A stretch of DNA of 64,000 nucleotides from contig CAVXRD010000001.1 in the NCBI GenBank assembly GCA_963764165.1, positions 448,001 through 512,000 of the forward strand, in the 5' to 3' direction. The notes beneath the pieces were generated by a model, which saw nothing but the letters and a program-made list of their open reading frames with translations, was not told the DNA's origin and did no database searches. Both the position numbers and the translations under genes were made by a program. Of this stretch, positions 1-64,000 are shown piece by piece. The stretch comes from an uncultured Verrucomicrobiae bacterium (GTDB lineage: Bacteria > Verrucomicrobiota > Verrucomicrobiia > Limisphaerales > Palsa-1400). Each line of letters opens with the position of its first letter. Within the stretch, counting starts at the first letter, position 1.

Positions 1-1296
1 CGCCGGGTCATCGCCAAAGAAGTAGGCGGTGGTCGTGCCGGCGCGGCAGGCGTATTCCCATTCGGCTTCCGTAGGGAGGCGATAGAAATGGCCCGTCTTG
101 GCGCTAAGCCATTGGCAATAAATATTCGCCGCGTGCTGCGTCATGCTGATGGCCGGATAACCCTCCTTGCCCATGCCGAAACTCATTTCGACGTAGGGCT
201 TGGTCGGCCGCGTCACGGCGTCCACCGAGGCCGCGGTGTAATTGGTCGTTCCGTCTTTCGGCGGCGTGGACGATGAGGATTTGTCTTCCGGATACATGAA
301 CAATTCGTATTCGTCCCACGTGACTTCGCATTGCTCCATCCAGAACGGTTCGATCTTCACTTTGTGCTGCGGGCCCTCATCATCCTTGCGACCGGCTTCG
401 GTCGCGGGGCTGCCCATGAGATATTCCCCAGCGGGAATCGGCACCATCGCGTAATTCACGGCTGTTCCCGGAATGGTGTTCGTGTAAGGCTTCATGTCCG
501 CCTGGGCCTGTTCTTTTGAAACCGTGAGAATGTTCAGGCGGATGGCCTCGACCAATTCCAAATCCTTCGCCTGCCCGCCGCCCTTGGGTTCGCCTAATTT
601 CACCTCGGCCGGCCAATTCGCGCCCTGCCCCACCCACTTGGCAATCGTCGCCTTCGCGTCGGCGGAAAGCGCGCCGCCCTTGGCAAAAATCGGCACGACA
701 TCGTGCGCAAAGTCCACCTGGCCCGCTGGGGCAGTCGAACTTGCTGCCGCCTTGGCGGACGGATAGCTCAATTCCGACGGCCAGTCGGTGCCCTGCGCAA
801 CCCACAACTTCAAAATATCCTTGCCGACTTCCGGAACGGGCCCGCCATGATCGAGAATCGGCTCGACGTCGCGGCCGAATTCCACCTTCATCACCACCTT
901 GAGCGTCAAGCCATCCGGCCAAGTCGCACCCTCGGCAATCCATTGTTTGAGCGTCTCGGATTGCTCCTTGGTGAGAGGTGTTTTGCCCTTGGGCGCCGGC
1001 GGCATATGGCTGTCATCGGTTATCGGCAGCGCTGTCAACGAATAGACCTGGCTGTCATCCGGATGGCCGGGAGAAATGCGCTGGTCCTTCTTGTGCGGCT
1101 TGAAAGCATCCTCTTTGGTGTCCAACGCGTATTTCCCGTTTTCCTCGGCGTGGGTGGCGTTATGGCAAACCACGCAATTCATCTCGAGAATCGGTTTGAC
1201 GTCCGTGACGAAATCGACAGGTTTGGCCGCGGCATCATTGGCCAAAAACAGGCCAGCCGTTACGGCTCCCAAAGCGCAACATTTAGGGAAAATCAT
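1..1296 (-). CDS. Secreted Planctomycete-type cytochrome c + formylglycine-generating enzyme (FGE/SUMF1)-family domain protein, 3' end runs off the window
   Basis: Not in the ORF track (no stop in window); translated by hand. MIFPKCCALGAVTAGLFLANDAAA signal peptide; VDFVTDVKPILEMNCVVCH...MPP...LKQWIAEGATWP cytochrome c domain; MVPIPAGEYLMGS...DEGPQH...EVTWDEY...YRLPTEAEWEYACRAG FGE-sulfatase motifs. Confidence 0.9.
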   Translation of the reverse strand, partial: MIFPKCCALGAVTAGLFLANDAAAKPVDFVTDVKPILEMNCVVCHNATHAEENGKYALDTKEDAFKPHKKDQRISPGHPDDSQVYSLTALPITDDSHMPPAPKGKTPLTKEQSETLKQWIAEGATWPDGLTLKVVMKVEFGRDVEPILDHGGPVPEVGKDILKLWVAQGTDWPSELSYPSAKAAASSTAPAGQVDFAHDVVPIFAKGGALSADAKATIAKWVGQGANWPAEVKLGEPKGGGQAKDLELVEAIRLNILTVSKEQAQADMKPYTNTIPGTAVNYAMVPIPAGEYLMGSPATEAGRKDDEGPQHKVKIEPFWMEQCEVTWDEYELFMYPEDKSSSSTPPKDGTTNYTAASVDAVTRPTKPYVEMSFGMGKEGYPAISMTQHAANIYCQWLSAKTGHFYRLPTEAEWEYACRAGTTTAYFFGDDPA

Positions 1297-1444
1297 TTCG
1301 TGCGCATGATTGGGAACGCCCCCGAGAAAGTCAATCCCGGCCCAAATATTTGCCGACCACAACCGCGCCTGTTGAAACAAAATTCCCCGCCATTTTCGAA
1401 ACGCCCAATTAACTCTTGATCGCTGCTCAGTTTTCATGATTTTT

Positions 1445-1471
1445 GGTCTAATAGGTCTAATTTGGTCTAAT
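1445..1471. repeat. Three direct copies of GGTCTAAT (starts 1445, 1454, 1464)
   Basis: Read directly: ggtctaat-a-ggtctaat-tt-ggtctaat. Confidence 0.8.
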
Positions 1472-1720
1472 TCACTCGATTTTGGGGCGCATGACGGGAC
1501 CGCCACCCGCCCGATCAGCAATCAGCAAGCTTTTCGCGCGCTGCGACCAGCATCTCCCAGCCACCAGTTCATTCGACTCTGTCCTGACATATATATTCAT
1601 GGCAACACAAGTCTTGCACATCCGCCGCCAACAGGGAACCTGCCAGAGGTTTTTCAGCACGATTTTTGAAGAAATATTGGGAGAAATTGAATCTGGAACC
1701 ACCAAACTTAGGAAAAGAGC

Positions 1721-1747
1721 CACAGATTGACACAGATCAACACAGAG
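1721..1747. repeat. Three CACAGA units at a 10-bp period
   Basis: cacagattga cacagatcaa cacagag. Confidence 0.75.
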
Positions 1748-1868
1748 CTGGCACCACTGTCTCAGCAACATCTGAATTGCCGGATTCTGCCGTTATTACG
1801 GACAGCCACTGATCAGCCGCGACGCCGCTTTTGATCGCGTCAGAGGCTTGCGGCGGTTGCACTTTTGA
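1747..1868 (+). pseudogene. C-terminal relic of a PIN-domain (VapC-like) toxin gene
   Basis: From 1770 reads I*IAGFCRYYGQPLISRDAAFDRVRGLRRLHF*, resembling the VapC tail (NDxWIAAxxxxxxxPLxSRDxHFxxVxGL). The conserved Trp codon is TGA and no N-terminal part is visible. Confidence 0.65.
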
Positions 1869-1925
1869 TGACGGTTATAGGTGAGATCAGCCAACGCGTA
1901 GTAGGAGTTCCTGCGATGCGAGCGA

Positions 1926-2633
1926 TTATTTGGAAACCTTTGCTTTCTTTGGGTGCGGGTCCTCCGCCATATTTTTAACCTGCTGCCAGAGTTCGGACTT
2001 TGCATCATCCTCATGCATTACATAAGACCATCCAGTGCCAGAATCCTTCCATTTAAGTTTCTTCCAGGCTGAAGACCTCGAAACTTTAACCAATGCATTG
2101 CTTGCGGTTTCACTCGTGGGCAGCGCAAACAACTCCGTCCGAAAGTCACCCTTTGAAACGCAATATGCGAGGTAGTCCTCGGCCTTTTCCGCCTGGCCAA
2201 ATAGAGAGTAACCCGAGCTCATCGATAAGGGCACACCATTTACAATGGCAAATGGCATGTCGGGCCAATCCGATTCCTTCATTGAACCGAAAGGGAGCAA
2301 GTCGCTCGCGCCTAGCATTGGAGCGCGGAGGATTCCACCGCCGTTTTTTGGCTTAAAAACCAACCGGCAAACATGACAAATCTTTTGATCCACTTCGCAG
2401 TGCTCCCGGAAGCTGCGCTCCGTCTTCGCGGCCTTTTCCAATGCAGCACACGCTGCAGTCTGGCCGGCGCTAATGAAGGTGTTGGCGGACTGAACGGCTT
2501 GGTCTGGCCGAAAGTTCCAAGGGTTGATATCCGGGAATGCCAGAATCGCCGACTCAAGATTGTTGGTACCCGCATGGCACGAAAATGCCACCACTGCGAC
2601 GAACACTTGAAAGCCAATTCGGTTAATTAGCAT
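1926..2633 (-). CDS. Hypothetical secreted protein
   Basis: ORF 1926..2759; likely start MLINRIGFQVFVAVVAFSCHAG (signal-peptide-like) at 2633, which avoids overlap with the upstream gene. Confidence 0.7.
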   Translation of the reverse strand: MLINRIGFQVFVAVVAFSCHAGTNNLESAILAFPDINPWNFRPDQAVQSANTFISAGQTAACAALEKAAKTERSFREHCEVDQKICHVCRLVFKPKNGGGILRAPMLGASDLLPFGSMKESDWPDMPFAIVNGVPLSMSSGYSLFGQAEKAEDYLAYCVSKGDFRTELFALPTSETASNALVKVSRSSAWKKLKWKDSGTGWSYVMHEDDAKSELWQQVKNMAEDPHPKKAKVSK

Positions 2634-2682
2634 GGCGGCTGTTTGTGGACGGCGAGCGGTTCGTTCATTGAAGCACAAATTC

Positions 2683-3900
2683 TCAAGGCGCATCCTCTCG
2701 CTCGCAGTGCGGCGGCGGAATTTCGCCGGTGATGCAGCCCACTGCGGTCCAGGCGGCATTGGAGACTTGGGTATCCGTGAAACATGCGCGCAATGCAGGA
2801 ATCGAATTGCTCGCCTGCCCGCGAAAGAACCCGATCGATTGCGCGGCCGCCTTGCGCACGCGGACGTCCGGATCGCGGAGCACGCCGGTCAAGGCGGGAA
2901 TCGACAATTGGGGAAGGCTGTGGGCGAGGCCAAGGGCTGCCGCGGCGTCGGTGCGGACGCCAAAATATTTGTCGTTGAGCCCGCGAATGAACAACGGAAT
3001 GGCGACGTCCCGGCGCCCTCGCATTTCCAACAGTGCCGCGCATACAGCCGATCGCACCCAGAAATTCGTGTTGCCAAATGCGGCGGCGATCGTATCTGCA
3101 AAAGGGGTGGCGTATCCGCCAAAGTGCGCCAGTGCGCGGACGCTGGAACTGCTCACAAATGGACTATTATCAGCCACTCCCTGGATGAGGAGCGGGATGC
3201 AAATCTCAGGGTGTTGATGGATGGCCCCAAGCGCTTCCGCAGCGCACGAGCGTCCAGAAGTATCCCTCCCGTGGAATACACTCACCAGCGATGGAATCGC
3301 GGCAGCAGCGTCCCCCGGCGAAATGCGCCCCTCATCGACTGAGTTCGCCAGCGCACCGATGAAAAATCCCGTCTGGGGGAAAGTCATGCCCGGGAGAAGA
3401 TTCGTAAACGCAGGCAAAGCCGCCGGGCCGATGGCCATCAGCGCATAGAAACTTTCTATGCCGCCTTTTTTTGCATCCGCCTCCAATTCCGGCAGGCAAG
3501 GCGCTGCGATGGGGCCGAGCGCTTGCAGCATGCTGGCGCCACGCTGATGCTGGGCATCGAAATTGTGCAGTTTGATATGGAGCAGCGCAACGTGAGCGCC
3601 GAGCCACTCCTTGATCGCTTCCCTTGTCGTCAACCCCGCTCCCAAATCCTCCATCGCAAAAGGCAGCGCTTTGACACCTGTGGCTTGGATTGCTTTCTTC
3701 GAAGCTTCGACCTCTCTCCAACCGTTTGGGTCAGAGAAATTGGTGCTCGCCTTCTGGTAACGCGCCGCCCACTCGTACAATGTTTGATTCCCGTAAACAG
3801 GAAGTTTCGGCGGGGAAACAGATCGAATCGCGGCGAAAACGCAGACTGCCACCAACACAAAGCCCGCCCCAAAAACCACAGTCCTCGATGGCAATCTCAT
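2683..3900 (-). CDS. Membrane-anchored HEAT/PBS-lyase repeat protein (paralog A)
   Basis: N-terminal hydrophobic segment; repeats such as LNDKYFGVRTDAAAALG and LRDPDVRVRKAAAQSIG; start chosen at MRLPSR. Confidence 0.85.
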   Translation of the reverse strand: MRLPSRTVVFGAGFVLVAVCVFAAIRSVSPPKLPVYGNQTLYEWAARYQKASTNFSDPNGWREVEASKKAIQATGVKALPFAMEDLGAGLTTREAIKEWLGAHVALLHIKLHNFDAQHQRGASMLQALGPIAAPCLPELEADAKKGGIESFYALMAIGPAALPAFTNLLPGMTFPQTGFFIGALANSVDEGRISPGDAAAAIPSLVSVFHGRDTSGRSCAAEALGAIHQHPEICIPLLIQGVADNSPFVSSSSVRALAHFGGYATPFADTIAAAFGNTNFWVRSAVCAALLEMRGRRDVAIPLFIRGLNDKYFGVRTDAAAALGLAHSLPQLSIPALTGVLRDPDVRVRKAAAQSIGFFRGQASNSIPALRACFTDTQVSNAAWTAVGCITGEIPPPHCEREDAP

Positions 3901-3953
3901 TGCCCATAATTGACCTGACAAATACTTTTTCGTTCAAATCTTTGCCGCCTTCG

Positions 3954-5168
3954 CTACGGATTGATCTTGCCCTGGATAAAATGGATGGCGGTTTCGGCGG
4001 CATGGGAGACTGCGGCATTGGAAGCTCGGGCATCTCTCAAGCATTCGCGCAGGGCGGGAATCGCATTGCTCGCGCTGCCGCGGAATTGCCCCAAGGATTG
4101 CGCGGACAGGATCCGCACCGTTGCCGACGGGTCGTGAAGCGCGTTCGTTAATGCGGGAACCGCCAAAATCGGGATGCTGTGGGCCTGCCCCAGGCTCATT
4201 GCGGCGAAATTGCGGATGGATTCGTCGGTATCCTGCAATCCACGGACGAGCGCCGGAACAGTGACCTCTCCGTGCGTGCGAAATTTGCCCAGCGCGTCGC
4301 AAGCGGCGAGCCGGACTGAGGAGTCCGGACTGTCCATCGCAGCCGCAATTTTATCCGCACAGATGCTGGCGGATTCACCGAACGCACCCAGCGATCGAAT
4401 GCTTGACGCACGAATCGATTCGGATTTGTCCGCCAATCCCTGGGCCAGAAGCGGGACGCAAATTTCAGGTTGTTGATGAATGGCCGCAAATGCATTCGCC
4501 GCCTGCCAGCGCCCATAAGAATCCGGCGAAACGAAAACCCTCGCCAGATACGGGACGGTGACGCCGGCAGCCTCTGGCGAAATGCGTCCCGCATACACCG
4601 AATTCGCCAATGCGCTGATCAGGTTTCCTGTCTGTGGAAATACGGATGTCGCGATAATATTCGTGAACGCAGGCAACGCTGCCGGGCCGATTGCCATCAG
4701 CGCGTCCTCGGTGTAACCGCTGTAACCGCTGCCTTTCCTCGCATCGGCGACCAATTGAGGCAGGCAAGGATCCGCGATGGGCCCGAGCGCCTGCAGCATG
4801 CAGATCCCCCGCGCGCGCTGAGTCGTGAAATCGTGCGGTTTTATTGTGAGCCACTTGGCGTGGGCGGCGAGCCATTGCCTGCCCTTTTCCACCGTCGTCA
4901 ATCCCGCCTCGGCGTCCGCCATGGCATACGGCAGCGCCTTGGCGCCGATGGATTGGATGGCCTTCTTCGAGGCTTCGACTTCTTTCCACCGATTCTGGTC
5001 AATGTAATTTGTGCTCGCGATCTGAAAGCGCGCTGTCCACTGGTAAAGCGTTTGATTTTCGTAAATGGGAAGGCCGCGCGCGGAAAGCAATTGAACGGCG
5101 CCCCAAACGCAGCCAGCAGCCACGGCAAAAACCACGATGGCGATCAGTTTCCGAAATGGCGCTTTCAC
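3954..5168 (-). CDS. Membrane-anchored HEAT/PBS-lyase repeat protein (paralog B)
   Basis: Collinear with paralog A (NQTLY.W, EVEASKKAIQ, MLQALGPIA.PCLP, ALMAIGPAALPAFTN, FRG.ASN.IPALR). Confidence 0.88.
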   Translation of the reverse strand: MKAPFRKLIAIVVFAVAAGCVWGAVQLLSARGLPIYENQTLYQWTARFQIASTNYIDQNRWKEVEASKKAIQSIGAKALPYAMADAEAGLTTVEKGRQWLAAHAKWLTIKPHDFTTQRARGICMLQALGPIADPCLPQLVADARKGSGYSGYTEDALMAIGPAALPAFTNIIATSVFPQTGNLISALANSVYAGRISPEAAGVTVPYLARVFVSPDSYGRWQAANAFAAIHQQPEICVPLLAQGLADKSESIRASSIRSLGAFGESASICADKIAAAMDSPDSSVRLAACDALGKFRTHGEVTVPALVRGLQDTDESIRNFAAMSLGQAHSIPILAVPALTNALHDPSATVRILSAQSLGQFRGSASNAIPALRECLRDARASNAAVSHAAETAIHFIQGKINP

Positions 5169-5355
5169 GGGAAATTAGAGTTACGGAGTCGGGCGCCCAT
5201 CGCAACCCTGAAAACCCTGTTCATGCTGTCTCAATTTTTGGTTCCTCGACGATTTCGGTGGAATAGCAGTGGCAAATTTGATTCATCTCGGCGAGGAAAC
5301 TCTGCGTTCTCTGCGCCTCTGCGCGCGATGGCGTTTAATGCCACGATGAAACCCA

Positions 5356-5565
5356 ATGGAAAGGGACCATCCCATGCATGCCAAGCAGTGGCGCACTCGT
5401 CTGGTTCTGGCGAAGCTCCAAGCAGGCATCGTTCTTAATTTTGGTCTGGAGCGAATCAAGGACGGGATCACACGCATCGTCAACGGCCTTCCAGAGGGAG
5501 AAGAACTTTCGCGCAGAGAAGATGAGTGCGCAGAGGAATACAAAGACAAGTCCCCACTCCACTGA
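5356..5565 (+). pseudogene. C-terminal fragment of a GxxExxY (PD-(D/E)XK-like) protein gene
   Basis: HPMHAKQWRTRLVLAKLQAGIVLNFGLERIKDGITRIVNGL resembles the GxxExxY C-terminus (HxxQLxTYLxL...GxLxNFG...IxDGIxRxVNGL); preceded by CTCTGCG x3 repeats at 5300-5323. Confidence 0.7.
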
Positions 5566-5794
5566 AAACAATGAGGGACCATTCACATCACCTCCATCGT
5601 CCAAAAACGACTCTGGCCTGTTTTCCTAAGCTCGGGCGTTCCAGAGTCAATTTCTTCCCCCTTCGGTTCTTTGCCCCCTTCCGCGAACAAAAGGGCTTGC
5701 AAATGGGCCGTCTTTTTCCAGAATGCACGCGCGTCGTCGCCGCTGTGACCTTGGAAACCATCACCATCACGCATTTTTTCACCTGCTTTCCCGC

Positions 5795-7702
5795 ATGAAC
5801 CATCGTTTCATCCCACTCATTTCCGTCGCGTTGCCAATTCTGGCCCAGGCTCAATCCGAGAATACCGCTGCCATGCCTGTTCCCTACGATAATGCCATTC
5901 CGGCGGCGCAGGATGTTCCGTGGCCAGGCACGGTCACGATTTCCGTCGACACGACCGATGTGACGCGGGCCATTTTTCAGGTGCATGAATCCATTTCGGG
6001 CACCATGGCCGGGCCGCTAACCCTGCTCTACCCAAAGTGGCATCCCGGGCACCACGCCGATTCGGGCCAGCCCTCGCAATTGGGCGGATTGGTTATTAGC
6101 GCGGGCGGCAAGACCATTCCGTGGCGGCGTGATCCAGTCGATATGTGCGCTTTCCACATTGATGTTCCGGCGGGAGTTTCGAGCATCGAGGCTGATTATC
6201 AATATCTCGCGCCGACCGACATCACCCAGGGCCGAATCGTCACCACGCCGGACATGCTCAACATGGAGTGGATGGTGGTGGTTGTTTATCCGGCGGGATA
6301 TTACGCCCGCCGCATCAATTGCGACGCAACTGTCAAATACCCCGACGGCTGGAAAGGCTGCACCGCGCTGGAAGCCGCCTCGACGGATCAATCCACGGTG
6401 CATTACAAACCTGTACCGTTGGATGTCCTTATGGACAGCCCGATCATGGCCGGCGCGAATGTGCGCGTGGTTGAGCTCTCCCCGAAAGTACGACTGGACA
6501 TCATCGCCGACCAACCGGAGCAGCTTGCGGCCACCGATGAGCAGCTTGAACTGCACAAGAATCTGGTCAAACAGGCGGTCAAATTGTTCGGCGCGGAGCA
6601 TTACAACCATTACGATTTTCTCCTGGCCATGAGCGATCGCCAAAGCGGCATCGGCCTTGAGCATCATCGGAGTTCGGAGGATGGGGTCGACGCCGCTTAC
6701 TTTACCGAATGGAAAGATCATGTGACTTCGCGCAATTTGCTCCCCCACGAATACACGCATAGCTGGGACGGCAAGTATCGCCGCCCGGCGGATTTATGGA
6801 CACCCGACTACCGCGAGCCGATGCGTGACTCGCTGCTGTGGGTTTACGAGGGCCAGACGCAATTCTGGGGTTACGTGCTCGGGGCGCGCTCCGGACTTAA
6901 CACGAAAGAGGAAACGCTCGGCGCTCTGGCCAGCATCGCCGCTCATCTTGACACGGACGCCGGGCGCAAGTGGCGCCCGCTGGAAGACACAACGGATGAT
7001 CCGATCATTTCGCAGCGCCGTCCCAAGGCGTGGCGTTCCTATCAGCGTTCCGAGGATTATTACAACGAAGGCATGCTCATCTGGCTGGATGCCGACAGCT
7101 TGATTCGCGAACTTTCTCACGGCGCGCGCTCCATGGATGATTTCGCCAAGGCATTTTACGGCATGCGCGACGGCGATTACGGCGAATTGACCTACACGTT
7201 CGACGACGTCGTCCACACGCTCAACGAAGTGCAGCCGAATGATTGGGCGGCATTTCTGCACAAACGTCTCGATGAAGTCAGCGACCACGCCCCGCTGGAT
7301 GGCTTCACCCGCGGCGGTTACAAATTGGTTTACACGAACACTCCGACCGATTGGTGGAAAACAGCCGAAAAGCAGCGCAAGATGACGGATCTCACTTTTT
7401 CCGGCGGGTTGATCATGGGCAAAGAGGGAGAAATCACCGGAGTTGCTTGGGGCAGTCCGGCTTTCGATGCGGGCCTGACCGTGAGCACGAAAATCATAGC
7501 GGTGAATGGTCATTCGTATGACAACGATAAATTGAAAGCCGCTATCAAGGCGAAGAAACCGTCAATCAGCCTTATCGTCAAAACCGGCGATGTTTTCCGA
7601 ACTGTTGAACTCAAATATGACGGAGGATTGCGCTATCCGATGTTTGAGAAAATTGGCAGCAGCCCGGCCACGCTGGACATGTTGTTAAGCCCGAAAATGT
7701 AA
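5795..7702 (+). CDS. M61 family glycyl aminopeptidase with C-terminal PDZ domain
   Basis: Signal peptide MNHRFIPLISVALPILAQA; GLEHHRSSE; HEYTH zinc motif; LLWVYEGQTQFWG; PDZ-like GSPAFDAGL...IIAVNG. Confidence 0.93.
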   Translation: MNHRFIPLISVALPILAQAQSENTAAMPVPYDNAIPAAQDVPWPGTVTISVDTTDVTRAIFQVHESISGTMAGPLTLLYPKWHPGHHADSGQPSQLGGLVISAGGKTIPWRRDPVDMCAFHIDVPAGVSSIEADYQYLAPTDITQGRIVTTPDMLNMEWMVVVVYPAGYYARRINCDATVKYPDGWKGCTALEAASTDQSTVHYKPVPLDVLMDSPIMAGANVRVVELSPKVRLDIIADQPEQLAATDEQLELHKNLVKQAVKLFGAEHYNHYDFLLAMSDRQSGIGLEHHRSSEDGVDAAYFTEWKDHVTSRNLLPHEYTHSWDGKYRRPADLWTPDYREPMRDSLLWVYEGQTQFWGYVLGARSGLNTKEETLGALASIAAHLDTDAGRKWRPLEDTTDDPIISQRRPKAWRSYQRSEDYYNEGMLIWLDADSLIRELSHGARSMDDFAKAFYGMRDGDYGELTYTFDDVVHTLNEVQPNDWAAFLHKRLDEVSDHAPLDGFTRGGYKLVYTNTPTDWWKTAEKQRKMTDLTFSGGLIMGKEGEITGVAWGSPAFDAGLTVSTKIIAVNGHSYDNDKLKAAIKAKKPSISLIVKTGDVFRTVELKYDGGLRYPMFEKIGSSPATLDMLLSPKM

Positions 7703-7710
7703 GCCTTTAC

Positions 7711-7790
7711 GGTAGGGCGAGACTCTGCCGATCCCTCATTAAACCCCGTTTCCAAAATCGAATCAGGTCTCGACGGAGTCTTGCCCTGCC
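7711..7790. repeat. REP/REPIN-like inverted repeat (GGYAGGGCG family) between convergent genes
   Basis: GGTAGGGCGAGACTCTGCCGA ... TCGACGGAGTCTTGCCCTGCC. Confidence 0.85.
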
Positions 7791-7798
7791 GAGGGGGA

Positions 7799-9670
7799 TT
7801 AAGCATACACCAGCAAATGGATTTCATCGGGCAGGTTGTCCGAGATGTGGCGGATGATGTTGCCGCGCAACAGATGCGCTAACCCTTTGCGTTCCGGCGC
7901 GCCGAGCACCAGATAAGACGCCCCCATCGTCGCCGCGATGTCCACAATCGTGTCTCCCACGGAATCGCTGACTGCGTAACACGGGAAGACCGGGTGGTTT
8001 TCGGCTTTTGCTTTGGCGACGAGGAACACTTCACGGGCTTCGTCGTCTTCCTGCCATTTCTTTTTGTAATCCTGCTCTGTCAGAATCGGCAGCGAGCGGA
8101 CAAAAAGTATGTAGAGCGGACGCCGGGTCAACTGCGCCTCTTGAATGGCGAAATCCAGCGTTTTGCCAATGCCGCGCACGGCGCACATCATTGGCGGCCC
8201 GTCGACGTTGTCCATGCTGAAGCTCGTGGTGGCCATCGCGAGCGTTGCAGCCGCGGCGGGAGCGGATTCCTTCGGTCCCGTTCCTGCGCCGGCGGCGGCG
8301 TCCTTGGCCGCCTTTGAGCGCGAGGCAAATTCTCCAACCAAGCCCCGCGCGATCAGGCCGATGACCAGCACCGCCATCGCGAATTTGAGAGCGGTCGGCT
8401 TGTAGACAAACAGCGAAATCTCAATCGCGAGCATGATGACAAAAGTCACGTACATGACAGCGCGCTCCCATTTTGCCAATCCGAGTTTTTTGTCTGTGCT
8501 GCAAGCCCCAAGATTCGTCGCAATCGCGCCGACCACTCCGACCGCATACAAATCCGCCAATCCGCTGACGTCTTTCACCGCCAAAACCAGCAAGGCCGGG
8601 ATGACCGTAGCGATGATCAGGCCAAGATTGGGCACGCCAAATTGGTTCAGCTTTTGGAAGCGGGCGGGCAATTCGCCGTCGCGCGACATAAGAAAGGAAA
8701 TCGCCACCAGATCAACGATGGCCGTATTTACCGCCGAAAGCAGCAGGACGCCGAACACGATGCTTACGATCAGAGCGGCCGCATACGATATGCCCGGATG
8801 GGCGGCGCCACCCACGAACATCTGCGCCATGTAACGCAGCATGTAATCGCGAACGCCGGGATTATTAGGCGCGTCGACATCAGGGTTCAACGGGTCCGTG
8901 CTATTGATTTTGAGGTCCGGCAGCGCGTGCATTGCCAATCCCAACAGCGCCGTGAAAAGGCAGACCTCGACCATCACCAGCAGGATCGCAGGAGTGGAAG
9001 TCTTGGAAACATTCGGATTGGCGTCAGAACACCCTTTATTGAGCCTCATCACCCCCGTTGAGTTCGCAATGGCCTCCACGCCGGAAAGGGCCAAAACGAC
9101 GCCCACGAAGCCCTTCCAGTTGGCCATGAATCCGCCGGTCGGCCGCACGACATGGTGTATCGCGTCTGGCAGATGCGGCAGGCAGAATATGCCCAACAAT
9201 ACCACGACGATGACCGTCGGAATGGAGACCAGGGCTGCCAACGTGCCAGAATGGCGCGGCCCAAAAACATTGATCAGTCCGATAATGACAATGAGCGCCG
9301 CGGCCCAATACTCCGGGTGCGAAAATTGGAGATATTGAAAAGCCGAAAGCGCGCTCAGGGCCGCCGTCACTATATAATCCGCCACCAGCAAAAACGCCCC
9401 GACTATGGAGATGATGACGGACCGATGCCGGACGCTCGCATAAACGCCGCCGCCATCCGGGTAATGCCGGCAGATGGCCATGTAATTGACCCCGACAAGG
9501 GCGGTCAGGAGGCACATGGCGGCAATCAGCCAGAACGAGCTGTAGCCGCCCACCGCGAAGGCAAGCCCGATGACATAGGCCTTGCTGGTGCCCCAATCGC
9601 CATAAAGAATTGCCGCGGCGCGGGGAACATCGACGTTGCGTGGACGCCGGGTGTTGCCTGTCACCATCAT
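7799..9670 (-). CDS. APC-superfamily permease with C-terminal universal-stress-protein (USP)-like domain; possible K+ transporter
   Basis: About 12 hydrophobic segments; YPDGGGVY; ALSGVEAIAN; TM1 LYGDWGTSKAY; USP-like tail SVGDTIVDIAATMGASYLVLGA...LLRGNII. Confidence 0.88.
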   Translation of the reverse strand: MMVTGNTRRPRNVDVPRAAAILYGDWGTSKAYVIGLAFAVGGYSSFWLIAAMCLLTALVGVNYMAICRHYPDGGGVYASVRHRSVIISIVGAFLLVADYIVTAALSALSAFQYLQFSHPEYWAAALIVIIGLINVFGPRHSGTLAALVSIPTVIVVVLLGIFCLPHLPDAIHHVVRPTGGFMANWKGFVGVVLALSGVEAIANSTGVMRLNKGCSDANPNVSKTSTPAILLVMVEVCLFTALLGLAMHALPDLKINSTDPLNPDVDAPNNPGVRDYMLRYMAQMFVGGAAHPGISYAAALIVSIVFGVLLLSAVNTAIVDLVAISFLMSRDGELPARFQKLNQFGVPNLGLIIATVIPALLVLAVKDVSGLADLYAVGVVGAIATNLGACSTDKKLGLAKWERAVMYVTFVIMLAIEISLFVYKPTALKFAMAVLVIGLIARGLVGEFASRSKAAKDAAAGAGTGPKESAPAAAATLAMATTSFSMDNVDGPPMMCAVRGIGKTLDFAIQEAQLTRRPLYILFVRSLPILTEQDYKKKWQEDDEAREVFLVAKAKAENHPVFPCYAVSDSVGDTIVDIAATMGASYLVLGAPERKGLAHLLRGNIIRHISDNLPDEIHLLVYA

Positions 9671-9758
9671 CGGTATGTGTCGGAAATCACGCCGGGAAGT
9701 TAGGAAGCCCGCCCTCCATTGGCAAGCCATTAGTAGATTCGAGCCAGCGCGCTGTGAC

Positions 9759-9869
9759 GGCAGGGCGAGGTTCCGTTGATCCCATTTTGGATTTTAAGGC
9801 TTGTGGCGAATGACGCCTCCGGAACGCGCGGAAAAATTGAATCAGGGCTCGACCCAGTCCAGCCCTGCC
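9759..9869. repeat. REP/REPIN-like inverted repeat (degenerate copy)
   Basis: GGCAGGGCGAGGTTCCGTTGATCCC ... GGGCTCGACCCAGTCCAGCCCTGCC. Confidence 0.75.
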
Positions 9870-10099
9870 ATTAGATATTTTTTACTGTAGTCCCACCTAT
9901 TTGTGGCATTATTCCATTAAGCAAATAAATGACATATGGAAGTTGGATGGCCCCCGCGGCCATGGTCGGAGATTCAATTTGTTTTCTCGCCTCCCCCTCT
10001 CTCCGCAGGCGGGGCGACGGAATCGGCCAGAGCGGCTTGCGCGGCTATTTTGCCAAAAAGAGCGATGCGCCCCTGCCCAATAGCGTCCGCGGATGTTGG

Positions 10100-10129
10100 T
10101 TGTCATTTCAAGCGCGAACTCGCTATAGT
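10100..10129 (+). promoter_or_regulatory. Candidate sigma70 promoter
   Basis: TTGTCA-N18-TATAGT, 25 nt upstream of the ATG at 10155. Confidence 0.4.
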
Positions 10130-10154
10130 GGCCCGCCAACATTTGGCGCGCGAC

Positions 10155-10544
10155 ATGAATAAGAGCACAAAATCCCCGGTTACGAATGGCCTGCGCGATA
10201 TTTCGGTGCAGGATTTTTGGAGCAATCCCTTGTTGCCGGCTGAAACCCTTCAGGCCAAGCTCAACGGAATCCCCGTCGATCCAAAAGTGTTCCCGCAATT
10301 GGCCGGGGAGATTCGGCTGATTCAGGAGCTGCTGTTCGCTTTCGGATCGCGGCGTTACGGGGCGATTTCCATGCTCGCGATTGTCGATATCCTCCAGGCG
10401 ACGGATTATTTCATCGCGCTTGACGACGGCAAACCGGACAGCAAAGAGGACGGTTACTCCGACGACGCGGTTGTGATCCACAAAGCAGTTCTCAAGCACG
10501 AGTCAGAGCTAAAAGCGTTCAAGCAGTGGCTGCATTCGCAGTAA
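10155..10544 (+). CDS. YkvA/DUF1232-like small protein
   Basis: ATDYFIALDDGKPDSKEDGYSDDAVVI resembles the DUF1232 motif (ALxYFxxPxDxIPD...GxxDDxxV); start MNKSTK. Confidence 0.65.
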   Translation: MNKSTKSPVTNGLRDISVQDFWSNPLLPAETLQAKLNGIPVDPKVFPQLAGEIRLIQELLFAFGSRRYGAISMLAIVDILQATDYFIALDDGKPDSKEDGYSDDAVVIHKAVLKHESELKAFKQWLHSQ

Positions 10545-10628
10545 GAACGCAGAGGCACGGACGCCTCGCCGGGTCCATCTCCACACAACCTTTTGCGTTA
10601 AACGGCTTTCTGTCCTATTTTGACCGCG

Positions 10629-11891
10629 ATGCGCACAGACGCCGCGGCAGCCACTCCAGCACGATCTCAGGACGCGACGGAACGGACCGTGATGTCCATT
10701 CTCGTCGCGATTAGCTTTTCCCACATGCTCAATGACACGATTCAATCCCTCATCCCGGCGATTTATCCGGTGGTGAAGGATTCGTTTCATTTGAATTATT
10801 CCGAAGTCGGAATGATCACGCTGGCGTTCCAGATGACCGCCTCGCTGCTGCAGCCGCTGGTCGGCCATGTCGCGGATCGTCGCCCGCAACCATACGCGCT
10901 GGCAGGCGGGATGTGTTTCACACTGATTGGTTTGGTGCTGCTGGCGGTGGCGGGAAGCTACCCGATTTTGCTGGTCGCGGTGGCGCTGGTCGGTGTCGGA
11001 TCGTCCGTGTTTCATCCGGAAGCCTCGCGGCTGGCTTACATGGCGGCGGGCAAACGGCACGGATTCGCCCAGGCCCTTTTCCAACTCGGCGGCAACATGG
11101 GCAGTTCGCTCGGGCCGCTGCTGGCTGCGATCATCGTGGCAGGCGCTCACGGGCAAATCCGTGTCATCTGGTTCACAGCGGTCGCGGTGATCGCGATCAT
11201 CATCTTGTGGTACGTTGGCCATTGGTATGGGCGGAACACGTTCCGGCTCAAACCGCGTCCGCGCCCGGAAGCTCATGGCGGACAAAGACTGTTGTCGCAA
11301 AGAAAAGTGGCTTTCTCCATCGGCGTTTTGGCCGTGCTGATGTTCTCGAAATTTTTCTACCTGACCAGCATGAGCAGCTATTACACATTTTATCTGATCG
11401 ATAAATTCGGCGTATCCGTGCGCAGCGCACAACTTTACCTGTTCGTCTTTTTAATTTCGGTGGCGGCAGGAACTTTTGTGGGCGGACCGGTTGGCGACAA
11501 ATTTGGACGCAAATATGTGATTTGGGCGTCCATCCTCGGCGCGGCGCCATTTACCCTGCTCCTGCCGCACGCAAACCTAGTTTGGACGGCGGCGTTGTCC
11601 ATTCCGATCGGGTTGATTTTGTCCTCCGCCTTTTCGGCAATTTTGGTTTATGCGCAAGAATTGGTTCCCGGAAAAGTGGGATTGATCGCGGGTTTGTTTT
11701 TCGGACTGGCCTTCGGCATGGGTGGATTGGGATCCGCGCTGCTGGGCAAACTCGCCGACAAGACGAGCATCAATTTTGTTTTTCAAGTTTGCGCCTATCT
11801 GCCGTTGCTTGGCTTGCTAACCGGATTTCTGCCGAACCTTGAATCTCGCGGCGCCATCAGTCTGGGCGCTGAATCAGAGATAGAGGCTTAA
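10629..11891 (+). CDS. fsr: MFS transporter, fosmidomycin-resistance (Fsr)-like
   Basis: SHMLNDTIQSLIPAIYP, QPLVGHVADRRP, GSSVFHPEASR, GGPVGDKFGRKYVIW, VYAQELVPGKVG. Confidence 0.85.
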   Translation: MRTDAAAATPARSQDATERTVMSILVAISFSHMLNDTIQSLIPAIYPVVKDSFHLNYSEVGMITLAFQMTASLLQPLVGHVADRRPQPYALAGGMCFTLIGLVLLAVAGSYPILLVAVALVGVGSSVFHPEASRLAYMAAGKRHGFAQALFQLGGNMGSSLGPLLAAIIVAGAHGQIRVIWFTAVAVIAIIILWYVGHWYGRNTFRLKPRPRPEAHGGQRLLSQRKVAFSIGVLAVLMFSKFFYLTSMSSYYTFYLIDKFGVSVRSAQLYLFVFLISVAAGTFVGGPVGDKFGRKYVIWASILGAAPFTLLLPHANLVWTAALSIPIGLILSSAFSAILVYAQELVPGKVGLIAGLFFGLAFGMGGLGSALLGKLADKTSINFVFQVCAYLPLLGLLTGFLPNLESRGAISLGAESEIEA

Positions 11892-12076
11892 TCTGTCCCG
11901 CGCTGTCCTTTTCAAAGATTGCCGACAGCGTGGCGCGCATGGCTATTGACAAGGCAACCGGAAACGGCGCATTGCCAACCCCGGGCGGACACGCGCGGGG
12001 CGTTCGTTTCCTTGATTTCACACAGGCGAACTCGACAGATGCGAGCGGCCTTTGTAGACCTATCTGCGGCAAAACT

Positions 12077-14569
12077 ATGAAAACTCAATTTTTACTCGCG
12101 TGCCTCGCGGCTGGGTTGATGTCCTGCACCGTTTCGGCTCAAACCATGCGGCAACCGTCCGAAGAGGTCAACAGCCCTGAGGTTCGCCAGCGGCAGGGGC
12201 TCTCGCCCAACACGAATCTGCTTTTTAATGGCTGGGGCGTTACGCCCGCCGGGCAGCATTGCGTCATTAGCGACCTGCCCTTGCGCCTGGTTGTTGCGCC
12301 GGACCAGAAGCGGCTACTGGCCGTGCACGGAGGTTATACGAAACAGGGCGTGACATTGATCGACCCGAAGACGCGCGAGCAAACGCAGTTTCTTCCGCTC
12401 GCTGAATCGTGGAACGGGCTGGCCTTTAACAACGACGGCAGCCGTTTCTATGTCACCGGCGGCGACTCGGGTTTGCTGCACGTCTTTTCCTACAAAAACG
12501 GCGAGGCGGCGCTAGAGCAGTCCGTCGAGCCGGAATTAAATGCGGCTTCCACCTTCCTCGCCGGCATCGCCGTAAATCCCCGTTCGGGCGACATCTACCT
12601 CTGCAACGAAGGCAATCAGGAAGTTTGGCGGGTTGACGCGGCAACGCTTAAGGTGACCGCGAGGATTCCCGTTGGCGAACATCCGCATAGCTGCATTTTT
12701 GGCGCGGACAAGCGCCACCTTTACGTGAGCAATTGGGGCAGCCGGAGCGTCAGTGTTATTGACACGGAGAAGGGCCGCAAGGTGCGCGATATTGCAGTTG
12801 GCCGGCGGCCCAACGAATTGACGCTCAGCCCGGATGGCCGCTTGTTCGTGGCGTGCGCCGGTGACAATACTATCCACGTCATCCAAACCCACTCTTTGGA
12901 AAAGGCGCGCGTAGCTGCGGACGCAACCAAGAGACTCGATGAATCCACCCGTGAAATCATCGCGACCTCGCTTTATCCCGATTCTCCCGAGGGCAGCACG
13001 CCGGATGCGGTGGCGGTTTCCCCGGACGGGCGCACCCTGTTCGTGGCCAATGCCGACAACAACGACGTGATGGTGGCCGATATTTCCAATTCGGGTTCCG
13101 AATCCGCCCGAAAAAATGACGAGTCGGTTTCGGTGGTGGAAGGATTCATTCCAGTCGGCTGGTATCCCAGCGCCATCGCGGTGAGCCCCGATAACCAAAC
13201 GCTATATGTCGCCAACGGCAAAGGGCTTTCGTCGTGGGCGAACTATCCGAAGAAAGGCGCCGAAGGCCGCAAGCAGGGCAAAGGCTTCGATTACATCGCC
13301 AATCTATTCTCCGGCTCTGTGTCGTTCATCGCCAAGCCGGATGCCGCGCAAATGGCGGCCTACACGGCGCAAGTGCGTCGGAATTCCCCATACACGCCTG
13401 GCCAGTTTGAACACGCCCCAGTCGCCAGTGACTCCGCCGTCCCCGACAAAGCCGGCCAGCCCTGCCCGATCAAATATGTACTTTACATCATCAAGGAGAA
13501 TCGGACCTACGACCAGGTCTTTGGCGATTTCAAGGACGCGCATGGCAATCCAGCCGGCAACGGCGAGCCGGCGATCACGATGTACGGCGAAACCGTGACC
13601 CCGAACCATCACAAGCTTGCCCGAGATTACGTTTTGTTTGACAATCTTTACTGCAATAGCGAGGTGAGTGTCGACGGCCACAGTTGGTGCGACGCGGCGA
13701 TTGCCACCGACTTCAACCAGCGCTCCTGGATCATGAGCTATTCCAAGCATGGAAAATTGCCGGGCAATGATGAAATGGAAACGCCGACTTCCGGATATCT
13801 TTGGGATCTTTGCCGCCGCCATGGGCTGAGCACGAAAAATTACGGGGAGGCCGCCTATCGCGTGCCCAGCGCCAATCGCGGCCATTGGCCGAGCGGCCGC
13901 GACATGGACCGGGTGCAAGGCTGGATCAGCGACTTGCACGAAGCGGAACAGACGGGCGCGATGCCGCGTTTGGCGATCATGAGCCTCGGCGAGGATCACA
14001 CCAGGGGCACTGCGCCAGGCGCTTTCACGCCGGACGCTTCAGTAGCCAGCAACGACCAGGGCCTGGGCAAAATTGTCGAAGCCGCCAGCCACAGCAAGTT
14101 CTGGAACGAGATGGCGATTTTCGTCATCGAAGACGACGCGCAAAATGGACCTGACCACGTCGACGCCCACCGCACGGCTGGACTTGTCATTTCGCCGTAT
14201 TGCAAGCGAGGTTTTGTTGACAGCACGTTATACTCGACAGCCAGCATGGTTCGCACCATTGAGTTGATTCTGGGCCTTCCGCCATTGACGCAATACGACG
14301 CCGGCGCGACTCCAATGTTCAATGCTTTCAGCAAAACGGCCAAAGCTGATCCGTATGCGCGCCTCAATCCCGGCGTGGATGTGTTCGCCAAGAACACGCC
14401 CAAATCCCCCGGGGCGAAACAGTCCGCGAAAATGAATTTTCGCGATTACGATCTTGCGCCGGAGGACGAATTGAATCGCATCCTGTGGGTGGCCGCTAAA
14501 GGACCGGATGTTCCGTACCCCACGCCGATACACCGCACCATTTTGACAAGTGAATCTGCCGCGAGGTAA
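12077..14569 (+). CDS. Secreted YVTN/YncE beta-propeller + phosphoesterase (alkaline phosphatase-like) protein
   Basis: Signal peptide MKTQFLLACLAAG; repeats IPVGEHP, LYVSNWGSRSVSVID, LFVANADNN; YVLYIIKENRTYDQVFGD; EDDAQNGPDHVDAHR. Confidence 0.9.
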   Translation: MKTQFLLACLAAGLMSCTVSAQTMRQPSEEVNSPEVRQRQGLSPNTNLLFNGWGVTPAGQHCVISDLPLRLVVAPDQKRLLAVHGGYTKQGVTLIDPKTREQTQFLPLAESWNGLAFNNDGSRFYVTGGDSGLLHVFSYKNGEAALEQSVEPELNAASTFLAGIAVNPRSGDIYLCNEGNQEVWRVDAATLKVTARIPVGEHPHSCIFGADKRHLYVSNWGSRSVSVIDTEKGRKVRDIAVGRRPNELTLSPDGRLFVACAGDNTIHVIQTHSLEKARVAADATKRLDESTREIIATSLYPDSPEGSTPDAVAVSPDGRTLFVANADNNDVMVADISNSGSESARKNDESVSVVEGFIPVGWYPSAIAVSPDNQTLYVANGKGLSSWANYPKKGAEGRKQGKGFDYIANLFSGSVSFIAKPDAAQMAAYTAQVRRNSPYTPGQFEHAPVASDSAVPDKAGQPCPIKYVLYIIKENRTYDQVFGDFKDAHGNPAGNGEPAITMYGETVTPNHHKLARDYVLFDNLYCNSEVSVDGHSWCDAAIATDFNQRSWIMSYSKHGKLPGNDEMETPTSGYLWDLCRRHGLSTKNYGEAAYRVPSANRGHWPSGRDMDRVQGWISDLHEAEQTGAMPRLAIMSLGEDHTRGTAPGAFTPDASVASNDQGLGKIVEAASHSKFWNEMAIFVIEDDAQNGPDHVDAHRTAGLVISPYCKRGFVDSTLYSTASMVRTIELILGLPPLTQYDAGATPMFNAFSKTAKADPYARLNPGVDVFAKNTPKSPGAKQSAKMNFRDYDLAPEDELNRILWVAAKGPDVPYPTPIHRTILTSESAAR

Positions 14570-14804
14570 GCGAGGACAAGACTTCGAATAGCAGAAGGAC
14601 CGAGGAAATAGAGAGGAAGATTGCAACCGCGGCCGGTCTTCGACACAGCCGCGCCCCGCCTCACGGCGTCGCCGCTCACTTCCCAATTGCCTCGGTTTTT
14701 TCGCCCTCCGCATTTTTCGCTGGCCATTCAAATGGATAATGGTATGAATAAAGAAGGATTCCGAAGCGTGTTGGCGGTCATCATCCTGAACCGAAAATGG
14801 ATAT

Positions 14805-16964
14805 GTGAACGAAGCCCGTGTCATCTCCTCGCAGGCGGCAGGCGAAAGCGAACGGACGGAATTGGTGCGGCTCCGTTTGGCTGCCATTGTTGAATCTTCT
14901 GACGACGCCATCATTGGCGAAAACCTCGAAAGCATCATCACCGATTGGAATCGTGGCGCGGAGCGAATGTTCGGTTACACCGAGGCCGAAATGCTTGGAA
15001 TTTCCTGCGTCAATATCATCCCGCCCGACCGTCAAGATGAGGAAAACTTCATCCTTGGGAAAATTCGGAGCGGCGAGCGGGTGGACCACTTCGAAACCCT
15101 GCGGCGGAGCAAGGATGGGCGCCTCATCCCCGTATCCATCACGGCGTCGCCAATAAAAGATATTTATGGCCTGATTGTTGGAGTCTCGAAAATTGCCCGG
15201 GATATCACGCTGCAAAAGGAGCACGAAACCCAGCTCGCGAGGATGACCCGGCTTCACGCCGCCCGGAGCCAGATCAACCAGGCCATTGTCTGGTCCGCCA
15301 CGAGTGACGGATTGTTTCAGGAAGTCTGCCGCATACTGGTTGAAGCAGGAGGGTTCTGCATGGCCTGGGTAGGCAGGAACAATCCCGACACCTCGGAGAT
15401 TTTGCCCGTTTCAGTGTACGGGAAGGAATCAGACTACCTCCAGACTGTAAAGGTTTTCAGTGATGACCGGCCGGAAGGACGGGGCCCGACGGGACTGGCG
15501 GTGCGAACGGGCCGGCCCTACATCTGCAATAACATGCGCCAGAACCCAGTCACGCTCCCATGGCGGACGCAGATATCGCAGCGAGGCTTTCAATCCTCGT
15601 CCAGTGTCCCAATTCGCGTTGGCAGCGGTGTTTGGGGAGTGCTTGCTGTCTACTCCGATGACCCGTGGTTTTTCAAAGACGCCGAGGTGGGGCTGTTGGA
15701 GGAAGCGGCGGTGGACGTTTCGATCGCGCTTGACGCGCTGGCCGAGAAGGCTGCCCGCCGACAAATCGAAATAGTCGCAGAAAATGAACGGCTTTTTTCC
15801 GCGACGATGATCGATAGCATGCCCGGCATTCTCTATTTCTATGACATGCATGGGCGCTTTATGCGTTGGAACAAGAATTTTGAAACCGTCTCCGGCTATT
15901 CCGCCGCCGAGATCAGCCAAATGCACCCTCTGGATTTCTTTCGGGATGAAGAAAAGGAGGCGCTGAAACAGCGAATCGCGGAGGTTTTTGAAAAGGGCGA
16001 ATCTTTCGTCGAGGCCCCCTTCCTTTCCAAGGATGGGCGCACCACCCCTTATTTTTTCACTGGCAGGCGCGTCGAATTCAACGGCTCGACCTGCCTTGTT
16101 GGAGTCGGGATGGACTACACCAAGCAAGTGAAAGCCGAGAAGCAGTTGCGCGTTTTGAACCAGACGCTCGAGCTTGAGGTCGCCGAGCGGACGAGCGATT
16201 TGCAAACGGCCCTGGCGCGCGCCGAAGCGTCCGACCGGCTTAAATCCGCATTCCTGGCCACGATGTCGCATGAACTGCGCACGCCACTCAATTCGATCAT
16301 CGGGTTTACGGGGATTGTTCTGCAAGGATTGGCTGGCCCCCTGAACGCGGAACAGTCGAAGCAATTGGGAATGGTGCGCACCAGCGCGCGGCATCTTTTG
16401 GAACTCATCAACGACGTGCTCGATCTTTCCAAGATCGAAGCGGGACAATTGGAGCTGCGGCCCTCGTCGTTTCAATTGCGCGATTCGCTCGAACGCGTGC
16501 TGGGACTGGTCAAACCCATGGCGGAGGCGAAGGGATTAGCGTTGACAGTGGAGGTTTCGGCGGATTCATGCGAAATCACCAGCGACCGCCGCCGGGTGGA
16601 GCAGATACTTCTTAACCTGGTCAACAACGCCATCAAGTTCACTTCCTCGGGCGCAGTGACGGTGCGGGCTGAGCGAATCGCGGCCCATCAATTCGCCGGA
16701 AACTCGGGGGCGGCCGCCGCCATCCGGCTGAGCGTGATTGACACGGGCGTTGGCATCAAGCCGGAAGACCTGGCGTGTTTGTTTCAACCGTTTCACCAGA
16801 TTGACTCCGGCCTGGCGAGGCAGCACGAGGGCACTGGCCTTGGCCTGGCGATCTGCCAGCGTCTGGCGGGCCTGCTGGGAGGAGAAATTGCCGTCGCCAG
16901 CAAATGGGGCGCGGGAAGCGAGTTCTCCCTGGTCATGCCGGCAGCCATTTCTCCCAACTTATGA
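14805..16964 (+). CDS. Cytoplasmic PAS-GAF-PAS sensor histidine kinase
   Basis: AAIVESSDDAII...WNRGAERMFGY PAS; GAF; FLATMSHELRTPLNSIIGF H-box; QILLNLVNNAIKFT; DTGVGI; GTGLGL. Confidence 0.95.
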   Translation: MNEARVISSQAAGESERTELVRLRLAAIVESSDDAIIGENLESIITDWNRGAERMFGYTEAEMLGISCVNIIPPDRQDEENFILGKIRSGERVDHFETLRRSKDGRLIPVSITASPIKDIYGLIVGVSKIARDITLQKEHETQLARMTRLHAARSQINQAIVWSATSDGLFQEVCRILVEAGGFCMAWVGRNNPDTSEILPVSVYGKESDYLQTVKVFSDDRPEGRGPTGLAVRTGRPYICNNMRQNPVTLPWRTQISQRGFQSSSSVPIRVGSGVWGVLAVYSDDPWFFKDAEVGLLEEAAVDVSIALDALAEKAARRQIEIVAENERLFSATMIDSMPGILYFYDMHGRFMRWNKNFETVSGYSAAEISQMHPLDFFRDEEKEALKQRIAEVFEKGESFVEAPFLSKDGRTTPYFFTGRRVEFNGSTCLVGVGMDYTKQVKAEKQLRVLNQTLELEVAERTSDLQTALARAEASDRLKSAFLATMSHELRTPLNSIIGFTGIVLQGLAGPLNAEQSKQLGMVRTSARHLLELINDVLDLSKIEAGQLELRPSSFQLRDSLERVLGLVKPMAEAKGLALTVEVSADSCEITSDRRRVEQILLNLVNNAIKFTSSGAVTVRAERIAAHQFAGNSGAAAAIRLSVIDTGVGIKPEDLACLFQPFHQIDSGLARQHEGTGLGLAICQRLAGLLGGEIAVASKWGAGSEFSLVMPAAISPNL

Positions 16965-17356
16965 AACCGGGGACTGTTTTATTGATTGAGGACAACGCGC
17001 AGAACCGCTACCTTGCCACCTACCTGCTTGAGAAGCATGGCTACAACGTGGTGGCCGCAGTGGATGGCCCACTCGGGATTGAAGCGGCCCGGCAGGCAAA
17101 TCCGCATCTGATACTCTTGGATATACAATTGCCCTTGATGGACGGTTACGCCGTGGCCCGCTCTTTGCGCGCGATTCCTTCCCTGCGCGCCGTTCCCATC
17201 GTGGCGGTGACTTCGTATGCCATGGTGGGAGATCGCGAGAAATGCCTGGAAGTCGGCTGTGACGGATACATTGAGAAGCCAATCAACCCGGAAACGTTCG
17301 CCGCGGAGATCGGGCGATTTCTAAACCCAAACGCTGCGGACCCGGCCAGCCCATGA
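16961..17356 (+). CDS. Single-domain response regulator (DivK-like)
   Basis: ATGA overlap with the kinase stop; LLIEDN, ILLDIQLPLMDG, AVTSYAM.GDRE, GCDGYIEKPI. Confidence 0.93.
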   Translation: MKPGTVLLIEDNAQNRYLATYLLEKHGYNVVAAVDGPLGIEAARQANPHLILLDIQLPLMDGYAVARSLRAIPSLRAVPIVAVTSYAMVGDREKCLEVGCDGYIEKPINPETFAAEIGRFLNPNAADPASP

Positions 17357-19422
17357 ACCGGATTCTTATTGTTGACGATAAGGAGGAGAATCTTTATTAC
17401 CTCGAGGCTCTGCTGGCCGCCAGCGGCTACACGGTTGAATCCGCGCGCCACGGCGCCGAGGCGCTTGTCAAGGCGCGGCAGAACGCCCCGGATATTGTCA
17501 TCTCCGACCTGCTGATGCCGGTGATGGACGGCTACACGCTGCTGCGCCTTTGGAAGGCCGACGCGCGGTTGAAATCGGTGCCTTTTATTGTTTATACGGC
17601 CACCTACACTGATCCGGAGGACGAAAAACTGGCGTTGAGCCTGGGCGCGGATGCCTTCATTCTCAAGCCGTCCGAGCCGGACGATTTTCTCGCCAAGCTG
17701 CGCCAGGCGGAGACCAACGCGGCCTCCACTCATCCCGCTCCGCCCAAGCGTCCCGAGGGTGGCGAAAAGGAGCTGCTCAAGGTTTACAGCGAAACGCTCA
17801 TCCGCAAGCTCGAGGAAAAGACGCTGCAATTGGAGGAAAGCAATCGCGCCCTGCAACTGGACATTGCGAAGAGGACGAAAGCGGAGGAGGAACTGCGCTG
17901 GAAGACGGCCTTCCTCGAGGCCCAAGTCGACTCGTCCCTCGACGGCATCCTGGTGGTTGACAGCGAGGGGAAGAAATTGCTCCAAAATCTGCGCATGATC
18001 GAGTTGTGGAAAATCCCGCCCCCCATCGCCGAGAACAAGGATGATGCCGCGCAAATCGCCTACGTCACCAGCCAGACGCGGAACCCCGCTGCGTTCGCCG
18101 AAAAGGTCGCCTACTTGAATTCCAATTCCAACGAAGTGAGCCAGGACGAAATTGAACTTTTGGACGGCACAATATTAGACCGGTATTCCTCCCCGGTGCG
18201 CGACAAGGGCGGGAATTATTATGGGCGAATCTGGGTCTTTCGCGACGTGACCCGCCATCGCAAACTGGAAGACCAATTGCGCCAGTCGCAAAAAATGGAG
18301 GCCTTCGGGCAATTGGCCAGCGGTGTGGCCCACGACTTCAATAACATCCTGATGGTGATCCAGATGCAGGCGGAATTTTTGAAAATGGCGGAAAATCTGT
18401 CGTTGAAGCAGCTCGATTGCGCGGACGAAATTGTCAAGGCGACCGGGCGAGCCGCCAATCTCACCCGGCAACTGATGCTCTTCAGCCGCAAGCAAGCGAT
18501 GCAGCCCCAGGACGTCCGGCTGAGGGACGTTCTCGAGAGCATGACCAAAATTTTGCATCGCACGCTCGGCGAGCACATTCACCTGCACTTCAAGTTCGCC
18601 CCCGAGCCTTTGTATGTTCATGCGGACTCCAGCATGATTGACCAGGTTCTGCTCAACCTCGCGGTCAATGCCCGCGACGCCATGCCGAAGGGTGGCGACA
18701 TGACGATCGAAGTCTCCGCGTCCGAATTTGATGAGGTCTCCGCCATTCAAGACTCGCAAATTCGGCCTGGCTCATTTGTCTGCTTGAGCGTCACGGACAC
18801 CGGCTGCGGCATCCCGCCGGAAATTCTGCCGCGCATTTTTGAGCCGTTTTTCACCACCAAGGAAGTCGGCAAGGGCACGGGGCTTGGCTTGGCCACGGTC
18901 TTCGGCATCGTCCAGCAGCACAAAGGCTGGATTTATGTTTACAGCGTGGTGGGCAAGGGAACTGCTTTCCGGGTTTATTTTCCGCGCGTGCAGAAGATTT
19001 CCGACGACAAGCCCGCCGTTTCCTCCCGATTTCCCGTGCGCGGCGGCCATGAGACCATTCTGGTCGTGGAGGACGATCCAGCCGTTCGTTTGACAGTCAC
19101 GACGACTCTTTCGCGGCTCGGCTATCATTTGCTGGAAGCGTCGTCCGTCGCCGAGGCGCTTGAAGTCTGGGAGGAGCATCGCGCCGAGATTGCGCTGGTT
19201 TTGACAGACCTCATCATGCCCGGCGGGATGACTGGGAAGGATTTGGCGGAAAAGATCGCCGCCCGGGGCGCGAAGCAGAAATTTATTTTTGCCAGCGGCT
19301 ATAGCGCGGACATCACGGGCGATGATTTTGTCCTGGAGGAAGGCGTCAATTTCCTGGCCAAACCCTTCGACGCGATTCAACTGGCGCAGACGATCCGGAA
19401 TCAGTTGGATCGGCGCTCATGA
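17353..19422 (+). CDS. Hybrid REC-PAS-histidine kinase-REC protein (CckA-like kinase core)
   Basis: ATGA overlap; [61 protein letters not shown]-terminal REC ILVVEDD. Confidence 0.95.
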
Positions 19423-20259
19423 TTTTATGTCGCGCACCTGGAAGGCGACGCAGCCGATAATGATAAGCGTGAAATTGTAGCCGCACAAAATGCTGAGGGA
19501 TTCGAATATCTCCGACCACGGAATGCGCTGGTCGAAGATTTTCATCCAGCAATCCATGTGATGCGTGAAAAACCAGTCTTTCAAATCGTGGAACACTGGC
19601 ATGTCCTGGACGACCCTGCTTGTCAATACGAACGATATCGCAAGGATGGTCGCGGCCGCCGGCTTCACGTTGAAGCACGAAAACATCAGCGCCCATCCCA
19701 TCGTCGTGGCGGCGCCGACCGTCATCATCAAAATGGCAACGACGAAGCGCCCCCAGCCTTCGCCAGCTTCGTAAACACCGAAAATGTTGTCGGGCGGGAA
19801 ATAAACGAACAGTCCACCGGTCGGAAACAAGCAGGACGCCACCGCGACGCTGATGACGCCGAGTGAAAAGGCCAGCATGAACGAAAAGATCAGGCCCGCC
19901 ATCCATTTCACCATCGCCAGCCGGAATCGCGAGATGGGGCGTGAGAGTATCATGCGCAATGTGCCATCTTCCGCCTCCTTCGCCAGAAGGTCGCCACCGA
20001 CGAGCGCCACGTAAATCGGCAGCAGCAGCAGCGCGATGGGAAAGAGCGAGGCCACGCACATCGTCAAGTTGGTGATGAACGGCGCGGGATCGTAGCCATT
20101 CAATTGCAGCATGAACGTCAAGTCGTGCCGCGGCCCCTTCGTGTAGCGCAACATCACGAGAATGAGAACCTCCGCCAGCAGGAACGCGCCGAACCCGATG
20201 TAGGTTCGTTTCTTCCCGAACATTTTCCGAAGCTCGTTGCGAAGTTGGAAGTAGAACAT
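19417..20259 (-). CDS. ABC-2 type transporter permease
   Basis: About 6 TM segments; GGDLLAKEAEDGTLRMILSRPISR motif. Confidence 0.9.
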   Translation of the reverse strand: MFYFQLRNELRKMFGKKRTYIGFGAFLLAEVLILVMLRYTKGPRHDLTFMLQLNGYDPAPFITNLTMCVASLFPIALLLLPIYVALVGGDLLAKEAEDGTLRMILSRPISRFRLAMVKWMAGLIFSFMLAFSLGVISVAVASCLFPTGGLFVYFPPDNIFGVYEAGEGWGRFVVAILMMTVGAATTMGWALMFSCFNVKPAAATILAISFVLTSRVVQDMPVFHDLKDWFFTHHMDCWMKIFDQRIPWSEIFESLSILCGYNFTLIIIGCVAFQVRDIKS

Positions 20260-20295
20260 TGGCTTACAAAATCACTCGAATCACAAACAAGGCTT

Positions 20296-20360
20296 GGCAG
20301 GGCGGGGCTCCCGCAGAGCCATTTGCGGAGGGGGTGGCTCGGCGTGAGCCTCGCCCGACC
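20296..20360. repeat. REP-like inverted repeat inside the ABC operon spacer
   Basis: GGCAGGGCGGGGCTCCCGCAGAGCCA ... TGGCTCGGCGTGAGCCTCGCCCGACC. Confidence 0.8.
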
Positions 20361-20388
20361 GGTCTCACACGTTGATTGGCGCACCCGG

Positions 20389-21276
20389 TCATTTCTTCAT
20401 CAACCCCAGGTAAAAGCTCTCCAGGGTTTCCTCCTCGGGGGCGATTTCAAAAACCGCATGCTTGCGCTCCACCAATCGTTCCACAATTTGATTCGTCGCA
20501 ACTCCGGGTGAAGGAAGGATGAACTGACCTTCGCGCTCATTGGCGATCATGTTCGACTCGCGGAGAATTTGGGTGGCTTCCACAAAATTCCCAGCCTTCA
20601 GCCGAATCCACCCGCCGCGAGAGCGCGTCTCGGAAATGCTGCCCTGGAAAACTTTGCGCCCTTGGTTCATCACCGCAATCGAATGGCAAACCTGCTCCAT
20701 CTCCGCCAGCAGATGTGACGAAACCAGAATCGTAAGACCCAGTTCGCGATGCAGCCGCTGAATGGTCAACCGCATTTCGTGGATGCCTTCGGGATCGAGT
20801 CCGTTGCTGGGCTCGTCAAGTATAAGCAGTTCCGGGTTGGGCAGCAGGGCCTGGCCGAGCGCGAGGCGCGCCTTCATGCCGTGCGAATAGGTTTGCACGC
20901 GGTCCTGAATGCGTTTGCCCAGCCCAACCCATTCCACGACCTCCTGGATGCGCGCCTTTGAGGTCGGCGCGGTATAGAAGCTGAGAATCTCGAGGTTTTT
21001 CCAGCCGCTTAATTCCGTGTAAAAGGCGGGCGCCTCAAAAATCGCGCCCACTCGTTGCAGCGCTTGGCGGCGGTCGCGCGTGATGTCATAACCGCAGACG
21101 GTGAGTTCGCCGGAAGTCGGCCAGACCTGTCCGAGCATCATGCCAATGGCGGTGCTTTTTCCCGCGCCGTTGTGGCCGAGCAGCCCGAAAATTTCGCCCT
21201 TGGGCACGGCGAGCGAAACATCAATGACCGCCGGCTTCCGCTTAAACGTTTTGCTGACGTTCCGCAATTCGATCAT
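20389..21276 (-). CDS. ABC transporter ATP-binding protein (exporter type)
   Basis: Walker A GHNGAGKS; signature YSHGMK; Walker B LLILDEP; SSH switch. Confidence 0.95.
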   Translation of the reverse strand: MIELRNVSKTFKRKPAVIDVSLAVPKGEIFGLLGHNGAGKSTAIGMMLGQVWPTSGELTVCGYDITRDRRQALQRVGAIFEAPAFYTELSGWKNLEILSFYTAPTSKARIQEVVEWVGLGKRIQDRVQTYSHGMKARLALGQALLPNPELLILDEPSNGLDPEGIHEMRLTIQRLHRELGLTILVSSHLLAEMEQVCHSIAVMNQGRKVFQGSISETRSRGGWIRLKAGNFVEATQILRESNMIANEREGQFILPSPGVATNQIVERLVERKHAVFEIAPEEETLESFYLGLMKK

Positions 21277-21923
21277 TGCGCGCCTGGAAAGATGAGAAGG
21301 TTTTTGATGTGGCTGTCCGCGTAAAGATAGTTGACAGCGTGCTTCGAGCCGAGAAGGGAATGAAAACTCTGCTTGTCAAACACGACAGGGATTTTCGAAT
21401 TGCCGGGAGTCATGCCCATGACTTTCAGTTGGTTCGCGTTTTGCCCGTTGAGAAGATTGTTCCAGGAGTAACTCGAACCCGTTAGCTGGAAGATTTGCTG
21501 GTTGTCCGACGGGCAGCGCAGCACATTAGTCGAACCCAATTGCGGAGCCAGCACGACATCGATGGTCGCAAGATTCGTGTCCGCGTTGGTCAGCGGCATA
21601 TCGTACATGGTCGGCATGATGTTGTGGCTGTCGTCCACGTACATTTGAAGCGCGACACCTGTCTGGTGAAGGTTGCTTTGGCAGACCGCCGAATGGCCTG
21701 ATTCCTTGCCCCGGCCCATTGCGGGCAAAATCATCGCGGCAAGAAGTGCGATGATGGACATCACGACGAGCAATTCCACCAGTGTGAACGCCGAATAATT
21801 TGGCAGGGCGGGACTCCGTCGAGCCCTGAAATTCCGGGAGGTGTCGGTTGCGAAAAACGCATCAAATCCAGTCACGGCTCGACAGAGTCTCGCCCTGCCG
21901 AATTTATTATATAAACCACGCAT
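21273..21923 (-). CDS. Prepilin-type N-terminal cleavage/methylation protein (H-X9-DG/DUF1559-like family)
   Basis: SA|FTLVELLVVMSIIALLAAMILPA; CQSNLHQ; LRCPSD; C-terminal VNYLYADSHI; start coupled to the upstream stop (TAATG). Confidence 0.9.
   Translation of the reverse strand: MRGLYNKFGRARLCRAVTGFDAFFATDTSRNFRARRSPALPNYSAFTLVELLVVMSIIALLAAMILPAMGRGKESGHSAVCQSNLHQTGVALQMYVDDSHNIMPTMYDMPLTNADTNLATIDVVLAPQLGSTNVLRCPSDNQQIFQLTGSSYSWNNLLNGQNANQLKVMGMTPGNSKIPVVFDKQSFHSLLGSKHAVNYLYADSHIKNLLIFPGAQ
21802..21899. repeat. REP/REPIN-like inverted repeat lying inside the prepilin coding sequence
   Basis: GGCAGGGCGGGACTCCGTCGAGCC ... GGCTCGACAGAGTCTCGCCCTGCC; same family as 7711-7790. Confidence 0.9.
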
Positions 21924-22546
21924 TAATGCCCTCCCCGGAACAATCTCCCTGTCTCCATGTTCTTCTGGATTTCCTCCAAAAGCGGCGCAAGCTCAGCCTT
22001 CGTCTCGGCCGAACTGCTGCTGTAAACCGAGTTCAATCCGATGGTCGTCACCCGCTGCTGCAATTCCGGGCTTAGCACTGGCGGCGCATTGCTGCCAGAG
22101 GGGGCGTTGGTGGAATTGTCCGTGGGACTCTCCCGCTGTTCCCGAAGTCTTTTGACGGCGTCAGCAATGGCGCGCTGGCGTTTGTCCGCCGGCTGCTGTT
22201 CAAACGCTGTCAGCATCTGATGAAATCCCGACGGCAATGTTGCGTCGAGAAATTCGCCTTTCTCCGCTTCAGTCATCTCATCGAACCACGGCTCCCACAT
22301 GCGTTCGATGCGCGAGTGGTGGCGATCCTCCGCCGACAGGGCGTTGATTTTATCGGCCAGGCGGCGCAACGCTTTGGCGCGGTCGGCGGCGGACAATTTG
22401 GAGAGATCGGTGCTTTCGAGGTAGGCGCGCAGCTTCTCGGGCGTCATTTTGAAGCAACCCGCCAGGACGTAGCCGCCCAGTGCCAGCAGCCAAACGGCGG
22501 CAATGGCGGCTGCGGCCAATTTTAACGGCCGATAACGCGCGTTCAT
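21923..22546 (-). CDS. Hypothetical membrane-anchored alpha-helical protein
   Basis: N-terminal TM (LAAAAIAAVWLLALGGYVLAG) then a charged helical region; stop overlaps the next start. Confidence 0.85.
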   Translation of the reverse strand: MNARYRPLKLAAAAIAAVWLLALGGYVLAGCFKMTPEKLRAYLESTDLSKLSAADRAKALRRLADKINALSAEDRHHSRIERMWEPWFDEMTEAEKGEFLDATLPSGFHQMLTAFEQQPADKRQRAIADAVKRLREQRESPTDNSTNAPSGSNAPPVLSPELQQRVTTIGLNSVYSSSSAETKAELAPLLEEIQKNMETGRLFRGGH

Positions 22547-22552
22547 GGCTCA

Positions 22553-22580
22553 AGTGTATTCGGCCTCGGGCGATTTGCAA
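22553..22580 (-). promoter_or_regulatory. Candidate sigma70 promoter giving a leaderless mRNA
   Basis: TTGCAA-N16-TACACT then 6 nt to the ATG at 22546. Confidence 0.55.
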
Positions 22581-22586
22581 CCCGTC

Positions 22587-22796
22587 TCACAACTCATCTT
22601 CCCGCTCGGTGTAGAATAACCGGTGGGCGCAGTCGTAATCCGCCTCATCGACGAGCACCTGGGTGGAACGGTTCAGGTCGCCGTCGTCGGGCGCGGAAGG
22701 ATCGGCCCATTGCTGGGTGGCGCCGATGCCGTGCTTTTCCAGCATGGCGACCATCAACTCAGCATTGACTAATGGGCCGGTGTAAAAGAGTTTCAT
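22587..22796 (-). CDS. Small DUF2007-like putative signal-transducing protein
   Basis: 69 aa; NAELMVAMLEKHGI ... VLVDEADYDCA pattern. Confidence 0.75.
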   Translation of the reverse strand: MKLFYTGPLVNAELMVAMLEKHGIGATQQWADPSAPDDGDLNRSTQVLVDEADYDCAHRLFYTEREDEL

Positions 22797-22882
22797 TCCC
22801 CTGTGCGGGCGGAGCTTGACCGAAACTTTTCCCGCGATAGTTGTTTAATGTTAAGCAATCGTATGATATGGAAGTTAGCCGC

Positions 22883-25800
22883 ATGCAGACGCTCTTGAAA
22901 AGCCCCAACGGAGGCGGGGCTGAATCCCGTTTCGCGAAAAAGGGGCGCGAGCGCTTTTTTGGCATGGGCTGGGGGCTGGTGGCGCTCCTGATGATTTGGC
23001 TGGGCGACGCGGTTCAGGCCCGGCAAATTTCGGAGTACAGGGATCTGATCGACGCCATTAATTCGAGCAACGTCATCACGGCTTTCGCCAGCAATGCCAC
23101 CATCAATCTGACCGCACCCGGGCAGACAATTCAGATCACGAAAAATGTCCAGATTGATGGCGGCTCGAATGGCGTTGTTATCGATGGCAACGGCAGTACA
23201 CGGATTTTCGACATCCACGCTGGTGTCACGCTGCGGCTTTACAACCTGCAGGTCATCAACGGCTCGGCCTCCATTGGGGGCGGGATTTTTAATTCAGGCA
23301 CCCTGATTATCAGCAACTGCCTGGTGGCGGGAAATTCCGCCACCAACGTTTCCGGCGCCAGCGGCGGCCCCAATACCACCGGCGGCGATGGCGGGAGCGG
23401 ATCCTCCGGCCAGCCCGCCTATGGCGGAGCCATCTACAGCCAGGGGCCGCTTTATATCTATAATTCGATTGTTGGCACCAACAGCGCGTTCGCGGGCAAC
23501 GGAGGCGCCGGCGGCGCGGGTTCGGCGCCGGGTTTCGGCAGCGCCTTTGGCGGGATCGGTGGAAACGGCGGCAGCGGCGGCAACGCTTACGGCGCGGCCA
23601 TCTACAGCACTAGCGGTCCCAATGTATTCGTTTACACTGAATTTTTTGACAACTCGTGCGCCGCGGGCTCTGGCGCGGGCGGCGGGGCGTCGGGCGGCGG
23701 GGCCTTTCCCGGCCCGGGCGGCGGTGGAGGGACGGGCGGTTCGGCCATCGGCGGGGCGGTCTTTGTCTCCGGATCGCTCTTCATGACGAATTGCGTTTTT
23801 TGGGGAAATACCGTGACCGGCGGCGCCAGCGGCGAGGATGACAGTGGCAATGGGGGGCAGTCGGGTGGTTCAGCGCAGGCGGGCGGTCTTTACGTTGCTT
23901 CCGGGACTTCTGAGGCCATCCTTCAAAACGACGAATTCTTCCAAAATACCTGCACTGGCGGCGCGGGCGGGGCAGGCACTGGAAGCCTGGACGGTTCTTC
24001 TGTATCTGGAGGCGGCGGCGGTTCTGTTGAGGGAGGTGGACTTGTAAGCGCCGCCTCCTTGATGACTCTTCGCTATTGCACCATAGCCAACAATTCTCTC
24101 AATGCCGGATCGGGAGGGGCTGGCAGTTCGAGCGCCGCCTCGTCTGGCAATGCCACCGGCTTTGATATTTTCGGAGCTGGCGGCGCCATCACTATAAAGG
24201 GATCGCTCATTTCGGGCGGCGGCAACGGTATTCCCAACACTGTTGGAGTCACCGACGCGGGCTACAATGTCAGCTCAGATTCAAGCATGGGGCGCCTCTA
24301 TTCTACGACCATTATCAACACTGATCCTCAGTTGGAGGGCGGCTTGGAAAACAATGGCGGGCCCGCCATCGGGCCCACTAATATTCTTGACGGCCCTGTT
24401 TTTGAAACAGTTGATGTTGTCCCCGACAGTGTGGCGGTCGGCTTTGAGCCAGGCGTGCCCGGCCTGACTTTTCCGGCGACCGATGCCGCGGGCTATCTCC
24501 GCAGCACTCCCACCACGGCTGGCGCCCTCGAGGGCAACCCCCTTACTCTTGACACCAACATTGGGGTGACCGTTTTGTCGCTTTCTGGAGATTCAACGAT
24601 CGGCGTTGGCGGGACGGTTACGCTGTCAGTCTCGGCCACCGCCACCGCCACCAATTACTCTATCGTTGACACGAACACGACCGGAACGAACAGCCTTGGC
24701 ACCAACGCCATCTCTACCAATACGATTACGACGACCGATGTTTCCAGCACCCTTGGGTATCAGTGGCAGCTAGGGGGGGTGAGCATATTTGACGGATCGA
24801 CGTATAGCGGAACCGCCACACCGAATTTGGAGATTAAGAATGCGGGCGGAGCGCAATCGGGGGAATACACCGTTGTGGTGAGCCCGTCCATGTTGGAAAC
24901 CGCCGCCACCAGCGCGCCAGTCACTGTGTCCGTCAAAGTTCCGCTGAAAATCACATCCGAACCCGCCAGCAAGAAAGTGCCTTACGGATCGGAAGCCAAG
25001 TTCACCGTCAAAGCAACCGGCTCACAGCCATTGGCCTACCAGTGGTATCAGCTTGCTCCGGATGGGGGCTCCAATATCTTAAGTGACGATGGCGTAAACA
25101 TCAGCGGAGCCACCGATGCGACGTTGCTGATCGAATCCGCCGTGACCAACGACACGGGCATCTTGACTAACGACGCCGGCAGTTACTTCGTCATTGTTTC
25201 TGACAAGTTTCACACGAACACCAGTTCCCGCGCCGCTCTTACCCTTGCTCCTGATAAGACAAAGCCATCGATCAAATTCGTTTCGCCCGCCTCCGGAGCG
25301 CGCGCGACTAATTTCACCGTCACTGGCACCGCCACCGATAACGCGCAAGTGGCTTACGTCAATTATTGGATTACGAATGCCGGAGCCCCCCCCTACACGA
25401 ACGTGGCCACTCTTTCCACCAATAACACCACAACCAAGACGTGGACGGTGACCAACGGATTTTCGCCAGGGCTGAATTATCTGGAGGTGCAGGCGGTGGA
25501 TGAAAGCGGCCTCGCTTCGCCCATTGAGACTCGCAAGTTTTTCTTGCTAACAGCATCGACCCTGCACCTCACCAATGGTGCGCGCGGCACAGTCAAAGGG
25601 ACGGCATTGGTCAAGGGTGACACGGCGCCGACGAATGGCGCGGTGTTGATCGTCGGCGATAGTTACAAGCTGACCGCCACGCCCGACAAAGGCTACTTGC
25701 TAAGGCGTTGGATAACGAATGGCGAGTATGCCGGCAATTCCGCAACTCTCACCTTCGTCATGCAATCAAACTTGACGATTATCGACACGTTCGTCACCAA

Positions 25801-26803
25801 TCGCTTCGAGGAATACGGGACGTTTGGAACCTACAATGGCTTGTTCTCTGTCACCGACGAACCTTCCCCTGATAATTCTGGCATGGTGAAGAATTTGAAA
25901 CTTGGCCAAAGCGGAACGTTTACTGGCAGTCTTTTGCTGCATGGCCAAACATACGCCCTGGACGGGTTCTTTGGCGGGAACGGGCAGGCTAGCAATTACG
26001 TCAAACGCACGCACGCCCAAGGCGGTCCGCTGGTGCTGCAAATGACGAACGCAGTGGATAGCGCCATCATCACTGGCAGCGTATCTGATGAGCAATCCGG
26101 CTGGGTAGCGACGCTGGAGGCCGAAAAATCCATGGGAAGTTCGCCTTCAGCCGAATACACCATTCTATTGACACCGGATTCCACCAGCAACGCGGTGCCC
26201 GGAGATGGCTATTTCCTCGTCACCAACCACAATGGCAGCGTCACTCTAACCGGTGCGCTCGCCGACGGCACGGCCATCAGTCAATCGACCCCGCTTTCAT
26301 TTTTGGGAAATGTGCCAGTCTTCTCGGACACAATATATGGAGGCAAGGGTTTGCTCCAGGGCTGGATCAATCTTTCCAATGGAACAGTATTTGCGAATTC
26401 GATGACGTGGGTCAGGCCCGCTGCCAAGCCCGGGATTTACGCCGCCGGTTTCACCAACCTGCTGGACGTATCCGGCGCCGGCTGGACAAATGGCCTGTCC
26501 GCTGGGATCTCCGATACAAACGCGATGCTGGCGATTGATGATCCCAGCACCGGATTCACATTGCCGTATATTGCCGCCATCTCTGACAATGCTATTCTCC
26601 AATCTCCGGCAACTACGAATTACATCCCTAATTCGCTAAAGGGCACGATCGCTCCCAAGACAGGTTTGATGACAATCACCTTTGGAACGGGCGTTGGAAA
26701 ATCCACCATCGTTGGGCACGGTGTTCTCCTCCAAAACGGCACCAACGGCGGCGGTTATTTCGTCACGAAGACCAGCACGGGATCAATCTTGTTGACACCT
26801 TAA
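22883..26803 (+). CDS. Large secreted surface protein: Gly-rich beta-helix, choice-of-anchor-Q-like segment, Ig domains, InlB-B-like repeat, beta-rich C-terminal domain
   Basis: Signal peptide; IDGNGSTRIF, GGGIFNSGTL, repeated G-rich GGAIY/GGAVF blocks; DAGYNVSSD...DPQL...NNGGP; Ig motifs YQWQ/YQWY; LTATPDKGY..W; start uncertain (22841-22964). Confidence 0.88.
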   Translation: MQTLLKSPNGGGAESRFAKKGRERFFGMGWGLVALLMIWLGDAVQARQISEYRDLIDAINSSNVITAFASNATINLTAPGQTIQITKNVQIDGGSNGVVIDGNGSTRIFDIHAGVTLRLYNLQVINGSASIGGGIFNSGTLIISNCLVAGNSATNVSGASGGPNTTGGDGGSGSSGQPAYGGAIYSQGPLYIYNSIVGTNSAFAGNGGAGGAGSAPGFGSAFGGIGGNGGSGGNAYGAAIYSTSGPNVFVYTEFFDNSCAAGSGAGGGASGGGAFPGPGGGGGTGGSAIGGAVFVSGSLFMTNCVFWGNTVTGGASGEDDSGNGGQSGGSAQAGGLYVASGTSEAILQNDEFFQNTCTGGAGGAGTGSLDGSSVSGGGGGSVEGGGLVSAASLMTLRYCTIANNSLNAGSGGAGSSSAASSGNATGFDIFGAGGAITIKGSLISGGGNGIPNTVGVTDAGYNVSSDSSMGRLYSTTIINTDPQLEGGLENNGGPAIGPTNILDGPVFETVDVVPDSVAVGFEPGVPGLTFPATDAAGYLRSTPTTAGALEGNPLTLDTNIGVTVLSLSGDSTIGVGGTVTLSVSATATATNYSIVDTNTTGTNSLGTNAISTNTITTTDVSSTLGYQWQLGGVSIFDGSTYSGTATPNLEIKNAGGAQSGEYTVVVSPSMLETAATSAPVTVSVKVPLKITSEPASKKVPYGSEAKFTVKATGSQPLAYQWYQLAPDGGSNILSDDGVNISGATDATLLIESAVTNDTGILTNDAGSYFVIVSDKFHTNTSSRAALTLAPDKTKPSIKFVSPASGARATNFTVTGTATDNAQVAYVNYWITNAGAPPYTNVATLSTNNTTTKTWTVTNGFSPGLNYLEVQAVDESGLASPIETRKFFLLTASTLHLTNGARGTVKGTALVKGDTAPTNGAVLIVGDSYKLTATPDKGYLLRRWITNGEYAGNSATLTFVMQSNLTIIDTFVTNRFEEYGTFGTYNGLFSVTDEPSPDNSGMVKNLKLGQSGTFTGSLLLHGQTYALDGFFGGNGQASNYVKRTHAQGGPLVLQMTNAVDSAIITGSVSDEQSGWVATLEAEKSMGSSPSAEYTILLTPDSTSNAVPGDGYFLVTNHNGSVTLTGALADGTAISQSTPLSFLGNVPVFSDTIYGGKGLLQGWINLSNGTVFANSMTWVRPAAKPGIYAAGFTNLLDVSGAGWTNGLSAGISDTNAMLAIDDPSTGFTLPYIAAISDNAILQSPATTNYIPNSLKGTIAPKTGLMTITFGTGVGKSTIVGHGVLLQNGTNGGGYFVTKTSTGSILLTP

Positions 26804-26815
26804 TGGAAAGCTAAA

Positions 26816-26848
26816 AGGCAGGGACGCCTCGGCGAGGCGTCCCTGCCT
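26816..26848. terminator. Perfect 15-bp-stem palindrome (REP-type) between convergent genes
   Basis: AGGCAGGGACGCCTC-GGC-GAGGCGTCCCTGCCT; 27 nt identical to 58338-58364. Confidence 0.75.
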
Positions 26849-27134
26849 CGGAATCTAGATGCGTCTGCCCTGCCCGGCAGAAGCCTCGCCCTTCCCCTGC
26901 CCTGGTAAAAATTTAAAGGAAGGGGATCTCATAAATTTTCAAGCCTGCCCTGTTAAACGGGGATCCCAACTTGTCCCGGCGCCCAAAACAAAAACATTCG
27001 AACAGGAGAAAGACCGGGGGCGCAGAGATGAAGACCATTCGGGGAAAGGGCATTTTTCTCTGCGCTCTCGGTTTTCCTCCTGTTTAATTTCAAAGGCACT
27101 AGAGTTGACTCTGATACCGCCGCGTCCTGGCAAT

Positions 27135-30100
27135 TTAAAACCCCGCCCCCAATGCCTGCCGCACTTGCTCGATTTGCTGGTCGCGCAATTCGGTGGTTTG
27201 CATCGGTTGAATCCGCGTCGGGCGTCCAAGGAGGGTTGCGATGGCGTCGGCCGCGCGGTCGCATATGCGCCATTCGCGGCCTGGCAACGGCCTCCGGCCC
27301 GGGATCACCGTCCTGTCGTCGAGCAGCGGCGCGAGCGTGGTCGCTGCACCGGCGGCCGGCGGCGTTTCAAGTATCAGCAGCGCCTGTTCGCGGAGGGCCG
27401 GATCCAGCTTCTTGTCGCAAGCTTGCTGCGTTAAATTCTGAACCAGCCTTTCCGGCGCGAGCTTTTTCAAAGCCGCGCCCGCCGATATCGGGTAATCCGC
27501 GCCGGCCAGAAAACCAAACAGCCGCTCTTCTGCCGGGTGGTAACCGAGGTCTCCCAGCGCCTCAATGATGCCAGCGGCGGCGGGTGGCTCCTCAGCGCGA
27601 AAGGCCAGCGGATTCTGCATGCGGCCCATCCGCTGGAAATTGAAACGCGCATCTCCGCCTCCTCCGCCTCCCCCCATGCGAGCCACTCCGCGGGCAAAGT
27701 TCAACGGAAAATCGCGGACGACTTCGTTCTGCTGGCGCAATTCCTGGGGCTTAAGCGCCGGCATTTTGAGCCATGCATCCAGGTTCGTGACCATCGCCGG
27801 AGCCGCATTGCTCGCTTTGATTCGCGCCAGGGCTTTGGCCATGGCGTTGACAACGTATTGATTGGTGTCGGACAGTCCGTGCAGCAGCGGCTCGACAAAT
27901 CCAGCATTCGGCGCATTGGTCTCAATGACGGTGGCGGCTTCCCAGCGCACGGCGGGAGCGGAGTCCGACAATGCCCGCAATTCGGTCGCGCGTGTTTGGT
28001 CCGTCGCCGGAAGGCGGCTCAATAATTCGCAGTAGATGCGCCGGGCGCGCGGCGGCGCGGCGTCAAACGCGGAGCAAATCAAGCCCGCGTCCAGTCCCTC
28101 CGGATGTTCCAAAAGAATCGGCGCGATGACGATGGCGTGGCCGGCCCCATTCGTTTCCAACAGCGCCATGAGATCGCGCTGGTATGGCTGCCAACGCAAT
28201 TTCGCGATGGCCTGGCAAAGGCCGTCCGAAACCGGCTGCCATTGCTCCTCCCCGACGCGGCCCAGCGCCGCGATCAAGGCGGGCACATCGCGGTCCACGG
28301 CTCGCGTTTGGATTTCCTCCATCGCCTCGCCAACCTCCTTGTACCCTTCCGCGTCCGCGTTGAACGAGGTGAAGGATTTGAGCAATTCCGCCATGCTGCG
28401 TTCCGCGAAAAAGCTCGCGGTAAAAGCGGGCGGCGGCGGAACATTCCCGGTGGCGGCAATATCGCGCCACGCCGCATCCTCGAGTGGCGGCTCATTGGTC
28501 CGGCTGAATTCTCGATAGCTCAAGACCGCGCCCCGATAGAGCGCGAGCTTTCCGCCTGCAGGGAGAATAATGTAAAGCGTTTCCGGCCGCCCGACGCCGG
28601 CGTAATAAGAGACGCCGCCTTCACCGGGGAATTGGATTCTATTGACAAGCGCGGCGCTGTCTGAATTGGCCTCTGGCTGCGCATCGGGGAAGAATTGGAA
28701 CGACGCCAATTTCATCCCGTAGCCGCCGATCCATTTTTCGTCCTCGCGCGAAAGCTCCGCGCCCTCCAGATGCTTGCGGGCCAATTCCGCCAGCCTCTCG
28801 CAAAACGGGCCGAAATCCTCCATCAATTTTGTCACGGATTTTCGCGAGTTGAAAAAATGAAGCAGCACTTTGCGGTCGGCTTCGGAAGGCGAGGTTTGGC
28901 TGGCGCACCGGCGCGCAAGCGCTTCCAGATCGTTCATCATCTTTGGCAAAAGGTTTGGATTTTCTTCGTAGTCCGGACCCTTTGCGTATGCCACGACAAA
29001 CTCGTTGAATTGCGCCAGCGGCCCGGCCATCCGCTCCTGTTCCTCAGGTGATCGCGGGGCGCCGGCCTGTTCCATTTGGACACAATCGAGCAGCTTTTGG
29101 GCGGTGGTCTTGGCGTCGAAGGCTTCTTCAATGCCGGCTTTTTTGAACACCTCGGCTGCCTCCCCCGCCAGCTTGCCAAGCCCCGAAAAAAAGTCCGGAT
29201 AAGGCTCGACCTGGCCGCTTCGCGGGCGATCTGCTTCGTTGTCGCCGCCGCGCATCATCGTGTGACCCGTCGTCTCATGTTCCAGTTCAGCCCACGCGCC
29301 CAGTTGCGTCCAGACTTGCTTGTCCGCCCACGCCTGCGAGCGCAGCGCGGGGCCGACGCGGACGGGCAAAGGCGCCTGCAGCGCCTTCAGGAGATCGAGC
29401 GCGCGGGCGCGCAGCGAATCCGCCGGCGCTGGCAACCCGGCTTGCTTTATGCTGTCAACTAAAGCATTGCCATCCTGGTCCCGCAACGCCTGTTCCGCCG
29501 CGGCGGTACGAAGGGACGGGGAGGCCACCAGAAAATCCAAACCGGACGGGTTTGCGCCCGCCGGAACCTTCGCACCCGGGCTGATCGCGGCCGAAAGGGC
29601 GCTTTGCCTTTGTTGCGGCGGGAGCAGGCGGAAACCAGTGATGGCCGGGGTCGCTTTGGCGAGGTGGGACTGAATTGCGGAAACATTCTTGAGCATTGCG
29701 GACAGGGAGGCATCCGCGCCCGCAGACGCCTTCTCGGCGTCCAGATAGCCAGTGATTGATCCGCGGCTCATGGGAGCGAGCAGCGCCGCCCATGGCTCTT
29801 CAAGTTTTTGCCAGGCGGCAAACAATTCGGGCTGCTTGTTCAGCAACCATGTCAGGCTGAGCGCGAGTTTCGTTTCACGCGTATCGGAGAGTCGAAATTC
29901 CACCGCCGCGTACCACTGCCAGGCGGCGCGATAACCAATCCAATCCGCATTCGTCTCGCCGCCGTGCTGATGAAACTCCGCCGCATGCAATGGCGGGCCG
30001 ATGGCGACACCCGCCTCGGTATTGCTGGCGAGCAATGTATCGATCAGTTTCTGCTGATCCTGCGGCAATGAAACTCGAAACGATTTATCCTGCAGCGCCA

Positions 30101-30512
30101 ACCCGACCGCCGCAAAGCGCGCCAGGTCGGAAAATTCGGCCGGTTGCGCTTTCGCTTGTTCGCCCGCCGCCGTCCACAGTTGCCGCGAGAACTCCTGCAA
30201 ACGCGAAGTCTGGGAGGATTCCAACTGCCGCATCCCGGCCGCCAGCAAAACATGGTAGCCGTGCCACGCTGAATCCGTGGTGATGAAATACGGCAGCGAA
30301 TCATCAACATAAGGCGCGAACATATCTTTGTAAGACGGGTCAGCGACGACGAACCCATTTTTCTCCAGCAAATGCCACGCCGCCACTGAGCCATCGAATT
30401 TCTCCAGCCCTTGCACCAGCGAATAGGTCTGCGCCGAAGCCGCCCCTGTGGAAACCAAAAGGAGCAACGCGACGCGAACGATGGCGGGCCTGAACAATTG
30501 AAGCGCTTTCAT
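27135..30512 (-). CDS. Secreted DUF3160-family protein fused to HEAT repeats
   Basis: Signal peptide; LPYFITTDS; QLGAWAELEHE; VEPYPDFF; GVGRPETLYII; RGAVLSYREF; HEAT repeats ALSDSAPAVRWEAA. Confidence 0.85.
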   Translation of the reverse strand: MKALQLFRPAIVRVALLLLVSTGAASAQTYSLVQGLEKFDGSVAAWHLLEKNGFVVADPSYKDMFAPYVDDSLPYFITTDSAWHGYHVLLAAGMRQLESSQTSRLQEFSRQLWTAAGEQAKAQPAEFSDLARFAAVGLALQDKSFRVSLPQDQQKLIDTLLASNTEAGVAIGPPLHAAEFHQHGGETNADWIGYRAAWQWYAAVEFRLSDTRETKLALSLTWLLNKQPELFAAWQKLEEPWAALLAPMSRGSITGYLDAEKASAGADASLSAMLKNVSAIQSHLAKATPAITGFRLLPPQQRQSALSAAISPGAKVPAGANPSGLDFLVASPSLRTAAAEQALRDQDGNALVDSIKQAGLPAPADSLRARALDLLKALQAPLPVRVGPALRSQAWADKQVWTQLGAWAELEHETTGHTMMRGGDNEADRPRSGQVEPYPDFFSGLGKLAGEAAEVFKKAGIEEAFDAKTTAQKLLDCVQMEQAGAPRSPEEQERMAGPLAQFNEFVVAYAKGPDYEENPNLLPKMMNDLEALARRCASQTSPSEADRKVLLHFFNSRKSVTKLMEDFGPFCERLAELARKHLEGAELSREDEKWIGGYGMKLASFQFFPDAQPEANSDSAALVNRIQFPGEGGVSYYAGVGRPETLYIILPAGGKLALYRGAVLSYREFSRTNEPPLEDAAWRDIAATGNVPPPPAFTASFFAERSMAELLKSFTSFNADAEGYKEVGEAMEEIQTRAVDRDVPALIAALGRVGEEQWQPVSDGLCQAIAKLRWQPYQRDLMALLETNGAGHAIVIAPILLEHPEGLDAGLICSAFDAAPPRARRIYCELLSRLPATDQTRATELRALSDSAPAVRWEAATVIETNAPNAGFVEPLLHGLSDTNQYVVNAMAKALARIKASNAAPAMVTNLDAWLKMPALKPQELRQQNEVVRDFPLNFARGVARMGGGGGGGDARFNFQRMGRMQNPLAFRAEEPPAAAGIIEALGDLGYHPAEERLFGFLAGADYPISAGAALKKLAPERLVQNLTQQACDKKLDPALREQALLILETPPAAGAATTLAPLLDDRTVIPGRRPLPGREWRICDRAADAIATLLGRPTRIQPMQTTELRDQQIEQVRQALGAGF

Positions 30513-31069
30513 CTCGGGGCAATATTATACAGCACACCCGCCCGTCACAAAAGCGCGAATCGGAGTCCTGAAGAATGCGGGGGCGCGCCTCACCTTTTGC
30601 GTCGATGAAACTCCGAGCGTCAAGCGATCAATCCCATGTTGCTTCGTGAGGCTTGGAATTCAGAGCAGCGGTGCGCTAACGTCGACAGACCCCTCTCATG
30701 GATGACCCTTTCTCAGTCGAGCTAGACATGAAAAGAGTCGTCCCCGGGCTTGGCCTTCCGAACGCTGCTTGAAAATCCATCAAAGAAAAATGGGATGTCA
30801 TCCTCGCGGTTCCCTCGCATCCGGCTCCTGACGCGGTCAAGCGTGATAATCGCAATGCGAAAACGAGGCTCGCCCACAGCCTCCAATTGAGTTCAAGCGA
30901 CTCATCCGGTGCGGGCAATCTAGCGATGTCAAATTACATCCGCTCCTTTTAGGATTCGATCCGAAGCCATTGCACCCAAGCTTTTTCGCGCCTGCGGTTC
31001 GGGGCCGCCTTTGCTTGCGCTGAAGCGGGTGCATCGAATTGGCGTTTGGATTTGCTGCGAATTGAAAAA

Positions 31070-33832
31070 CTAACGCGCTTGCAGACGGAAGAATTGCGCA
31101 CCCGTTGCCGATGGAACTATTGCAGCCTGCCATTGTCCGCCAGAGTAGCTCACCGCATTGGTTGCGGGTGTCCAACTGCCCGTCGATAGATCTGTTGATG
31201 TGTATAAGACAAACACTCCAGCGCTCTGGGGCCAATCGACAATCGTCATATTGTTTGAATTCGTCACCCCAATGACTGGCGAAGGATTCACTGCGGATGC
31301 GCTGTTGAAAATGCCGTTCGACGTCGCATTCATCCAGGACGCCCATATCCAATTGGATGAGCACAAGCCTGAAGCGATGCGGGCTTCGTCCATCGCACCG
31401 GCGAAATAATATACATTGTTGGTGAACCTTCCAAAGTCGAGCGGGCTGTTGTTGGCAAAGTCAGGGACCGTTGCGCCGCCGGCCACATTGGTTCCGTCCA
31501 CATACAATTGAGCCGAACCAAGAGTCTCATTGACACTCGCGGCGACCGAGTGCCACACGCCTGGCTTCATTACGCCAGCCGAAGAAGACAGGGTTTGCCC
31601 GTTGCTGCCATCGCCATCTTCGAAGAGCAGACGCTGATCCGCCGTGTTGTAAGTGTTGACGTAGAGACCAAAGCCATCGGTATTCCATCCGCCCGGTTTG
31701 TTGGCGAATATGGTTTGAATATTGCTAGCGCCAGAAGCGGGCCTCACCCAAGCAAAAAGAGTGAACGCAGTTCCCGCGTTAACCGATCCCGCGTGGAGAT
31801 AGGAAGTTGAGCCGTTGAACAATCCGCCCCACCCTGCTTCGCCCACCGTCACCTCGGGCGCGACACCAGTCCTGGCCGGATAATTGCCCGTGCTGTCGGT
31901 GTAGGGAAAGTAGCTTTGCTCCAAATGCCATACGAGCAAGTGTCGCGGCTGCCAAACGGAGCCGTTCGTCGTGTAGGCTGGCGGCGAGGCGGCCAATGGA
32001 TTTCCCCAGTACGCCCATATACACGTGTTCGTTCCGCTCAAAACCGGCAACCGAACCCAAACGGTCGACGTGCCGGCAGTGTTCCATTGATTAATCTCAT
32101 GCGGAATGACCGTCAGGCCGCCAGCATCCGTGAATCGCAAATCGCCACCGGTCGCTGAGGCGAACGTTGAATATGAAAATCCCGCCAGGCCGTTGCTGAA
32201 TTCCATCAAGGCCGGAAAATTTCCCAGCGCCTCAGCGCGGTTATAACCAGGAAATGTGATCCTCATTCGGCAGGCATAGTTCGTCGTTGCCAAACCTGCC
32301 GTGCTTAGCGGATTCGCGGCAGGAGCCCAAACTTGGGCGCTCGCGTTGCTGGCGAAGAACGACACATAGTAATTCGTTCCGGCCAGCAAGTTGGTCAACA
32401 AGACCGAATAGGTCGTCGGATTGAAGTTTGTATTGATGGCAACCACCATGCTGGATTCCCAACTCGCGGGGTTCTGCCCGCCATTCTGCCGCCCCCAATA
32501 CACCGATACCGTCGCATCGTCATCGCCGTAAACGCCTTGCGCGAGCGAGGCGGAAGCAGAAGCGATTGTTTCGGATAGAAGGCTGACGTTTGCGTTCGTC
32601 AGCGTGAGATTCACCGGGGCCGCCAGTGGCGAGTTCAGCATCGGTGACACAAGCGCCGAATACTGCGTGTCCGTGGGCAAAGCTCCTGTGGACTCGTTAA
32701 ACTGCGCCACCATGAGTTTGGCCGCGTTCAGGAAATACTGGTGCAGATAGTAACACGGCGCTTTTGTATCGGTTGGGCTTATGAGATAATAGTTAGTCCC
32801 TCCCGCCGAAGGCGTCTGGTTGTTGTACATCTCCCAAAAAAGTATGAAAGGCAGGCATTGTCCTCCGTAATTCCAACCGAGCAGACGTTGGATGTAGGAA
32901 CGCGTCACCGGCTCTTGGGCGGCAGGCGTTTCATAACCCCAGCCATACTCGCCGATCCACAACCGCTCACCCTGAACGACCGGCGCTTTGTTGGTCGGAA
33001 TGTGTGACTGGATGTAGTTTAGCGTCGTGTACAAATCCGAACTGCTCAGATTCTGCGCATCGTAGGATGAGTACGAAACATAATCCAGATTCGTCACGTA
33101 AGGAATGACGTCATTAATGACGCGCTCGTTATTGGTCGGTCCATTCAGCATCGCATCGCGCACGCGGTTGCACTCGGAATAATTGTAAACGAAGACGTTT
33201 GTGTGGGCCGTGGCGTTCTTTGCATCATCAACCGCCTTCTGCCGGTTGTTCAGCCAGCCGATCATTCCCGAGATCGTCGCAGCCGACGGATTCGTGGCCC
33301 ACGCCGTCCCGTTTACGGTAACGCTCAAGTAGCCATCCCCTTCCCAATGACCAAGGTAAAACGTCTTGCCGGAATTGTTATAGTTGGTCAGAAGGTAGCA
33401 CGTAAGTTGATACATTTCCGTATAATCCACCGCTCCCTGGGTGGCATTATACCCGCCGCCCCACCACTCATCGGAATTTCCGAATGGATACTCCCAAATG
33501 ATGAAATGGCGAAATGGCATGTCCAGCACTTGTTTGTAGGATGGCTCATCGCGCGCCTCGGTGATCAAGTTGGTTACATTTGATGGCAGCGTGACGCCCG
33601 CCTGATAGGCGGAGTCACTCCCCATGTAGAACTTAATGACGTCACTCCCCATGTTGGTGATCGCCTCAGCGGTTTCAACAAGCACCGTGTTGGTTGTGAA
33701 ATGGTACAGCCCTGCGAAGGTCTCCGTTCCGACACGAATGTTGTAGCCATCCACTGCCGGAATGGCGAGAGTGGCCGCCAGGCCGGACGCAGCCGCCACC
33801 GCCCAGGCGCCCAAAATAAGAGGCATTTTCAT
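31070..33832 (-). CDS. Secreted multidomain protein: putative TIM-barrel glycoside-hydrolase-like domain + DUF2341 + LamG + C-terminal FFRL domain
   Basis: Signal MKMPLILGAWAVAAASGLA; FYLGHWEGD and LWIGEYGW acidic motifs; GGDLRFTDA...HEINQWN...VWVRLP DUF2341; LamG WHSVA...LYVDG...MDEARI. Confidence 0.85.
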   Translation of the reverse strand: MKMPLILGAWAVAAASGLAATLAIPAVDGYNIRVGTETFAGLYHFTTNTVLVETAEAITNMGSDVIKFYMGSDSAYQAGVTLPSNVTNLITEARDEPSYKQVLDMPFRHFIIWEYPFGNSDEWWGGGYNATQGAVDYTEMYQLTCYLLTNYNNSGKTFYLGHWEGDGYLSVTVNGTAWATNPSAATISGMIGWLNNRQKAVDDAKNATAHTNVFVYNYSECNRVRDAMLNGPTNNERVINDVIPYVTNLDYVSYSSYDAQNLSSSDLYTTLNYIQSHIPTNKAPVVQGERLWIGEYGWGYETPAAQEPVTRSYIQRLLGWNYGGQCLPFILFWEMYNNQTPSAGGTNYYLISPTDTKAPCYYLHQYFLNAAKLMVAQFNESTGALPTDTQYSALVSPMLNSPLAAPVNLTLTNANVSLLSETIASASASLAQGVYGDDDATVSVYWGRQNGGQNPASWESSMVVAINTNFNPTTYSVLLTNLLAGTNYYVSFFASNASAQVWAPAANPLSTAGLATTNYACRMRITFPGYNRAEALGNFPALMEFSNGLAGFSYSTFASATGGDLRFTDAGGLTVIPHEINQWNTAGTSTVWVRLPVLSGTNTCIWAYWGNPLAASPPAYTTNGSVWQPRHLLVWHLEQSYFPYTDSTGNYPARTGVAPEVTVGEAGWGGLFNGSTSYLHAGSVNAGTAFTLFAWVRPASGASNIQTIFANKPGGWNTDGFGLYVNTYNTADQRLLFEDGDGSNGQTLSSSAGVMKPGVWHSVAASVNETLGSAQLYVDGTNVAGGATVPDFANNSPLDFGRFTNNVYYFAGAMDEARIASGLCSSNWIWASWMNATSNGIFNSASAVNPSPVIGVTNSNNMTIVDWPQSAGVFVLYTSTDLSTGSWTPATNAVSYSGGQWQAAIVPSATGAQFFRLQAR

Positions 33833-33934
33833 CCAATTTTGATACAAAATTTGCCTCCTTAGCAATCGAGGCGTGCGCCATGCTTAGACGGACGCCTGGT
33901 TGCAATTATTCAGAAACTCTCCGGGCTGCTATTC

Positions 33935-36900
33935 CTACTTGCCCTGCAAGCGGTAGAAATGACTTCCAGCCGCGGCGGGCACGGTCTGCTGCCAGACGCC
34001 ATTTGTCATAATGGCGGTTGTGTTGGTTACAGGGGTCCAGCTTGCGGGTGCGGCCAGACTCGTTGTCGTCTCCAGAGTGAACGCTCCATCCCCGGTCGGC
34101 CATGTAAACTCATAGCCGCCCGCGTACGGCGCGATAGTCAGGGTCGGCTGGAGATTGACCGATGAGTAACTTAAAAATGAGCTTTCATACATATTCAAAT
34201 ACGTCGTCGCAATCCAGTTGCTGGACGCAATGCCAGATTGGACACGCGCTTCGTCGATGGTGCCGTTGAAATAGAACACCGGGTCAAGGAATGCGCCCAG
34301 ATTCAGTTGGTTCGTCAATCCAAACGTCGGCACTGCTGCACCCTTGTCGTTATAGACTCCATCCACATACAGCTCAGCAATGGAGTTGACCTGATCCCAC
34401 GTGGTGGCCAGCAAATGCCACTGGGCGACCGGCACTGTTCCGGCCGCGCTAAATGGATCAGCGCCCCCGCCAGCGCCGTTGCCGCTGTCGAAGTGGACGG
34501 CGCCGTCGCTCGTGTTGTAAGTATTGACGAACAACGAGAAGCCGTTGTTGCCATAACCGCCATGCGCGTTGGCCCAGACGGTTTGAATGTTCGCGGCGGT
34601 TGCACTCAAATAAACCCACGCATACGTCGTGAATTGATTGCTGAGCGTGACAACGCCGGGTGTGATGAAGTCGGATGTCCCGTTGAAATCCTCCCCATGA
34701 CCTACAATTCCAGTCGCCTGGACTGGCGCCACGCCGTTGGTGGCCGGATATTGGCCCGTGCTATCGGCATAGGGGAACCCGCTCTCTTTCAAGTGGTAGA
34801 CAACTTCGTAATCGGCATTTAGCCAGACATTGGTGGATCCAGGGGATTCGTCGGTATCGTTAGACTTGCCCCAATACGCCCAAATGTTCGTTCCGTTGAG
34901 CACAGGCACCCGCACCCAGATCGTGGAAATGCCGTTGTTGTTCCATTCATCAATTTCGAATGGCAGAACTCCCGTCCCGCTGGCATCGGTGAATCGCAAG
35001 TCGGAGCCATTGGTTGCCAACTGCGAATAGGAAAACCCGGGGATTTCCGAGGGATTCAAGGTAATCAGCGCGGGAAAGTTGGTCAGCGGCTGGCCAGTGT
35101 ATCCCGGGAAGCCTATTCTTACGCGATACGCATAGCTGGATGGCGTCAACTGCGGAACCGGCACGCCAATTACCGTAGCGGTGCTGCTGACCGCGGGAAC
35201 GCCATTGGCTTGCGATGCCGTGGCGGAATTTGTAATCGTGACGTAGTAACTATTTGTCCCCGCCAGAGCGGTGAATGTATAGCTGGAATTGGTCGCTCCA
35301 GCCACAGCATTGCCATCGGCATACCATTGGTAGCTGAAAGGCGCCGTGCCAGAGACGATCACAGCAAAGGTGATCGAATCCAATCCAGAATACAGCTCCA
35401 CCGTCTGCTGAAGAGGCGAGATGTCCTGAACGATTTGCGGCGGCCCGAGCGCCACGCTCAAATATGGGTAATCACTCACAGTTCCATAAGCGTTCGACAC
35501 CGTGATGGTGTACTGCCCCTGTGAACTCGCCTGCACATTTGAAATCACCAGCGTGGGATTGGTGGAGACCAGATTATTATTGGGATCAAACCAACTGTAG
35601 GAGAGCGGCGCTGTCCCGGTTGCCACGACCGTGAATTCAGCAGTGGATCCGACGTTGGTCGTTTCATTTTGCGGGGTCAAAGACTCGATGATCGGCGCAA
35701 CGCCTGAGGCGAAGTAATGATTTTGAACCTGGGCCGGAGTCAGGGCATAGTTGTAAACGGCCACCTCGTCTATGGCTCCAAAAAATTGGTTGTCGTATTG
35801 CGACCCAAGACTTTCCTGGCGCGCGCCGATCGTCAACGGCTGGGTCGAAGTCAGCACGCCGCTTTTGACAGGTATGTTTCCGGTGCCCGCATTGGTTCCA
35901 TCAATATAGATATGCACATGCCCGTTTGCTTCATCGCACACTCCAACGACATGGTGCCACTCGCCGTCCGTCTGTGGCGCGAAAGTGCTAGTGGCGCTTT
36001 CGGAAGTGCCGCCGGCATCGCGAACGTAAAACCGCAGGTCGTGGGCCGGGTCGCTGCCCCCGCAATCGAGGGCGAATTCCTCGCCGCCGTTACCATAGCC
36101 GATGGAAATGATTCCGCTGTCACTAGAAACACCATATGCCTGCAGCCAGCATTCGACGGAGAACTCGGCGCTTACGTTGGTAGGCGCGGCAAAATTCACA
36201 TTGGTGGGCACCCAGCCGACGTAACTATTGTTGGCACTCACAATGCCAAATACTGGCGCCGCCCCTTCTGTCGGGTCCGTTGTGGTGTCGTAGGGGGCGG
36301 CGTCGGCCAAGGCCACATTCGTGTATATGCCATTGTATCCACCGACATAGTCAAAGGCAGTGTCGCCTGAACTTTCGTCCAGCCGCCAGAATGCCATGGG
36401 GCCATCCTCCAGCACCGCCACTGGATACGGCGCGGTGGGATCCGGCAAAATCGTCACCGTGATTGGACCCGTGGAGGTTGAACCTGCGACATTGGATGCC
36501 GTTCCGACGTAGGTGGCGCCCGCTTGAACATTCGTGATCCGATAGGTTCCATTGGTGGATACGACGACTCCGTTTGAAGTCCACGAGTAAGCAATCGGAA
36601 CGGCGCCTACCGCCCCGATCGTCAGCGACGGGCTGGATCCGGCATAGACCATGATGTTGGCTTGCGATTCATTCACGAAGGTTGGCGCTCCGTAAATGTA
36701 GACTTGAACCACCGAGCTTGTAGCGGGCGCGCCGAATCCGTTGGCGGCAACAAAATACCAGCTTCCACTGGCGTTCGTGAGCACTGAACTGTAAGACAGA
36801 ATTGCATTCGTTTGGCCAGATACGGGCACAAAGCTCGAACTGCCAGGAGCCTCCTGATACCATTGATACGAGATGGGCTGCGAACCGCCAACGATACCTG

Positions 36901-38698
36901 AAGCCGCAATCGGCGAGCCTTGATTATTTGTGACACCCACTGGCTGGACTCGAATGTAGGGCGGCACTTCAGCCGTATTGAACAGGGACTGAATTTCAGC
37001 CGCAGTCAGCGCATTTGTCCAGAAAGCCACGTGAGCCACCTGGCCGTCGAAATCACGGATAGTGTTGGCGGAACCCCAGCTTGCGTAAGTGTATTCCGAA
37101 TCCCCGCCCAGCAGTAGATCATTGACATTTCCGGCGATTTTAATGCCGTTTGTGTTCGAGGCTGTGACAGCCAGCGCCCCGTCAAGATACATATACTCGT
37201 TGGTGCCATCGCTCACACCAGCAACCATGTGCCAGTGGCCGTCATTAAAAGCCCAGCCGTTCGTGGCAACGGCAGCCGCGGTCGTGAACTGCAACTCGGG
37301 CCCCGGCCCTGGATTAAAGTGGTTTTCCGCCGCGACTTGCCCCAGCGCAAGCCGGTACGAGCTGTCGCCGTGCCCCACCATCTCTTGGAAGCGCCCAGGC
37401 GCATCGGCAATATTGCCTCGGAACCATGTGACAAGTGTCAATGGAACCGCATTGGAAGGGTTCAGGGCCGCGGGCAAACTGCCGCCTCCCACGTCCACCG
37501 CCCCAAACCAGCCGTTGATGGCGACGCTGGTGCTGGAACCGCCAAAGCCGCCGTAACCGGGACCCGCCGCGCCAGGGCTGGTGCCCGGCTGATACACGCC
37601 GTTCGCCGCCGCGCCGATCGTTCCGTAGTTTGTAGCCGCGGGAAACGTGCGGGCGGGATAGCCGGCGTTAGTTTGATAAACGGGATCGTTTAACCGATAG
37701 TAAAAGCCGGGATTATCCGCCAGAACGGACGCTGGGTAGTTTGCTCCAAACGTGGAATTTGTGCCGTAAGCCGTTTGATAGTGGTTTAGAATGCTGCTCT
37801 GTGGCAATACTTCGTTGTAGATGGCGACATCGCCTATCGTCCCCTTGAATCCGTTGCCATAGGAGGCGGAAGGTTCGCTGCCAGAACCGATCATCAGCGG
37901 CGTGCTGGGATCCGGGACAAATGGCTTGCCGTCCTTGCTTATGATGTTCAGAGTGCTTACCAGGTTGCCGTTCGTGTATAACGCTTCGGTGGTGCCATCA
38001 AAGGTCGCAACAACATGGATCCACTCGTTTAGCCCCACCCAGCCGTAAGTGTGGCTTGAGTCCAGTTCATGACCCTTGCTTTCGGCGTTGGTTCCATTGC
38101 ATATGAAAAAGAAGTAGTTTTGATAGCTTCCGAGCTCAACGCCGGACCACCCAAGCCCAGTGCCGCCGTAGAACGGATTGTTTGTGTTCGGGCCCCCGTA
38201 ATTCACCGTCGAAAAACCGCCCTGCCCAACGATATCGAACAGGCCGTTGTTCGTGCTGGCGAACTTCACCCATGCCTCTATTGAGAATGGCGGGGTCAGC
38301 GTCAAATTTGTGTTGATCGCGCCATTCGCCGTGCGAGGCACAATAACGTACTGCCCCGGCTGACCGGCGCATACCATGCCGACGCTATTATCGAACGGCG
38401 CAGTGACAGCGGGCGCCTGCGCAATGTTATTCGTAATATACCACGTCGTGCCGGACGGTTGGTACCAGGCGCCGTAATAACCGTTCGCCTGCCCGCCAAG
38501 AGTTCCGAGATTGACAGCGATATTGCTGAACGCAAAAGCAGACGGCGGAGGAACCGTTTCGTTTAAGGGCCAGTAACCAGCCGGACTCAAATTCGTTACT
38601 GCCTGAAAGTAGGGACTCGAAGGCTGGGCTTGGGCTGCCGAATTAACGGCCAGCGCCGCAATGATGGCGGCGGAACGGGTGAGCGTGTTTCTTGGCAT
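33935..38698 (-). CDS. Very large secreted LamG (concanavalin-like)/Ig/DUF2341 multidomain surface protein
   Basis: Signal peptide; four LamG-like domains (FSIEAWVK, WHMVAGV, WHHVVGV, WHLLAT); Ig domains (ISYQWY, LSYSWF, FSYQWY); GSDLRFTDA DUF2341; ends HFYRLQGK. Confidence 0.92.
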   Translation of the reverse strand: MPRNTLTRSAAIIAALAVNSAAQAQPSSPYFQAVTNLSPAGYWPLNETVPPPSAFAFSNIAVNLGTLGGQANGYYGAWYQPSGTTWYITNNIAQAPAVTAPFDNSVGMVCAGQPGQYVIVPRTANGAINTNLTLTPPFSIEAWVKFASTNNGLFDIVGQGGFSTVNYGGPNTNNPFYGGTGLGWSGVELGSYQNYFFFICNGTNAESKGHELDSSHTYGWVGLNEWIHVVATFDGTTEALYTNGNLVSTLNIISKDGKPFVPDPSTPLMIGSGSEPSASYGNGFKGTIGDVAIYNEVLPQSSILNHYQTAYGTNSTFGANYPASVLADNPGFYYRLNDPVYQTNAGYPARTFPAATNYGTIGAAANGVYQPGTSPGAAGPGYGGFGGSSTSVAINGWFGAVDVGGGSLPAALNPSNAVPLTLVTWFRGNIADAPGRFQEMVGHGDSSYRLALGQVAAENHFNPGPGPELQFTTAAAVATNGWAFNDGHWHMVAGVSDGTNEYMYLDGALAVTASNTNGIKIAGNVNDLLLGGDSEYTYASWGSANTIRDFDGQVAHVAFWTNALTAAEIQSLFNTAEVPPYIRVQPVGVTNNQGSPIAASGIVGGSQPISYQWYQEAPGSSSFVPVSGQTNAILSYSSVLTNASGSWYFVAANGFGAPATSSVVQVYIYGAPTFVNESQANIMVYAGSSPSLTIGAVGAVPIAYSWTSNGVVVSTNGTYRITNVQAGATYVGTASNVAGSTSTGPITVTILPDPTAPYPVAVLEDGPMAFWRLDESSGDTAFDYVGGYNGIYTNVALADAAPYDTTTDPTEGAAPVFGIVSANNSYVGWVPTNVNFAAPTNVSAEFSVECWLQAYGVSSDSGIISIGYGNGGEEFALDCGGSDPAHDLRFYVRDAGGTSESATSTFAPQTDGEWHHVVGVCDEANGHVHIYIDGTNAGTGNIPVKSGVLTSTQPLTIGARQESLGSQYDNQFFGAIDEVAVYNYALTPAQVQNHYFASGVAPIIESLTPQNETTNVGSTAEFTVVATGTAPLSYSWFDPNNNLVSTNPTLVISNVQASSQGQYTITVSNAYGTVSDYPYLSVALGPPQIVQDISPLQQTVELYSGLDSITFAVIVSGTAPFSYQWYADGNAVAGATNSSYTFTALAGTNSYYVTITNSATASQANGVPAVSSTATVIGVPVPQLTPSSYAYRVRIGFPGYTGQPLTNFPALITLNPSEIPGFSYSQLATNGSDLRFTDASGTGVLPFEIDEWNNNGISTIWVRVPVLNGTNIWAYWGKSNDTDESPGSTNVWLNADYEVVYHLKESGFPYADSTGQYPATNGVAPVQATGIVGHGEDFNGTSDFITPGVVTLSNQFTTYAWVYLSATAANIQTVWANAHGGYGNNGFSLFVNTYNTSDGAVHFDSGNGAGGGADPFSAAGTVPVAQWHLLATTWDQVNSIAELYVDGVYNDKGAAVPTFGLTNQLNLGAFLDPVFYFNGTIDEARVQSGIASSNWIATTYLNMYESSFLSYSSVNLQPTLTIAPYAGGYEFTWPTGDGAFTLETTTSLAAPASWTPVTNTTAIMTNGVWQQTVPAAAGSHFYRLQGK

Positions 38699-38772
38699 AG
38701 TGTTTGAACGTGTTGACTAAAATGCTTAATTGTATTGACACTGAGTGATTGATTCCTCTTATGACAGCTAAC

Positions 38773-38799
38773 CTATACGATTCGATATTAAGGGTGACA
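38773..38799 (-). promoter_or_regulatory. Candidate ECF-sigma promoter, copy 3
   Basis: TGTCAC-ccttaatatcgaatcg(16)-TATAG upstream of the ATG at 38698. Confidence 0.6.
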
Positions 38800-39065
38800 A
38801 GTTAAAATAGCCGCCTGGAATTCGATTTAACCTCACCGACACAATTACCGGCATATTCCTGGCAGATGTCGTCATATAAGCTATTCCCGGGCAGCAAAGA
38901 CAATTCGTCTCAACAATACCCTGCCCGGGCATTTCTTTGCTGTGGTGCCGGAAAATCTCGCAGGTCGGGCGGGAAAAGTCCATTATATTCTTGCCTGACT
39001 CACCCTGTTTGCAGCCTAAGACTTCCCCTTACGAAGGCCTCAAGGAATTTACGAGTGGAAACAAA

Positions 39066-39228
39066 ATAAAATCCTCCGCGTCATGCGGCCATGGGCCTTG
39101 GCGGCGAATGAAAACGCAAACCAGACGCTAATATTTTTGCAGAGCTGTTCCAGCGCGGCGGCTGCTTGCGTATCGCCCTTCCCCGCGGCCAGCACCGTCG
39201 TCCAATGCGTGGTGGTGAAAAGAGAAGC
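39066..39228 (-). pseudogene. Decayed N-terminal part of a second ECF sigma gene paralogous to 47152..47913
   Basis: ASLFTTTHWTTVLAAGKGDTQAAAALEQLCK / frameshift / Y*RLVCVFIRRQGPWPHDAEDF aligns with AFSTTLWTVVL...ALEHLCRIYWRPVYAFIRRRGASPHDAEDL. Confidence 0.85.
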
Positions 39229-39497
39229 TTCACTAGCCGGCGCGGATAGCTCCGGCCCATCTGCGCTCTTCCGCGAAAGGTCGTTGGTTTTTAAAGCGGC
39301 TGCCGGGGTAAACAAAACTGCCCCCTGTGGTCAGCCATTTTCAAAGCACGTTCCATCGCGCGGAAAACGAAGCCGGCCTCTTTTCCATAGCTCCTGAGTT
39401 ATCGATCAAATTATCCGCCTTTTCGCGGGGTCATTAGCCTGCACCTGCGGCCAAAGCAGTTCGCAAATGTCCTCAGCCGTGACAATCCCGTTGAGAC

Positions 39498-39647
39498 GGG
39501 TAGTGCGACCGTCTCGGTCGCCTCCAGTCGGCGCCCCGCCGACTGGCTCTGGCGGAAAATGTGGATTCACCTTTCGGTGATCTATCAAAAGCGTAAGGTG
39601 TCTTCGGCGGGACGCCGAAGAAGGCGGTCGAGACGACCGCGCTCCCC
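39498..39647. repeat. Composite palindromic REP/MITE-like element
   Basis: Ends GGGTAGTGCGACCGTCTCGGTCGC ... GCGGTCGAGACGACCGCGCTCCCC; internal hairpins CCAGTCGGCG-ccc-CGCCGACTGG and CTTCGGCG-gga-CGCCGAAG. Confidence 0.8.
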
Positions 39648-39670
39648 AATTTCAGCTGCATTGTTACGGC

Positions 39671-42600
39671 TCAGGGAGTTGAGAAAAAGTAAAAGCGATC
39701 CGGGTAATTCACAGCGTTCGTGTCAGTGAACTGCCACATGCCGCTGGCATCTATGTTGTTGTTTGTGAAAATCGGCTCCCAAAGGCTGGGTTCCGCCAGA
39801 TTGGTTGTGGCCCACAGGCGGGCGCTGCTGCCTGGCAATCCGGTCAAATTCAGCGTAATGCTTCCGTCGGAGTTCCGCGCAGGGTTGGAGAGCAATGGAG
39901 CGATTAGGGTGAGCGTGGCCACGCCGCTGGTCGCGCTGCCATAAAGATTGGTGACGGTGACCGAATAAATTCCTGCTTGCTGTACGCGAATATTCGGCAG
40001 GGTCAACGTCTCGAGGAACGGCCCTTCCACGGGGTTGGTTTGATTGAAATACCATTGGAATGAGGCCGGATACGGGCTGAGGACGCCAACGTTGAACTGC
40101 ACTGTCCCGCCGACCAGTGCGGTTTGACTCAGCGGCCCGAAGTTCGTAATAACCGGGTAGCAATTTGTCAGGACTTGGACTGTTGTTGTTTGGACGTAAG
40201 GAGAGCCGGGATTAGCGCCGGATGCCGTGGACCCAGTGTAATTATTGACGGAAACGGTAACGGTGTATGTGCCAGCCTCGCCGTATTGCTTTTCGAATAT
40301 AGTTTCGGGCTGGGTGAAAATCGAAGGCGTCGTTCCGTCGCCCCAGTCGACCGTCCCGCTCGCTGAGGTGACCGTGACCACGCCGGGATTGGGATTTACC
40401 ACCACGTCGAATGTCATCGGTTCGCCCGTGCAACCCAGATTGTTGAACGTCGCCGGAACGAAGTAAGATTGGTTGATCGTCGCCGTAGCGGCGCCGGTGG
40501 TTGTGGTTGAATGGCCGTCGAAACTGCCGCCTCCAACGAGCGGAAAGGTTCCCGAGCCGCCGGCAAGGGCGTAGCCAAAGGTGCGCGCGTGATTGTCAAA
40601 ATACGGTCCCCATTGGATGGCGCCGGTCGCTCCATTCCATAATCCGTCCGCGGAAATGGCGGTTGGCATTACGCCCGGCGGCAACACCTCGGTAACGGTA
40701 TAACAATTCACACTTCCTTGCGGTGTCGCAGCTATGGCCACAGACGGGAAAAGCGTGCCATTGCCTGACACGGTTCTGGCCAGCGAGAGCGAATTGGTGG
40801 ATAGGGCCGCATACTCTCCCACGGCGGACGAACTGGGCAGATAACCGGGCCGGAATGCCGCCACGCGCAACGTCGTTTGGGTGTAAAAGGTCAGAGCACT
40901 GGTGTAGAGCGCGCTGGTTTTCGTGGGCACCGTGCCGTCCGTTGTATAATAGATTGCGGCCTCGGGATCAGGCGATGAGATCGTCACCGTCACTGGGAGG
41001 TTGGATGCGGTGGGGGGTAAAAGAATCGGGACGGTTTCTTGCGAGGGCGCGGCGGGCACCGTGTAAGATGAGGAGGATGCAACGGTGACATTCATGATCG
41101 ACTGGCTGCTGACGCCGTCGGCGCTCAGCGTCAATTGCACCGGATAAGTTCCCGGCAGGCCCGTTCCTTGGAAACTGAGACTTTGCCCGTTGACGCCAAA
41201 GAATGGCCCCCAATAGATCGCGTTGTCGCCAGCCACGTAGCTGCCGCCGTCCGAAATGCTGGTCGCGCCCAGGCCTGCGGGCAATGTCGCCGTTACTGCA
41301 ACACAGCTCGCATTGGTCGCCGGAACAAGCCCAAGAGTCACCATTGGCGCCAACGGATTGCTGAAATTCACGCTTGCGGTGAGCGTGGCGTCGGGCGGCG
41401 CGGCTGGCGGCCCGTAAACCGCGACGCTGGCCGAACTAGGGAGGCAGTTGCTGGCAAAAGCGACCGCCCGAATCAGGCTGGCCACTGTGATCGGAAAGGG
41501 CTCGGCATAAAGGAAAGAGTTTGGCGAGCCTTGCGCGGGCAACGATCCATCCAGCGTAAAATAAATCGCGGCATTGGGTGTGGCATCGGTGATTGTGACC
41601 ACGACCGGCACATTGCTGCCGCTGCCAGGGGAAAAGACGGGCGGACTGGCCTGCGTCGGCGGCGTGGACACGCTGTTGGTTGCCTCGGCGGCAATGGTTA
41701 CGTTGGTAATGAGTTGCTCCGAACCAACGCCATCCACACTCCACGAGAATTGGACCGGGTAAGTTCCCGGCGCGCCGACCGCCTGATAACTCAACACCTG
41801 CGCGTTGGTCCCGAAAAATGGACCCCACAAAATAGCGCTGCCGTAAAGACTCCCTCCGCCAGAAATGCTCGTGGCTGACAGCCCCGGCGGCAATGTTTCC
41901 GTGACCGCCAGGCAAGCCGCGTTGGTGCCGGGCACCGCCATGATGGTGACGACTGGCGCGACGGATGCATTAGCATTGATTCCAATATCAACTTGCGCAT
42001 TCGGGAGCGCCGCCGACGGACCATAAACGGCAACACTGGCGGAACTGGGCAGGTAGTTGCTGGCAAACGCAACTGCGCGAATTAGGATCGGGGCCGTTAT
42101 GGAAACGGGATTGGTGTAGAGGATCGAGGCTGGGGAGCTTTGCGTGGGCAACGTGCCGTCCAGCGTGTAATAGATAATAGCATTGGTCACCGCGTTGGTG
42201 ATCGAAACTAGGACTGGAACATTGGAGCCGCTGCCAGGCGTGAAAACCGGCAAGGGCAGCTGCAATGGCGCTGAGGGCGCGGTGATAGGCCCCGTGGTTT
42301 CGAGAATGGTGACCAGAGTTGGGCCCGGAGAAAAGTACCAGGCGCCATCCATCCATGCTCCTCCGCTGACGGGATAACTGGCTGGCAAGCCCTTCAGGCG
42401 GTAGCTGACATTGGTGGCGGCAGTGCTGAAATAGGGCCCCCAACGAATGGCGTTGATAGCCGGCAGCCAAACGCCATCGCCGCTGACGGCGACGGCGGTG
42501 GCGGGAGCGGGAATGGTCTCTTCAATGCTAAAACACGAAACGCCCGCAACCCCCGAAACAGCAATTGTCACCAGCGGTTCGTTGGGAATGTCACTGACGA

Positions 42601-42700
42601 AGGAACGCACGTAGGAAGCCGGAGGGACATTCGTCTGCGCCGAGGCGGCCAGCGCGCTGAAGAGCGCGAGGCATAACGTGGACAGTGTGAATGTTTTCAC
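39671..42700 (-). CDS. Secreted repeat protein: 4 WGP(Y/F)F beta-rich domains alternating with 3 CHB_HEX_C/Fn3-associated domains, then PKD-like, Ig and C-terminal FYF domain
   Basis: GTG start with RBS GAGGAG; signal peptide; IYYTLDGTLP, IYFTLDGSLP, IYYTTDGTVP; VDWGDG; WGP motifs spaced 615/615/600 nt. Confidence 0.9.
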   Translation of the reverse strand: MKTFTLSTLCLALFSALAASAQTNVPPASYVRSFVSDIPNEPLVTIAVSGVAGVSCFSIEETIPAPATAVAVSGDGVWLPAINAIRWGPYFSTAATNVSYRLKGLPASYPVSGGAWMDGAWYFSPGPTLVTILETTGPITAPSAPLQLPLPVFTPGSGSNVPVLVSITNAVTNAIIYYTLDGTLPTQSSPASILYTNPVSITAPILIRAVAFASNYLPSSASVAVYGPSAALPNAQVDIGINANASVAPVVTIMAVPGTNAACLAVTETLPPGLSATSISGGGSLYGSAILWGPFFGTNAQVLSYQAVGAPGTYPVQFSWSVDGVGSEQLITNVTIAAEATNSVSTPPTQASPPVFSPGSGSNVPVVVTITDATPNAAIYFTLDGSLPAQGSPNSFLYAEPFPITVASLIRAVAFASNCLPSSASVAVYGPPAAPPDATLTASVNFSNPLAPMVTLGLVPATNASCVAVTATLPAGLGATSISDGGSYVAGDNAIYWGPFFGVNGQSLSFQGTGLPGTYPVQLTLSADGVSSQSIMNVTVASSSSYTVPAAPSQETVPILLPPTASNLPVTVTISSPDPEAAIYYTTDGTVPTKTSALYTSALTFYTQTTLRVAAFRPGYLPSSSAVGEYAALSTNSLSLARTVSGNGTLFPSVAIAATPQGSVNCYTVTEVLPPGVMPTAISADGLWNGATGAIQWGPYFDNHARTFGYALAGGSGTFPLVGGGSFDGHSTTTTGAATATINQSYFVPATFNNLGCTGEPMTFDVVVNPNPGVVTVTSASGTVDWGDGTTPSIFTQPETIFEKQYGEAGTYTVTVSVNNYTGSTASGANPGSPYVQTTTVQVLTNCYPVITNFGPLSQTALVGGTVQFNVGVLSPYPASFQWYFNQTNPVEGPFLETLTLPNIRVQQAGIYSVTVTNLYGSATSGVATLTLIAPLLSNPARNSDGSITLNLTGLPGSSARLWATTNLAEPSLWEPIFTNNNIDASGMWQFTDTNAVNYPDRFYFFSTP

Positions 42701-42733
42701 CAGAGATCCTCCTCGTAAGAAGGTTGGAGGTTC

Positions 42734-45217
42734 TTAAGGTTGGATCTTCCAATTCACGGGACGGGTGCTGCCGTCGTTGTAATAGGCGCCCCCGTTCGTC
42801 ATCAGGAAACCAGCTCGTGTCACATAATTTGCCGGGATGGGATTCGGCGGCGCGTTGCTCCAGCCCTGGCCGCTTTTCCATGCGGCGGCGTAAGCGGCGA
42901 ATTCGCCCGCCGTGATGGTCCACGCCTGGTTGGTGTCCGCCGGATGAAACACATTGGTGGTCAATTCGTAGCAGCCCATGTCTACTGAGGCGTTGGCTAG
43001 CCGAGGATTGCCGTCAAGGTCGTTCGCGGGCAATGAGGGGGCATTTGCGGTTCCGGCGCCCCAGCAAAGCGATGTGCTCGGAAAATGGAAATCTCCGGCC
43101 ACTGGATTGAAGAATTGGGGTGAGACATCCACATTGCTCTGAGCGATGGTCCAAACCCCATACGAACTGTCGTAGTCGTTGCATTCCAGTTCGCTGGGCG
43201 AGCCGCCGCCTGTGAGATAAACGTCAGACCCCGCCCCGCTGGCGGACGAATTGCCCCAGATGATGTTATTGAAAACGTAAAACGCCTGCGTGCCGCTAGT
43301 TTGGGTGTTCTGGATGGCGAGCCCGCCGCCGCCGCCGGCGGAGGTGTTGCCGAAGAGGGTGTTGTTGATCACGTAAATCATGGACGACGCTAAGGAAGGC
43401 GCCACATAAATACCGCCTCCTTCGTAACTGGCGCCCGACTGACTATTGTTGACGATCAAGTTATCGGTGATGGTGGCATCGTCGGTATTCGCGTAAATCG
43501 CGCCCCCTCCGTAAGCGGATGAATTCCGTTGAAATGTGTTGCCGATAATGGTTGGCTCTCCCTCATCGACACAAATAGCCCCCCCCGAACCGCCGCAAGT
43601 ATTCCCTGTAAATCTATTGGCGGTGACCAGCAGCGCAGGAACGCCGTAAGCGTAAATGGCCCCGCCTTGGTTATTGCATTGATTTGCGTCAAACGAATTG
43701 TTGGAAATCGTCAACGTCGAGCCAGCCACCTCCAGCGCGCCATGATAAACGCTTGTGTTGCCCGTGAAAGTGTTCCCGCTCACAAGGCCATAATCTGCGC
43801 TAAGCTCTGCCGCACCCGGCGGGGCATAGGATGTGTTCCAAGTCGAATTGTCGAGAAAGGCATTATTTGTCACAAACAATGTCGAGGCGGATGCGCTCAA
43901 TCCGCCACCGTAAATCGAGCTGTTTTCATAAAAAGTGTTGCCCGTTATAACGGCCGTGCCTTGATAGCCCGTCGAGACAGCCGCGCCCCCAGAGTAAGTG
44001 TTCGAGGTAAACAAGTTGCTGATGAGATTGAGCGCAGCGCTGGCGGAGAGATTCGCCCCTTCAGCGTTGGCTGTCAAGACATTATTCATCACGCTAATGA
44101 AACTGGGGCCATTGGCATAGATGCCATAATCGGCATTACTCTGGGCGATCACATTCGATACGGTCAAAATCGCACTGGCGACAACGGCTAAACCGTGCCC
44201 GTAGTTCCCTGAGAAAGTTGAGTTCTCAATGACATTGGTTCCAGTCACTCCGGTGATATAAATTCCGGTTCCATCGTTGCCATTGGGTTGCTTGCCAATG
44301 GCCGTGCAGTTGGAAATCACCGTGTATAACCCCGAGGTGATTTCCAACCCCATCCCTTCGCTATTTGAGAGGACAAGGAATTGGCAGTTGGTCACAGTGA
44401 TCGTTCCGCCGCTGCTGGCGCCGATGCGCAAGGCGCCGATTTGGCTGTTTCCACAATTACGCACGAAGGTCATGCCGGAAACGGTCACGTCGCCCGAGCT
44501 TCCAGTGCAGGTGATATTGAGGTCGCGTCCCCCGGCCGCCCCATCGAGCGTAATGGCGGGATTGGTCACACTCGGCTCCGGCATCAGCGTCAAACTGGTA
44601 TTGGCGGCGCTGTTGTAGTTGAAATTGCCCGTATAATACCCGTTGGCCAGATAAATGGTGTTATTCGCTCCGTTGTTGGCCGCTTCTGTCAGCGCGTTCT
44701 GCAAGTCCTGGGCGGTGACGACGTGAATACCGGTGGACGCCTGCCACGACCCAGAATCGTCATCGTCAATTTGCCCATACACTTCCGTCCAGAACCGATT
44801 GATATGCCCGCTCCCTACAGCAGCGTCCTCGCCTAGCTCGATTACGTAATCGGTTCCTCCGTTGTTGGGCGTGTCGGTGGCTTGCACTAACATGGAGGTG
44901 ATCTGCTGAGAATTCCAGGTGAATTGGCCCGAATAAGTTGCCCACCCGTAGAACGCATCATCGCCAATCTCGGCCGAAGGATAGCTGAGCGTCCCGTTGA
45001 TGGGAGTGGTAACCTGGATGGATATGATGTCCGCGGCTGATCCACCGCCTAGAGGGGAGACTGGCGCATCGAGAATGATTTTGCCGGAGAATCCAGGCTT
45101 GCCGCCGACCCAGTCATATTCGTAGTTGCCGCCCAGCACAGGAAGGGAAGCACCAACCAGCAAAACTCCCATGGTCACTGCATGAGTTTTCCAGCGGGAA
45201 CAGGTCAATGGTTTCAT
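42734..45217 (-). CDS. Secreted right-handed parallel beta-helix protein with choice-of-anchor-Q-like segment and EF-hand/dockerin-like tail
   Basis: Signal peptide; many NTFxxNxxxxGGAI repeats; NNIIWGN...PQFFNPVAGDFH...DLDGNPR...DMGCYE; tail HPADTNQAWTITAGEFAAYAAAWK. Confidence 0.9.
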   Translation of the reverse strand: MKPLTCSRWKTHAVTMGVLLVGASLPVLGGNYEYDWVGGKPGFSGKIILDAPVSPLGGGSAADIISIQVTTPINGTLSYPSAEIGDDAFYGWATYSGQFTWNSQQITSMLVQATDTPNNGGTDYVIELGEDAAVGSGHINRFWTEVYGQIDDDDSGSWQASTGIHVVTAQDLQNALTEAANNGANNTIYLANGYYTGNFNYNSAANTSLTLMPEPSVTNPAITLDGAAGGRDLNITCTGSSGDVTVSGMTFVRNCGNSQIGALRIGASSGGTITVTNCQFLVLSNSEGMGLEITSGLYTVISNCTAIGKQPNGNDGTGIYITGVTGTNVIENSTFSGNYGHGLAVVASAILTVSNVIAQSNADYGIYANGPSFISVMNNVLTANAEGANLSASAALNLISNLFTSNTYSGGAAVSTGYQGTAVITGNTFYENSSIYGGGLSASASTLFVTNNAFLDNSTWNTSYAPPGAAELSADYGLVSGNTFTGNTSVYHGALEVAGSTLTISNNSFDANQCNNQGGAIYAYGVPALLVTANRFTGNTCGGSGGAICVDEGEPTIIGNTFQRNSSAYGGGAIYANTDDATITDNLIVNNSQSGASYEGGGIYVAPSLASSMIYVINNTLFGNTSAGGGGGLAIQNTQTSGTQAFYVFNNIIWGNSSASGAGSDVYLTGGGSPSELECNDYDSSYGVWTIAQSNVDVSPQFFNPVAGDFHFPSTSLCWGAGTANAPSLPANDLDGNPRLANASVDMGCYELTTNVFHPADTNQAWTITAGEFAAYAAAWKSGQGWSNAPPNPIPANYVTRAGFLMTNGGAYYNDGSTRPVNWKIQP

Positions 45218-45252
45218 AATTCGTTGTTCGTTGAATTTGATCGGTCACTTAC

Positions 45253-45281
45253 TTCTAAAGCGTCAGCTCAACGCAGTTACA
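45253..45281 (-). promoter_or_regulatory. Candidate ECF-sigma promoter, copy 2
   Basis: TGTAAC-tgcgttgagctgacgc(16)-TTTAGAA upstream of the ATG at 45217. Confidence 0.7.
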
Positions 45282-45365
45282 ATTTATTTTGAAACCGGTC
45301 ATTTTTCCCGAGCTTTGGAGAGAATCGGGAGACGACGACTGCGGCGGGGCCGTTGACGCCCTCCA

Positions 45366-47084
45366 TCAGGGATGGTTCGATTTTTTGGAAGAAAAGCCGT
45401 CGGCGTTCATGGAAAGGCCCGGCACGTTTGTTAATTGTTTGGACCAATTTTCCTTAACAAAGCCATTGAAAGGCGCCAAGCCTATGTAGGCAGACCATCC
45501 TCCGACAGAATTGTAAATGGCCAATTCCAATTTTCTGGGGACACCTGCGCGAAAGGATATTCGGTTCGTCGGGTAGAAGCCGAAGCCTGATCCTGCCAGA
45601 AATTGATCATCCACGAAGAGGCTGTGCCCGTCGTCGCCCGAAATGACAACATCTATGTCCCTATCCACGCTGGACTCAACCCACGTTGTAAGTATTTGGT
45701 ATCCCGTGTTTCCACCGGGGTCAAAAATGTCAGGCCCCTCATCGCTGATCGGGCTGGTCTGGCCCTTGCATTCGCGTGGCGAAGTATAACCGCGGAACAC
45801 TGCTCCCGCGTATTCACCGGGCGAAGTTGGAAAGTAGCTTGTGCCTTTTGGCTGTCTTTCAATCAGTTCCGAGTATCGCCATGCGCCAACGGGTGAAGAG
45901 GTAAAGAACGCGTTCTGCGGCGGTCGATGATGCGCCTCATAGGCCCATAATGGAATCAGAACGGCCAGAACCACCGCCAACACCAGCGCGGCATCCACCA
46001 AACGCCGACGATGCCGCGAGACCGCTCGTGAATACATATACCAGACGCTTGCCTGGGCGGCCTTCACCGGCCTGGAAGTCAGAAATCGATCCAAGTCATC
46101 AGCCAGGTCGGCGGCGCTTTGGTAACGCTGGCTGCGATCCTTGTAGAGCGATTTCAGCACAACGCGATCCAAATCGCCACGGAGAGATGGCACCCGGCTG
46201 GATGGGCGCGAGGGCTCTTTCTCGCGAATCGTGCGAAGGATTTCATCGAGCGCAGCTTGCCGAAGTTCGCCCGCATCGAACGGCGGTGCGCCAGTCAGCA
46301 ATTCATAGAGCAGAATTCCCAGCGAATAAACATCGCTCCGCCCGTCCACCTCGCGGAGGCCCAACCCGGCTTGCTCCGGGCTCATGTAGGCGGGCGTGCC
46401 AAGGAATTGCTCGAAGGCGGTGAAATACGTCTTGTCCGTCAAGGGCTGGTCGGACACAGCCTTGGCAATGCCAAAATCAATGATTTTCGGGGTGGCGCCT
46501 TGCTCGTTGGACGAAACGAGAATATTGGACGGCTTCAAATCCCGATGAACGATGCCTTTTTGATGGGCGTGCTGGACAGCCGCGCACACTTGCATGAAAA
46601 GAGCGATCCGTTGGCGCACGTCGAGCTTCTGCGTGTCGCAATAACTGGTGATCTTCTGGCCTTGCACCCATTCCATGACGAAGTAAGGACGCCCGGAGTC
46701 CGTCGCGCCGGCATCAAAAACCTTGGCGATGCCCGGATGGTCCATGCGCGCCAGCGCCTGTTTCTCGGCCGCGAATCGAGCCACCACGGCTTTGGTATCC
46801 ATTCCCAATTTGATGATCTTCAGAGCCACGTTTCGCCGAATAGGCTCCCGCTGGCTTGCCAGATAAACTGTTCCGCAGCCGCCTTCGCCCAATTTCCCGA
46901 GCAATTGATAGGGACCGATCCAGCCGCCGATTTCTTCCGCCACTGCGGCTGGCTGGGAAGGCGGAACCGGCTGTTCAGAATCAAGCTCCAGCGCAAATTC
47001 CAACAGGCAATGCAGGCAATGCCCGCGAGGTGCTCCCGGAGACACGCCTCTGCCGCAACGAGTGCATTTCTGGACATCGGCCAT
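45366..47084 (-). CDS. Hanks-type Ser/Thr protein kinase with N-terminal Zn-finger, one TM and extracytoplasmic PA14-like domain
   Basis: CTRC...CLHC; GEGGCGTVY; VALKIIK; HRDLKPSN; IIDFG; GTPAYMSPEQ; DVYSLG; TM LVLAVVLAVLIPLW; ISGDDGHSLFVDD (PA14-like DDG). Confidence 0.95.
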   Translation of the reverse strand: MADVQKCTRCGRGVSPGAPRGHCLHCLLEFALELDSEQPVPPSQPAAVAEEIGGWIGPYQLLGKLGEGGCGTVYLASQREPIRRNVALKIIKLGMDTKAVVARFAAEKQALARMDHPGIAKVFDAGATDSGRPYFVMEWVQGQKITSYCDTQKLDVRQRIALFMQVCAAVQHAHQKGIVHRDLKPSNILVSSNEQGATPKIIDFGIAKAVSDQPLTDKTYFTAFEQFLGTPAYMSPEQAGLGLREVDGRSDVYSLGILLYELLTGAPPFDAGELRQAALDEILRTIREKEPSRPSSRVPSLRGDLDRVVLKSLYKDRSQRYQSAADLADDLDRFLTSRPVKAAQASVWYMYSRAVSRHRRRLVDAALVLAVVLAVLIPLWAYEAHHRPPQNAFFTSSPVGAWRYSELIERQPKGTSYFPTSPGEYAGAVFRGYTSPRECKGQTSPISDEGPDIFDPGGNTGYQILTTWVESSVDRDIDVVISGDDGHSLFVDDQFLAGSGFGFYPTNRISFRAGVPRKLELAIYNSVGGWSAYIGLAPFNGFVKENWSKQLTNVPGLSMNADGFSSKKSNHP

Positions 47085-47092
47085 ATGAATTG

Positions 47093-47121
47093 TTCTAAAC
47101 CAACAAACCAGCGTGGTTACA
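47093..47121 (-). promoter_or_regulatory. Candidate ECF-sigma promoter, copy 1
   Basis: TGTAAC-cacgctggtttgttgg(16)-TTTAGAA, 8 nt before the kinase ATG. Confidence 0.7.
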
Positions 47122-47151
47122 AAAAAACTGGCTCCGCCGATGCGCTCAGCG

Positions 47152-47913
47152 CTAGTCGGAAATCGAGGCGAAGAGATGGCGCACTTCGTCGTCCACCTCG
47201 GCCCGCGTCACCACGGTTTGAGCGACTTCCGTTCTCAATATTTCTCCAAACCGGCGGCGCAGACGATGCAAAGCGACCTTGACGTTTCCGGCGCTCATGC
47301 CGAGCGCGGAGGCGGCGTGAGCGCTCTTCTCCGCGGTCAGTTCCTGGGTCAACCACGGCTCAAGGGCTGCAAAAAGTTTCTGTTTCCCGGATTCTTCATA
47401 TTCGGCCTTCAATTGAGCCATGACCCGCTCCACTAGGACGATGGCCCAGCCGCAGTCAAATTGCGCCTCCGGCGTCATTCCCTCCGCGGTTTCCCGCGCG
47501 AAGACGGCTTCCGCGTCGTCCAGCGAGATAATTTCGCATTGACCGCCGCGTTTGAGCCTCTGGTGCCGTGCATGCTCATTATTGAGAAAATTTGCCAGTG
47601 CCGCCAAAAGGAAGGTCCTGAATTTGCCCTTTTGCTTTTCCGCTTTTTTGATGCCGTCATACTCGAGGAAACTGGAGAAAAAGCCTTGGGTCAAATCCTC
47701 GGCATCGTGCGGAGAAGCTCCGCGCCGTCGGATAAACGCGTAGACAGGCCTCCAATAAATCCTGCACAGGTGCTCCAAAGCTCGCCCCGCCTCTTGCGCG
47801 TCGCCGGAACGGACGGTCAGAACTACGGTCCAGAGGGTGGTAGAGAAGGCTGGGCCATGCTCGGTTAAGGGCTTTCTGGCTTCGGGCAATGTAGGTTCTC
47901 CCCACTGTTTCAT
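47152..47913 (-). CDS. ECF sigma-70 factor of the kinase-associated PVC type
   Basis: FSTTLWTVVL, YWRPVYAFIRRRG, HDAEDLTQGFF, KGKFRTFLL, RLKRGG; region 4 ALGMSAGNVKVALHRLRRRF. Confidence 0.93.
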   Translation of the reverse strand: MKQWGEPTLPEARKPLTEHGPAFSTTLWTVVLTVRSGDAQEAGRALEHLCRIYWRPVYAFIRRRGASPHDAEDLTQGFFSSFLEYDGIKKAEKQKGKFRTFLLAALANFLNNEHARHQRLKRGGQCEIISLDDAEAVFARETAEGMTPEAQFDCGWAIVLVERVMAQLKAEYEESGKQKLFAALEPWLTQELTAEKSAHAASALGMSAGNVKVALHRLRRRFGEILRTEVAQTVVTRAEVDDEVRHLFASISD

Positions 47914-47925
47914 TCCGTGCGCGCA

Positions 47926-47953
47926 ATTTTACCGCGCTACGGGACGATGTAAA
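47926..47953 (-). promoter_or_regulatory. Candidate sigma70 promoter of the ECF gene
   Basis: TTTACA-N16-TAAAAT, 12 nt before the ATG at 47913. Confidence 0.5.
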
Positions 47954-48090
47954 CAGAATATCAAGGCAAATGGGATCATTCGCGCTTTTTTCGGCAGTTC
48001 CAGGGTTTCAAATTAAATTTCTCTGCCTTTTGAAATCTGGTTTGAGCATATTTCGCGGATGCTGCTAGGGTTGCAATATGCTCGCGCCAA

Positions 48091-49188
48091 ATGAATAAGC
48101 GATTTCGCATCGTGTGGACTTTGTCCGCGGGATGGCTGCTCGCGGTCGCAGCAGACGCCGCTCAGATTCATTTTGATTTCACCAAAACTCCGCCGGGGCA
48201 GACACCGGCTGGTTTTTTCAGCCTCGCGACCGGTCATGCTGCGGCTTCGATTTGGCGGGTGCGCGAAGACGCGGTGCCGCCAACCATTGCGCCGTTGACG
48301 GAGAAAGCGCGCGAAGAAACCGCCACGCAATCCGTTCTCGCGCCGGCGGCCGGAAGCTCGGGCCCGGGAGACTTTTCCGTCCTCCTCTACACCAACGAGG
48401 TGTTTTCTGAATTCGTATTGACGGCGCGGATGAAAATCTCCAGCGGCGAGGCGGGCGTGGTGCTGCGGGCGCAGGATGCGAATAATTATTATGTCGTACG
48501 CGCCAGCACGGAGGGAAATTTGCTTTGGTATCGGGTCGTCGGCGGGAAGGCTTATGACATGCTTGGCGTGGGTGTGCGGCTGCCGTTTCCGCCAGACGTG
48601 TGGCAGGAATTAAAGGTGGAATGCGCCGGGAATCAAACGCGCTGTTATCTGAATGGCAAACTGGTTATTCCTCCGGCCAAGGCCGGCGCGCCGACCAACG
48701 ACCTTGCTGTCAATGATACAACGTTCGCGCGCGGGAAAATCGGTTTCTGGCGGCGCGGCGATGCGAAGTGCGCCTTCGCCGGCGCGCGCGTGCAATACAT
48801 GCCTAAAGTCCCCTTTGCCGAGACGGTGGTGGCGGACATCAGGGAGAAATATCCGCGCCTGCTTGGCCTGAAAATTTACGCCAACAAGGAATCGAACGCG
48901 CCCGTCATCATCGCCGATTTGCATGGCGAAGGGGTTGGGAGCGCGGGCGCAAAATACGAGGAGGATGTGATCCAAAAAGGCGTGATGTATTATCTGCCGG
49001 ATGGCAAAGCGGTGGAAGTGACAATGCCGCTGCGGGATCGCAATGGAGAGGTCGCCGCCGCATTGAAAACGCGCATGACCACTTTCCCCGGCGAGTCGAG
49101 GGACAACGCCATCGCCCGAGCCACGGTGATCCGAAAAGCTATTGAGCAGCGCATGAAGACGCTGCAAGATAGCTTGATGGAGCAATGA
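48091..49188 (+). CDS. Secreted protein with DUF1080/lectin-like domain and C-terminal PDC/Cache-like domain
   Basis: Signal peptide; AGVVLRAQDANNYYVVRA...WQELKVE...CYLNGK...DTTFARGKIGFW; tail VEVTMPLRDRNGEVAAAL. Confidence 0.75.
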   Translation: MNKRFRIVWTLSAGWLLAVAADAAQIHFDFTKTPPGQTPAGFFSLATGHAAASIWRVREDAVPPTIAPLTEKAREETATQSVLAPAAGSSGPGDFSVLLYTNEVFSEFVLTARMKISSGEAGVVLRAQDANNYYVVRASTEGNLLWYRVVGGKAYDMLGVGVRLPFPPDVWQELKVECAGNQTRCYLNGKLVIPPAKAGAPTNDLAVNDTTFARGKIGFWRRGDAKCAFAGARVQYMPKVPFAETVVADIREKYPRLLGLKIYANKESNAPVIIADLHGEGVGSAGAKYEEDVIQKGVMYYLPDGKAVEVTMPLRDRNGEVAAALKTRMTTFPGESRDNAIARATVIRKAIEQRMKTLQDSLMEQ

Positions 49189-49193
49189 AGAGG

Positions 49194-49540
49194 GGAAATA
49201 TTTAATCAGGAACGGCCGAACTCAGGAAAGAGGCTGAAGGTGATTTCATGCGGATTCATTATTCGCGGCCATTCGACTGAAGCACTGTCAAACTGATGCG
49301 GCAGGGTGAGGCTCCCGCCAAGCCTCTTCGGAAATAGGGATGGCTCGGCGGGAGGCCCCAACCAAATGATTTGGTGAGAAGCGCCAATGAATCAAAGATG
49401 AAATGCGGGTCGCGTGTCGCGCTCGGCGCCCTCGCCGAGCGCTTCCCCGGACAGTTCATTGGCAGCCTCGCCCCGCCAAGTTCAGCGGAATTTGCGGCCT
49501 CTTTTCCTGAGTTCGGTCGTTCCTGATTAAAAAAATTTCC
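49194..49540. mobile_element. MITE-like element with ~43-bp terminal inverted repeats and an internal REP
   Basis: Left GGAAATATTTAATCAGGAACGGCCGAACTCAGGAAAGAGGC vs right reverse complement GGAAATTTTTTTAATCAGGAACGACCGAACTCAGGAAAAGAGGC; GGCAGGG REP at 49300-49363. Confidence 0.65.
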
Positions 49541-49544
49541 GATT

Positions 49545-50216
49545 TCAGCGTGTGGGAGCACCCTCGCTCAATCGCGTGTGAATTATTTCCAGGATTTTCG
49601 CGCAGGTTTGATCGGAGGTGAGGCCGGAATTATTAATGACAACAGCGCCGAGCGCAATCATCAGCGGCGCTTCGGCGCGCTGGCTGTCGCGCTGGTCGCG
49701 GGCGGCCAGATTTTCGTTCAGCCCCTCGGCGGCGCGGCGTTTGGACCGCTCATCAAGGTGCGCGTCGAGGTAAAATTTGAAATCCGTCTCGGGAAAAACA
49801 TTCGTGCCAATGTCGCGGCCTTCCATCACCAGATTCCCGAAAGCGATGCACTCGCGCTGTTTCTCCTTCATCCATTTCCGAACCGCCGGCACGGCGGCGG
49901 CATGCGAAACGGCTTCGCTCACCGCGCCTGTGCGAATTTCCTTTTCTGGAAAATATCCGTCCACCAAAAGCCGGACTTTTCCGTCGATGCAATCGAGCTT
50001 CGTCTTCCAATGGCGGCAAACGGCGGCAACGGCTTTGGGATCATGGACATCTGTTTTTTTCTGCAAGCAATGCCAGGCCAGCGTGCGGTACATCGCGCCT
50101 GTATCCACGTAAACGTAGCCGAGCGCCTTGGCCACCATGCGCGCATTGGTGCTTTTGCCGCTGGCGCTGGTGCCGTCGATGGCGATGATGATGGGCGAGG
50201 GTTTGGAATGGCTCAT
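49545..50216 (-). CDS. cmk: Cytidylate kinase
   Basis: IAIDGTSASGKST, VDTGAMYR, VMEGRDIGTNVFP, RDQRDSQR. Confidence 0.96.
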   Translation of the reverse strand: MSHSKPSPIIIAIDGTSASGKSTNARMVAKALGYVYVDTGAMYRTLAWHCLQKKTDVHDPKAVAAVCRHWKTKLDCIDGKVRLLVDGYFPEKEIRTGAVSEAVSHAAAVPAVRKWMKEKQRECIAFGNLVMEGRDIGTNVFPETDFKFYLDAHLDERSKRRAAEGLNENLAARDQRDSQRAEAPLMIALGAVVINNSGLTSDQTCAKILEIIHTRLSEGAPTR

Positions 50217-50221
50217 GCCGC

Positions 50222-51505
50222 TTAATCCGCAAAAAGGTCTTCACCGCTCAGAATCCGGCCTGAGCGCGGGTCAAGAATCGTCGCGCCCAGCCCCGATGGA
50301 GCTGGCGCCGCGAGCTTCTGGAAAAAATTTGGGAATGTCTTTTTCACGCAGGACGGATTTTTGATGCGGATGCCTTCCGTTTTCAATCCAACGGTGGCGA
50401 AACACATCGCCATCCGATGATCGTTGTAGGTTTCGATCTCCGCGCCGCGCATCTTTCCCGCTGCCGGAAAAACAGTCAAGTCATCCTTCTCCTCAATCAC
50501 CATCGCGCCGCATTTGGTGAGCTCGGCTTTGAGGGCGGCGACACGCTCGCATTCCTGCACACGCAGACTTTGGAGGTCGCGGAACTTTGCCGGGGCATTG
50601 CCGAAAGGTGCCACCGCGATGGCCGTCATGATGCTGTCGCCCAATTCGCGGCGTCGCGAAACTTCCGCGGGCAGCGGGAGAAACTTCGGAAAGGCCGCGT
50701 CAATCTGCCAGTCCGAGTTCGGGAACGCCGCCACTTCAATGCGCTCGCCGTTCTTGCGCGGCATCAGCCAATTCGCCGCGTAAAAATAACTGGCGCTCGA
50801 AGCATCCGGCTCAATTTGAAATTCACCGCCGTTCTTCGGAAATGCGGAGATAAGCTGCCGCGTCATCGCCACGTAGGGCGCTTCCTCCTCCGATTCGCCG
50901 TCCAGTTCAATTTTCCATTTCCCCTGGCTTGCGCACAGGAGAAGGGCCGAGGCAAATTGCGAGCTTTCCGAAATATCCACATGGCAGCTTCCCGCTTTTG
51001 GCCCCGCGCCGTGAATGTCCGCCGGCAACCGGTCATTCGGGGAATCAATGCGATAGCCAAGCGTGCGCAAGGCGGCGAAGAGCGCGGCTTGCGGGCGCTC
51101 GTGCATCCGCGCCGTGCCGTGCAGCCGAAAAACGCCGCGGCCCAAACACACGAAAGCCGCCAGAAACCGCGCGGCGGTCCCGGCATTGCCGACGAAGAGC
51201 GAAAGCGGATGATCGACGGCGCCGCCATTCAATTCGCGGACGCCCAACCCTGTCAAACGAATGGTGCGATTGCAAAATTCGTTCGTGTCCGCCTCCAATT
51301 CAATTGACAGCCCCAGCTCCCGCAGCGCCGCCGTCATGATTTGCGTGTCCTCGCTCCAGAGCGCGCCGCGCAAGGTCACGGCTCCATTGGCGAGCGCCGC
51401 GAGGATGAGGGCCCGATTGGTGATGCTCTTTGAGCCAGGCACCGTGACGACTGCCGATACTGGCGCAGCCAGCGGCACGATCTCAATGATCTCGGGCAAT
51501 GGCAT
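50222..51505 (-). CDS. aroA: 3-phosphoshikimate 1-carboxyvinyltransferase (EPSP synthase)
   Basis: PGSKSITNRAL, GNAGTAARFL, SSQFASALL, TYNDHRMAM, CVKKTFPNFF. Confidence 0.96.
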   Translation of the reverse strand: MPLPEIIEIVPLAAPVSAVVTVPGSKSITNRALILAALANGAVTLRGALWSEDTQIMTAALRELGLSIELEADTNEFCNRTIRLTGLGVRELNGGAVDHPLSLFVGNAGTAARFLAAFVCLGRGVFRLHGTARMHERPQAALFAALRTLGYRIDSPNDRLPADIHGAGPKAGSCHVDISESSQFASALLLCASQGKWKIELDGESEEEAPYVAMTRQLISAFPKNGGEFQIEPDASSASYFYAANWLMPRKNGERIEVAAFPNSDWQIDAAFPKFLPLPAEVSRRRELGDSIMTAIAVAPFGNAPAKFRDLQSLRVQECERVAALKAELTKCGAMVIEEKDDLTVFPAAGKMRGAEIETYNDHRMAMCFATVGLKTEGIRIKNPSCVKKTFPNFFQKLAAPAPSGLGATILDPRSGRILSGEDLFAD

Positions 51506-51515
51506 GGCGCGCGGA

Positions 51516-52397
51516 CTATTCGGCCGGGGATGTGGAGATGGCGCGCCAGTCGTCGCGGCGCTGCTTGGCTTTGGCGAAAAATTCCTCGATGGCGGTCACG
51601 TCCTGGCGTTCGAGCGCAATCTGAAATTCCTGCAAATCCTCGATAAAAACGCCGAGAACGCGGGCCAGATTGTGCCGGTTTGCCAGCGCAATATCGCGCC
51701 ACATTTCCGCCGAGCCCGAGGCGATGCGCGTGGTGTCGCGAAATCCATTGGCGCACACAAGCGCCTGCTCCTTCGGATGGACCGGGCTCAAGATGTAATT
51801 GGCCAATTCCGCCGCGACGACGTGCGGCAAGTGGCTCGACCGGCTGACAAGGTCATCGTGAACTTCCGGCGTCAGGCGCAGCGGACGCCCGCCGACCGAT
51901 TTCCAAAATTCCTCGACTTGACTGATCGCGCCCGCCGTCGAAAAACGGCCGGGAGTGACGAGGCAGACCGCGTTTTCAAATAAATCCGCCCTCGCCGCCG
52001 CCACGCCGGATTTTTCCGAGCCGGCCATCGGATGGCTGCCGATAAATTCCGCGCCGACCTGGCGCGCGATCGGCTCCAGCTCCCGCACCACCGTTCCTTT
52101 GACACTGCCAACATCGGTGACAATCGCGCCGCGTTTCAGGAAGGCTTGAATTTGGTCCAGCAGCCCGGCCATTTGGGCCAGCGGCGTGCAGAGAATCACC
52201 AAATCCGCCCCGGTGACGGCCTCCTTGGCGTCCTTGGTCACGATATCGGCGATTCCGAGGGCGCGGCATTCCTCCAAAGAGGAATCGCGCCGAACGAAGG
52301 CCGAAATCCGAGCGGCCAACTGGCGTTGTCTGATGGCGAGAGCCAGGGAACCGCCCAGCAAGCCCGCACCGATGACACTGATGTTATTCCAGCGCAT
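51516..52397 (-). CDS. tyrA: Prephenate/arogenate dehydrogenase
   Basis: GAGLLGGS Rossmann fold; TDVGSVK; HPMAGSE; HD...SHLPH; GFRDTTRIA...MWRDI. Confidence 0.93.
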   Translation of the reverse strand: MRWNNISVIGAGLLGGSLALAIRQRQLAARISAFVRRDSSLEECRALGIADIVTKDAKEAVTGADLVILCTPLAQMAGLLDQIQAFLKRGAIVTDVGSVKGTVVRELEPIARQVGAEFIGSHPMAGSEKSGVAAARADLFENAVCLVTPGRFSTAGAISQVEEFWKSVGGRPLRLTPEVHDDLVSRSSHLPHVVAAELANYILSPVHPKEQALVCANGFRDTTRIASGSAEMWRDIALANRHNLARVLGVFIEDLQEFQIALERQDVTAIEEFFAKAKQRRDDWRAISTSPAE

Positions 52398-52448
52398 TGA
52401 TCCCCGTGAGGGTACGCCATTCTCCCGTCAAGTCGAACGGAATTTTTG

Positions 52449-52617
52449 AAGCAGCTTCGCACTCGCCTGGTTCTGGCGAAGCTCCAAGCAGGACTCGTTC
52501 TTAATTTTGGCCTAAAGAATCACGGATGGGATCACGCATCGCCAATGGCCCGCCAGAAGGAAAGAAGCTTCGCGCAGAAAAGATGAGCGCGCGGAGCAAA
52601 TCCCCCTCCACTGAAAG
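52449..52617 (+). pseudogene. Second, frameshifted relic of the same GxxExxY C-terminal fragment as 5383-5567
   Basis: KQLRTRLVLAKLQAGLVLNFG; shares CTGGTTCTGGCGAAGCTCCAAGCAGG, TCGTTCTTAATTTTGG, TTCGCGCAGA.AAGATGAG and CTCCACTGAAA with the first copy. Confidence 0.75.
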
Positions 52618-52698
52618 CGGATGGGCGGCAGAATTCTTCATGCGGGCTTGCCGCCAAAGCGCCGTCGGCGCTCCATCGGCGGCCCCGCCAATCCGTGA

Positions 52699-53031
52699 TT
52701 ACGCCTCTTTCGGGATTAATTCAGCAGCCAGAATGGCGGCCTTTTGCCCCGAAACCCGAATTTTCAATTTGCGGCGCAGGTAGGTGTCCTCGCGATTGAA
52801 GCTCTGAAAGCTCAGCAAGTGGCCCTGCGCCTCCCAGCGCGTCGACTTTTCACCCAAGGCCCGCAAGAACTCGAGGTCCACCGCGAAAAGATCCCGCTTA
52901 AAAATGCGGATTATCGGCGCGAAGAGCTTGGCGTGCGGGTAAAGGCACTCTTGCAGCGCTTTATTTTCATATTCTGATTCGGGACAGCCAAATTTTTCAC
53001 AAAAACGCGCTCGGAAATTTTGGTTTATCAC
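52699..53031 (-). CDS. Hypothetical protein (~110 aa)
   Basis: C-terminal part of ORF 52699..53193 looks protein-like (FRARFCEKFGCP...CLYPHA...LRRKLKIRVSG); GTG start inferred. Confidence 0.6.
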   Translation of the reverse strand: MINQNFRARFCEKFGCPESEYENKALQECLYPHAKLFAPIIRIFKRDLFAVDLEFLRALGEKSTRWEAQGHLLSFQSFNREDTYLRRKLKIRVSGQKAAILAAELIPKEA

Positions 53032-53514
53032 TGTACACGGTATCCAAGTTGCCAACCCTGATTCAGCAAGGCGACATGTTTTTCCACAAAACATCGCAGT
53101 TTGCAACGATTGCTCAAGCCGTTGCACTTGACAGAACCGGGAAGGATTACAAAATACGGCTCCAAACTTTTCAACAGCCGGATAGCTGCGCACAGCCTTG
53201 AAAAAAGCCGAATTGAGTTCGATCGACCGGGATTTGCAATGGCTGCCTTGGTTTCAGGCCCCCCATCGCCGCGAAAACAATGAAAGGCTTTTCTCGATCT
53301 GTCAAGAGCCAAAGTGTTAAACATAAGACACATCCACAAGGAGCTCTTTCCGGGTGCAATATAACATCCCACCGCGGGCAAAGCCCGCATGGGTCATTTG
53401 CCTACCCCAAAAACTCAGGTTTTCCCGCAGCCCCGATTCATCTGAAATATCCGTAGCTCTTTCGGGGGAGACGCGATTGCACCGGCCCCTAAATTCGGCG
53501 ATACAATTTCAACG

Positions 53515-56500
53515 TTGAAGCTGAAAAGGATTAACAAATCTCGCGCGCTTGGGCCACTGATTCCCAGCCAGCCACGAATATATTCCGCTCCGCCGGTGGA
53601 TGGAGAGGATATTCGCCAAGATGGCGCGGCCAACGACGGAGCCCCCGCAAAAATCGTCGGCATAGGCGCCTCCGCGGGAGGCTTGGAGGCGTTTACCGAA
53701 CTGCTGCGTCATTTGCCTATCGATGCGGGTGTCGCCTATGTTTTGGTCCAGCATCTTGATCCCACCCATCCGAGCCTTCTTTCCGAATTGCTGGGAAAAG
53801 CCACCACCCTTCCCGTCCGCGAGGTAAAGGAAGGGACGGCGGTGATGGGGAACAACATTTATGTCATCCCGCCAAATTGCGATTTGGCCATCCGCAGCGG
53901 CGTGCTGAAGTTGTCACCGCGCGAAAGAGGCGCAGGGCCCGCGCGCTCGATTGATTCGTTTCTCAAGTCGCTGGCTGAGGACCAGGGCGAGCGGGCCATT
54001 GGCGTGATTTTGTCCGGCGCGGGCTCCGACGGTTCGCAGGGGTTGAAGGCGATCAAAGAGGCGGGCGGAATCACCTTCGCCCAGGACGACCGGTCCGCCA
54101 AGTACGACAGCATGCCGCGAAGCGCGCTGAGCACGGGATGTGTGGATTTCGTGCTGCCGCCGCAAAAGATCGCGGAAGAAATCGCCCGGATTATTTTAAG
54201 GCCTGACGCCTCAAAGGGCCGCGCGGCGGCCAACGCCAAAACGCGGCGGTCTTCTCCGCGGATGAATTCGCGGGCATCCGGCCCGATGGCCAACTTCCCA
54301 CCCGCGCCGGAGGATGCGAATCTGCGGAAGCTTTTCCAGATGCTTCGCGCCAAGACGGCGGTCGATTTCGGCTACTACAAGCCAAACACCATTCGCCGCC
54401 GCCTAGCCCGGCGGATGGGTCTGTGCAAGGTCGCCAATATCGAAGGTTATCTGAAATTCATCCGGGACAATCCGCCGGAGTTGGAGGCGTTGCATCGCGA
54501 TTTTCTGATCAACGTCACAAACTTTTTCAGGAATCCGCGAGTGTTCGAGACGCTGAAGCGCCGTGTTTTCCCAAAACTCATCAAGAATTACACGGGGGCG
54601 GATCCGCTGCGCTTTTGGGTGGCCGGCTGCTCGACCGGCCAGGAGGCCTACTCGATGGCCATGGCTTACGCGGAATTCGCCGAGCAGGCCGCGACGGCCG
54701 TGAACGTGCAGATTTTCGCCACGGATGTAAACGCGGCGGTGTTGGACCAGGCGCGCTCGGGCCGGTACTCAACAGCGATGCTGGAGGGCGTCTCCGAAAC
54801 GCGCCGGCAAAAGTTCTTTTTCAAGGAGGACGGCCATTTCCGTGTCAGCAAGCCCATCCGCGACATGGTGGTTTTCGCGCAGCAGAACCTTTTGCTTGAC
54901 CCCCCCTTCACACGCGTCGACCTGGTGAGCTGCCGGAATGTTTTGATCTATCTCGATTCGGCGATCCAGCAGAAGATCATCCCGACCTTCCATTACGCCC
55001 TCAAGCCAAACGGCTATTTGCTTTTGGGAACGTCGGAGTCCGCGGCGTCATTTCATACGTTATTTGACTCGATTGAAAAAGCGCACCGGGTTTACCTTAA
55101 AAAACCTGCCTCGACGTGGCTCTATTTCGACCGCCCCCCGTCTGTTCCCTCTTTGAACCGGACGACCGCCAACACGCCGACCACCATCACGCGCGAAGAG
55201 TTCAGTTTGCTGGATGCGCAAAAGGAGGCCGACCGCGTGCTGCTTTCAAGCTACACGCCAGCCAGCGTCTTGATCAATGACGCGGGGGATGTCCTGCAAT
55301 TTCGCGGCCCGGCCGACCGGTTTCTCCACGTGCCCTCCGGCAAAGCGTCGTTTCAATTGCCGAAAATGGTGGGCGAAACGCTGGCCGCCCCGCTGGAGCG
55401 CGCCATCAAAAAAGCCCGCGCCGAATCACGCACCGCCCTCGAACGCGACGTTCCCTTCGACAAGAAAAAATCATTGCTCGATATCGAGGTCGTGCCGCTG
55501 CGGAATCTGCGGGCCAAATGCTTCTTGGTAATTTTCCGCCCCATCCCAGCCCGGCTCAAGGCGTTGCGAGTCCTTCCTGAATTGAAGGGCGCGCGGGCGG
55601 CGGACGCGAAAACTCTCCGGCAAGTGGCGGAATTGAAGCATGATCTGCTGGAATCGCGCGAGCGCTACAACGCGTTGCAGGAGGAACACGAGACTTCCAC
55701 CGAGGAATTGCAGGCTTCCAACGAGGAAGTCCAATCCGCCAACGAGGAATTGCAGAGCCTCAACGAGGAATTGGAAACCTCGAATGAGGAGCTGGAGTCC
55801 GCCAACGAGGAACTGACCACTCTCAACGAGGAATTGGCCACCCGCAACACCGAGTTGCGCGAGAGCGAGCAGCGTTTGCGCGAACAGGCGCAATTGCTGG
55901 AAATGGCCCCCATCCTCGCCCGGTCCGCGAAGGATCGGATTATTTTCTGGAGCCGCGGCGCGGAAAAAATGTACGGATTCTCGTCTGACGACGCCGTCGG
56001 ACAAATCGCCCACATTCTCCTCGGCACTGAATTTCCGCAGCCGATTGAAAAGATCCAAAGCGAACTGCTCCGGCACGGCCATTGGGAAGGCGAGGTCAGG
56101 CATCGCCGCAAGGATGGCCACGTTATTTCGGTCGCGACGCAATGGGTCGTCCAGCACGATGAGCAGAACAAGGTGCGCGCGGTTTTGGAGGTCAACACAG
56201 ACATTACCGACCGCATCGAGGCCGAACAAAATCTGGCGAGAACGGAACAGTTCAATCGCAGCATTCTCAAATCAAGCCCCGACTGCATCACGGTGCTGGA
56301 CTTGGACGGCCGCATGATTTTCAGCAACCCGCCGGACCCGTCGCACGATTTCCCGGACTTCAAGAGTTGCGGCGAGCGTTATTGGCCAGGCTGCTGGCTT
56401 GGTGTGGCAAGAGAACCCGCGGATCTGGCTTACCGCGAAGGGCTGGCCGGAAAACGATCCCATTTCGAAGCGCAATATCCAACCGCCAAGGGCGTGATGA

Positions 56501-57882
56501 AATGGTGGGATGTCGTCATTGGCCCCATTCTCGGCCTGAATGGAAAGCCGGAAAAACTCCTGTGCGTGGCGCGCGACATCACCGAGCACAAGCTGGTGGA
56601 AATGGCGACCGTCGAACGCAGCAAGCGCGCCGCTCTTCGCGCCGAGATCGCCCTGCAAGTAGCCAGCACTGGCCCGCTGAACGAATCGCTGCAGCGCGTC
56701 ACCGACGCTCTGGTGCAGCGCCTTGGACTCTCCTTTGCCCGAATCTGGACTTTGGCGGACGGCGCGGAAGAATTGGAATTGCGCGCCAGCGCGGGAATGT
56801 ACACGCATCTGGACGGCGCGCATTCTCGCATCAAGCTTGGCCAGAAAAAAATCGGACGCATTGCTTCCACCCGCCAGCCGGTGGTGACCAACGATGTCCA
56901 GCACGACAACGAAATTTCAGACCGCGAATGGGCCAAGCGCGAACGCATGATCGCGTTTGCCGGCTTCCCGATGATTGTGAACGACCGGGTCGTCGGAGTC
57001 CTCGGAGTATTCAGCCGCCATGCCATGCCAGAGGCGTCGGTATTGGAATTGAACTTTTCCGCCGAAGCGGTGGGCCAGTTGATTCAACGAAAACAGGCTG
57101 AACAATCCTTGCGCAACGCAGAGGAGCAATTGCGCGATTACGCCTCGAACCTGGAACGAAAAGTCCGCGAGCGCACCGCCTCGCTGCAGGAGGTCATTTC
57201 GCAGTTGGAGGAATTTTCCTACAGCGTGTCGCACGATTTGCGGGCGCCGCTCCGGGCCATGCAGGGCTATGCCACGGCGATCCTGGAGGATTACGGGGAG
57301 CGCATGAATCAACCCGGCAAGGCGCACTTGGATCGCATTATCCGCAACGCCTCGCGCATGGATCGTTTGATCCAGGATATCCTTACTTACAGCAGGCTGG
57401 GCCGGCAGGACATCCGCCTCAACGCCGTGCCGCTGGCGCAGATGGTGGAGGAAGTCATTCAGCACCGGCCGGAAATCAATTCGCTGGGCGTCGACATTAA
57501 GGTTGGGGAAATTCACGATACCGTGCTGTGCCATGAGCCATCGCTCGCCCAGGCCATTTTCAATTTGTTGAGCAATGCCATCAAGTTCGTGGCTCCCGGC
57601 ACCAAGCCGGAGCCGCGCATTTGGGCCGAGCGGCGCGACAAGCACGTCCGCCTCTGGGTGCAGGACAATGGCATTGGCATCAAGCCGGAGTATCAGAGCC
57701 GCCTGTTTGGCGTCTTCGAGCGCATCCACCCGGATACGAAATACGAGGGGACCGGCATCGGTTTGGCCATCGTTCGGAAAGCCGTCGAACGAATGAATGG
57801 CAAGGTTGGCGTGGAATCCGACGGCATCAATGGCAGCAAATTCTGGATAGAAATTCCTGCCGCAGAGAACGGCGAATCATGA
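53515..57882 (+). CDS. CheB methylesterase-CheR methyltransferase-coiled coil-PAS-PAS-GAF-histidine kinase fusion
   Basis: CheB GASAGG/VQHL/GAGSDG; CheR INVTNFFR, WVAGCSTGQEAYS, SCRNVLIY; heptad (EELxSxN) repeats; FSYSVSHDLRAPLR; NLLSNAIKF; GTGIGL; start uncertain. Confidence 0.95.
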   Translation: MKLKRINKSRALGPLIPSQPRIYSAPPVDGEDIRQDGAANDGAPAKIVGIGASAGGLEAFTELLRHLPIDAGVAYVLVQHLDPTHPSLLSELLGKATTLPVREVKEGTAVMGNNIYVIPPNCDLAIRSGVLKLSPRERGAGPARSIDSFLKSLAEDQGERAIGVILSGAGSDGSQGLKAIKEAGGITFAQDDRSAKYDSMPRSALSTGCVDFVLPPQKIAEEIARIILRPDASKGRAAANAKTRRSSPRMNSRASGPMANFPPAPEDANLRKLFQMLRAKTAVDFGYYKPNTIRRRLARRMGLCKVANIEGYLKFIRDNPPELEALHRDFLINVTNFFRNPRVFETLKRRVFPKLIKNYTGADPLRFWVAGCSTGQEAYSMAMAYAEFAEQAATAVNVQIFATDVNAAVLDQARSGRYSTAMLEGVSETRRQKFFFKEDGHFRVSKPIRDMVVFAQQNLLLDPPFTRVDLVSCRNVLIYLDSAIQQKIIPTFHYALKPNGYLLLGTSESAASFHTLFDSIEKAHRVYLKKPASTWLYFDRPPSVPSLNRTTANTPTTITREEFSLLDAQKEADRVLLSSYTPASVLINDAGDVLQFRGPADRFLHVPSGKASFQLPKMVGETLAAPLERAIKKARAESRTALERDVPFDKKKSLLDIEVVPLRNLRAKCFLVIFRPIPARLKALRVLPELKGARAADAKTLRQVAELKHDLLESRERYNALQEEHETSTEELQASNEEVQSANEELQSLNEELETSNEELESANEELTTLNEELATRNTELRESEQRLREQAQLLEMAPILARSAKDRIIFWSRGAEKMYGFSSDDAVGQIAHILLGTEFPQPIEKIQSELLRHGHWEGEVRHRRKDGHVISVATQWVVQHDEQNKVRAVLEVNTDITDRIEAEQNLARTEQFNRSILKSSPDCITVLDLDGRMIFSNPPDPSHDFPDFKSCGERYWPGCWLGVAREPADLAYREGLAGKRSHFEAQYPTAKGVMKWWDVVIGPILGLNGKPEKLLCVARDITEHKLVEMATVERSKRAALRAEIALQVASTGPLNESLQRVTDALVQRLGLSFARIWTLADGAEELELRASAGMYTHLDGAHSRIKLGQKKIGRIASTRQPVVTNDVQHDNEISDREWAKRERMIAFAGFPMIVNDRVVGVLGVFSRHAMPEASVLELNFSAEAVGQLIQRKQAEQSLRNAEEQLRDYASNLERKVRERTASLQEVISQLEEFSYSVSHDLRAPLRAMQGYATAILEDYGERMNQPGKAHLDRIIRNASRMDRLIQDILTYSRLGRQDIRLNAVPLAQMVEEVIQHRPEINSLGVDIKVGEIHDTVLCHEPSLAQAIFNLLSNAIKFVAPGTKPEPRIWAERRDKHVRLWVQDNGIGIKPEYQSRLFGVFERIHPDTKYEGTGIGLAIVRKAVERMNGKVGVESDGINGSKFWIEIPAAENGES

Positions 57883-58334
57883 AAACGACAGAAACCCAAT
57901 TGCTGCTTGTGGAGGACAATGAGGACGATGTGTTCCTCATGCAGCGCGCCTTCGAAAAAAGCAAACTGACACTCCCCATGCGCGTCATTTGCGACGGCCA
58001 GGAAGCGCTCGATTTCCTCAAGGGCGCGGGCCAGTATTCTGACCGGCACGAGTATCCTCTTCCCGCCGCCATCTTTCTCGATCTCAAACTGCCCTACATT
58101 CATGGCTTCGAGATTCTAAAATGGATTCGCCAGGATGCCGCCACTCGCAACATTCCAGTTTATGTTCTGACCTCCTCCCTGGAGGAACGCGACCGGCGTC
58201 AGGCCATCGAACTGGGGGCGCAGGATTACCTCGTCAAGCCTCCCAGCGCGCAGATGCTCGTCAGCGTCGCGGCCCTGCTGGGCATTCCGGGCGCGGCTTC
58301 GGTCCCGATGCCTTCGAGCGTGGTGGCGGCATAA
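57879..58334 (+). CDS. Single-domain response regulator (Rcp1-like)
   Basis: ATGA overlap; LLVEDNEDD, DGQEALDFL, FLDLKLP, VLTSS, YLVKP. Confidence 0.93.
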   Translation: MKTTETQLLLVEDNEDDVFLMQRAFEKSKLTLPMRVICDGQEALDFLKGAGQYSDRHEYPLPAAIFLDLKLPYIHGFEILKWIRQDAATRNIPVYVLTSSLEERDRRQAIELGAQDYLVKPPSAQMLVSVAALLGIPGAASVPMPSSVVAA

Positions 58335-58337
58335 GTT

Positions 58338-58372
58338 AAGGCAGGGACGCCTCGGCGAGGCGTCTTCGCCTT
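58338..58372. terminator. REP-type palindrome between convergent genes
   Basis: AAGGCAGGGACGCCTCGGCGAGGCGTCTTCGCCTT; copy of the 26816 element. Confidence 0.7.
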
Positions 58373-58385
58373 CAAGAGCACACGG

Positions 58386-59468
58386 TCATCGCGCGTTTGG
58401 CCGGCTCGGGCTTTCCGCCGGCTCGATAGTCAATTCTAATTTCTCCGTGCCGCGCAATATCCCTAGCGGCGATTTCACGCCAATCTCCCTCCCCATCAAC
58501 GCTCGTTGAAGATCGTCAATGCTGGCGAGCGGCTGGCCTTTGAACGAAACGAGCGTGTCGCCCTCCCGCAAGCCGCTGACGGCAGCCGGGCTGCCCGGCT
58601 CAACGCCGAGCACGAGCACGCCGCTGGGCGAACCGAGCCGGTGAAAGCGGGCGATTCTCGGATGTATCGCCGCAGTCTGCCCCATCACGCCAATCCAGCT
58701 CCGCCGCAGCCGGCCCTCTTTGATCAGCCAAGCCGCGACCAATTCCGCCGTGTTGCTGGCAATCGCAAAACAGATTCCCTGCGCGGGCAGGATAATCGCC
58801 GTATTCACGCCGATGACTTCGCCCCGCGAATTCACCAGCGGGCCACCAGAGTTGCCGGGGTTTAAGGCCGCATCCGTTTGCACAATGTTGTCAATCAAGC
58901 GTCCCGATTGGCTCCTCATGGAGCGCCCCAGCGCGCTGACGACTCCCGCCGTCAGGGTCTGCTGAAATCCAAACGGGCTGCCAATGGCAATCGCGATCTG
59001 GCCCACCCGCAATTTTCGCGAGTCGCCAAACTTTACGAAAGAAAGCCCTGGGGCGTTGATGCGAATCACGGCCAGGTCGGATTCAGGATCGTCGCCGACC
59101 AATTCCGCCGGGAAGACTCGCGTGTCCGCCAGCGTCACCTCCATGCGCTCCGCGCCATGCACGACATGGCTGTTGGTGACGATGTAGCCGTCCGGCGCGA
59201 CGATGAAGCCGGAGCCGCCGGATTCCTGGCGTCCCCCTTGTTGCGGCGCGTTGGAGTTGGCCCCCGCGGAACGCCCCACGCGAATGTTGACCACCGCCCG
59301 GCTGACGCTGGCGGCCACGCCGCTGACCGTTTGTGAATACACGTCGAGCAATTCGCCATCGTCGACTGATTCGGGGAGACTCGCGCTTTTTTCCGGGGTC
59401 GCCGGTTCGACCACGAGCGGCGCTTCCGCCACTCCCCTCCCGCCTTGATATATTCTTCTTATCTTCAT
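58386..59468 (-). CDS. HtrA/DegP-family trypsin-like serine protease with one PDZ domain, no obvious signal peptide
   Basis: GSGFI, TNSHVV, SDLAV, QTDAALNPGNSGGPL; PDZ GSPAAVSGLREGD. Confidence 0.95.
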   Translation of the reverse strand: MKIRRIYQGGRGVAEAPLVVEPATPEKSASLPESVDDGELLDVYSQTVSGVAASVSRAVVNIRVGRSAGANSNAPQQGGRQESGGSGFIVAPDGYIVTNSHVVHGAERMEVTLADTRVFPAELVGDDPESDLAVIRINAPGLSFVKFGDSRKLRVGQIAIAIGSPFGFQQTLTAGVVSALGRSMRSQSGRLIDNIVQTDAALNPGNSGGPLVNSRGEVIGVNTAIILPAQGICFAIASNTAELVAAWLIKEGRLRRSWIGVMGQTAAIHPRIARFHRLGSPSGVLVLGVEPGSPAAVSGLREGDTLVSFKGQPLASIDDLQRALMGREIGVKSPLGILRGTEKLELTIEPAESPSRPNAR

Positions 59469-59600
59469 AATAACTGACGCAATATCTGACAGCGCGAACT
59501 TATTTCAACCAGAGTCAGGGGTGCGTCGTTTACCGTGCCGAAGCCTCAGAGATGGATCCTTCGCTGCCTTTGTTTTGCTTCTGTTATATAATCTCCAAAA

Positions 59601-59705
59601 AGGGGCAACATCCGCTACACTGTTGATTATAAGACATTTAAGGGGCAACATTGCCGCTACAAACCCGCTACAAACCCGCTACAGACCCGCTACAGACCCG
59701 CTACA
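59601..59705. repeat. Five tandem 11-bp units (CCGCTACA-RAC) plus an upstream duplicated AAGGGGCAACAT
   Basis: CCGCTACA at 59654, 59665, 59676, 59687, 59698 and an extra copy at 59612; AGGGGCAACAT at 59601 and 59641. Confidence 0.9.
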
Positions 59706-59786
59706 TTTGGTCCGGCTGGAGCCACTTGAATGAAATAGGGTGGTTCCCATCGCATCCCAAGGCTTTCATCGCGGAAGCCTCTGAGC

Positions 59787-60058
59787 TGAGAGCGTGTCTT
59801 GAAAATACCTTGGGAAAGGGATTGCGAGCGCGGCCGGGCGGATGGCGAGGCAGCCCGCAAAGCGGGCAGCTATTAATTTGTTCTGACTCGAAGAAGGAGA
59901 ATATCCCTCGTGGATCTTCGACTGAGGAGCAACGACCTGTCCTCCGTTGCCATGGCGAAGGAGGAAGCCAGCCGCCCCGCCCCGCCCCGGCGGGCTGCCT
60001 TGCCAGAAGCCCGCCCCAAGCCAGCGCGCCCAACCCCTATTTATGAGATGGATTCTAG
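59787..60058. mobile_element. Possible non-autonomous MITE-like or structured element with nested hairpins
   Basis: Imperfect ends GAGAGCGTGTCTTGAAAATA / TATTTATGAGATGGATTCTA; perfect 11-bp IR 59848-59858 with 59990-60000; TCCTCC..GGAGGA hairpin 59940-59965. Confidence 0.45.
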
Positions 60059-60418
60059 CAAATCGAGGCTGCCGCCGAGCCACCTTCGGCGTACGGCTCG
60101 GCAGAGGTCTCCAACGGCCCCAACGGATCGTGCGAACGTCCAAGGAACCCACAACATATCGGCGATCCTAGGCAGCCTCTGATAGCTAGCCAACAACATG
60201 CCACATTCTCGTTTAAAAAACTTGACATGCAGCATTAAAGTGGTATCGGTGCTTTCGTAACAGCCAAAGAGTGGGTGTAACACATAACCTGACATGGCGA
60301 TTCCCCCCTGCAACTTGGAATCGGGGTTTTCTTGAAGATTGCATTCTTTCCCAGGGAAAGGGCCTTAATCGGGATCACCGGCAATTGACAATATGGCAAA
60401 TCGATAACTTTTACTCTT

Positions 60419-63349
60419 ATGAGAAATCATGCCTGTTTTGGCTGTCCGGAAAGACTCAACAACAAAGCGATAATTCTGTTAAGCATTTTCATGTTCGGGA
60501 ACATGGGTTTGATCTGTCCGCGATTACTCAGTCAAGTGATTCTATCGCCGAACGCTTATTGGAACGTAACTGATGTTACTCATCAGACCGCGCCGGCCAA
60601 TCTCGGGACATTGCAAGGACCGTTTGGAAGCCCAAATTACAATGGAAGCGGCGTCCCTCCGGCAGTAACCCCGTGGAACTATTCCTATTCTGGCGCCTCA
60701 AGCTCGACAAATGAAACATGGCTCTTGCAGACAAAATTCAACCTGCCCGCCACGTTCGGCTCAGTGTATTTTACTATCGCTTGCGATGATGCCGCCATCA
60801 TTACAATCAACGGAAATCTGGTTGTGGCGGATTTTAATGAACTCGGCACTACATGGACCACGCCACAAGCCATTCCAGGCGGCGTGCTCCATTCCGGGGT
60901 TAATGACCTGGATGTTGTCATTTCCGGAAATGGTAATCTGATTAATAATGGCGACATTCTATTCTGGGAGCCCGGAAGTGACAACAATGACTATTTTGCG
61001 ATGATGCTTTCGAGTCAGGACTGCATGAGCTTTCCAACTGCCGCGATTCAGTCAGCAGATCCGAGCTGCAGCAGTCAACCGCTCACGCTGACCGCGATCA
61101 ATGCGCAGGAAAATCCCGCAGGAACCGGTTGCAGCGGAGCAAGTGTGTCTCAAGTTATGTTTTACGCCAACGACGTGCCGGTCGGACTTGCCACAACAGC
61201 CTCAGGCCCTGGTACTTATACATACACTTGGGCCAATCCGCCGGCAGGTCTGTACAGCATAACGGCTGTAGTCACAGACAGCACCGGTGCGAGCACAACT
61301 TCAGCGCCCGTGACGCAGATTATCGGCGATACGCCAACTGTTTCAATAACTTCTCCGCTCAATCCAGGGAATCAGTACGCTCCTTATGTAGCGTGCAGCT
61401 CATCGCTGCCGATAAGCATTACCGCAAACGCTTCCGAAAACCAGGGCACCTATTGCAATGGCGCGACAATTTCGAGCGTCGCTTATTATGCAAATGGAGA
61501 GCTGATTGGATCTTCAACATCAGCAGGCACGCAATATCAATATAACTGGAGCCCGCCGCCCGGAAATTACACGTTGGTCTCGGTGGCGACAGACACCGCC
61601 GGCGCGTCAGTGCTGTCCTCTCCTGAGGAGGTCGTTGTCAGCGAATCTTTTCCAGTTATTGCATCCTCGATTTCCCCATCGGGGGCTTGCGAGCCCTCGG
61701 GTTTTACGAAAGAGGAATCTGACGACGAATCCCCAGCATGCGACGATGCAACCGTCAGCATTTATCACTGGTACTTCCAGGGAAATTACTTCACCACTAC
61801 AAACCCGGAATCTACGGGCCCTGGAGCGTACAACGCGTATATCATAGGGACTGATACCGACGGAGATATTGCGACGTCGACCCCGACGGCTATTACCATA
61901 GGAAATTTCCCGGAAACTTCGCTGACCAGTTGGTTTTACAATCCTGGAGGCAACAACAATCTTGTCACTGCCGGGTTGCAAAGTCCGGTATACGGCACTG
62001 AATTCTTTAGTCCTACAAGCATCCCTTTGAGCTGCCAGGTACAGGAAGTGGTAAATTGCAATCCTAGTGAGCCACCCACCCTTTCGAGCGTCAGTTTTCA
62101 AATTACCAATAACGTTTCTGGAGCACATGAGGGAACGGTGCCGGTTCCTGCTTCGGAGTTCACGGTACCGGACCCTTCTTTCCCGAAAGTGTATTCGGCA
62201 TCAGGGTCTTGGGAACCCAGTGCGCTGCCTCCAGGAATTTATTCGGTTGCGGCCACAGCGGCGGATAGCGCAGGTAATCCCTGTGAGACGTCGCTTCCGA
62301 CGGAGTTCATTGTTGAAGGAGCGATCGCCTCCGGAACGATGCCCGCTGATGTATACGCGCAGACGGCAACACTGCTTACAAATGGGAATCTGCTAATTGT
62401 CGGCGGCAACAGTTCTACAACCGGCATCCAGTCAAAATCTGAAGCGGAGTCAATTTTATCGGGAACCTTCGCTCCATACGCGCCTGTTATCCCACGTGCA
62501 TATCATACGGCGACTTTGCTGACAAACGGGCAGGTGCTCATTGCCGGCGGCCTGGGAACCAATGGCCCACTTTCCAGTTCACAGCAGTCTACCAATTCCA
62601 ACTGGTCGACGGTCGGCTCACTCCAAACTGCGCGGTATTCGCACACTGCGACGCTGCTGACGAATGGCCAGGTGCTGGTAGCGGGAGGGATTGGGGCCGC
62701 GGGCACGGCGCTTCCCAGCTGGGAACTTTACTTGCCGGGGGTCAGAGGATGGAATTCCATTGATAGCCTAGGGCCCATGAACCAACCGCGCTACTGTCAC
62801 ACAGCGACATTGCTTCCCGACGGCCAGGTGTTAGTGGCTGGAGGGGAGGACGGTGGCCCCCTTCCCAATGCGGAGCTTTTCAACGTCGCGACCGGGACGT
62901 GGACTGTGACTGGATCGCTTCAGAACGCTCGTTATAGCCATACGGCAACGTTGCTTCCCAACGGAATGGTGCTTGTCGCTGGAGGATATGGCGCAACCGG
63001 AGCGGTTGACATCGCCGAATTGTACAACCCGGCGACCGGGCAGTGGTCCGCGACAGGTTCAATGGTTACCGGAAGATATTACCACACCGCAACATTGTTG
63101 GATGACGGGGCGGTGCTCGTTACCGGCGGACTTTCTGGGACTACGCTATCGCACACCGAATTGAGCAGCATGGAAATATACGACCCCAACACCGGACTTT
63201 GGGGGAGCTTCGGGCAAATGACCCTCGCTCGAGCGCAACATACCGCAACGTTAGGACCATTGTCGGACCGTGGTGTTGTAATCATTACAGGAGGCTGGAA
63301 CGGACCAAAAAAAGTGTCGCAATCGAGCACCGAGCTAATTTTCCCGTAG
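60419..63349 (+). CDS. Secreted protein with galactose-binding-like N domain, bacterial Ig-like domains and a 7-blade Kelch propeller
   Basis: IACDDAAIITING; VSQVMFYAND...YTYTW and ISSVAYYANG Big-type repeats; seven xTATL...VLxxGG Kelch repeats. Confidence 0.9.
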   Translation: MRNHACFGCPERLNNKAIILLSIFMFGNMGLICPRLLSQVILSPNAYWNVTDVTHQTAPANLGTLQGPFGSPNYNGSGVPPAVTPWNYSYSGASSSTNETWLLQTKFNLPATFGSVYFTIACDDAAIITINGNLVVADFNELGTTWTTPQAIPGGVLHSGVNDLDVVISGNGNLINNGDILFWEPGSDNNDYFAMMLSSQDCMSFPTAAIQSADPSCSSQPLTLTAINAQENPAGTGCSGASVSQVMFYANDVPVGLATTASGPGTYTYTWANPPAGLYSITAVVTDSTGASTTSAPVTQIIGDTPTVSITSPLNPGNQYAPYVACSSSLPISITANASENQGTYCNGATISSVAYYANGELIGSSTSAGTQYQYNWSPPPGNYTLVSVATDTAGASVLSSPEEVVVSESFPVIASSISPSGACEPSGFTKEESDDESPACDDATVSIYHWYFQGNYFTTTNPESTGPGAYNAYIIGTDTDGDIATSTPTAITIGNFPETSLTSWFYNPGGNNNLVTAGLQSPVYGTEFFSPTSIPLSCQVQEVVNCNPSEPPTLSSVSFQITNNVSGAHEGTVPVPASEFTVPDPSFPKVYSASGSWEPSALPPGIYSVAATAADSAGNPCETSLPTEFIVEGAIASGTMPADVYAQTATLLTNGNLLIVGGNSSTTGIQSKSEAESILSGTFAPYAPVIPRAYHTATLLTNGQVLIAGGLGTNGPLSSSQQSTNSNWSTVGSLQTARYSHTATLLTNGQVLVAGGIGAAGTALPSWELYLPGVRGWNSIDSLGPMNQPRYCHTATLLPDGQVLVAGGEDGGPLPNAELFNVATGTWTVTGSLQNARYSHTATLLPNGMVLVAGGYGATGAVDIAELYNPATGQWSATGSMVTGRYYHTATLLDDGAVLVTGGLSGTTLSHTELSSMEIYDPNTGLWGSFGQMTLARAQHTATLGPLSDRGVVIITGGWNGPKKVSQSSTELIFP

Positions 63350-63531
63350 CTTTGAACGGCAGCGGAACCGTCGCCAAGCTTTAGTATGGCGATGCTTCCG
63401 AGGAACTATTCATTGGTTCGTTGGAAATGGGCACGAGCACCCCCCGAGGGTCATTGAAGCCACCTGCCGAGCTGGTTCCCGAGGAGAAGGCGCGGGAATC
63501 TCGCCCCGCCGCCCATTCGCGCAATACAACA

Positions 63532-63999
63532 TCAGTAATTGAGCGAGCCGGGATCGGCCGCCGAATGCTGCGCGAACCAAATCCAATCCACGTTGTTGGC
63601 TCCGCCCATGACAAATGGGTCGTGGCCGGTGGCATTGAGCAGCGTGGTGGTTTGCCACTTGTGGATTTGCGCGTGTCCGTCGGCAAACGAGAGCGACAGG
63701 GCATTGATATGGTAAGCGGCGGCGGGCACGTCTGGAAATTCGCCGGTATGACTGTTGATTTCGAGGTAGCCGTCATTGATGCTATACGCATTCTCCTCAC
63801 AAAAGACAAAAGCGTCGGAGGGCGAGGGATGGGTAATGTCCGAATCCTTTGAGTAAAGCAAGGCCGGAGCATCGTCGTTGAAGTTGGCCTTGGCCATGTA
63901 GACGGCGCCCATCTGGCCATTCATGGAATAAGTCCTCAATCGTTGGCCGTTGGCGGAGGGGACAATGTCGGCGGGGCATTTGTAGACGCCAATTTGTCC
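63532..63999 (-). CDS. C-terminal part of an H-X9-DG (DUF1559-like) prepilin-associated protein; 5' end outside the window
   Basis: VYKCPAD, RTYSMN, AFVFCEE...SINDG, YHINALSLSFADGHAQIHKW; frame open to the window edge. Confidence 0.9.
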   Translation of the reverse strand, partial: GQIGVYKCPADIVPSANGQRLRTYSMNGQMGAVYMAKANFNDDAPALLYSKDSDITHPSPSDAFVFCEENAYSINDGYLEINSHTGEFPDVPAAAYHINALSLSFADGHAQIHKWQTTTLLNATGHDPFVMGGANNVDWIWFAQHSAADPGSLNY

Positions 64000-64000
64000 A

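Follow-up and report, generated by a model that had tools for sequence, protein, structure and literature searches.

Organization of the Locus

Six minus-strand ORFs, all co-oriented as an earlier note on this DNA had described, lie at 31070..47913 of the window (the whole 64,000-nucleotide stretch analyzed):

47152..47913, minus: ECF sigma factor gene, 253 aa, TIGR02937 above cut-off
45366..47084, minus: Hanks-type Ser/Thr receptor kinase gene, 572 aa, PF00069 E 7e-48, motifs located
42734..45217, minus: cargo 1, secreted PEP-CTERM-type N-terminal domain plus right-handed beta-helix
39671..42700, minus: cargo 2, secreted repeat scaffold
33935..38698, minus: gene for a giant secreted protein, LamG x4/Ig/DUF2341
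31070..33865, minus: gene for a GH-A-like domain plus DUF2341 plus LamG

At the core of the locus lies a sigma/kinase cassette of ECF62-like type, accompanied by exchangeable secreted cargo. The sigma factor carries the N-terminal FxTTxW and C-terminal TVxxxxEVDDE extensions of its family and keeps the DAED motif (D70-A71-E72-D73), and the ORF list of the window contains no separate anti-sigma ORF beside its gene; on both points the earlier note was right. Foldseek searches with the sigma model gave ECF matches no better than E 0.018, all weak. The sigma/kinase family is present in 32 of 40 related genomes, with up to 30 matches per genome, and records of the family span Verrucomicrobia, Acidobacteriota, Planctomycetia (L035, one record), Polyangiaceae, and Actinomycetota.

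The PEP-CTERM-type N-terminal domain of cargo 1 (residues ~25–160) is fused to the beta-helix, a protein for which no PDB sequence match was obtained. Cargo 2 starts 33 nt after cargo 1 and comprises three CHB_HEX_C/Fn3_assoc domains, PKD and Ig domains, and a FYRL-type tail. The pair is conserved, and domain and PDB sequence searches gave neither protein a hydrolase or carbohydrate-active annotation.

A Promoter Motif Downstream of the Sigma Gene

The following promoter-like sites were considered:

47926..47953, minus: sigma70-type promoter-like site before the sigma gene, TTTACA-N16-TAAAAT, 10/12 bases
47093..47121, minus: ECF promoter copy 1, TGTAAC-N16-TTTAGAA, between sigma and kinase
45253..45281, minus: ECF promoter copy 2, before the cargo operon (beta-helix gene)
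38771..38799, minus: third motif of the earlier note, TGTCAC-N16-TATAGG, score −1.4, rank 9,070

Exact matches to TGTAAC-N16-TTTAGA in the 7.0-Mb genome number only two, at 47121 and 45281 of the window. With a matrix built from 22 sites of other genomes and scored over 14.0 million positions of the window's own genome, the 45281 site ranked 1st and the 47121 site 2nd. The earlier note had proposed a motif before three transcription units; this holds for the kinase and the beta-helix gene, whereas the third site (38799) was rejected as a target of the ECF sigma. Copy 1, the −10 element of which ends ~10 nt upstream of the kinase ATG, bears out the feedback promoter that had been suggested for the kinase gene.

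Across the family, 45/55 cassettes have a promoter in the interval separating sigma and kinase, compared with 6/550 shuffles. The pairing of the two genes proposed in the earlier note is supported. In 8 of 24 cassettes the cassette's own promoter variant recurs downstream, 12 copies in all, against none on the opposite strand of 207 kb. By sequence, the family promoter is located downstream of the sigma gene, not upstream; self-regulation of the sigma gene through this motif was rejected, the best score upstream of sigma being only −3.3. Paralogs vary in the −10 element.

A scan of 30500–48200 for sigma70-type sites yielded six, the best being that before the sigma gene, which suggests that this gene may be expressed constitutively from it. 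The site is favored by its position and score alone, the site count being below the shuffle mean of 9.7. Taken as a regulatory unit, the sigma/kinase pair likely controls two neighboring surface-protein genes rather than four.

The Kinase Finger Is Predicted to Occupy the Sigma4 Groove

Two features of the kinase precede its outside domain:

46989..47066, minus: Cys4 finger plus amphipathic helix, residues 7–32, predicted sigma4-binding, anti-sigma-like
45942..46001, minus: single transmembrane helix, residues 362–381, hydropathy 2.6

The Hanks motifs of the kinase are intact (Gly loop, VALK, HRDLKPSN, DFG, and APE-like), WD40 repeats are absent from it and present in 4/8 family kinases scanned, and a single-sequence AlphaFold2 model reached a pLDDT of 33.6. 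The N-terminal Cys4 finger (CxxC-x12-CxxC, residues 7–26) and the one hydrophobic helix were located as previously described. The finger is ribbon-type, its Pfam matches being zinc ribbons, and its four cysteines are invariant in 44 rows, themselves picked by that very motif.

The predicted complex of finger and sigma4 scored 0.78, compared with 0.00 for the best of three controls; at least 86% of contacts recur between runs, and partner pLDDT is at least 71. The prediction passes a mark reached by 116/157 solved pairs and 2/215 mismatched pairs, figures that are only rough given the alignments used and the Zn ligand. In the predicted complex, the finger helix lies in the groove of sigma4 that the flap-tip helix of RNA polymerase uses, the position expected of a tethered anti-sigma. 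This agrees with the role that the earlier note had suggested for the finger, as does the co-occurrence pattern described below. In E. coli sigmaE, 10 residues touch the flap-tip helix (PMC6648896); of these, 7/10 map onto predicted finger contacts (2.6 expected, p 0.003) through a weak sigmaE alignment (probability 22%). Interface columns showed no significant excess conservation relative to the rest of the sigma C-terminal half (p 0.12), and a sequence search found no solved finger-sigma complex. The predictor may put any amphipathic helix into the sigma4 groove, and the predicted contact would not separate inhibition from substrate docking.

We tentatively propose, at close to but short of an even chance, that the kinase is a tethered anti-sigma with its finger in the sigma4 groove, the sigma being freed when the PA14-like domain binds ligand. 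The sigma factor, made constitutively, would be held at the membrane by the finger; a ligand of the PA14-like domain, likely a calcium-bridged sugar, would activate the kinase; and phosphorylation of a candidate site (Thr26, Thr233, or the kinase itself) would loosen the finger. The freed sigma would transcribe the two adhesin-like cargo genes and more kinase, and the extra kinase would close a negative feedback loop.

The complex prediction suits equally well a finger that acts as a docking module, with an intrinsically inactive sigma activated by Thr26 or Thr233 phosphorylation (as in EcfP/EcfK, but at a new site) and positive feedback from the kinase promoter; we consider this possible, if on the unlikely side. 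Thr26 and Thr233 are invariant in 44/44 family sigmas, position 29 is Ser or Thr in 44/44, an orphan sigma paralog without an adjacent kinase has lost the equivalents of both threonines, and phosphorylation of EcfK occurs at several positions other than region 2.2 (PMC13147305). However, the conserved threonines may be helix caps, the acidic region-2.2 motif is retained (D73 in 44/44 family sigmas), and the predicted contact lies over the core-binding groove, which suits inhibition.

A PA14-like Ectodomain as Candidate Sensor

The input to a tethered anti-sigma kinase would come through its outside domain:

45369..45917, minus: PA14-like ectodomain with DD-N triad D484, D485, N525, weak profile evidence

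The description of this domain as PA14-like in the earlier note is weakly supported by the D484-D485 and N525 triad and by weak PDB and Atlas likeness, although Pfam PA14 (PF07691) gave no match on the window kinase. Among 75 ectodomain homologs, at least 90% retain the triad, and one matches Pfam PA14 (E 0.0026). The PDB profile matches are weak (E 0.003–0.11), to a lectin and to the RsgI PA14 sensors 6QDI and 6QE7, and PA14 is the nearest named Atlas cluster (0.90, 165 features). Glycan sensing is a plausible candidate function of the kinase ectodomain. The domain occurs on only 2/53 finger kinases beside the ECF62-like sigma type, so glycan sensing would not be a family trait.

The coupling may also be real and its input not a glycan, the ectodomain having been gained by fusion with a neighboring cargo gene and sensing a protein partner, calcium, envelope state, or nothing specific. 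L058 and L061 encode secreted proteins that follow the same promoter and begin, once mature, with this domain, 44/75 aligned ectodomain homologs are PEP-CTERM proteins, and other family kinases bear WD40 or TPR domains in its place. We nevertheless judge such an input unlikely: orthologous kinases with the PA14-like ectodomain in separate metagenome records (L056, L057, L059/L060, P0004) have retained the DD-N triad, pointing to selection.

The LamG/GH Genes Form a Separate Unit

The boundary between the cargo operon and the genes beyond it contains two elements:

39472..39674, no strand assigned: dispersed inverted-repeat family element, ~200 nt, at the boundary of the two units, 57 other blastn matches in the genome
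39068..39234, minus: frameshifted 5' remnant, in two frames, of another sigma gene from the window sigma's family

With these, a 970-nt gap parts the cargo operon from the LamG/GH unit. The profile matches of the remnant, in different frames, cover positions 3–35 (E 6.6e-10) and 28–57 (E 5e-5). The LamG-giant/GH-like pair is found in 6/12 fetched loci of relatives without sigma, kinase, or motif before the pair, and a sigma or kinase lies beside LamG/GH genes in 0/12 fetched loci. A conserved six-gene island was rejected, and the two genes are best described, from sequence, as neighbors outside the putative ECF regulon, in an operon of their own.

Clan GH-A enzymes carry two catalytic Glu residues on a TIM barrel. 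In the GH-like protein, E175 and E306 are invariant in 14 rows; the best PDB hit of the domain is at E 0.12 (cellulase CelD), searching the domain alone gave no PDB sequence match, and the Atlas PF11790 cluster scores 0.92 with only 133 features.

The full model of the earlier note, in which a 17-kb glycan-utilization island of lectins and hydrolases, comprising all four genes downstream, is under the control of the sigma, is consistent with the co-orientation of the genes, with the LamG and GH-A-like domains downstream, and with a third site that keeps the spacing and 9/11 motif bases; moreover, a simple scan found no terminator-like site in the gap, and read-through is thus possible. We nonetheless consider it very improbable, since the third site ranks so low in the matrix scan, the gap separates the units, the LamG/GH genes lack the promoter and occur without sigma or kinase, and the promoter-bearing genes have no hydrolase annotation.

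Finger and Sigma Type Co-occur across Kinase Clades

Kinase loci were drawn from an order-wide search with alignment A1, a model spanning the whole kinase. In one catalytic clade of 53 kinases with an adjacent sigma, the finger goes with this ECF62-like sigma type in 29/29 cases and a helical N-terminus with an ECF43-like sigma in 22/24; two sigmas of the ECF62-like type (L086, L108) precede helical-N-terminus kinases yet keep the interface residues. The window kinase catalytic domain is nearest (51–58%) to helical-N-terminus kinases, several of them after ECF43-like sigmas, which we take, by motif, to be PF07638-type. The 29 finger kinases are not monophyletic (11 changes, AU p 1.9e-7), and co-occurrence of the finger with the ECF62-like sigma type is apparent across kinase clades. 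Because sigma, promoter, and finger adjoin one another on the DNA, linkage could explain the co-occurrence.

That sigma and kinase are linked physically only, with a structural or redox role for the finger that has nothing to do with the sigma, would account for the co-occurrence; 17 finger kinases lack an adjacent sigma, and the independent-pairs test yielded one pair only on well-supported branches. This reading is scarcely credible given the passing complex prediction and the cognate promoter before the kinase across the family.

Discussion

ZAS factors such as RsrA, RshA, and RsiW carry an HxxxCxxC zinc motif in the ASD helical bundle. The window finger, in contrast, is a CxxC-x12-CxxC ribbon fused to a kinase; ZAS membership was rejected, HxxxCxxC being absent and no match to ZAS structures being found. 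What the two would share is a zinc site coupled to the inhibition of a sigma factor (PMC8999054, on RshA/RseA); in the window kinase such inhibition is predicted only. ECF43 sigmas (EcfP/PknT, EcfK/PknS) lack DAED, have an S/T motif instead, and are switched on by region 2.2 phosphorylation, and a helical N-terminal bundle is predicted for PknS (PMC8999054, PMC13147305). The window locus shares with these the arrangement of a sigma and a receptor kinase at +1, but its kinase has a Cys4 finger and its sigma keeps D70-A71-E72-D73 in region 2.2, and ECF43 membership was rejected.

We file the window sigma as ECF62-like, not as a member, likening it to ECF62 by its description. That description (Casas-Pastor 2021, PMC7826278) gives ECF62 a kinase at +1, one TM helix, an N-terminal zinc finger (subgroups s1–s3), and no anti-sigma gene, all features of the window locus. 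WD40 ectodomains, assigned there to subgroups s1–s2 only, occur on relatives of the window kinase, whereas the window kinase has the PA14-like ectodomain instead. The 2021 classification also describes ECF62 as 100% Planctomycetes in 2017 data, without conserved promoter or mechanism; the window family, in contrast, is found beyond Planctomycetes, and its promoter is conserved, downstream of the sigma gene. The sigmaI/RsgI PA14 biomass sensors of clostridia likewise combine an outside PA14 with a DD-N calcium triad, one membrane protein, and an alternative sigma, but RsgI is a plain anti-sigma without kinase, and its regulon consists of proven CAZymes (PMC6852018).

The promoter downstream of sigma, the finger/sigma-type co-occurrence, and the predicted finger position in the sigma4 groove go beyond the published accounts examined. 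More generally, and tentatively, with the balance somewhat against it, the Cys4 finger-helix would be an undescribed anti-sigma domain class mimicking the flap-tip helix, and the kinases would be sensor, kinase, and anti-sigma in one chain; the N-terminal modules (finger versus helical bundle) would be a code assigning each of the many near-identical kinases in a genome to its sigma class, with sensors recruited from the regulon's secreted cargo. What the locus provides is a candidate promoter target, a binding surface predicted down to named residues, two putative phosphorylation sites, and a small domain that may act as a lectin sensor; paralogs, differing in the −10 element, could serve as orthogonal switches. 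The regulation of kinase-linked ECF sigmas that keep DAED was left open in a 2022 review (PMC8999054); if true, a flap-tip-mimic finger would explain the control of such sigmas across Verrucomicrobia, Planctomycetes, and Acidobacteria.

The Sigma Factor and Its Kinase

All six minus-strand ORFs described in the earlier note are present. The 253-residue product of the first (47152–47913) is an ECF sigma factor (TIGR02937, 45.1 bits, cut-off 42.9); its model, built from the alignment (pLDDT 83), structurally matches solely ECF sigma factors, weakly, and the reported DAED motif is retained as D70-A71-E72-D73. The adjoining 572-residue kinase (45366–47084) has the Cys4 finger (residues 7–26) and single transmembrane helix (362–381) that the note had proposed, together with a Hanks domain with its motifs intact, and its 180-residue C-terminal domain (the ectodomain) has no match in Pfam. 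There is indeed no anti-sigma ORF beside the sigma gene, the gene upstream being divergent. Another sigma of this family, at G000 C2:3552907–3553587 (minus strand; genome-wide coordinates), is an orphan with no adjoining kinase; Thr26, Thr233 and a portion of its linker are gone.

Predicted Finger-Sigma Complex

The reading that we tentatively favor is that the kinase is a tethered anti-sigma factor holding the sigma factor, that ligand binding would release it, and that the freed sigma factor would drive the kinase gene and two genes for secreted proteins (the cargo, encoding the beta-helix and scaffold proteins), the kinase promoter supplying negative feedback. A complex predicted from sigma residues 18–253, zinc and kinase residues 1–40 scored 0.78, versus 0.00 for the best control; the score mark is reached by 116 of 157 solved pairs and 2 of 215 mismatched pairs, rates that are only rough for this complex. 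Runs agree on at least 86% of contacts, with a partner pLDDT of at least 71, and finger residues L27, L28, F30, and A31 are predicted to pack on sigma residues 154–165, 185–191, 219–230, and 240–251, the last segment being the family-specific last helix. In E. coli σE, ten residues contact the flap-tip helix (PMC6648896); seven of these fall on predicted contacts (A157, V161, E162, M165, F222, L226, and V230; p 0.003 with helical periodicity left out of account, from a mapping by hand over a weak alignment, probability 22%). The model may have been guided by general sigma4-helix complexes, and a search by sequence found no solved complex of such a finger. Conservation is no higher in interface columns than in the rest (p 0.12), and two sigma factors beside kinases with a helical N terminus still have the interface residues, which counts against this reading of the complex. 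The main alternative, which we consider rather unlikely, is that the kinase docks on the sigma factor and activates it by phosphorylation at Thr26 or Thr233, both of which are invariant.

Ectodomain

Among 1.84 billion representatives, 113 ectodomain relatives were found at E ≤0.001, chiefly small exported proteins, and PEP-CTERM occurs in 44 of 75 aligned rows. D485 is invariant, D484 and N525 are conserved in at least 90%, and the three fit the PA14 DD-N calcium triad (PMC6852018). Profile matches include a lectin (E 0.003), AcoP and DUF4176 (E 0.006–0.007), and, at E 0.07 and 0.11, two PA14 sensor structures from clostridia; the Atlas, which names the nearest domain cluster, labels the ectodomain PA14 (0.90). 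An input other than a glycan is considered improbable. In two other loci (L058 and L061), secreted proteins with an ectodomain-type start have the same promoter upstream; the sensor domain therefore looks to have been recruited out of the regulon's own cargo. The ectodomain occurs on only 2 of 53 finger kinases adjoining a sigma gene of the window type; WD40 or TPR domains occur on others. Window 45366–45917 (minus strand) and the homologous proteins P0004–P0115 form a PA14-like family that lacks annotation, shares a GDDGH motif, and is frequent in PEP-CTERM proteins and large adhesins.

Promoter Copies and Extent of the Regulon

The pattern TGTAAC-N16-TTTAGA has exactly two matches in the 7.0-Mb genome, upstream of the kinase and beta-helix genes. 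These rank second and first, respectively, among 13,999,932 positions when scored with a matrix built on 22 sites in other genomes, a test that is partly circular because those sites came from a window-derived pattern. The earlier note had placed the motif before three units; only these two copies hold, the third site (38771–38799, minus strand, before the LamG giant gene) ranking 9,070th. Allowing two mismatches gives 14 matches in the window, versus 5.4 expected, so that a two-mismatch site is weak. An 11-nt-unit short tandem repeat at window 59657–59705 (minus strand), which a repeat at G000 C4:513341 resembles, inflates loose motif counts.

Intergenic regions of 55 sigma-kinase pairs share a TGTAAC-type −35 element and, after a spacer of 16 nt, a −10 element whose sequence is specific to the clade; a promoter score above 8 was obtained for 45 of the 55, versus 6 of 550 shuffles, using a matrix trained on those very regions. 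In 24 cassettes (ECF62-like sigma plus adjoining kinase), a strong site is combined with 600 nt or more of downstream sequence; 8 of these, among them the window cassette, repeat their own promoter variant downstream (12 copies, none on the opposite strand). The sigma gene's own upstream site is of the sigma70 type. A paralogous cassette at G000 C2:1790313–1794329 has a different −10 element, TTCTTAG, before both kinase and cargo; a similar site far off, at G000 C2:2422554 (plus strand), precedes a gene for a 515-residue protein with an FYRL-type tail and is possibly a target in trans. Another locus (L105:1543–11494, plus strand) has one sigma gene followed by three finger kinase genes, each with a promoter copy.

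The beta-helix and scaffold genes adjoin in 8 of 10 fetched loci (7 genomes), and none of the 10 contains a sigma or kinase gene, three having little or zero upstream DNA. In L047, a beta-helix gene follows a sigma/finger-kinase pair and the motif is absent. The window beta-helix protein has an additional N-terminal domain; its homologs, in 4 of 400 genomes, are small proteins of the PEP-CTERM type. At L056, L057, and L059/L060, where true orthologs of the kinase lie, the promoter after the kinase is identical or a one-base variant and the secreted genes differ; the cargo is therefore swappable. A C-terminal tail like that of the cargo occurs, by a loose pattern, in 121 proteins of the genome, so neighbors of that type are common. 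Downstream of one orthologous kinase, L056:8389–10953 (plus strand) encodes the start of a large protein, presumably resembling RHS/YD-repeat proteins.

The 17-kb surface-protein island that the note had put under the sigma factor divides instead into two units, since the LamG giant and GH-like genes form a separate pair that stands in relatives without sigma, kinase or motif. Of 12 fetched loci, 5 have the two side by side and a sixth has one gene between them; a sigma or kinase gene of the window type, and the motif before the pair, were each found in 0 of the 12, some of which are short. The 970-nt gap before the LamG giant gene contains:

39068–39234, minus strand: 5′ remnant, frameshifted, of another sigma gene belonging to the family of the window sigma
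39472–39674: inverted-repeat element of about 200 nt with 57 other blastn matches across the genome

The remnant suggests repeated cassette insertion at that spot, and the dispersed element is likely a MITE or REP-like family. Control of the full 17 kb by the sigma factor is considered very improbable. Both in the window (27135–30512, minus strand) and in L182 (7949–10843), the gene after the LamG/GH pair encodes a DUF3160/HEAT protein, suggesting that this is the older neighborhood. Residues 35–415 of the GH-like protein (31070–33865, minus strand) belong to an unannotated GH-A-like family with invariant WEGD and GEYG motifs, present in 25 of 150 relatives and a candidate new glycoside hydrolase family. 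Further large exported proteins, with Ig and Kelch/Ig domains, are encoded outside the locus (22841–26803 and 60419–63349, both plus strand).

Finger and Sigma Type

Five other sigma genes of this type in the genome precede finger kinases, and the window kinase is 45–58% identical to kinases with a helical N terminus, versus 33–39% to those five. Its catalytic clade comprises 106 kinases, and the counts cover the 53 with an adjoining sigma gene, leaving the other 53 uncounted. Finger kinases, selected on alignment start independently of neighbor, follow a window-type sigma in 29 of 29 cases (one finger partial, relabelled by hand); helical-type kinases follow an ECF43-like sigma in 22 of 24 and the window type in 2 (six relabelled by eye). 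Finger kinases are scattered over more than one clade (11 changes; AU p 1.9e-7) of a poorly supported tree, whose starred branches yield only one independent finger/sigma pair. Physical linkage alone would fully account for this co-occurrence; as an overall reading, a sigma factor and kinase joined by nothing else is highly improbable. The kinase at L052:2981–5077 (minus strand) carries the finger and the helical module in tandem and may represent an intermediate stage in the swapping of such modules.

Relation to Known Systems

The literature searched, of incomplete coverage, yielded no report of a zinc-finger anti-sigma role for such kinases. The cassette architecture is the one described for ECF62 (PMC7826278), and PA14 sensors controlling sigma factors are already known from RsgI (PMC6852018). 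The PMC7826278 supplement describes ECF62 promoter motifs as not conserved; a family promoter located after the sigma gene, instead of before it, would account for this.
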